Source of the DNA: Flavobacteriaceae bacterium
GTDB taxonomy: Bacteria; Bacteroidota; Bacteroidia; Flavobacteriales; Flavobacteriaceae
Assembly (NCBI GenBank): GCA_965224465.1
Contig: OZ245049.1
Location: 4,200,001-4,232,000 of the forward strand
Reading direction: 5' to 3'
Length of the DNA stretch: 32,000 nucleotides
The notes beneath the pieces are model-generated. The model had not been told where the DNA came from. It worked only from the letters and a program-made list of their open reading frames with translations, and did no database searches. Position 1 is the first letter of the stretch. Every line of letters begins with the position of its first letter. Of the stretch, positions 1 to 32,000 are shown in pieces. Both the position numbers and the translations under genes were made by a program.

Positions 1-281
1 TTGCGCAAACATCATTGTTTTTAATGATTATTTGCATGGGGATATTTTTTGGTATTTCAAAACAGGATTGGATCAATCAATTTCTTGCTATGGGACTTGT
101 TTTAGCCACAGAGGGCATAAATACAGCGGTAGAAAAACTAGCGGATTTTGTACATATAGAACAACACCCTAAAATTGGTTTTATAAAAGATATTGCGGCT
201 GGAGCTGTTGCATTTGCAGCACTTTTTGGTCTTATTATTTTTATAATTATTTATGTACCCTATTTTAAAGTCTATGTATAA
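1..281 (+). CDS. dgkA: Diacylglycerol kinase / undecaprenol kinase family membrane protein, C-terminal part (5' end upstream of window)
   Basis: The frame is open from nt 3, with no stop before the listed TTG at 15. The motif EGINTAVEKLADFVH...IKDIAAGAVAFAALF matches the prokaryotic DAGK signature (E-x-xNTAIE...KD-AAGAV). The protein is hydrophobic. Confidence 0.7.
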   Translation, partial: AQTSLFLMIICMGIFFGISKQDWINQFLAMGLVLATEGINTAVEKLADFVHIEQHPKIGFIKDIAAGAVAFAALFGLIIFIIIYVPYFKVYV

Positions 282-2253
282 TAAAATTTTTAACGGTCGT
301 TTTTCCACATTGTATGCCTTTGTGATAGCGTACCTAATTATCTCATTTGTGATACGAAGTATCTTTTTCGTACTCTCTTATCAACAGATAGATTTTTCGT
401 TTTTTAATGTATTAAGCATTCTTTCGCTTGGGTTTCTATACGATTTGGGAGCTGCAATTTTCTTTATATTTATTTATGCTAGTTATTTGCTTATTATTCC
501 TTCAAAAATAATAGGGTCGGTTCTTGATAAAATAGCCATTTATTCGATTTTATCGTTGACTTTGTTTATCACAATATTTTCTTTTCTAGGAGAAATTCCT
601 TTTTGGGAGGAGTTTAATACGCGGTATAATTTTATTGCTGTTGATTATTTAATTTACACGTACGAAGTAGTAGAAAATATCAATCAGTCTTATCCATTAC
701 CTATGCTTATTGCATTGTTATTGTTTTTGTGTCTCGCATTGCTGTATATATTTACAGTAACTAAAAGATTTCAGAATACGTTTACTGTTAAAACAAGTTT
801 TAAATCTAGATTTTTACACTTTTTGGGAATTCTATTTGTTTTCTTGTTTTATATTCAATGTGTAACTAATAAACAAGCTGAGGTAAGTGATAATACGTAC
901 AATAATGAATTGTCTAAAAATGGTGTTTTTTCTTTTTTTGCAGCCTATCGATCTAACGAATTAGATTTTCATACATTTTATGCAACTTTAACTGAAAAAG
1001 AGGCATTTGATACAATGAGAAAGGAGTTAAAACAGGAGAATCAAGAATTTTTATCTACAGAAAATACTATATTTTTAAGGGATACTAAAAGCGATTCAAT
1101 TGCTTTAAAGCCAACAATCATATTAATCTGTCTCGAAAGTTTTAATGCGGATTTTATGCAGTCCTTTGGGAATACCAAAGGACTGACTCCAAATCTTGAT
1201 GCCTTAGCTAGTAAAAGTATTTTATTTACAGACATGTATGCAACAGGGACTCGTACAGTGAGGGGGATGGAAGCAATTACTTTAAGTGTGCCTCCTACTC
1301 CTGGTCATAGCATTGTGAGGCGACCAGGTAATAGTAATTTGTATTCCATAGCATCTGTTTTAAGACAACAAAAATACGATTTGAGTTTCTTTTACGGAGG
1401 AGATGGGTATTTTGATAATATGAATAGTTTTTTTGGAGGGCAAGGATTTGATATTGTTGATAGAAATAGAGGTAACCCATTGTCAGACGATATCAAAACA
1501 ATACGTACCAATATCACAGATGATGAAGTGACTTTTGAAAATGCTTGGGGGATTTGTGATGAAGATATTTATACCAAAGTGCTACAAACGGCAGATGCTA
1601 ATTATTTAGCAGGAAAATCTACGTTTAGTTTTGTGATGACTACATCTAACCACCGCCCCTATACTTTTCCTGATGGGAAAATTGATATGCCACAAGGATC
1701 AAGAGAAGCAGCTGTGAAATATACAGATTATGCTCTGGGTGATTTTATAAAGAAAGCACAACAAAAACCATGGTTTAAAAACACTGTCTTTGTGGTTGTC
1801 GCAGATCATTGTGCAAGTAGTGCTGGGAAATGGGATATTACTATTGATAAACATCATATCCCTGCATTTATCTATAATTTACCGGGGATTCCAGCAGAGA
1901 ATATTTCTAAATTGGTTTCTCAAATTGATATTATGCCTACTGTTTTTGGATATTTAAATTGGAATTATACCACGGCACTATACGGCAAGGATATTTGTCA
2001 AATGTCAAAAAAAGAGGAAAGAGCATTGATAGGTAATTATAGAACAGTAGGAATGTTAAGAAATGCTGTGTTTACAGAAATTAATGACCGTAAACAAATC
2101 CATCAATATAATTGGGATTCTGAATTAAAACAAATGCATAAAGCAAAGCTTTCAAATAAATTATTTGAAGATGTAACAATATCTTATTATCAAACAGCAA
2201 GTGAACGGTATAAAAATGGATTAATGAAAGATAGGCAAGCAATATTGCGTTAA
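253..2253 (+). CDS. LTA-synthase family / sulfatase-like phosphoglycerol (or phosphoethanolamine) transferase, alkaline-phosphatase superfamily
   Basis: 666 aa. The N-terminus has multiple TM helices, followed by a sulfatase-type domain (ILICLESFNADF metal site, TGTRTVRGMEA, VVVADHCAS). The start is either ATG 253 or ATG 277; the latter overlaps the dgkA stop (ATGTATAA). Confidence 0.75.
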   Translation: MYPILKSMYNKIFNGRFSTLYAFVIAYLIISFVIRSIFFVLSYQQIDFSFFNVLSILSLGFLYDLGAAIFFIFIYASYLLIIPSKIIGSVLDKIAIYSILSLTLFITIFSFLGEIPFWEEFNTRYNFIAVDYLIYTYEVVENINQSYPLPMLIALLLFLCLALLYIFTVTKRFQNTFTVKTSFKSRFLHFLGILFVFLFYIQCVTNKQAEVSDNTYNNELSKNGVFSFFAAYRSNELDFHTFYATLTEKEAFDTMRKELKQENQEFLSTENTIFLRDTKSDSIALKPTIILICLESFNADFMQSFGNTKGLTPNLDALASKSILFTDMYATGTRTVRGMEAITLSVPPTPGHSIVRRPGNSNLYSIASVLRQQKYDLSFFYGGDGYFDNMNSFFGGQGFDIVDRNRGNPLSDDIKTIRTNITDDEVTFENAWGICDEDIYTKVLQTADANYLAGKSTFSFVMTTSNHRPYTFPDGKIDMPQGSREAAVKYTDYALGDFIKKAQQKPWFKNTVFVVVADHCASSAGKWDITIDKHHIPAFIYNLPGIPAENISKLVSQIDIMPTVFGYLNWNYTTALYGKDICQMSKKEERALIGNYRTVGMLRNAVFTEINDRKQIHQYNWDSELKQMHKAKLSNKLFEDVTISYYQTASERYKNGLMKDRQAILR

Positions 2254-2811
2254 TAAAAGGGAGTATGTGTCTTTTTTTTGTTGAAAAATAAGGATAAACC
2301 TACAAAGGTATATGTGTGCTTACGTGTCTTAAGTGTTGTATTATATGTGTTTACTTGAAAGGTGTTTGTGGGCGTCTCCTTGGAATCTTATCCAATTGTG
2401 TTAAATAAGGATTAAAAACAGTGGCATAGATACGGTTTTTACGTTGTGTTCGTTATTACACATAAGTTTGTTGTTTTTTGTCTGACCTATTTGAAGCAGT
2501 TGGAGGGTATGCATCCTTATAAAAATGTAAAATAAGTTAAAAATCATACGGAGTATTGCTGTTTTGGACAATAGGAGTTAATGATATAAGTGGATATGTT
2601 TTAAAGACAGAAGATATTCTTGTCTTTAAGAGCATGGCTTTGATGTATTTGATCTCAGAAATACAAGAAAAATAATAAAAGAGTTGATGTTTTAAAAATA
2701 GCAAAAAAACCTTGCCAGACCATCTGTATAAGATGAGGCTAGTGTTCTGTCTTATAGCACCATTTATAAGGGGGTAAGACGTGTGGATTGCTAATGAAAT
2801 TAGAAGAATAA

Positions 2812-3249
2812 ATGATCAGATTTAATAGAGAGTCTCTATGTACACTGCTGTTCCTTTTTATAGGAATGCTTACATGGGGGCAGCAAATAAACGATATAGA
2901 GGGCTATTGGAAGTCTTGCGATGAAGATGATAACATGGTTGTTCGTGTGGTGCTAGATGATAACAGGATTCCAACGGCTCATTTAATAGGTTTTCAAAGA
3001 AACGATGGGTCATGGCAAGAAGATAAACCTCAAAAAGGAATAAAAGTAATGTATAAGTTTAAATACAGTGCTAATTTAACATGGAAAAACGGGAAAATTT
3101 ATGATCCTATTACCAAAAGAACCTATCGGGGAGTGATACAATTACAAAGTAAAGATACGATTAAAGCAACGGGGTATTGGGCTTTTTTATGGGATGATAT
3201 TTTGTATAAAAGAATAACGTTAAAAGAAGCTGATGAACCAGAGAGTTAA
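2812..3249 (+). CDS. DUF2147-domain secreted protein
   Basis: Signal peptide, then GYWKS...D and the C-terminal block KNGKIYDPITKRTYRGVIQL..DTIKATGYW typical of DUF2147. Confidence 0.7.
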   Translation: MIRFNRESLCTLLFLFIGMLTWGQQINDIEGYWKSCDEDDNMVVRVVLDDNRIPTAHLIGFQRNDGSWQEDKPQKGIKVMYKFKYSANLTWKNGKIYDPITKRTYRGVIQLQSKDTIKATGYWAFLWDDILYKRITLKEADEPES

Positions 3250-5734
3250 TAAGAATAATTGTGAGTTCTTGTTTTTAGTATTCTTTTTGTTTTCGTTCAA
3301 TCTATGTATTGGGCAAGAATTCAATGGGCTTATAAAGGACAAGGAAGAAAATACGAGTTTACCTTTTGTAAATATATATTTTAAAGGGACCTCTATAGGT
3401 GTTACCTCTGATCTTGATGGTAAATTTTCTATAAGTAAAAAAAGATCTATTAAAAGTGACTCTCTCATATTTAGTTTTATGGGATATCATACAAAAACAC
3501 TATCGGTAAATGCCTTAAATAAAAACACCGTTGTTTTCTTGAAATCAGAAGAAAGCCAACTAAAAACAGTTGTTTTAACCGCAAAGGAATTGCCTTATAC
3601 CGAATATTTGATGCGAAAAATAATTCGGAATAAAAAAAACAATAATCCTGCAAATGTTAAGAAAGTTACGTTTAAGGAGGTTTCATTGTTAGCTGTTTAT
3701 TTGTCAAATTTGGACGAGGATATATTAAGCTCTAGACGATTTAGAAATTATAAAGAAGCTTTTATAAGAGATAAGGATTCTATGGTTATGATGCCTGTTC
3801 TTTTTAGTAAAGAGATTTTTTCTCACACGATTAATAAAAATAAAAATATAAAAACAAATATTTTTAGTGAACAGAAAGGTACTTTAGAACAATTAAATAG
3901 CTTGATAAAAACAACAATAAATAATAAAATAACACAATCTGTTAATTTCTATGATGATAATATTGATTTATTAGGAAGGAGTTTTCCTAGTCCTATTTCT
4001 TCAAATTACAAAGCGTATTATAGAATGATATTGGCAGATAGTACGTTTGTAAACGGTGTCAAGCATTACCAGTTTGAGTATTATCCAAAGAACGAAAAAA
4101 ACGCCGTATTTGATGGTAGTTTTTGGGTAGATACAAATTCTTATGCACTTACAGAAATTGAAGCTTCTATTCCTGTTGAAGCAAATGTGAATTTTATAAA
4201 AAGTTTAGAGATTGCCTTAAAATACAAAAAAGTAGCGGGTACATATTGGATGGTGTCATCACAGAAAACAACTACTTCTTTTTCTTTTGTCTCCTCTAAA
4301 AACAAAAAAAATACCAGTTATTTTTCTGTCCAAAAAAATCAAAGATTTGTTGATTTTAATAAGAGTATTGTTGGAATAACACCAACAAAGAGTGGTTTAA
4401 ACTCCTCCGTATCTGGAAATAGTAATGCACTACTTTTAATGGATGAGGTGAAATTAGATGCCTTTGAGAAAAAGACACTCAAAGGAATAAATCAACTCAA
4501 AAATAATGGTTTCATTAAATTTGTAGACCGTTTTGGAGCCATGACTTTAAATGGTTATTACAACTTGAATACATTTGATTTGGGGCCTTATTTTGACTTG
4601 TATTATAAAAATGGCTTAGAAGGAAGTCGTTTTACGATCCCCTTAAGAACGAGTAAAAAAATGTCTAAAAAATTCACTGTTGGTGGCTATCTCGGATATG
4701 GTAATAAAGATAAAAAGTTTAAATATGGTGTCAATTTAAAATACTTGCTTCCAGTAGATAAACGCACTGTTTTAACATTCGATTATTTTGATGATTATAA
4801 AACAATTACGCAGAATCGGTATATAAAATTTATTCAAGAAAACCCTTATTCTTCTGGAGGAGGTAATATTCTTTCTGTTTTTAGTAGTAACGATCGTTTG
4901 GATTATCATTTATTTAGAAGAAAACATTTCGAGTTTAGTGTTTCATATCAAAACAATCAAAATTCTCGGTTGTTTTTTAAACCCTTTTACGATTCGTATG
5001 AGCAAAATAAATTCAACCCGTTAATTCATAATGGAATTAAAATAAAAGGATTTAAAACAATTGGATTGGTGACAGATTTAAGGTATTCAAAGGCTAGAAA
5101 TTTTGATCAACAATTTTTTTCTAGAATTTATTTTGGTTCAACAATTCCTGTTTATCACTTAACAGTAGAAGTGGGGAGTAACCAAATTGTTGGGAGTTCG
5201 GATAGGTTCTCTGGTTTTTATACGAGACTAAATGCATCGGTTAAAAAGAAATTTTTACTAGGGACAAGTTTTATAAAACTATATATGAATGCAGGTTGTA
5301 TTTTCGGAAAAGTACCATACCCATTGCTTAATAATCCGAGTGGAAATCAAAATATAGGATTGGCTAGGTTTAATTATAATTTACTAAATCCTATTTCTTT
5401 TACCTCTGATGTTTTTACCAATTTACATCTAAGTTTTAATGGAGGAGGGGTTTTGTTTAATAAGGTGCCGATATTGTCTTCCTTAAATTTGAGAGAGTCT
5501 TTGTCGTTTAAAGCATTTTACGGAAAATTAAGAAACAACAATTCACAATTTTTTAAACTACCAGAAGGTTTAAAAACCATATCAAATCAACCTTATATGG
5601 AACTAGGAATTGGCGTTAGTAATATATTTAAGGTATTGCGTATCGAGTATGTTAAGCGAATAAATACAGGGAGTTTTTATGATGGAATATCTATAAAAGG
5701 AGCGATAAGATTAAGAGTAGAAGTAAGTTTTTAA
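3233..5734 (+). CDS. DUF5686 / carboxypeptidase-regulatory-like domain outer-membrane-associated protein
   Basis: 833 aa. Signal peptide, then a CarboxypepD_reg-like N-terminus (GLIKDKEENTSLPFVNIYFKGTSIGVTSDLDGKFSI). The long beta-rich remainder ends in ...RLRVEVSF (aromatic C-terminus). Overlaps the DUF2147 gene by 17 nt. Confidence 0.7.
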   Translation: MNQRVNKNNCEFLFLVFFLFSFNLCIGQEFNGLIKDKEENTSLPFVNIYFKGTSIGVTSDLDGKFSISKKRSIKSDSLIFSFMGYHTKTLSVNALNKNTVVFLKSEESQLKTVVLTAKELPYTEYLMRKIIRNKKNNNPANVKKVTFKEVSLLAVYLSNLDEDILSSRRFRNYKEAFIRDKDSMVMMPVLFSKEIFSHTINKNKNIKTNIFSEQKGTLEQLNSLIKTTINNKITQSVNFYDDNIDLLGRSFPSPISSNYKAYYRMILADSTFVNGVKHYQFEYYPKNEKNAVFDGSFWVDTNSYALTEIEASIPVEANVNFIKSLEIALKYKKVAGTYWMVSSQKTTTSFSFVSSKNKKNTSYFSVQKNQRFVDFNKSIVGITPTKSGLNSSVSGNSNALLLMDEVKLDAFEKKTLKGINQLKNNGFIKFVDRFGAMTLNGYYNLNTFDLGPYFDLYYKNGLEGSRFTIPLRTSKKMSKKFTVGGYLGYGNKDKKFKYGVNLKYLLPVDKRTVLTFDYFDDYKTITQNRYIKFIQENPYSSGGGNILSVFSSNDRLDYHLFRRKHFEFSVSYQNNQNSRLFFKPFYDSYEQNKFNPLIHNGIKIKGFKTIGLVTDLRYSKARNFDQQFFSRIYFGSTIPVYHLTVEVGSNQIVGSSDRFSGFYTRLNASVKKKFLLGTSFIKLYMNAGCIFGKVPYPLLNNPSGNQNIGLARFNYNLLNPISFTSDVFTNLHLSFNGGGVLFNKVPILSSLNLRESLSFKAFYGKLRNNNSQFFKLPEGLKTISNQPYMELGIGVSNIFKVLRIEYVKRINTGSFYDGISIKGAIRLRVEVSF

Positions 5735-5760
5735 CCCCTTATCAAGGGTTTTGTTTTCCG
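5735..5760 (+). terminator. Weak candidate intrinsic terminator after the DUF5686 gene
   Basis: CCCTT-ATC-AAGGG (5-bp stem) followed by TTTTGTTTT. The stem is short. Confidence 0.3.
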
Positions 5761-5836
5761 AGGAAGCGCCTTGGAAATATAAAATATTATTTAGAAATCA
5801 TGCCTCGTGCCTTTGGGACGAGGTTATTGAATTTTA
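5753..5836 (+). repeat. Hairpin-repeat family 2, copy A
   Basis: GTTTTCCGAGGAAGCGCCTTGGA ... CCTCGTGCCTTTGGGACGAGGTTATTGAATTTTA aligns by eye with 31185-31296 (GTTTTCGGAAGTAGATGGCTTTGGA ... CCTCGTGTCTTTGCGGCGAGACTATTGATTTACA). It contains the stem CCTCGT/ACGAGG. A related short hairpin, CGTGTCTTTCGAGACG, lies at 5881-5896. Confidence 0.4.
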
Positions 5837-5950
5837 TGAGGTTTACCTCTAAATAGAAAATGTTTTTTTAAAGCATATATCGTGTCTTTCGAGACGTTAG
5901 TATCGCTTTTTAAAAACGTAAAATAGTAACAATACTAACCAAGCCGATTA
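5837..5950 (+). repeat. Possible degenerate, internally deleted relic of the ~160-bp element
   Basis: GGTTTA..AGAAAATG, TTTTTTTAAAGC, GTTAGTATCG and TAAAAACGTAAAATA occur in the same order as GGTTTAGAAATG, TTTTTGTTTTAGC, GTTATCG and CTAAAACGTAAAATA in copy 2. Alignment by eye only. Confidence 0.25.
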
Positions 5951-5972
5951 CAGTGCTTATAAAACTAAATGA

Positions 5973-7193
5973 ATGGGAAAATATGATTTTATAGAAAAGA
6001 GTAGACTTACCAAGGTGACTAGCTACTTAAAATCACAAGGATTGTATCCTTTTTTTAAAGAAGTGACCTCCTCTCAAACGGATGTTGCGTATTTTGGAGA
6101 TAAGAAAGTTTTAATGTTTGGATCTAATAATTATTTAGGATTAAACAATCATCCAAAAATAATAAAGGCAACACAGGATGCTATTGCTAAATACGGAACA
6201 TCTTGTACTGGTAGCCGTTTTATGAACGGAACTTTAGATTTACATCATAGGTTAGAGGACAGTCTAAAAGAGTTTTTAAATAAAGAAGCAGTCATTGTTT
6301 TTTCTACTGGTTTTCAAGTCAATTTAGGTGTGATCCCGGCTTTAGCAGGTAAAAATGACACTGTTTTTATAGATGAGTTAAATCATGCTTCCATTATCGA
6401 TGGCTGTCAGTTGAGTCATGCCAAAAGAGTGAAGTTCAAACATAGCAATATAGATGATTTAAAAAAGAAGCTTGCTTTGCCTACTGTAGCTGGAGCTAAG
6501 AAAATTATTATTACTGATGGTATTTTTTCTATGGATGGAGATATTGCTAAATTGGATGAAATTGTTGATGCAGCGAAAGATTGTAATGCTATTACCATGG
6601 TCGATTGTGCGCATGCCATTGGTGTTTTAGGTAAAAATGGTGCAGGAACGGCGTCTCATTTCGGAGTTACGGATCAGGTTGATCTTATTGGTGGAACTTT
6701 TAGTAAATCATTAGCGTCTGTTGGTGGGTTTATCGCTGGAGATTCTGATATGATAGAATATTTAAGTCATGCTTCTAGATCGTTTATGTTTAGTGCAAGT
6801 TTACCTCCAGCGTCTGTTGCTAGTGCACTAGCTGCATTAGAAATTATTAAAACAGACAATAGTTTTAAAGAGAAATTATGGGAAAACACCCATTATGCCA
6901 TTGCTAAAATGAAAGAGTTTGGATTGGATATTGGTAGTGGTGAAACTCCAATTATCCCCATTTATATTAGAAATACTGAAAAAACCTTTAGAGTTGCTAA
7001 GATGTTATTTGATAACGGAATCTATGTGAATCCTGTTGTATCGCCTGCCGTAAGAGATTCGGATTCCTTGTTGCGTTTTTCTCTTACTTCTGCACATAGT
7101 AAAGATCAAATATTATTTGCAGTATCAGAAATAGCAAAATCTATTGATTATTTTTCAAAACAAACAATTAAAATCGATGCCTGTATCAATTAA
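5973..7193 (+). CDS. PLP-dependent alpha-oxoamine synthase, serine palmitoyltransferase-like (Spt) or cysteate-fatty-acyl transferase-like (CapB/SulA type)
   Basis: 406 aa. Motifs: FGSNNYLGL, GTSCTGSRFMNGTLDLH (SPT-like rather than the BioF/Kbl pattern), FSMDGD, and GTFSKSL with the PLP lysine. Confidence 0.75.
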   Translation: MGKYDFIEKSRLTKVTSYLKSQGLYPFFKEVTSSQTDVAYFGDKKVLMFGSNNYLGLNNHPKIIKATQDAIAKYGTSCTGSRFMNGTLDLHHRLEDSLKEFLNKEAVIVFSTGFQVNLGVIPALAGKNDTVFIDELNHASIIDGCQLSHAKRVKFKHSNIDDLKKKLALPTVAGAKKIIITDGIFSMDGDIAKLDEIVDAAKDCNAITMVDCAHAIGVLGKNGAGTASHFGVTDQVDLIGGTFSKSLASVGGFIAGDSDMIEYLSHASRSFMFSASLPPASVASALAALEIIKTDNSFKEKLWENTHYAIAKMKEFGLDIGSGETPIIPIYIRNTEKTFRVAKMLFDNGIYVNPVVSPAVRDSDSLLRFSLTSAHSKDQILFAVSEIAKSIDYFSKQTIKIDACIN

Positions 7194-8298
7194 ATTAGTA
7201 AAAAGTAAAAAAGAATTGAATACTTTTATTCAATTTTATAATCAGTTATATAAAGCGAATCAATATGTAGCTTTTCCTTTAGATTTTGATGAAATTTCTA
7301 CCTTAACTGACGGAAAAAATCCAGCCCATGATATTTGTACATCAAGTTATTGGTTGGCTTATAAAAACAATAAAGTTGTTGGTAGAATAGCTGTTATTAT
7401 TAATGCAACAGAATTAAAAAAAGCAGCAACTCCGATTGGACGTTTTGGGTTTTATGATTTTGTAGATGACTACGAAGTCTCCAGGGCTTTAATGGATGCC
7501 GCTGTAAAATGGCTTAAGGAGCGTGCAATTAAAAATATACACGGGCCATTTGGGTTTACAGATCTTGACAGGCAGGGTATGTTAATAAGCGGGTTTGATC
7601 GTTTAGGAACGATGGCTACCATATATAACTTTGAGTATTATCAAAATCATATCGAAAAACTTAACTTTAAAAAAAGTATTGATTGGGTAGAATATACTTT
7701 TGAAATTAAGGATAAAGTACCATTGAAAATTGAGAGAATATCCAATTTTGTTCAAAAAAAGTACGCGTTAAGACCTTTGAAAATAAATAGTAAAAAAGAG
7801 CTTAAAAAATATATTCCTGAAATTTTCAGTTTAATTAACGTTGCGTATAAAAATTTGTATGGCTTTACAGAGCTTAATGATGATCAAATTGAATATTATG
7901 GGAATCTTTATTTCAGCTTTGTGAAAAAGGAATTTATTAGTATTATAATTGATGCGAATGCTTCGATTGTTGGTATTGGAATTACGCTCCCTTCTTTTAC
8001 GAAGGCTTTGCAAAAAGCAAAGGGGAAATTGCTGCCTTTTGGTTGGTATCATCTATTGAAATCATTAAAGTCTAATACGATTCTTGATTTGTATCTTGTG
8101 GCTGTCAAAGACGCGTATAGAGATAAAGGGGTGAGTGTAGTTATGATTGATCAATTATACAAAGAATCGATTCGTTTTGGGATCAAACGTATAGAAACTA
8201 ATATTGAATTAGAAGACAATGCGAATGTACAATCGCTATGGAAATATTTTGACGCGGAATTACATAAAAGAAGACGTTGTTTTATAAAAAACATATAG
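7177..8298 (+). CDS. Large (~370 aa) GNAT-like N-acyltransferase; candidate sphingoid or capnine N-acyltransferase (bCerS-like role)
   Basis: ATG 7177 overlaps the upstream stop by 17 nt (the listed ORF start 7144 lies further inside the upstream gene). GRIAVIIN...GRFGFYDFVDD, and a C-terminal acyl-CoA-binding-like segment LVAVKDAYRDKGVSVVM. The GNAT assignment comes from pattern memory, not a search. Confidence 0.55.
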   Translation: MPVSIKLVKSKKELNTFIQFYNQLYKANQYVAFPLDFDEISTLTDGKNPAHDICTSSYWLAYKNNKVVGRIAVIINATELKKAATPIGRFGFYDFVDDYEVSRALMDAAVKWLKERAIKNIHGPFGFTDLDRQGMLISGFDRLGTMATIYNFEYYQNHIEKLNFKKSIDWVEYTFEIKDKVPLKIERISNFVQKKYALRPLKINSKKELKKYIPEIFSLINVAYKNLYGFTELNDDQIEYYGNLYFSFVKKEFISIIIDANASIVGIGITLPSFTKALQKAKGKLLPFGWYHLLKSLKSNTILDLYLVAVKDAYRDKGVSVVMIDQLYKESIRFGIKRIETNIELEDNANVQSLWKYFDAELHKRRRCFIKNI

Positions 8299-8299
8299 T

Positions 8300-9271
8300 A
8301 TGGCAGATCTGCAAAAAAAAATATTAATTACAGGGGCGACTGGTTTTATAGGTAAATATATTGTGGAACATGCCTTGAAAAATAATTTCGAAGTATATAT
8401 TGCCGTTCGAAAGACGAGCAGTATAAAAAGAATTAATGCGTTTAAATTTCATACAATACAGGTGGACTTTTCATCCGAAGAAACAATAAATGCATCTTTT
8501 TCATCTGACTTGATTTTTGATGTAGTTGTTCATAATGCGGGTGTTAAGTCGTCTAGTGCTAAGGCATTGTTCTATAAATACAATGTAGAATTAACAAAAA
8601 ATATCTGCACTGTTTTACGAAAAAGAAAATTACTAAAAGGTAGATTTGTTTATATAAGTAGCTTGGCAGCTCTAGGTCCTGGGGATCCAAAGTTGTTAAA
8701 TGATATTACAGAGGAACAATTACAGCAGCCTATTTCACATTATGGGAAAAGTAAATTAAGGGCAGAGAAGGAAGTTGTTTCTTCTGGATTTCCCTACGTT
8801 ATTTTACGTCCTACAGCTGTATATGGTGTGGGTTCTCTTGATTATAAAGATTTGATAAATGTGGTGAATAGAGGAGTGGCAGTTTACACTGCAAACCCAA
8901 AACAATCGTTGTCGTTTATTCATGCAGAAGATGTGGCAAAAGTGATTTTTCTATCTTTGATTTTGAAGGTGGAAAACCAGTGTTTTAATCTTTCTGACGG
9001 ACATAAATACACCTTAGAAAGTGTTTATAATACGGTGTCTAAATCCTTAAATAAGCCTCTTAAGTGGCGGTTTCAGATTCCTCTTTTTCTCGTGTATTCG
9101 GTAGCCTACGTAAATAGCTTAATCGAACGTTTTTTTAAAATTGAGAATGCATTAAATAGCATTGAGAAAGCAACGGAAATAACAGCGATGAATTGGACGT
9201 GTTCTGCTACAAAATTAAAATTAAAACTGAAGTTTAAGCCCTCTCATACACTCTCTGAAATAATTAATTAA
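8300..9271 (+). CDS. NAD(P)-dependent epimerase/dehydratase-family (extended SDR) reductase; candidate 3-keto-sphingoid / dehydrocapnine reductase
   Basis: Rossmann motif ITGATGFIGKYIV and catalytic YGKSK (YxxxK). The start is 1 nt after the upstream stop. Confidence 0.75.
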   Translation: MADLQKKILITGATGFIGKYIVEHALKNNFEVYIAVRKTSSIKRINAFKFHTIQVDFSSEETINASFSSDLIFDVVVHNAGVKSSSAKALFYKYNVELTKNICTVLRKRKLLKGRFVYISSLAALGPGDPKLLNDITEEQLQQPISHYGKSKLRAEKEVVSSGFPYVILRPTAVYGVGSLDYKDLINVVNRGVAVYTANPKQSLSFIHAEDVAKVIFLSLILKVENQCFNLSDGHKYTLESVYNTVSKSLNKPLKWRFQIPLFLVYSVAYVNSLIERFFKIENALNSIEKATEITAMNWTCSATKLKLKLKFKPSHTLSEIIN

Positions 9272-9295
9272 TTTTTATTGTAAACCTTTTTAAAG

Positions 9296-10144
9296 GTGTC
9301 TAATCCAATGTACATGAAGTTTTTAAAAAAAATTGACATTTTGTTCTTTAGTTTTATCCTTTTAACATCACTTCTTTTATTGTTGTCTTGGAGGACATGT
9401 TCAAATATGGGTGAACTGTTCAGTATTAGAGTCTGCATTGTTGGTGTTGCTATGGCACTCATATATTTTCAAACAAAATTTAAAAACCCACTCTTGGGCT
9501 TGCTTCGAAATGTGTATCCAATTGTTTTTAGTGGTTATTTATATGCGGAAACTGTTTTTTATAATAAGTTACTATTCGATAATCTAGATCCATTGCTTGA
9601 GAAATATGAATTGTTGGTTTTTGGGTTTCAGCCAAGCATCATTTTTTCAACTACTTTTAATAGTATGTTATTTAGTGAGCTCATGTATTTTGGGTATTTT
9701 TCTTTTTACCTTTTAATTATCGGATTTATTTTGTGTGTTTATTTTAAAAATAACAGTCATTTTCTAAAAACAATGTTTTTGTTGAGTTCTTCGTTGTATC
9801 TGTTTTATTTTATTTTCGGAATTTTTCCTGCTATGGGACCACAATTTTATTTTGACTTTCCTCAAAAACAGTTACCTCAAGCATATTTTTTTGACAAGAT
9901 CATGCATTTTATACAGGATGGAGGCGAGCAACCTACAGGAGCTTTTCCTAGTTCTCATGTTGGGATTTCACTCATTATTTTAGGGCTGGCAAAAAAAGTA
10001 GCTCCTTTGTTTTTTAAAATTGCGATTCCTTTTACTATTATTCTTGTGATGTCTACGGTTTATATTAAAGCACATTATTTACTAGATGTTGTTGCCGCTG
10101 TATTAATTGCTCCGTTTATTTTATGGCTATCGGAAAAAATATAA
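9296..10144 (+). CDS. PAP2-superfamily polytopic membrane protein, inositol-phosphorylceramide / sphingomyelin-synthase-like
   Basis: FPSSHVGISL (PSGH-type C2 motif) and STVYIKAHYLLDVVAAVLIAPF (HYxxDV C3/D4 motif). I found no KxxxxxxRP C1 motif, as in lipid phosphotransferases of the SMS/AUR1 type. About 6 TM helices. The start is uncertain: GTG 9296, ATG 9308 or ATG 9314. Confidence 0.7.
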   Translation: MSNPMYMKFLKKIDILFFSFILLTSLLLLLSWRTCSNMGELFSIRVCIVGVAMALIYFQTKFKNPLLGLLRNVYPIVFSGYLYAETVFYNKLLFDNLDPLLEKYELLVFGFQPSIIFSTTFNSMLFSELMYFGYFSFYLLIIGFILCVYFKNNSHFLKTMFLLSSSLYLFYFIFGIFPAMGPQFYFDFPQKQLPQAYFFDKIMHFIQDGGEQPTGAFPSSHVGISLIILGLAKKVAPLFFKIAIPFTIILVMSTVYIKAHYLLDVVAAVLIAPFILWLSEKI

Positions 10145-10158
10145 GCTTGTGCAGCTAG

Positions 10159-10318
10159 TAATACCAAACACATTTCCAAGTGACGGTTTAGAAATGTAAT
10201 TGTTTTTTGTTTTAGCTAGGCAGAAAAAGGAAGGATAGCTTAGTTATTGTTCTGTTTTTTAACAACGCTAGAACGTGAAATAAACTGTTTATAACGGTTG
10301 TCTTGGGTTGTAATTGGT
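10159..10318 (+). repeat. ~160-bp conserved intergenic element, copy 1
   Basis: Starts TAATACCA 15 nt after the PAP2 stop. Carries the invariant blocks TTTTTGTTTTAGCTA, GTTCTGTTTTTTAACAACGCTAGAACGT and TTGTAATTG, and the inverted repeats CATTTC/GAAATG (10171-10196) and TGTTCT/AGAACG (10248-10275). Confidence 0.9.
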
Positions 10319-10366
10319 TTAAAAGTTAAATATAAGATTTGGTAAAAGGCTTTTCTATGAAAAACC

Positions 10367-10374
10367 TATATTTG
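10367..10374 (+). promoter_or_regulatory. Bacteroidota -7 box (TATATTTG) upstream of the fucosidase gene
   Basis: Exact TAnnTTTG match 73 nt upstream of ATG 10447. Motif only. Confidence 0.4.
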
Positions 10375-10446
10375 TGATGAATCAATTGAATGTCAACCAA
10401 AAGTTGTGTTTGTACTTAAAATTCAGCTTTAATTTACTCTGTTTAT

Positions 10447-12678
10447 ATGAAAATCACAATACCGTTTATTTTTATGGCTTACCTATTGGTTTCTTGTGGG
10501 AATTCCGAGGAACTAAAAAAAGAAGTAAATAGCACCGAAGTTGTACTAGCTTCAGACAGTAAAGAAGCTATTATTTTTAAGGCGGCGCATACTGTTCCTA
10601 CAGCGAATCAATACAATGCGTTAAAAAATGAATTTATCGCCTTTATTCATTTTGGACCTAATACATTCACGCGTTTGGAATGGGGGACTGGGATGGAAGA
10701 CCCAGCGGTTTTTGATCTCAAAAACTTAGATACAGACCAGTGGTGTAAAGCTATGAAGTCTGCGGGGATAAAAATGGTGGTGTTTACTGCGAAACATCAC
10801 GATGGTTTTACTTTGTGGCAATCACGTTATACAAAACAGGGTGTTATGTCTTCTCCGTTTAAAAATGGAAAAGGAGATGTTATGAAAGCGTTGTCAGAAT
10901 CCTGTCACAAATTTGGATTAAAACTAGGAGTGTATTTGTCTCCTGCAGATTTATATCAGATAGAAAATAAAAACGGTTTGTATGGGAATTTAAGTAAACC
11001 TACCGAAAGAATTATTCCAAGACCAGTAGCAGGTCGTCCGTTTAAAAATAAAACGACTTTTAAATTTAAGGTAGATGATTATAATGAGTATTTTTTAAAT
11101 CAATTGTTTGAATTATTGACGGAATATGGGCCTATTTATGAAGTTTGGTTTGATGGAGCGCATCCAAAGAGAAAAGGAGGGCAGGAATATGATTATTTGG
11201 CATGGAAAAAATTAATTTCGACCCTGGCACCAGAAGCTGTTGTTTTTGGGAAACAAGATATTAGGTGGTGTGGGAATGAATCAGGTAAAACAAGAGCTAC
11301 GGAATGGAATATTATTCCTTTTCAGGAAGATCCAAGTCAAATGAATCGTTTTCCAGACCTCACTGGCGAATCTATTGGAAGTCGTAAAGAATTGTATGCT
11401 GCTAAATACCTCCATTATCAGTTTGCGGAAATAAATACCTCCATTAGGGAAGGTTGGTTTTATAGAGATGATACAAGACAAAAAGTACGTAATGCTGACG
11501 ATGTTTTTGATATTTATGAGCGCTCTGTAGGCGGGAATGCAGTTTTTTTGTTAAATATCCCACCAAATAGGGGTGGTAAGTTTTCGGAGGAGGATGTTGC
11601 AGTGTTAGAGGAGGTTGGGAAACGTATAAAAGAAACGTATGGAACAGATCTCTTTCTTGATGCCAAAGGCCCCGAAAAGGTGTTGGATCAGGACGAACTT
11701 AGTTTTGAACTGTTAAAAGATGAAAATCGGACTATAATAATAACAACACCTACTAAAATCACCATCAACCGCTTGTCTATTCAAGAAGCAATTAGCACGC
11801 ATAGTGAAAGGGTTGAGGAGCATGCTGTAGATGCTTGGTTAGAGGGGGCATGGAAAGAAATAGCAACAGGGACTAATGTGGGGTATAAGAAGGTTTTAAG
11901 ATTCCCTGAGGTAACTTCTAATATGTTTAGATTTAGAGTGACTAAGGCGCGTTTACAGCCTGCGATTGCGAAGATATCGGCACATTATTACAAGACAAGG
12001 CCTCCTCAATTGCTTATCTCAAGAAATAGAGAGGGCGTGCTTGTTATTACATCAAAAAAACATGATTTTAGTTGGAAGCCTCATGGAGAGGATGTGTTTG
12101 GGAACTTGCATGAGGGTTTTGAAATTAGATTTACATTAGATGGGACTTCTCCTTCAGAGAACGCAAATTTATTTGAGGGGGCTATTGTTGTTGAGTCAAA
12201 AGTAGTAAAAGCTGTAGCTATTGAAAAAGGACGTTTGGGAGGTGTGGCATCGGTTGATTTTGGATTGATAAAAAAGGAATGGAATGTATTGGACGTTGAT
12301 AGTGAAAGTGCAAAACATTTAAAGAATTTTGCTATTGATGAAAATCCAGAGACATACTGGGAAAGTGATTCAAAAGCAGGTTCTCATTATATAGCTGTTG
12401 ATTTGGGAGAGATTCATGCAGTTAAAGGGTTTTCTTATACACCTCAAACAGAAAATCAAGGAGGTATGATGGAGCAGGGTAGAATTTATACGAGTGTAGA
12501 TGGACGGGTGTGGAAAGTAATAGGAGATTTTGAGTTTGGTAACTTAATCAATGACCCTGTTAAGAGAAGGTATGATTTTAAGTCCAGCCTAGAAACGAGG
12601 TATCTTAAAATTGAATCAAAAACCATTGCAGGAGGGAAGAAGACAGTAGCGATTGCTGAATTGGGCTTTTATGAATAA
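10447..12678 (+). CDS. GH29 alpha-L-fucosidase lipoprotein with C-terminal F5/8 type C (discoidin) carbohydrate-binding domain
   Basis: Lipobox LLVSC. GH29 core FIHFGPNTFT..EWGTG...DQWCKAMKSAGIKMVVFTAKHHDGFTLWQSRYT. The C-terminus FAIDENPETYWESD...HYIAVDLGE...RYLKIES is discoidin-like. Confidence 0.85.
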   Translation: MKITIPFIFMAYLLVSCGNSEELKKEVNSTEVVLASDSKEAIIFKAAHTVPTANQYNALKNEFIAFIHFGPNTFTRLEWGTGMEDPAVFDLKNLDTDQWCKAMKSAGIKMVVFTAKHHDGFTLWQSRYTKQGVMSSPFKNGKGDVMKALSESCHKFGLKLGVYLSPADLYQIENKNGLYGNLSKPTERIIPRPVAGRPFKNKTTFKFKVDDYNEYFLNQLFELLTEYGPIYEVWFDGAHPKRKGGQEYDYLAWKKLISTLAPEAVVFGKQDIRWCGNESGKTRATEWNIIPFQEDPSQMNRFPDLTGESIGSRKELYAAKYLHYQFAEINTSIREGWFYRDDTRQKVRNADDVFDIYERSVGGNAVFLLNIPPNRGGKFSEEDVAVLEEVGKRIKETYGTDLFLDAKGPEKVLDQDELSFELLKDENRTIIITTPTKITINRLSIQEAISTHSERVEEHAVDAWLEGAWKEIATGTNVGYKKVLRFPEVTSNMFRFRVTKARLQPAIAKISAHYYKTRPPQLLISRNREGVLVITSKKHDFSWKPHGEDVFGNLHEGFEIRFTLDGTSPSENANLFEGAIVVESKVVKAVAIEKGRLGGVASVDFGLIKKEWNVLDVDSESAKHLKNFAIDENPETYWESDSKAGSHYIAVDLGEIHAVKGFSYTPQTENQGGMMEQGRIYTSVDGRVWKVIGDFEFGNLINDPVKRRYDFKSSLETRYLKIESKTIAGGKKTVAIAELGFYE

Positions 12679-12835
12679 TACCATTACATTTCCAAGTGAA
12701 GGTTTAGAAATGGAATTATTTTTTGTTTTAGCTAGACGAAAAACGGAAGGATAGCCTTTGTTATCGTTCTGTTTTTTAACAACGCTAAAACGTAAAATAA
12801 ACTATTTCTATCGGTCATTTTGGATTGTAATTGGT
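12676..12835 (+). repeat. ~160-bp conserved intergenic element, copy 2
   Basis: The element's first TAA is the fucosidase stop codon (12676-12678). Same blocks as copy 1: CATTTC/GAAATG at 12687-12712 and CGTTCT/AAAACG at 12765-12792. Confidence 0.9.
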
Positions 12836-12869
12836 GTAATAACCTGTAAATGAAATAGAATTATTTAAA

Positions 12870-12906
12870 ACCGATGCGTAGGTAGCTGTGCATCGGTATT
12901 TCTTTA
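12870..12906 (+). terminator. Candidate intrinsic terminator downstream of fucosidase and repeat copy 2
   Basis: ACCGATGC (12-nt loop) GCATCGGT followed by ATTTCTTTAT. TTTAAAA on the 5' side would also give a U-run on the minus strand. Confidence 0.5.
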
Positions 12907-12934
12907 TACGGTATTCAACATGTGGTATTACTGT

Positions 12935-12970
12935 AAAATAAAAATCCCACACTAATAAAAGTATGGGATT
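12935..12970 (-). terminator. Intrinsic terminator after tRNA-Phe copy A
   Basis: On the minus strand: AATCCCATA-loop-TGTGGGATT followed by TTTTTATTTT. Confidence 0.7.
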
Positions 12971-12972
12971 TG

Positions 12973-13048
12973 TGGTGGTACCTCCAGGAATCGAACCAGG
13001 GACACATGGATTTTCAGTCCATTGCTCTACCAACTGAGCTAAGGTACC
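12973..13048 (-). tRNA. tRNA-Phe (anticodon GAA), copy A
   Basis: The reverse complement reads GGTACCT TA GCTC AGTTGGTA GAGC A ATGGA CTGAAAA TCCAT GTGTC CCTGG TTCGATT CCAGG AGGTACC A CCA. This is a full 76-nt cloverleaf with T-loop TTCGATT and an encoded CCA. Confidence 0.95.
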
Positions 13049-13070
13049 TAACACTGCCGTTAAGCGGTTG

Positions 13071-13078
13071 CAAATATA
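13071..13078 (-). promoter_or_regulatory. -7 box (TATATTTG on the minus strand) for tRNA-Phe copy A
   Basis: Exact TAnnTTTG 23 nt upstream of the mature tRNA 5' end. It is duplicated with the tRNA unit. Confidence 0.5.
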
Positions 13079-13156
13079 AGCGCTTATCTGAATATAGCAA
13101 TAGAAAAACGAGGTTTTTTTTGTTTTTTTTATAAGGTGTTGAAACTCATGTAAAAG

Positions 13157-13189
13157 CAAAAAATCCCACACTAATAAAAGTATGGGATT
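13157..13189 (-). terminator. Intrinsic terminator after tRNA-Phe copy B
   Basis: Identical hairpin to 12943-12970, followed by a U-run (minus strand). Confidence 0.7.
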
Positions 13190-13191
13190 TG

Positions 13192-13267
13192 TGGTGGTAC
13201 CTCCAGGAATCGAACCAGGGACACATGGATTTTCAGTCCATTGCTCTACCAACTGAGCTAAGGTACC
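13192..13267 (-). tRNA. tRNA-Phe (anticodon GAA), copy B
   Basis: Sequence identical to copy A, offset by 219 bp. Confidence 0.95.
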
Positions 13268-13289
13268 TAACACTGCTGTTAAGCGGTTG

Positions 13290-13297
13290 CAAATATA
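13290..13297 (-). promoter_or_regulatory. -7 box (TATATTTG on the minus strand) for tRNA-Phe copy B
   Basis: Same motif and spacing as copy A. Confidence 0.5.
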
Positions 13298-13344
13298 AAA
13301 GCTTTTTTCTTATTAAACCTAGTGTTTTTGAAAAAATGTATTCG

Positions 13345-13352
13345 TATTTTTG
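13345..13352 (+). promoter_or_regulatory. -7 box (TATTTTTG) upstream of coaX
   Basis: Exact TAnnTTTG 20 nt upstream of ATG 13372. Confidence 0.45.
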
Positions 13353-13371
13353 GTAAATATTATTTAGAAGA

Positions 13372-14094
13372 ATGAATTTAATAATTGATGTAGGTAATAC
13401 ACGAATTAAGATTGCTGTTTTTCAGAGAGATGCCATTTTAATGAAGGAGGTAGTTGCTGAGGAATTTTTTTTAGAAAAAATTAAAAAAGTTATAAAAAAA
13501 TACAATTGCAGACAAGGAATCATATCTTCTGTAGGTTTTTTTGATAAAAACACGCTGAAAGAGGTACAAACTTTGATTCCGATGATCCTACTTTCGCATG
13601 CCTTAGATTTTCCTTTTAAGAATTTGTACACCACACCTCAAACCTTGGGGGTTGATCGTTTGGCATTAATTGCAGCCGCGGCTAAAATATATCCTCATAA
13701 AAATGTATTGGTGATAGACGCAGGTACCTGCATTACTTATGATTTTATTTCAAGTTCAAATGAGTATTTAGGAGGGAGTATTTCCTTAGGTTTAGAAATG
13801 CGTTTTAATGCATTACATACATTTACGACTAAATTACCGCGTGTAAAATCGTCTTTAAAACCTATTTTAATAGGGAATAGTACCCAAACATCTATACAAA
13901 GTGGAGTCGAAAACGGATTAATTCAAGAAATTTCGGGTTTTATTTTACAATATCAAGCTAAATTTCAGGAATTAACAATTGTTTTAACAGGAGGAGACTT
14001 AAATTTCTTGTCTAAAAGATTAAAAAATAGCATATTTGCCAATCCTAATTTTCTAATTAGGGGGTTAAACATAATATTGACACATAATAAATAA
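13372..14094 (+). CDS. coaX: Type III pantothenate kinase
   Basis: MNLIIDVGNTRIKIAVF (ASKHA phosphate-1 motif), LGVDRL, VIDAGTCITYD, LTGGD. Confidence 0.9.
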   Translation: MNLIIDVGNTRIKIAVFQRDAILMKEVVAEEFFLEKIKKVIKKYNCRQGIISSVGFFDKNTLKEVQTLIPMILLSHALDFPFKNLYTTPQTLGVDRLALIAAAAKIYPHKNVLVIDAGTCITYDFISSSNEYLGGSISLGLEMRFNALHTFTTKLPRVKSSLKPILIGNSTQTSIQSGVENGLIQEISGFILQYQAKFQELTIVLTGGDLNFLSKRLKNSIFANPNFLIRGLNIILTHNK

Positions 14095-14096
14095 CA

Positions 14097-15380
14097 ATGA
14101 CCAAAAAAATATTCCTGGTGTTTTTCGTTCTTATAACGACAAATAACTTCGCGCAAAAAAGCAATGTATCTGCTTATTCCTTTTTTGGAATAGGAGATGA
14201 GAGCTCTTCAAAAACAGTTGAACAGGTAAGTATGGGAGGTGTAAATGTGGCATTTTCTGATTTTTATCACTTGACATTTTCAAATCCAGCAGGATTGGCA
14301 TCCCTTCGCTTAACAAATTATTCTTTTGGTTTAAAAAACCAAAACATGTCTGTAAAGAATGCTACGAAGAGACAAAGTGCCTCTGTTTCTAATATTTCTT
14401 ATTTGGCTGTAGGAATTCCACTTGGTAAAATTGGAGGAATGGCTTTTGGTATAATTCCGAATTCATCTGTTGGCTATTCATTACAATCAAATGAATTGGA
14501 TACTGATGGGGAAATTTCGAAAGCTACATTGTTTTCTGGAGAAGGAGGGACGAGTAAAATATTTTTAGGAGCAGGTTTTAACGTTTTTAAAGGTTTGAAA
14601 CTTGGAATCCAAGGAGAGTATGTGTTTGGTAAAATCGAAAAAAATGTTTTGACCCAAGTTAAGAATGTGAGTAGAGCTACCAAATACGAAGTTGTAACAA
14701 ATGTATCTGGAATAAGTTTTAAAATTGGAGCTCAATATAAAAGGAAATTGAAAGACAAGCTTTATATTAGCGCCGGATTAATAGCTGCTTTGGGAAATGA
14801 AGTGAAGTCAAAAGGAGATGAGTATTTGTACTCTGTGGTTCTTTCTTCTACCGAAGTTGCGAAGGATACTATTTTAAATCAAAAAATCACTAGCTATTTT
14901 AACAAACCTCTAAAAACGAGTATTGGTGTTGGAATGGGAGAGGATAATAAATGGTTTCTAGGTGCGGATTATAGCTTTAGAAGTAAAGTTACCTTTTCTG
15001 GAGACTTAGAAAAAACGAACTCGAAATTAAGATATTCCAACTCAAGTAACATAGCTTTAGGAGGATTTTATATTCCTAAATTTAATTCTATTTCTAGTTA
15101 CTGGGATAGAGTGGCATATAGAGCTGGAGTGAAATTAGAGAATAACGGATTGATGTTTAATACGTCTAAAACGGCAGGCTCATTTACAGAGATTAGGGAT
15201 TTTGGCATGTCTTTTGGAGTAGGGTTACCAATCGGGAACAAACTGTCAGGTATAAATATTGGAGTTGAAATTGGAAAAAGAGGGACGACCTCAAATGGTT
15301 TGATAGAAGAAAATTACTTTAATTTTAACTTGAGTCTTTCGTTGACTGACAAGTGGTTTAAAAAACGAGAAATATTTTAA
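14097..15380 (+). CDS. Outer-membrane beta-barrel protein, uncharacterised (FadL/PorV-like pattern)
   Basis: Signal peptide ending NNFAQ. Alternating beta-strand pattern, SMGG...NPAGLA near the N-terminus, and a C-terminal ...KKREIF (terminal Phe). No specific family recognised. Confidence 0.6.
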   Translation: MTKKIFLVFFVLITTNNFAQKSNVSAYSFFGIGDESSSKTVEQVSMGGVNVAFSDFYHLTFSNPAGLASLRLTNYSFGLKNQNMSVKNATKRQSASVSNISYLAVGIPLGKIGGMAFGIIPNSSVGYSLQSNELDTDGEISKATLFSGEGGTSKIFLGAGFNVFKGLKLGIQGEYVFGKIEKNVLTQVKNVSRATKYEVVTNVSGISFKIGAQYKRKLKDKLYISAGLIAALGNEVKSKGDEYLYSVVLSSTEVAKDTILNQKITSYFNKPLKTSIGVGMGEDNKWFLGADYSFRSKVTFSGDLEKTNSKLRYSNSSNIALGGFYIPKFNSISSYWDRVAYRAGVKLENNGLMFNTSKTAGSFTEIRDFGMSFGVGLPIGNKLSGINIGVEIGKRGTTSNGLIEENYFNFNLSLSLTDKWFKKREIF

Positions 15381-15396
15381 GAATATAAAATAGAGA

Positions 15397-16752
15397 ATGA
15401 TGAAAAAAATTACACAAATTGTATTAGGCTTGATGATACTCCTTTCTGTAAGTTCAATTATTGGACAGTCACAGGATTGTAACATTAAGTACAACTTATT
15501 TAAAGGAGATTATAAAGCAAAAAAGTATGATGCTGCTTATGATAACTGGTTATGGGTTATGGATAGTTGTCCTACATTGTCGGTGAATATTTATAAGTAT
15601 GGTCTTAAAATTGCACAATATAAATTAAAAAATGCCGCAGACGCAGACAAGGAAACTTGTAAAGCTATGGTTATGCGTGTTTTTGAACAGAGAATGGAGC
15701 ATTTTCCTAAAAACTTGGCAAAAACCTATGACAATATAGCAACCTTTAAAAAAGGACAGGGTGCTTCTGAAGATGAAGTATTTAAATATTTGAAGATGGC
15801 GTATAAAGCAGATGTTACCAGTATGTCTGTTAAAAATATATACTCTTATTTCGATATCATATTAAAACAAAATAAAGACACAAATCCTCAGGTTGTTTTT
15901 GATTCTTATGATGATATTTTAGACGGTATTGAAAAGAAAAGAAATAGTTATTTAGCAAAAAGAGTTCCATTACAAGCAAGAGTGGATGCTGGAGAAAAGT
16001 TGAGTGCCAAAGATGCTAAAAAACTTAGAATTTACAATCAAATAGTAAATAACTTAGGTATTGCAGAAACAGGATTGGATCAAAAATTATCCGCTATTGC
16101 TACTTGTGAACGTTTAATCCCTTTGTATAAAAGAGATATTGAAGCAAATAAAGGAAATGGTCAATGGTTGAAAAGAGCAGTGTCTCGTATGTATAACAAA
16201 GGATGTAAAGAAGATCCGTTCTACGAAACGTTGGTAGAAGCTTATGTGGCTGCAGCACCATCACCAGATGCTTCTGTATTTTATGCAGGAATCTTGTTGA
16301 AAAAAGGGAATACTGCCAAAGCAATGGAGTATTACAAACAAGCCGTGGATCAAGAGTCGGATTCATTTAAGAAAGCGAAGTATTTGTATAAAATTGCACA
16401 GTCGTTGAGACAGAAAGGTCAGTACGGTAAAGCAAGAACATATGCAAATAGAGCCTTAGGATTTAATCCAAGCATGGGGAAAGCATATTTGTTAATATCA
16501 GGAATGTACGCAAAAAGTGCAAATAGATGTGGAAATAATGAGTTTGAGAAAAGAATGGTGTATGTTGCGGCATTAAATAAAGCCAGAAGAGCAAAAGTGG
16601 TAGATCCAAGTGTTTCTTCTGCAGCCAATCGTCATATTAGAAGTTATGCTTCTCAAATTCCAACTACAAAATTGATTTTTCAATTGGGTAAAAAATCTGG
16701 AGGAACGTATAGAATTGGATGTTGGATTGGTGAAACAGTTCGCATACCGTAA
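15397..16752 (+). CDS. Secreted tetratricopeptide-repeat-like protein
   Basis: Signal peptide, then an all-helical protein with TPR-like segments (NTAKAMEYYKQAV, GQYGKARTYANRALGFNPSMGKAY). Confidence 0.65.
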   Translation: MMKKITQIVLGLMILLSVSSIIGQSQDCNIKYNLFKGDYKAKKYDAAYDNWLWVMDSCPTLSVNIYKYGLKIAQYKLKNAADADKETCKAMVMRVFEQRMEHFPKNLAKTYDNIATFKKGQGASEDEVFKYLKMAYKADVTSMSVKNIYSYFDIILKQNKDTNPQVVFDSYDDILDGIEKKRNSYLAKRVPLQARVDAGEKLSAKDAKKLRIYNQIVNNLGIAETGLDQKLSAIATCERLIPLYKRDIEANKGNGQWLKRAVSRMYNKGCKEDPFYETLVEAYVAAAPSPDASVFYAGILLKKGNTAKAMEYYKQAVDQESDSFKKAKYLYKIAQSLRQKGQYGKARTYANRALGFNPSMGKAYLLISGMYAKSANRCGNNEFEKRMVYVAALNKARRAKVVDPSVSSAANRHIRSYASQIPTTKLIFQLGKKSGGTYRIGCWIGETVRIP

Positions 16753-16771
16753 ATAGAACCAAAAAAAATAA

Positions 16772-16779
16772 TATATTTG
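16772..16779 (+). promoter_or_regulatory. -7 box (TATATTTG) upstream of the lptC-like gene
   Basis: Exact TAnnTTTG. It lies only 5 nt before ATG 16784, which favours ATG 16799 as the real start. Confidence 0.4.
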
Positions 16780-16783
16780 TTGT

Positions 16784-17347
16784 ATGACAATAAACGTTAT
16801 GCATATCTTAAAGAGTATTGCTACCCTATTTATGGTGGCAATACTTTTTTCGTGTAAGAACAATGCAAAAGAAGTTCAGGATTTCTTAGCAGATAAAAAC
16901 CTTCCGATCGGAATTACAGAAAAAGTACATTTTGTTCACACGGATTCGGCAAGGGTAACAATGAAATTGTATTCATTGTTAATGTACGATTTTAGCAATA
17001 GGAAAGCGCATCCCTATTTTGAATTCCCCAAAGGAATTAAGATTACTACATTGGAGAAAAATGGAGACTCTGTTACTATTGCAGGAGGCTATGCTTTGCG
17101 CTACCTTAAAACCCGCGTTTCTGAAATAAAAGAACATGTAGTGATTCGGAATTATAAAAAAAAATTACGATTAGAAACTTCTCAATTGTATTGGGATGAG
17201 AATACTAATTATTTTTTTACAGATGTAGCGTTTACTTTTTATACGCAATTGGACACCATAAAAGGGGTTGGATTTGAGTCAAAAGATGATTTGAGCGAGA
17301 GTTGGGTGAAAGATTTAAGAGGAAAAGCAACTATTGAAACAGAATAA
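16784..17347 (+). CDS. lptC: LPS export periplasmic protein LptC-like lipoprotein
   Basis: Lipobox ILFSC, ~185 aa, beta-rich, with LETSQLYWDENTNYFFTDV...IKGVGFES. It sits before the CNNM/ppiD block, as is typical in Bacteroidota. The true start may be ATG 16799. Confidence 0.55.
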   Translation: MTINVMHILKSIATLFMVAILFSCKNNAKEVQDFLADKNLPIGITEKVHFVHTDSARVTMKLYSLLMYDFSNRKAHPYFEFPKGIKITTLEKNGDSVTIAGGYALRYLKTRVSEIKEHVVIRNYKKKLRLETSQLYWDENTNYFFTDVAFTFYTQLDTIKGVGFESKDDLSESWVKDLRGKATIETE

Positions 17348-17348
17348 T

Positions 17349-17531
17349 ATGGAAATTGTACGTAGAATTTTTGAATATGCTTATTTGTTAATTGCTCTGC
17401 TGTTGTTTCAGGGAGTGTATAGCATTTGGAATAAGGATAGAAATGATGCATATGTCTTACTTGTTTTTGCCTTTGCAGCAATAGGAATGTATGTGTTTAA
17501 AAAAATGATGAGAAAAAAAATTAATAAATAA
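17349..17531 (+). CDS. Small two-TM membrane protein (60 aa)
   Basis: ATG is 1 nt after the lptC stop. Two clear hydrophobic helices and a basic C-terminal tail (KKMMRKKINK). No family recognised. Confidence 0.5.
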   Translation: MEIVRRIFEYAYLLIALLLFQGVYSIWNKDRNDAYVLLVFAFAAIGMYVFKKMMRKKINK

Positions 17532-17536
17532 TTTAT

Positions 17537-18802
17537 ATGGAGTTTCAGATTGTAATTATTCTTTTGTCGGTGTTGTTTTCAGCCTTTTTTTCTGGAATGG
17601 AAATTGCCTTTATTTCTGCAAATAAATTACAGATTGAAATTGAAAAGAAAAACGAAGGTATTGTCGCTTCAATCTTAGTGAAATTAACCCGTAAATCTTC
17701 TAAATTTATAACCACTATGTTGGTAGGGAATAATATATCCTTAGTCATCTATAGCTTTTTTATGGGGAGGTTTATTCTTAGTTTTTCTGTGTTTACTCAG
17801 TTCAATGTTTTTACCGAATTATTGTTGCAAACTGTCATTTCTACCCTTGTTATATTAGTGACTGCGGAGTTTCTTCCAAAAACAATTTTTAGGATTTATG
17901 CAAACGAAACATTAAAAATATTTGCAATACCAGCCTATTTTTTTTATGTGTTGTTTTTTTACATTTCTGATTTTATTACGTTGATTTCTGATTTTTTCTT
18001 AAGGGTGTTTTTTAAAACCAACCCAGATGATTGTCAGAAGGAGTTTAGTAAAGCCGAGTTAGGGAATTATATCAACGAACAATTAGAGAACACTGCTGAA
18101 AATAGTGAGGTAGATAGTGAAATTCAAATTTTTCAAAATGCGCTGGAATTCCACAATGTAAAAGCGAGGGAAATTATGATCCCTAGAACGGAATTAGTCG
18201 CCGTAGATAGTACAGAGTCTTTGGAAGTCTTGAAAAAACAATTTATTGATACAGGCTATTCTAAAATTTTAGTATTCAAATCATCTCTCGATGATATTAT
18301 TGGGTATGTTCATGCATTTGAATTGTTTAAAGATCCTAAAAATTTACGTTCTATCTTACTTCCTGTAGAGTTTATTCCTGAAAGTATGTTCATAAATGAT
18401 GTTTTAAATTTATTGACCAAGAGAAAAAAAAGCATGGCGGTGGTATTGGACGAATATGGTGGTACTTCTGGAATTGTTACTGTAGAAGATATTGTGGAAG
18501 AGCTATTCGGGGAAATAGAAGATGAACATGATTCTATTGCATTAAGAGAAGAAAAGTTAAATAGTAGAGAGTATATTTTTTCTGCCCGTTTAGAGATCGA
18601 CTACTTGAATGACACCTATGGTTTAAAACTTCCCGAGAACGACGCCTATGAGACTTTAGGGGGGTATATTGTGTATTGTAATGAAAACATACCACGTGTT
18701 GGTGAAAAGGTAAAAATAGATGGTTTTTACTTTGAAATGACGCAAGTGGATTCTTCTAGAATCGTAGAGGTTTACTTAAAGGTTTTGGATAGAAAAGATT
18801 AA
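17537..18802 (+). CDS. CNNM/DUF21-CBS-CorC_HlyC 'hemolysin family' membrane protein (GldE/TlyC-like)
   Basis: N-terminal DUF21 TM region, a CBS pair (AREIMIPRTELVAV..., KKSMAVVLDEYGGTSGIVTVEDIVEELFGEIEDEHD) and a CorC/HlyC C-terminal domain. Confidence 0.85.
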   Translation: MEFQIVIILLSVLFSAFFSGMEIAFISANKLQIEIEKKNEGIVASILVKLTRKSSKFITTMLVGNNISLVIYSFFMGRFILSFSVFTQFNVFTELLLQTVISTLVILVTAEFLPKTIFRIYANETLKIFAIPAYFFYVLFFYISDFITLISDFFLRVFFKTNPDDCQKEFSKAELGNYINEQLENTAENSEVDSEIQIFQNALEFHNVKAREIMIPRTELVAVDSTESLEVLKKQFIDTGYSKILVFKSSLDDIIGYVHAFELFKDPKNLRSILLPVEFIPESMFINDVLNLLTKRKKSMAVVLDEYGGTSGIVTVEDIVEELFGEIEDEHDSIALREEKLNSREYIFSARLEIDYLNDTYGLKLPENDAYETLGGYIVYCNENIPRVGEKVKIDGFYFEMTQVDSSRIVEVYLKVLDRKD

Positions 18803-18880
18803 AAACCTAAATCTTGTTGTTTTTAATCATTTTTCTGATTAATTATAGGTCATTAACTTTTATTTATCGATAGTAAAGTG

Positions 18881-18888
18881 TATTTTTG
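18881..18888 (+). promoter_or_regulatory. -7 box (TATTTTTG) upstream of ppiD
   Basis: Exact TAnnTTTG 26 nt upstream of ATG 18914. It lies inside the listed ORF's 5' extension, so that extension (GTG 18878) is probably not translated. Confidence 0.45.
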
Positions 18889-18913
18889 CACACTTAATTT
18901 AATAGAATATACA

Positions 18914-21061
18914 ATGGCAATACTATCAAAAATTAGAGATCGATCAATGTTCTTAATCATTATTATTGGTTTGGCTCTATTTTCATTCGTACTAGACCCT
19001 AGTGCAATTCAGAGTTTCTTTAGCTCAGGAAAGGTTAATTCAATTGGTGAAATTAATGGAGAATCTATTGATAGAGAAGAGTTTGGACGTGCTGTGGAGT
19101 CGTATAAGACAAGAGCAGGACGTAATGTAACTTCGATGCAAGCAGTAAATGCTGTATGGAACAATATGGTGAGCGAAGGTGTTTTTAAAACGCAACTAGA
19201 AGAAGCGGGCATCGTTATTGGAGAAAAAGATCTATGGGATGCTATGGTAGCTTTACCGTCGGTTCAAGGTTCGCCTTTGTTTAAAAATGAAATTGGATTG
19301 TTTGATGAAGAGAAATTGAAAGAATATGTTGCAACCTTAAGAGACGACGCTAAGACTGGCGATAAGACGGCTTGGAATAATTGGTTGGCTACAGAAAAAA
19401 GCATTCAACAAAACTTAGAACGTAAAGCATACACTTCTTTGGTGAAAGTTGGTTTAGGAGCTTCGTTAAAATCTGGTGAAATTGACTACTTTAATAATAA
19501 TACAACGGTTAACGCAAGTTTTGTATATGTTCCTTTCACTTCTGTACTGGATAGTTTAGTAAGTGTTTCTAATAGTGAGATTGCATCTTATATAAAAGAA
19601 AACAAAGAAAAATATAACGTAGATGCTTCTCGTAATTTAGAATTTGTAAAGTTTGATATTGTTGCTTCAAAAGAAGACGAAGATGCTATTAAAGCAAAAT
19701 TAGTAGCAATGGTTAATGATAGAGAAGAATACAGTACTGTTGCAAAAGGAAAAGTGATTATTCCTGGATTTAAAAATGCAACAGATGATAAAAGTTTTAT
19801 AGAGAATAGTAAATCCGATTTGCCTTATGACGGAACTTTCCGTTTTAAGAACGAATTGCCTGCTGTTATCGCAGCCCAAGTTTTTGAGGCTGAAAAAGGT
19901 GCTATAGTTGGACCGTTTAGACATAATGGTTATTTTAAATTATCGAAAGTTTCTGATGTTATTATGATGCCAGACTCGGTAAAAGCAAGTCATATTTTGA
20001 TTTCGTTTTCTGGAGCAGCAAGTTCTTCTAGTTTAGTCTCGGAGGCGGATGCTGAAAAAACGGCAGATAGTTTGTTGAAAGTTGTAAAAGGGAATAAAGC
20101 CAAGTTTACTGAAATTGCAAAAGCATTGTCTTCTGATGTTACAAGTGGTGCTAAAGGTGGAGATTTGGATTGGTTTACTTATGGTGCTATGACGCCTAAG
20201 TTTAGAGACTTCTGTTTTCAAAATAAAACAAATGATATTGCTGTAGTAAAAACGGTTTTTGGTTTTCATATCATTCGAATTGACGCACAAAAAGAGAAGA
20301 AAAAAGCGGTTAAATTGGCGACTGTTTCGAAGCTGATAGAAGCTTCTGAAGATACAGAAAATATTATTTTTGCAAAAGCAGAAACGCTTGCTTCTCAGTT
20401 GTCTGATGGAAAAAACATCAATGATTTAGCAAAAGAAAATAATTATAATTTACAGTCTGCTGTAGGACTTAAAGTATTGGATGAAAACGTTACTAGTTTA
20501 GGAACGCAACGTCTAATTGTTTCTTGGGGATTTGAAAAAGAAAGAGTATTAAATGATTCTAAACGTTTTGATATTGATGTAAACGGTAAAAGGGCATATG
20601 CTGTTGTTAGCCTAACAAGTATTATAGAAAAAGGTTTGGCTCCAGTTACTTCTGTTGTAAACGAAATTAGACCTCTCTTAATGAATCGTAAAAAAGCTGC
20701 AATTCTTTTAAAGAGAATGAAGGGTGAGACATTGAGTGAAATTGCTAAAGAAAACAAAACAGGAGTTAGAAAAGCAACTTCCGTTACCGTAGTTAGTCCT
20801 ATGTTGGTTGGAGTAGGAAACGAACCTGCTATTGTTGGAGCAATGTCTACGTTAGAATTAAATAAAGTAGTAAAAGGATTGGTTGGTAATAAAGGGGTGT
20901 TTGCGGTCGAGGTTACAAAACGTGAATTGCCTGCTACTTTAGAAAACTACGCTACTTTTAGAAACTCATTAACGCGTAAGCTGCAAAATAGAACAGGTCA
21001 ATTGTACAATGCACTTAAGGAAGCTTCTCAGATTGAAGATTATAGAGGTCAAACATATTAA
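18914..21061 (+). CDS. ppiD: Periplasmic chaperone / peptidyl-prolyl isomerase PpiD-like
   Basis: N-terminal anchor MAILSKIRDRSMFLIIIIGLALFSFVL. Parvulin (PpiC) domain ASHILISF...GGDLDWF...FGFHIIRI. ~715 aa. Confidence 0.85.
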   Translation: MAILSKIRDRSMFLIIIIGLALFSFVLDPSAIQSFFSSGKVNSIGEINGESIDREEFGRAVESYKTRAGRNVTSMQAVNAVWNNMVSEGVFKTQLEEAGIVIGEKDLWDAMVALPSVQGSPLFKNEIGLFDEEKLKEYVATLRDDAKTGDKTAWNNWLATEKSIQQNLERKAYTSLVKVGLGASLKSGEIDYFNNNTTVNASFVYVPFTSVLDSLVSVSNSEIASYIKENKEKYNVDASRNLEFVKFDIVASKEDEDAIKAKLVAMVNDREEYSTVAKGKVIIPGFKNATDDKSFIENSKSDLPYDGTFRFKNELPAVIAAQVFEAEKGAIVGPFRHNGYFKLSKVSDVIMMPDSVKASHILISFSGAASSSSLVSEADAEKTADSLLKVVKGNKAKFTEIAKALSSDVTSGAKGGDLDWFTYGAMTPKFRDFCFQNKTNDIAVVKTVFGFHIIRIDAQKEKKKAVKLATVSKLIEASEDTENIIFAKAETLASQLSDGKNINDLAKENNYNLQSAVGLKVLDENVTSLGTQRLIVSWGFEKERVLNDSKRFDIDVNGKRAYAVVSLTSIIEKGLAPVTSVVNEIRPLLMNRKKAAILLKRMKGETLSEIAKENKTGVRKATSVTVVSPMLVGVGNEPAIVGAMSTLELNKVVKGLVGNKGVFAVEVTKRELPATLENYATFRNSLTRKLQNRTGQLYNALKEASQIEDYRGQTY

Positions 21062-21093
21062 AAACGTACGATATACCTTTTTAGATAATTTAT

Positions 21094-21127
21094 AAAAAAA
21101 AAGCGAGCTTTAGCTCGCTTTTTTTTA
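21094..21127 (+). terminator. Intrinsic terminator after ppiD
   Basis: AAAAAAAA-GCGAGC-TTTA-GCTCGC-TTTTTTTT. The stem is perfect and the flanking A/T runs also make it usable from the other strand. Confidence 0.85.
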
Positions 21128-21221
21128 TGCAGTTTCATTAGTGTATGTGTTTCAGTTTTTAGCGGCTAAAAAGAATTGTGTAATGCGTATTTGTCGGTCT
21201 TTTAGTGTAGGTAAAGAAGTG

Positions 21222-21381
21222 TAATCCCAAATGCATTTCCAAGAGACGGATTTGAAATGGAATTATTTTTTGTTTTAGCTAGGTAAAAATTCTAAGAATA
21301 GCCTTTGCTATCGTTCTGTTTTTTAACAACGCTAGAACGTAATAGAAACTATTTATATCGATTATTTTGGATTGTAATTGA
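21222..21381 (+). repeat. ~160-bp conserved intergenic element, copy 3
   Basis: Starts TAATCCCA. Carries all three invariant blocks. Lies between the ppiD terminator and the bidirectional terminator at 21411. Its 3' end (TTGTAATTGAATT) diverges from the other copies. Confidence 0.9.
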
Positions 21382-21410
21382 ATTACAAGTTGAATATTGA
21401 TTTTATGGCA

Positions 21411-21445
21411 TAAAAAAAGCCCTAACAATTGTTAGGGCTTTTTCT
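21411..21445. terminator. Bidirectional intrinsic terminator (rho on the minus strand; repeat copy 3 on the plus strand)
   Basis: A-run, the 22-nt palindrome AGCCCTAACAATTGTTAGGGCT, then a T-run. It lies 16 nt downstream of the rho stop. Confidence 0.85.
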
Positions 21446-21460
21446 TTATAGTTATTTTTT

Positions 21461-23254
21461 TTATCCATTCATAGACATCAAAAATTCCTCATTTGAATTG
21501 GAATATTTAATTTTATCTTGGATGAATTCCATGGCTTCTATCGGGTTCATATCTGCAAGATATTTCCTAAGTACCCATAAACGTTGAACTGTTTTGGCGT
21601 CGAATAATAAGTCATCTCTACGAGTACTAGATCTTACGAGGTCAACCGCAGGGAATATACGTCTGTTTGAGATGTTTCTATCCAATTGTAATTCCATGTT
21701 ACCTGTACCTTTGAATTCTTCGAAAATCACCTCATCCATTTTAGAACCAGTATCTGTAAGAGCTGTTGCTATAATAGTTAGAGAGCCGCCGTTTTCAATA
21801 TTACGGGCTGCGCCAAAGAATCTTTTAGGTTTGTGTAATGCATTGGCATCAATACCTCCAGATAGTATTTTTCCTGAAGCAGGAGCAACGGTATTGTAAG
21901 CACGGGCTAGTCGTGTAATTGAATCTAATAAGATAACAACATCATGTCCGCATTCTACCAATCTTTTTGCTTTTTCTAAAACAATATTAGCAACACGTAC
22001 ATGTTTGTCTGCAGGTTCGTCAAAAGTAGAGGCTACAACCTCTCCTTTAACACTACGTTGCATATCTGTAACTTCCTCTGGTCGCTCATCAATCAATAAT
22101 ATAATTTGATATACCTCAGGGTGGTTTGCAGCAATTGCATTTGCTATATCTTTTAAGAGGATAGTTTTACCAGTTTTAGGCTGTGAAACAATCATACCTC
22201 TTTGTCCTTTTCCAATAGGTGAGAATAAATCTATAATCCGGGTAGATAAAGTACTTCCAGCTTTAGCTAAATTGAATTTCTCTTGTGGAAATAAAGGTGT
22301 CAAATGCTCAAAAGACACTCTGTCTCTTACTACATGTGGACTCAATCCGTTAATTTTTGATACTCTAATTAATGGGAAGTATTTTTCTCCATCTTTTGGA
22401 GGACGAACAATTCCTTTAACAGTGTCTCCAGTCTTAAGTCCAAATAATTTTATTTGAGATTGAGACAAGTAAATATCATCAGGGGAGGACAAGTAATTAT
22501 AGTCAGAAGATCTTAAAAAACCATACCCGTCAGGCATCATTTCTAAGACACCTTCACTTTCTATAATTCCATCAAATTCATAATCCGGTTCTCTAAATTT
22601 GTTACCACTTTTCTTTGGTTGGTTTTTAGCATTCGGATTCGGATTTGAATTAGGATTAGGATTCGGTTTGTTTTTGTTTTGTTGTTGTTGTTTGTCTTTT
22701 TTAGGAGAGTCTTCCTTTTTAGCAGTGTCTTCCTTTTCAGGAGTATCTTCCTTTTTAACAGGCTGTTGTTCTTTTTGAATCGGCTTGATTTCAGGCGAAC
22801 TTTCTTCTTTTTTTATACCTTCTTTTTTTTGTTCAGGTTCTGACGGTTTAGTGTCTGTTTCCTTCGTATCAATCACTTTTTCAGCGACTATTTCCTTCTC
22901 CTTTTTTTGGATCTTTTTATCCGTATCGTCTTCCTTTTTTTCTTTAGGAATTTTATTTTCTTCTACTTCTGGTGCTGGACTAGGCTTAGAGAAAATTTCG
23001 TTGATATTCTTTTTCTCTTTTTGAGAAGTTTTCGCAGCGTGCTTTTTGTTCGTAGAATTTTTAACAATTCGCTTGCGTTTGGGCTTAGGTTTTGCCTCTG
23101 GGGTTTCAGTTTTCGGGTTGGATGCCTGAACATCTAAGATTAAGTAAACTAAATCAAGCTTTTTTAGTTGCTTGTATTTACTTGCTCCAATAGTTTTAGC
23201 AATTTCCTGTAACTGCACAAGGGTCTTTTCCTTGAGTTGTGAAATTTCAAACAT
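21461..23254 (-). CDS. rho: Transcription termination factor Rho with a ~170-aa low-complexity N-terminal insertion
   Basis: Rho N-terminal domain ([19 protein letters not shown]), RNA-binding domain ([14 protein letters not shown]), Walker [16 protein letters not shown], and the C-terminus [21 protein letters not shown]...[16 protein letters not shown]-rich spacer includes [11 protein letters not shown]. Confidence 0.95.
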
Positions 23255-23369
23255 TTAAATTTTATTGAATATTATGTTAATTGACAATACTTCATCGAAA
23301 AGTATTGTGATAATTAAAGTTTGTGGATCTTTTTTTGGTAGTGCTAGGTTTGAAATCGCCTAGCTTTGA

Positions 23370-23377
23370 CAAATATA
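23370..23377 (-). promoter_or_regulatory. -7 box (TATATTTG on the minus strand) for rho
   Basis: Exact TAnnTTTG ~115 nt upstream of the rho ATG. The implied leader contains the hairpins GCTAGG/CCTAGC (23343-23364) and ACAATACTT/AAGTATTGT (23284-23308). Confidence 0.4.
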
Positions 23378-23423
23378 ATAAATATTTTTCAATTTGGTTG
23401 CTTATTTGTTAAATAATAAAATG

Positions 23424-23431
23424 TAACTTTG
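23424..23431 (+). promoter_or_regulatory. -7 box (TAACTTTG) upstream of the DUF4293 gene
   Basis: Exact TAnnTTTG 21 nt upstream of ATG 23452. Confidence 0.45.
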
Positions 23432-23451
23432 TAAACGTTTAAAAAGTACGG

Positions 23452-23886
23452 ATGATTCAAAGAATACAATCGCTATTTTTACTAATGGCTGCCATAATTT
23501 CTGGAGGTGTTATAAATAGTGTTTTTTTGTGGCTTGACAGTCAAGAAGTTTCGTTTACAATATCAGATGCTATGCATTCTGAAGCTATGTTATTAAAATG
23601 CATTCCTTTTTTGTTTTACGGATCTGCTTTCCTCTCTTTTGTCACTATTTTTATGTTTAAAAATAGATTAAGACAACTTGGACTTGGAAGGTTAAATATT
23701 TTGATAAATTTTATTTTATTAGGCGTTTTAGTATATCATTCTCTAAATATATCTGGAGAAACCTTGGTTTCTGAGAAAGGTATTGGGTTATTTATTCCTG
23801 TATTAGCAATTGTTTGTCTGGTTTTGGCAAATAATGCGATTAAAAAGGATGAGGAGCTCGTAAAATCAGTTGATAGATTGCGATAA
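23452..23886 (+). CDS. DUF4293-family membrane protein
   Basis: MIQRIQSLFLLMAAI N-terminus and 4 TM helices. Divergent from rho, as is common in Bacteroidota. Confidence 0.7.
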   Translation: MIQRIQSLFLLMAAIISGGVINSVFLWLDSQEVSFTISDAMHSEAMLLKCIPFLFYGSAFLSFVTIFMFKNRLRQLGLGRLNILINFILLGVLVYHSLNISGETLVSEKGIGLFIPVLAIVCLVLANNAIKKDEELVKSVDRLR

Positions 23887-23916
23887 TACCTAACATCTTA
23901 GTGTATAGAGTGCGAT

Positions 23917-23950
23917 AATCCATCTGTCTTGTGACGGATGGATTTTTTTC
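23917..23950 (+). terminator. Intrinsic terminator after the DUF4293 gene
   Basis: AATCCATCTG-(8-nt loop)-CGGATGGATT (10 bp including one G:U) followed by TTTTTTT. Confidence 0.8.
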
Positions 23951-24016
23951 ATCACGGAAAACCATTAGTTTGCGATTTCATGATATGTAGGTATTTTAAC
24001 TAAGCACTTAAAAGCG

Positions 24017-24024
24017 TATCTTTG
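24017..24024 (+). promoter_or_regulatory. -7 box (TATCTTTG) upstream of the response regulator gene
   Basis: Exact TAnnTTTG 14 nt upstream of ATG 24038. Confidence 0.45.
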
Positions 24025-24037
24025 CAATCAGGAAACT

Positions 24038-24694
24038 ATGAAAAAAGTCAATATTCACATAGCAGATGATCATAAGATTATGATCGATGGCATAAAGGCA
24101 GTTCTTAAAACAGATCCTTCAATCAATGTGGTTGGGGAGTCCTTGGACGGTATTCAAGTCATCGATTGGTATAAGACAAATTCTTCGGATGTATTGATTT
24201 TAGATATCAACATGCCAAAACTTGACGGTTTGGATGTTTTGAGAGTTTTAAAAGACGATCCTTCTAAACCTAAAATTATTGTGCTTTCTAGTTACGATGA
24301 TATCAAACTTATTAAGGAGGTATTGAAAATGGGGGCAAGTGGTTTTTTGGCTAAAAATTGTGCAGGAGAAAATATAATAGAAGCCATAAAATCTGTCCAT
24401 CTAGGTGAACAGTATTTTAGCGAGGGTGTAAAAAAACGCATTTTGTCTGATTTTTCAGGTGTTTCATCGGGATTACAGACTGTTCCCGAAGGATTCTTTC
24501 ACAACGATTTGACGCGGAGAGAAATTGATGTTTTAAAACTTATTACGAAAGAGAAAAGTTCCAAAAGTATTGCAGAAGCATTGAGTATTAGTATAAATAC
24601 AGTAGAAACTCACCGTAAAAATTTAATAAAAAAATTACATGTTAAGAATGTGGTAGGTTTGGTTTTATACGCTATAAAAAACCATATAGTCTAA
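24038..24694 (+). CDS. NarL/LuxR-family two-component response regulator
   Basis: REC domain (IADDHKIM, LILDINMPKLDG, KIIVLSSY) and a LuxR HTH domain (LTRREIDVLKLI...IAEALSISINTVETHRKNLIKKL). Confidence 0.9.
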   Translation: MKKVNIHIADDHKIMIDGIKAVLKTDPSINVVGESLDGIQVIDWYKTNSSDVLILDINMPKLDGLDVLRVLKDDPSKPKIIVLSSYDDIKLIKEVLKMGASGFLAKNCAGENIIEAIKSVHLGEQYFSEGVKKRILSDFSGVSSGLQTVPEGFFHNDLTRREIDVLKLITKEKSSKSIAEALSISINTVETHRKNLIKKLHVKNVVGLVLYAIKNHIV

Positions 24695-24748
24695 TCTTAT
24701 TTCTTGTGTATTTACCTAGGCTATTATTAAAAGATTTTAATTTCTTGT

Positions 24749-26443
24749 ATGTCCTTGTTTAATCAAATAGTTCTAAGATTGCTGTTTATAACCTTTGTAA
24801 ATTCCTTTGCAGGGACATTGCCTTTAAATCCTTCTTTTTTGAACCACCATATCTCCTCATATAAGTCTTTCGATTTTTATGAAAGAGAAAAGATAATCTC
24901 TGACGGTAATAAAAGTCTAAGCATTGTCTTACTTTTTGATTGTAAGAAGAGTGAAGAGGTCTTAGGTGATAGTCGTCAGTCAATTAGTTTTAGTTGTTTA
25001 ATGGAGAAACACGTGTCCTTAGGCGGGGATTGTAGTCCTGCATTATTGTGGTCTCATAAGACGGATAATCAGCGTGAAAATAATGCCGATTTTTTAATGA
25101 AAAGTGTCGTTTTTCACGGCATAGATAAGTTAGATACGGCTATCTATCATTCTAAAAATCCGACTTTGTATATCGCTGATTTTCCTGTTTTAAAACAGGG
25201 AAGTACACTTATTAATAGGAAGTTGTCTCCTGTTTATTCTCTGAAGAATGATGTTGATACTGCGCTAGAATTAGGGGATAGTATTCAGCTAGAGTTAGGT
25301 GGTTCTGATCTGGGATCTGTGATCCTTAATAGTATTGCTGCGACCTATTTTATGCAAGGAGCTTATAATAAATCTCTAAAATCATATAAAAGAGTATTGG
25401 ATCTTTCTAAGAAGGGGAATACAGATACGCATCGGACTTCCCGTTGTCTTTCGTATCTTAATTTAGCAAATTCATATTCTGGATTAGGGGATTTTAAACA
25501 AGCGTTTTATCATCAAGACATGTATTTTTCTTTAAATGATAGTTTACAAAACGAATTCAAACGTAAAGAAATAGCCAAGATTCAAGCAGAATATACCTTA
25601 CTTAAAAATATCACGGAAATTAACAATTCAAAATTAAAAGTAAAAAAAGCACAATTGATCTCTTATGGTCTTGTTTTTTTGTTGTTCTTGATCGTTATCG
25701 CAGGGTGGTTTTTATTCAAGCTGGCCAAACTTAATAGAAAAAATATGCGATTGGAGTTTTATCAGCAGCAGTTGTTAAATGAAAATAAACTTAAGAAAAT
25801 GGAGAGTCTGATGCAAGTACGTTGTATGAATGCTGCATTGGATGGTAGATTAGAAGAGCGCAAAAACATAGCATGTATTTTACATAATAATGTGAGTTCC
25901 TTGCTGGCTTCCGCTAGTTTACATTTACATGCGAGTAGAGCCATATTGAATTGTGAAGTGCCTGAGGAGATTAATAAGTCCCAAGAGATTTTGTCTGAAG
26001 CCGCCCAAGAAATTAGAGACTTATCTCATACCTTAATGTCTTCACTTTTATTAAAATTTGGACTCGACCATGCCATTCTCGATTTATGTGAACAAGCATC
26101 CAATAGTAAGCTTTGTATTAAAGGGGAGTGTGTTGGTTTGAAGAGATATGATCAAAACTTCGAAATTAAAATGCACGCTGTTGTTAATGAATTGGTGAAT
26201 AATATTCTAAAACACAGCGGAGGAGATAAGGCATCTGTTGTTATTGAAGATAAAGGTTCAAAGATTCACCTTTTAATTACCGATAATGGTATGGGTTTTG
26301 AAATGGATAAAGTACTAGAAAAAGAAGGCTTGGGCTTGTCTCAAGTCAAGTATAGAGTTTTAAGTATGGATGGTGTGTTTATCGTGAATTCTAAGCTAGG
26401 AATAGGCACGGAAATATTTGTTTCAGTGCCTGTTAAACCTTAG
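24749..26443 (+). CDS. Sensor histidine kinase (HisKA_3/HATPase_c) with an extracytoplasmic TPR-containing sensor region
   Basis: Signal or anchor sequence, a ~290-aa N-terminal region with TPR-like repeats, and the TM segment LISYGLVFLLFLIVIAGWFLF. H-box ILHNNVSSLL, N-box ELVNNILKHS, G-boxes DNGMGF and GLGLSQV. Confidence 0.85.
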   Translation: MSLFNQIVLRLLFITFVNSFAGTLPLNPSFLNHHISSYKSFDFYEREKIISDGNKSLSIVLLFDCKKSEEVLGDSRQSISFSCLMEKHVSLGGDCSPALLWSHKTDNQRENNADFLMKSVVFHGIDKLDTAIYHSKNPTLYIADFPVLKQGSTLINRKLSPVYSLKNDVDTALELGDSIQLELGGSDLGSVILNSIAATYFMQGAYNKSLKSYKRVLDLSKKGNTDTHRTSRCLSYLNLANSYSGLGDFKQAFYHQDMYFSLNDSLQNEFKRKEIAKIQAEYTLLKNITEINNSKLKVKKAQLISYGLVFLLFLIVIAGWFLFKLAKLNRKNMRLEFYQQQLLNENKLKKMESLMQVRCMNAALDGRLEERKNIACILHNNVSSLLASASLHLHASRAILNCEVPEEINKSQEILSEAAQEIRDLSHTLMSSLLLKFGLDHAILDLCEQASNSKLCIKGECVGLKRYDQNFEIKMHAVVNELVNNILKHSGGDKASVVIEDKGSKIHLLITDNGMGFEMDKVLEKEGLGLSQVKYRVLSMDGVFIVNSKLGIGTEIFVSVPVKP

Positions 26444-26937
26444 TTTCTTTGTTCCATTTCTATGATTTCTAAATCGTAAATTCGTTCTTTTTCTATTTTA
26501 AAACGTACCATAGTACGCACCTTGTGGAAGCCATGCTTTCCAACCGCTCCTGGGTTTATATGTAAAATATTTAATTTTTTATCGAACATTACTTTTAAAA
26601 TATGTGAATGTCCACTTATAAAGATATTCGGTCTTTCGAGGGATAGTTTTTGTCGGATACGTGTATCGTATTTATTGGGGTATCCTCCTATATGTGTCAT
26701 CCAAACCTGTACGTTTTCTATCTTAAATTTATTGTCTAAAGGGAATTCTTTGCGAATATTATGATCGTCAATGTTTCCATAAACAGCTCTTAAAACTCCC
26801 TTTTTTTTAATGTTATCTGTAACATCGAGGCTTCCGATGTCTCCTGCGTGCCATATCTCATCCGCTTGTTTTACATGGTTTAAAATCTGTTCGTCCAAAT
26901 ATCCATGGGTGTCAGATAAGAGCAATATTTTTTTCAT
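26440..26937 (-). CDS. YfcE/MJ0936-family metallophosphoesterase
   Basis: LLLSDTHGY, HAGDIGS, GNID, ISGHSH motifs. 165 aa. Its stop overlaps the HK stop in a convergent arrangement. Confidence 0.85.
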   Translation of the reverse strand: MKKILLLSDTHGYLDEQILNHVKQADEIWHAGDIGSLDVTDNIKKKGVLRAVYGNIDDHNIRKEFPLDNKFKIENVQVWMTHIGGYPNKYDTRIRQKLSLERPNIFISGHSHILKVMFDKKLNILHINPGAVGKHGFHKVRTMVRFKIEKERIYDLEIIEMEQRN

Positions 26938-26981
26938 TGAGTTGTATTCGAATTAAGTTCTGTTAAAATACCGAAAAGCTG

Positions 26982-26989
26982 TATCTTTG
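26982..26989 (+). promoter_or_regulatory. -7 box (TATCTTTG) upstream of truA
   Basis: Exact TAnnTTTG 25 nt upstream of the TTG start at 27014. Confidence 0.45.
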
Positions 26990-27013
26990 TGAATTCAAAA
27001 ATACACGATTCAA

Positions 27014-27766
27014 TTGAGATATTTTCTAGAATTAAGCTATAATGGTAAAAATTATCATGGCTGGCAAATACAACCCCACGATACATCGGTACAGCAAGTG
27101 GTGCAAGAGTGCTTGACTACGATATTGAGAGTTCCAATAGAAGTGGTTGCCGCAGGAAGAACAGATGCTGGAGTACATGCCTCTCGGATATTTGTACATA
27201 TGGATTTTGACCGTGTGTTGGACGAAAAGGATATGTTGTATAAAATGAATAGCTTATTTCCTTTTGATATTGCTGCTAGAAGCTTGGTGCGTGTAAAAGA
27301 AGATGCACATGCGCGATTTACAGCTGTCTCTAGAAGTTATGAATACCATATTAGTTTAGAGAAAAATCCGTTTGCTAAGGATTATTCTTTGCAAGTGGTA
27401 AATCAGCAGTTTGATATTGAAAAAATGAATCAAGCAGCTTCTTTATTATTGAATTATAAAAATTTTAAATGTTTTTCTAAGACAAAAACAGATGTAAAAA
27501 CGTATAATTGTGATATTACGAGTGCAGAATGGAAGATAAATGGGAAAGAACTTGTTTTTTATATTTCTGCAGATCGGTTTTTGCGAAACATGGTAAGGGC
27601 CATTGTAGGAACTTTATTGAAAGTTGGAAAAGGAAAAATGACGATAGAACAATTTGAAAATGTGATACAAAGCAAGGATAGACGAAATGCAGGTACTTCT
27701 ATGCCAGCCTGTGGCTTGTTTTTAACCCAAGTAGGATATCCGTTAGCAATCTTTGATTATGAATAA
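27014..27766 (+). CDS. truA: tRNA pseudouridine(38-40) synthase TruA
   Basis: MRYFLELSYNGKNYHGWQIQ, the catalytic GRTDAGVHA, and FLRNMVRAIVGTL. TTG start codon. Confidence 0.9.
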   Translation: MRYFLELSYNGKNYHGWQIQPHDTSVQQVVQECLTTILRVPIEVVAAGRTDAGVHASRIFVHMDFDRVLDEKDMLYKMNSLFPFDIAARSLVRVKEDAHARFTAVSRSYEYHISLEKNPFAKDYSLQVVNQQFDIEKMNQAASLLLNYKNFKCFSKTKTDVKTYNCDITSAEWKINGKELVFYISADRFLRNMVRAIVGTLLKVGKGKMTIEQFENVIQSKDRRNAGTSMPACGLFLTQVGYPLAIFDYE

Positions 27767-29528
27767 AAAAACAACTGGAAATGCATTTGATGCTGCGGTT
27801 TTTACCCGCTTGATGAAATTTGCTCAAAATTATAGATGGCAATTTTTCCTGTCTGTTTCCGCAGCTATTTTATTGTCTGTGTTTGCCGCTGCAAGACCCT
27901 ACTTATTAAAAGAAATAGTAGATGTTCATATGTTGGCTAACAAAGATCCTGAAGGCTTGCTCTTTTATTCCTTATTAGTAGTTGCTGTTCTTTTTATAGA
28001 AGTTTTTTTACAATTTATATTTATACATTCGGCAAATTGGTTGGGACAACACATTATTAGCGATATTAGAGCGGTGCTATTTAAACATATGCTTAATTTT
28101 AAGATGACATATTTTGATAATGCATCGGTTGGAAAATTAGTGACAAGGGTGGTTTCTGATACAGAGACTATTGCTCAGTTTTTTAGCCAAGGCTTGTTTA
28201 TGATTGTAAGCGATGTGTTAAAAATGATATTTATTGCCGCATTGATGCTGTATATGAATTGGAAATTGGCTTTAATTGCTTTTTTGGTATTGCCTATATT
28301 GTTGTATGCGACGCGTGTTTTTCAGATAGCCATCAAAGGGGCTTTTCAAGATGTGAGGAAACAAGTGTCAGAACTTAATGGTTTTGTACAAGAGCGCGTA
28401 TCTGGAATGCGTATTGTTCAATTGTTTAATAGGGAACAAATAGAACGGGAAAAATTTATTAAAATAAATGAAAGTCATAAAAATGCTCAAATAAGAACTG
28501 TTTGGTATTATTCTATATTTTTTCCTATTGCGGAGATTTTGTCATCCATAGCTGTTGGGTTATTGGTGTGGTACGGAGGTGTACAAGTGGCAGCCGGAGA
28601 GCAGGTGTCTGTTGGAGATGTTATTTCTTTTATCATGATGGCGCAGATGTTGTTTAGACCTCTTCGTCAAATAGCGGATAAATTTAATACACTCCAAATG
28701 GGGATGGTTGCAGGAAATAGGGTTTTTGAAGTGCTAGATACAGAAAGTCAGATAGAAAAATCAGGACAGGTAACCGCTCATAATTTTAAAGGTGTTATTG
28801 AGTTTGATCAAGTTCGTTTTAGTTATGTGAAAGATCAAGAAGTACTCAAAGGGATTAGTTTTAAAGTAGAAGCCGGTGAAACGGTGGCGATAGTAGGAGC
28901 TACTGGAGCAGGAAAATCTACGATTGTCAATTTGGTAAACCGTTTTTATGAAATACAAGATGGTGTAATCTCTGTGGATGGCGTAAATATAAAAGATTAT
29001 ATCGTGTCAACTTTAAGAAATGAAATAGCAGTAGTGTTACAAGATGTTTTCTTGTTCTCGGATTCTATTTATAATAATATCGTTTTAAATAATACTGATA
29101 TTCCTTTAGAAAAAGTGATTGAAGCTGCGAAATTAATAGGGATTCATGAATTTATAATGAGTTTGCCTGGTGGGTATTCTTATAATGTAAGAGAGCGAGG
29201 AGTTATGTTGTCCTCTGGACAGCGTCAATTAATTTCTTTTTTGAGAGCCTATATCAGTAAGCCAAGTATTTTAATTTTAGATGAAGCTACTTCGTCTATT
29301 GATACCTATTCTGAGCAATTAATTCAAAATGCAACAGAGGCCATTACTCAAAATCAGACCTCAATTATTATAGCTCATAGATTGACCACAGTAAAAAATG
29401 CTGATCGAATTATTGTGATGGATCAGGGTGAAATTATGGAGATAGGTTCGCATAAAGAACTATTGGAAAAAGAGGGCTTCTATAAAAATTTATACGATAT
29501 GCAATTTGCTTCAGGAGAAATAATATAG
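27753..29528 (+). CDS. ABC transporter, fused permease/ATPase (MsbA-like exporter)
   Basis: 6-TM ABC_membrane domain, then Walker A GATGAGKST, signature LSSGQRQ and Walker B ILILDEATS. Overlaps truA by 14 nt (alternative ATG at 27759). Confidence 0.9.
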   Translation: MIMNKKTTGNAFDAAVFTRLMKFAQNYRWQFFLSVSAAILLSVFAAARPYLLKEIVDVHMLANKDPEGLLFYSLLVVAVLFIEVFLQFIFIHSANWLGQHIISDIRAVLFKHMLNFKMTYFDNASVGKLVTRVVSDTETIAQFFSQGLFMIVSDVLKMIFIAALMLYMNWKLALIAFLVLPILLYATRVFQIAIKGAFQDVRKQVSELNGFVQERVSGMRIVQLFNREQIEREKFIKINESHKNAQIRTVWYYSIFFPIAEILSSIAVGLLVWYGGVQVAAGEQVSVGDVISFIMMAQMLFRPLRQIADKFNTLQMGMVAGNRVFEVLDTESQIEKSGQVTAHNFKGVIEFDQVRFSYVKDQEVLKGISFKVEAGETVAIVGATGAGKSTIVNLVNRFYEIQDGVISVDGVNIKDYIVSTLRNEIAVVLQDVFLFSDSIYNNIVLNNTDIPLEKVIEAAKLIGIHEFIMSLPGGYSYNVRERGVMLSSGQRQLISFLRAYISKPSILILDEATSSIDTYSEQLIQNATEAITQNQTSIIIAHRLTTVKNADRIIVMDQGEIMEIGSHKELLEKEGFYKNLYDMQFASGEII

Positions 29529-29555
29529 AAACAAATTGCAATAGCTTGTTTTTAG

Positions 29556-30779
29556 TTAAGGTGTTGTTTTTAATGATTTTAATAGCCAAGCACATAAAAA
29601 CACTCCTATAATAGAAAGACATCCCATCAATATCCAATTGCTGTTGTATCCGTAGGTGTCAATTATTTCCATTCCTACTTTTGCGCTGAATATATGAGCT
29701 AAAGAAAATGACATTGCGTATAGTGCCATGTATTGTCCTTCTTTTCCTTTGGTTGCTCTATTCATTGCAAATGTGTTTGTAAATGGAAAAGCAAGCATTT
29801 CTGCAAGGGTAACGATTATCATACTAACAATTAGTATTCCGATCCAAGAGATTGGTAATAAAAAAAAGCTACATGAAAATAATACCATACTAAATAGTAT
29901 TATTTTTATCTTGTTCCATAACGTTTTTTCTATATAGTGGATAGCTGGCATTTCTAAAAAAAAGATAAGCAAGCCGTTTAAGGACATAAGTAAGCCTATT
30001 TCCACTTCTGTGAGTCCGTGTACTTCCTTATAAAAAAGAGGCATGGTTGTAAATAATTGAAAAAACACAAAACCCATTAAAAACATAATAGCTAAAAATA
30101 TCCAATAAGGTTTGTCTTTGTATATAGAAATGGTTTTGTTTTTTTGAAACTCTTCTTTTGTTGTTTCTTTAATCTCTGGTGTGTTTATCTTTTTTTCTTT
30201 TAAAACTGTTTTAAATACTAAAATTGCCGAAATACAGGTGAGTCCATCTATCCAAAATAATCCTTTGTAACTTAAGAAAGATATAATAATCCCTCCTAAG
30301 AAAGGACCCAGTGAAAATCCTAAATTAATGGCCAAGCGGACTAATGTTAATGATCTAGTTTGGTTTTTAGGTTTACTGTACGCCTTAAGAGAGACATACA
30401 TGGCAGGTCTAAATGTGTCTGCTATGGTCATAGTGATAAATATCCCAATACTAAATTCAGTAAAAGTACTCGCAAATTGTAAGCCTAAAAAACAAAGTCC
30501 CGTTAAGAGTAAACTCCAAACCATTACTTTGTAAAATCCAAATTTATCTGTAAGTTTTCCGCCAAGCCATGAGCCCGCAAGAGAACCAAGTCCAAAGACA
30601 CTCATTATCCAACCTACATTACTTAAAGAAAAATTTAAGTAGTCTGTTAGGTAGAGTGATAAAAAGGGTAAAACCATGGTGCCAGCCCTATTGATAAATG
30701 TTACAAGTGCAAGCCACCAAATATCGTTTGATAGCCCAGAAAATGATGCTTTATAGTTTGTTAATAGTTTTCTTACCAT
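29556..30779 (-). CDS. MFS transporter
   Basis: 407 aa, ~12 TM helices. Motifs WLGGKLTDKFG (motif A-like) and INRAGTMVLPFLSLYL. Confidence 0.85.
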   Translation of the reverse strand: MVRKLLTNYKASFSGLSNDIWWLALVTFINRAGTMVLPFLSLYLTDYLNFSLSNVGWIMSVFGLGSLAGSWLGGKLTDKFGFYKVMVWSLLLTGLCFLGLQFASTFTEFSIGIFITMTIADTFRPAMYVSLKAYSKPKNQTRSLTLVRLAINLGFSLGPFLGGIIISFLSYKGLFWIDGLTCISAILVFKTVLKEKKINTPEIKETTKEEFQKNKTISIYKDKPYWIFLAIMFLMGFVFFQLFTTMPLFYKEVHGLTEVEIGLLMSLNGLLIFFLEMPAIHYIEKTLWNKIKIILFSMVLFSCSFFLLPISWIGILIVSMIIVTLAEMLAFPFTNTFAMNRATKGKEGQYMALYAMSFSLAHIFSAKVGMEIIDTYGYNSNWILMGCLSIIGVFLCAWLLKSLKTTP

Positions 30780-30782
30780 AGT

Positions 30783-30816
30783 ATAAAAATAAAAAACCCG
30801 GCGATGTGCCGGGTTT
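30783..30816 (-). terminator. Strong intrinsic terminator ending 3-4 nt upstream of the MFS start codon (attenuator candidate)
   Basis: On the minus strand: AAACCCGGC-ACATC-GCCGGGTTT (perfect 9-bp stem) followed by TTTATTTTTAT, then ACT-ATG. Confidence 0.75.
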
Positions 30817-30946
30817 AAATTGTTTTGAAATATTGTATATAAGTACTATCCATTCATGTCAATTTTTCCGGGGGTTCAGTGGAACCACGCGCGTATACTT
30901 TTTGATATGTGAATAATAGATGTTCATTTATAAGCTGTTTGAAAAT

Positions 30947-30954
30947 CAAAACTA
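30947..30954 (-). promoter_or_regulatory. -7 box (TAGTTTTG on the minus strand) for the MFS leader transcript
   Basis: Exact TAnnTTTG ~130 nt upstream of the terminator at 30783-30816. Motif only. Confidence 0.35.
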
Positions 30955-31184
30955 CATTATTTTTTAATTTCTTCGTTCTTTTATTTGTTATATTTGAATG
31001 CTGTATTTGTGATAGTAGGTTTTAACCTTCTTTTTTGCTTATAGATTGTACATAAAAAATAAAAACAATAAAAAAGAGAAGGCTTTTAAGTGATGCGTTT
31101 ACCCTACTTATAGTTGGGTCTTGGACTGCTTAGTATGCGTTTTAGTGATTTTAAGTGGGATGTTATCTAGAAATCAGTATTTTA

Positions 31185-31296
31185 GTTTTCGGAAGTAGAT
31201 GGCTTTGGATTTAGTTCCCAGAGGCACTTCCCTAAAATAGAACATCGTTTTCCTGAAGTATACCTCGTGTCTTTGCGGCGAGACTATTGATTTACA
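31185..31296 (+). repeat. Hairpin-repeat family 2, copy B
   Basis: Aligns by eye with 5753-5836 (see that feature), with a longer central spacer. Confidence 0.4.
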
Positions 31297-31510
31297 AACG
31301 AGAAATTCACTGATATTTTAAGGTGAAATAAAGAAATAATTGGGTGCTTATTTCTGTGAGAGAACATTATGAAATTGTGCATGAATTGCTATATTGTAAA
31401 GGCTAAAAAAAAACTATTTATGCGTTTTTTTTAAAGGTAATTTTAATAGCAAACGTATCAAATTATTTAAACAAAACCAATGAATTACAAATTGTTTGTC
31501 CATCGGTTAT

Positions 31511-31671
31511 TAATGCCAAATACATTTTCAAGTGACGGTTTAGAAATGGGATTAGTTTTTGTTTTAGCTAAGCGATAATTCTAAGGATAGCCTTAGTTAT
31601 CGTTCTGTTTTTTAACAACGCTAGAACGTGAAATTAACTATTTATATCGGTTATTTTGGATTGTAATTGGT
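31511..31671 (+). repeat. ~160-bp conserved intergenic element, copy 4
   Basis: Starts TAATGCCA. All three invariant blocks are present. Hairpin 1 carries a C-to-T change (CATTTT/GAAATG). Lies ~80 nt upstream of the DUF1684 gene. Confidence 0.9.
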
Positions 31672-31748
31672 GTAAAACAGTTAGTAGCAACAAATAAAAG
31701 CGCATCCATATAGTAAAGTAGATTCCTTTAATTTTTAATATTATAAAG

Positions 31749-32000
31749 ATGAATATGAACAAAATTATAATACTTTTTCTACTCGCAAGTCTTGCAAGTT
31801 GTAATGCTCAAAAGAACGATTTTATAAAAGAAGTAGAGCAGTTCCAATATAAATTGAATGTGCAATATTCTGATGTAGACGATTCTCCTTTGACTCCAAA
31901 AGATATGAAGTCTTTTAAAAGTTTGGTCTTTTTTGAAATAAATAAGAATTTTAAAGTGATTGCAGATTTTAAAGAAACTCCAGATACCGATATTTTTGAA
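31749..32000 (+). CDS. DUF1684-family lipoprotein, N-terminal part (continues past the window end)
   Basis: My own translation: MNMNKIIILFLLASLASCNAQKNDFIKEVEQFQYKLNVQYSDVDDSPLTPKDMKSFKSLVFFEINKNFKVIADFKETPDTDIFE. The frame is open for 84 codons to the window edge. Lipobox LASC, and the SPL...F..L.FF pattern of DUF1684. It is absent from the ORF track because no stop codon falls inside the window. Confidence 0.65.
   Translation, partial: MNMNKIIILFLLASLASCNAQKNDFIKEVEQFQYKLNVQYSDVDDSPLTPKDMKSFKSLVFFEINKNFKVIADFKETPDTDIFE

Follow-up and report, generated by a model that had tools for sequence, protein, structure and literature searches.

A palindromic intergenic repeat family in two Flavobacteriaceae genomes, probably of the MITE-like kind

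What kind of element recurs four times, always in the same orientation, within 32,000 nucleotides of a Flavobacteriaceae chromosome? In this work we have analysed this whole stretch (hereafter the window), in which a sequence-only reading had noticed an unrecognised repeat and had proposed that it was either a structured RNA or a MITE-like family. Our results support the existence of the repeat: a repeat finder returned a family (D1) of 159 nt with four copies, nhmmer with a profile built from the copies detected the same four (E = 8e-54 to 1e-51), and a covariance model (CM) scored them at 176–183 bits, while neither nhmmer nor the covariance model found a fifth copy in the window. All four lie on the + strand at the places first described, although their true extent is a few bases wider than first written (Table 1). 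The repeat is ~158–169 bp long, with a unit of ~158 bp of the form T-ACCAA...TTGGT-N, and the pairwise identity of the copies is 75–87%. This divergence, together with the genome-specific subfamilies described below, indicates that the copies are old, and no recent burst is visible.

Table 1. Coordinates of the repeat copies and of neighbouring features in the window
Feature	Position	Strand	Remarks
PAP2 gene	9296-10144		stop codon 12 nt before copy 1 start
Copy 1	10156..10324	+	nhmmer E = 1.2e-52; CM 177 bits
Copy 1 core	10162-10319		T-ACCAA...TTGGT-T; TAA flanks at 10159-10161 and 10320-10322
Fucosidase ORF	10447-12678
Copy 2	12674..12840	+	nhmmer E = 3.2e-52; CM 183 bits
Copy 2 core	12679-12836		TAA flanks at 12676-12678 and 12837-12839
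Intrinsic terminator 3' of copy 2	12870-12897	+	terminator scan
Bidirectional terminator between PpiD-like gene and copy 3	~21094-21127		A-run, GCGAGC-TTTA-GCTCGC, T-run; read from sequence
Copy 3	21220..21388	+	nhmmer E = 1e-51; CM 176 bits
Copy 3 flanks			TAA at 21222-21224, TAC at 21384-21386
Terminator hairpin between copy 3 and 3' end of rho	21414-21443		terminator scan
rho	21461-23254	−
Copy 4	31509..31677	+	nhmmer E = 8e-54; CM 180 bits
Copy 4 core	31514-31672		TAA flanks at 31511-31513 and 31673-31675
ORF downstream of copy 4	from 31749	+	start ~70 nt downstream of copy 4 end

The description of the element as an unrecognised, non-coding repeat family also stood. The copies contain stops in all six frames and have no start codon in common, and both their length and their lack of coding capacity are those of MITEs (50–800 bp, non-coding). 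A small-peptide gene was considered and rejected, since copy 1 has a stop, no start is shared and the changes are mostly non-synonymous. No Rfam family matched the full copies, whether gathering thresholds or E <= 1 were applied. As had been stated, no transposase is encoded nearby: the window contains none, nor any reverse transcriptase or TnpB, and all the ORFs scanned in it are of housekeeping types.

The conservation of the repeat is concentrated in its interior. None of the four window copies deviates in the blocks TTTTTGTTTTAGCTA and TTGTAATTG, and a 28-nt block is the same in three copies and carries a single G to A change in copy 2, both as first read. GUUUUUUAACAAC is an invariant block of the repeat, and so are UUUUUGUUUUAG and GUUCUGUUUUUUAACAACGCUAG, which are partly unpaired in the fold. 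The longest invariant run spans 21 columns (permutation p = 5e-5) and substitutions are strongly clustered, the terminal 10–14 columns being the most variable part. A conserved interior with variable termini is the reverse of what is usual for transposase-bound terminal inverted repeats (TIRs), and suggests a constraint on the internal sequence; it thus leaves room for a role as an RNA or as a protein-binding sequence. The segment between GCTA and TAGC does vary, but it does not behave as the hairpin loop to which it had been likened: it belongs to the apical stem, pairs with the conserved 3' block in two alternative registers, and occurs as two apical types, one in copies 1 and 2 and the other in copies 3 and 4. 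The ends that had been ascribed to every copy (TAAT-N-CCA and TAATTGG) are present except in copy 3, which ends TAATTGA. These ends can pair with each other (by eye, ACCAAATACATTTCCAAG and the reverse-complemented right end match at roughly 14 of 18 positions), the TIR proper being short and imperfect.

The family is not confined to the window. One truncated half-copy (P0121) lies elsewhere on the same 5.24-Mb contig, and it was the only ORF matched by translations of repeat-derived pseudo-ORFs among 5.8 billion proteins. Two full copies are present in NORP167, a marine Flavobacteriaceae MAG, one after the terminator of thrS-infC-rplT and the other flanked by an unknown gene and an HMA-domain gene, loci that are unrelated to those of the window. 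The copies are therefore multiple and dispersed at non-homologous sites, as expected of MITEs. In NORP167 both copies contain a homologous internal insertion of 23 nt, pointing to a lineage-specific subfamily, and the identity of copies between the two genomes equals that within a genome. When an invariant 20-mer was searched against 185,579 species genomes, true copies were found only in NORP167; the ten loci recovered were its two copies and eight matches by chance, of which seven fall within a single conserved coding sequence found in Flagellimonas, Maribacter, Winogradskyella and an uncultured Flavobacteriaceae MAG. A two-block pattern run against metagenomes matched 26 loci, none of them a true copy. 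The repeats of Ga0126336 and Ga0099819 have both blocks at the same 40-nt spacing, with a T-run before them and CTAG after; they lie on ORF-poor, eukaryote-like contigs within a unit of more than 300 nt, have no Rfam match, and are detected neither by the HMM nor by the covariance model. They are treated here as unrelated, although these additional shared features slightly exceed chance expectation. No copy was found in phage, plasmid or viral-contig collections, and no paper was found in the literature with the repeat's sequence strings. The closest relatives found, with 62–79% protein identity, have no synteny at the repeat sites; their orthologous fucosidase and PAP2 loci carry no copy and share too little synteny for an empty-site comparison.

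TAA flanks both sides of five of the six full copies (four in the window and two in NORP167). The left-hand TAA of copy 2 serves as stop codon to the fucosidase ORF, whose C-terminus (...DFFE, then the stop) ends at a position conserved in orthologues. Since this is the natural stop of the gene, a pre-existing TA(A) looks like the target, although it may be that the element itself includes the flanking TAA. Each of copies 1 and 2 is preceded by a stop codon and followed by a hairpin, and both have the same orientation as their flanking genes; copy 1 is ~120 nt upstream of the fucosidase start, and as a terminator follows copy 2, this copy belongs to the fucosidase 3' UTR. The sequence-only reading had placed copies 2 and 3 between a stop codon and a hairpin terminator, which holds for copy 2 but not for copy 3. 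The latter sits between two terminators, the first of which, missed by the terminator scan because its A and T runs extend the stem, already parts it from the upstream gene; the second is shared with the convergent rho gene. Copy 3 and both NORP167 copies (L010 and L003), half of the six, are located downstream of the intrinsic terminator of a co-oriented gene.

Every copy is an imperfect palindrome over its whole length, with ~52–63 predicted pairs and z values of −5 to −9.7, and 93% of cells are paired as against 38–54% when the partners are slid. The weak match of the − strand to the model follows from this palindromic nature. In all six copies the + strand folds far better than the − strand: the minimum free energies are −46.6 and −23.0 kcal/mol, respectively, for copy 1, −60.5 (z = −9.7) and −37.8 kcal/mol for copy 2, and −48.5 (z = −5.1) and −21.8 kcal/mol for copy 4. 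In a strand-symmetric count, the + strand has 64 G·T against 17 A·C, and several of the G·U pairs are kept in both genomes. Part of this asymmetry is explained by mutation bias, since the G/T richness of the + strand of the repeat equals the background of this replichore (GC skew of +0.21 in intergenic DNA and +0.30 at third codon positions), and its value as proof of an RNA is weakened accordingly. The 64:17 ratio nevertheless exceeds the ~1.75:1 that we would roughly expect at most from the background skew, and there is thus scope for selection on the + strand in its single-stranded form.

Is the repeat then a functional structured RNA made from the + strand, a cis-acting hairpin of 3' or 5' UTRs or a rod-like sRNA, whose UUUUUGUUUUAG and GUUCUGUUUUUUAACAACGCUAG blocks bind a protein or a target RNA and which has been multiplied by duplication and not by transposition? 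We give this explanation an appreciable chance, though well short of an even one. It is consistent with the better folding of the + strand, the excess and sharing of G·U pairs, the clustered substitutions with an invariant interior and variable ends, and the position of copies 1 and 2, and the equal identity between and within genomes would fit purifying selection. Against it, the covariation check, with the low power of six sequences, found compensatory changes in 0 of 52 pairs and a score of 0.126, as compared with 0.130 in shuffles, and the G/T richness of the + strand is that of its replichore. Besides the lack of an Rfam family for the window copies, nothing was found in Rfam for the NORP167 copies, and no family of Rfam 15, including 6S-Flavo, Flavo-1 and sRNAs, gave a qualifying match to a full copy; the sole nearby Rfam match is a sub-threshold MicC driven by the terminator after copy 3. 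A 6S-like RNA was discarded, as the fold has no central bubble and no Rfam match. By reading the sequence, no conserved Bacteroidetes promoter (TAnnTTTG/TTG) was seen in or before the copies, so an independent sRNA gene was rejected too. The location of three copies behind the intrinsic terminator of the co-oriented gene, and a family seen in only two genomes, also speak against an RNA function.

The strand asymmetry has another candidate explanation, mobility as folded single-stranded DNA, in which the repeat would be an IS200/IS605-derived palindrome-associated element, a REP/RAYT-type unit or an attC-like site. This would account for G·T pairs tolerated on one strand only and for the uniform orientation, all four window copies being on the G/T-rich, probably leading, strand; two features recall attC sites, namely the overlap of copy 2 with a stop codon and the direct orientation of copies 1 and 2 on either side of one gene. 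We consider that it has a slim chance, however, because the window encodes no Y1 transposase, RAYT, TnpB or integrase, the hairpin is a whole-length rod and not the two small subterminal hairpins, free of TIR and TSD, of IS200/IS605-derived elements, many housekeeping genes stand between copies 3 and 4 and there is thus no cassette array, and four copies out of four in the same orientation have p = 0.125 by chance. The integron attC site itself was rejected, as paired RYYYAAC / GTTRRRY core sites occur in no copy on either strand. An explanation without any family, by local segmental duplication or an artefact of assembly, has next to no chance in our view: it could appeal to the clustering of all four known full copies of this genome within 22 kb, but it is refuted by copies that differ by 13–19% and have unrelated flanks, by the truncated copy elsewhere on the contig and by the two copies at different loci of another organism. 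The palindrome, the TAA or TA flanks with one at a pre-existing stop codon, the non-orthologous loci, the half-copy and the narrow range all fit better with the MITE-like option among the two that had been proposed, and no positive support was obtained for the structured RNA. Our results therefore favour, with somewhat better than even confidence, that the copies form a family of intergenic palindromes that are small, non-autonomous and MITE-like after the pattern of ERIC, Correia or YPAL.

ERIC/IRU and the YPAL/RU-2 repeats of Yersinia are, as is the repeat described here, imperfect intergenic palindromes, of 127–168 bp, often found inside transcription units. Insertions at fixed internal positions are found in some ERIC copies, and those within the NORP167 copies resemble them. 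ERIC-type MITEs are described with TIRs and with a 5'-TA-3' motif at either terminus, and the size range given for comparable repeats is 104–168 bp (PMC3184786); our repeat resembles ERIC in its pairing ends, imperfect as they are, in the terminal TA motif and in an internal sequence well conserved between species. It differs from ERIC in having no sequence similarity to it, in belonging to another phylum (Flavobacteriaceae) and in having been seen in only two genomes so far. The Correia elements of Neisseria (NEMIS/CREE) duplicate a TA target, fold into long RNA hairpins when co-transcribed and possess well-conserved 26-bp TIRs. In size and lack of coding capacity they compare with the repeat here, being non-coding MITEs of ~104–157 bp, and they carry an IHF site and outward promoters (PMC3184786); they also adjoin genes, as the repeat does. 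In the repeat, by contrast, conservation is lowest at the termini, and the sequence showed no promoter motif. Similarly, bcr1 of the Bacillus cereus group is a dispersed element of ~155 bp with short direct-repeat flanks, a non-conserved distribution and a predicted stable RNA structure; it is transcribed and shows compensatory changes (PMC3184786), which we do not see in our repeat, and it folds as a cruciform with two stem-loops, while the repeat forms a single rod. Integron attC sites are also imperfect palindromes that lie right after or overlap stop codons in one orientation, and are used as a folded single strand; the repeat, of ~165 bp, lacks their R''/R' core sites, the integrase and the cassette array.

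We propose that the repeat spread by inserting into TA or TAA sites, with what would be a duplication of the target, the sites being AT-rich DNA just downstream of genes. The enzyme responsible would be a transposase, either encoded by another part of the genome or lost since then; no autonomous IS that shares the ends of the repeat was found. Copies 1 and 2, located between a stop codon and a terminator, should be read through, and the + strand RNA of these two copies is predicted to form a hairpin of 50–60 pairs; by analogy with ERIC and Correia elements, this hairpin could alter the stability of mRNA 3' ends or give an RNase III site. Most likely, then, this is a new family of a known kind of repeat, the ERIC/Correia-like MITE. 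There is a small chance that the family instead represents a hitherto undescribed rod-shaped RNA of ~170 nt of marine Flavobacteriaceae, with UUUUUGUUUUAG and GUUCUGUUUUUUAACAACGCUAG binding a protein or a target RNA and the MITE-like form serving as the vehicle of its spread. This reading is kept because the interior is conserved while the termini decay, identity between genomes equals that within a genome, and the G·U excess is greater than would follow from the background skew. To our knowledge, Hfq is absent from the host phylum.

What would such a repeat mean for its host? MITEs have been reported by the thousand in Flavobacterium (PMC11602168), so the kind is not new. If the repeat is MITE- or ERIC-like, its value would be mostly practical, as a mark of sites of insertion and rearrangement: one copy sits exactly at the end of the synteny with Algibacter, and two copies bracket the fucosidase gene, which two relatives, out of the three closest ones examined, have within a polysaccharide-utilisation locus. 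It would also have placed predicted hairpins of 50–60 bp in at least two 3' UTRs, and could serve as a strain-typing marker. The family would acquire greater weight only if its invariant internal blocks were an RNA or protein-binding module.

Our results show that the window carries one family of non-coding repeats with four real copies on the same strand, as the sequence-only reading had claimed. The repeat finder recovered a single 159-nt family with four members in the window, all on the + strand. In a direct alignment these copies have a mean column identity of 80% and contain the invariant blocks listed in that reading, and all four are recovered by a profile HMM and by a covariance model (176–183 bits), searches in which no copy beyond copies 1–4 was found in the window. 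The element has stops in six of six reading frames, and a six-frame check found no start codon common to the copies, in agreement with the earlier statement that it is not coding. The Rfam search which that reading had proposed gave no match in Rfam 15 on any copy, either at the gathering thresholds or at E <= 1. Two tRNA-Phe genes are the sole genuine RNA genes of the window; these tRNA-Phe(GAA) genes are identical and lie within a 219-bp tandem duplication (98% identical), each with a separate terminator hairpin.

Coordinates in the window of the repeat copies and of neighbouring features
Feature	Position	Strand	Remark
Copy 1	10156-10324	+	profile HMM, E within 1e-51 to 8e-54
Copy 2	12674-12840	+	profile HMM, E within 1e-51 to 8e-54
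Copy 3	21220-21388	+	profile HMM, E within 1e-51 to 8e-54
Copy 4	31509-31677	+	profile HMM, E within 1e-51 to 8e-54
Region of the synteny observation	9296-12840		gene order compared with L045
Terminator	12870-12897		downstream of copy 2
Region of the tRNA-Phe(GAA) pair	12940-13304	-	tandem duplication
tRNA-Phe(GAA)	12973-13048	-
tRNA-Phe(GAA)	13192-13267	-
MFS transporter gene	29556-30779	-
Region between MFS gene and copy 4	30780-31500	-	~730 nt
Intrinsic terminator	30816 to 30794	-	~15 nt upstream of the MFS start codon

The window genome consists of one contig of 5,241,564 bp (identified by its protein record P0001 at 100% identity). When the invariant 20-mer was used to scan one genome for each of 185,579 species, ten loci matched. 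Eight of them were rejected as chance matches, seven within one conserved protein-coding gene. The other two, with E about 1e-36 to 1e-45, are full-length copies and belong to a marine MAG, Flavobacteriaceae bacterium NORP167 (loci L010 and L003), where their neighbours are unrelated genes. One lies downstream of the thrS-infC-rplT terminator; the other has the terminator of an unknown gene on one side and that of an HMA-domain gene on the other. In the two copies a homologous stretch of ~23 nt is inserted at an identical internal point. In L003 (~4840-4880, - strand) this insertion makes a perfect 12-bp inverted repeat of the invariant block, TTTTTTAACAAC-GCTA-GTTGTTAAAAAA. No further true copies emerged from a scan of metagenomes, from three scans of viral sequences or from BLAST searches of phages and plasmids. 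When the translated element was compared with 5.8 billion predicted proteins, one ORF of 46 aa (P0121) came back; it corresponds only to the element's 3' half, read on the reverse strand, and then diverges. Since this ORF is located on the window's own contig and differs from every window copy, it marks a truncated fifth copy elsewhere in the genome. Pairwise identity among the six full copies is 75–87%, star-like, and the same between as within genomes. This divergence, the unrelated flanks and the copies in another organism rule out that the family arose as an artefact of local duplication.

A repeat of >300 nt on ORF-poor, eukaryote-like metagenome contigs (Ga0126336 and Ga0099819; loci L014, L016, L024, L026, L028, L030 and L033) shares with the element TTTTT(C)TGTTTTAG, a 40-nt spacer, TGTTTTTTAACAAC and then CTAG, and a 5-6-bp stem surrounds the second block in both (AGAGG/CCTCT in the metagenome repeat, CGTTCT/AGAACG in the element). 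This likeness is probably a coincidence, because neither the HMM nor the covariance model detects that repeat.

Each copy forms an imperfect palindrome from end to end, and its + strand is predicted to fold into a single rod of 52–63 pairs (for instance -60.5 kcal/mol, z = -9.7, for copy 2 and -48.5 kcal/mol, z = -5.1, for copy 4). In the six-sequence alignment 93% of cells are paired, versus 38–54% when the partners are slid. The segment previously taken for a variable loop turned out to belong to the apical stem, whose 5' side it forms; two versions of it exist, each of which pairs with the conserved 3' block in a different register. Substitutions are distributed very unevenly: all of the outer 10–14 columns per side are variable, the longest invariant run spans 21 columns (TTCTGTTTTTTAACAACGCTA...; permutation p = 5e-5, runs test p = 2e-4), GUUUUUUAACAAC forms an invariant internal block, and conservation is higher in paired than in unpaired columns. 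When the flanks were read by eye, five of the six copies showed the arrangement TAA/T-ACCAA ... TTGGT-N/TAA, the right flank of copy 3 being TAC. The left TAA of copy 2 is the stop codon of the fucosidase gene, whose protein stops at exactly the same point as its orthologues (...AELDFFE*). The simplest reading of these ends is that a pre-existing TA(A) served as target and was duplicated.

The surroundings are AT-rich Flavobacteriaceae DNA with housekeeping genes, including those for a sulfatase-type protein, DUF5686, epimerase, PAP2, alpha-L-fucosidase, CoaX, CNNM, a PpiD-like protein, Rho, a two-component system, TruA, an ABC exporter and an MFS transporter. The window genes include neither a transposase or integrase nor a reverse transcriptase or TnpB, which bears out the earlier remark that no transposase is nearby. 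Copy 1 starts 12 nt after the PAP2 stop codon and copy 4 lies ~70 nt upstream of a + strand ORF. The placement between a stop codon and a terminator that had been proposed for copies 2 and 3 holds for copy 2, which starts at the fucosidase stop codon and has a terminator downstream; copy 3 sits between two terminators belonging to convergent genes. The region between the MFS transporter gene and copy 4, which has no ORF >42 aa, resembles a long leader or an attenuator and may be an element of the riboswitch type; it has no Rfam match at E <= 1 and its fold z-score is only -1.8.

Does the element act as RNA? The + strand fold is better than that of the - strand by 5–27 kcal/mol in all six copies, and a fold-back alignment scoring both mismatches equally contains 64 G·T versus 17 A·C; both results speak for RNA. 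However, the same excess of G over C and T over A runs throughout the window (GC and AT skews of +0.21 and -0.07 in intergenic DNA without elements, +0.23 and -0.08 in the elements; GC skew of +0.30 at third codon positions of + genes), and therefore strand-biased mutation alone would enrich G·T on the + strand. The strand skew of the whole window is unusually strong (GC +0.18 overall), with nearly all genes on the + strand, and it affects any strand-asymmetry argument in this region. The observed ratio of 3.8:1, against a rough skew-based estimate of at most ~1.75:1, is suggestive, the cells not being independent; the bias is also seen in the L003 copy, where the local skew does not match it, although that copy may simply have inherited the bias. 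Covariation, which the structured-RNA proposal would predict, was absent: none of 52 pairs shows a compensatory change, and shuffles perform as well as the data. Moreover, no conserved Bacteroidetes promoter motif (TAnnTTTG with an upstream TTG) was found in or before the copies, and three of the six lie behind the intrinsic terminator of a co-oriented upstream gene. Neither a dedicated RNA gene nor an obligatory UTR element is thus supported, and transcripts carrying copies 1 and 2 would likely contain a passive hairpin.

Between the structured RNA and the MITE-like family offered originally, our analyses favour the latter: a MITE-like palindromic repeat of the ERIC/Correia/YPAL kind explains the data most economically. 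Repeats of these families measure 104–168 bp, do not code and lie between genes, and those of the ERIC type possess TIRs with TA at each terminus (PMC3184786); in Flavobacterium, MITEs have been catalogued in thousands (PMC11602168). Oddest is the pattern of conservation, which is higher in the interior than at the termini; in this the element differs from transposase-dependent TIRs and comes closer to ERIC. For this reason we keep in view, as an unlikely role, that the interior blocks serve as an RNA or protein-binding module. A single-strand DNA mechanism, with the element as an IS200/IS605 derivative, a REP/RAYT unit or an attC site, was also considered; the hairpin covers the whole element, attC core sites are absent from the copies and no matching enzymes are nearby, and we regard such a mechanism as improbable. 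As our literature search found no paper containing its sequence strings, this MITE-like repeat is probably undescribed as a named family.

What could the copies mean for the host genome? The gene order from DUF2147 to PAP2 matches that of an uncultured Algibacter contig (L045), and the match stops exactly at copy 1. Downstream of PAP2, copies 1 and 2 bracket the fucosidase gene in direct orientation. No copy was found beside the fucosidase orthologues of the nearest relatives (74–79% identity), and in two of the three relatives examined (77–79% identity) the orthologue sits in a SusC/SusD locus. Because synteny ends at copy 1, the fucosidase is bracketed by repeats and its orthologues in two of the three relatives lie beside SusC/SusD, the copies may mark a rearrangement or gene-relocation junction.
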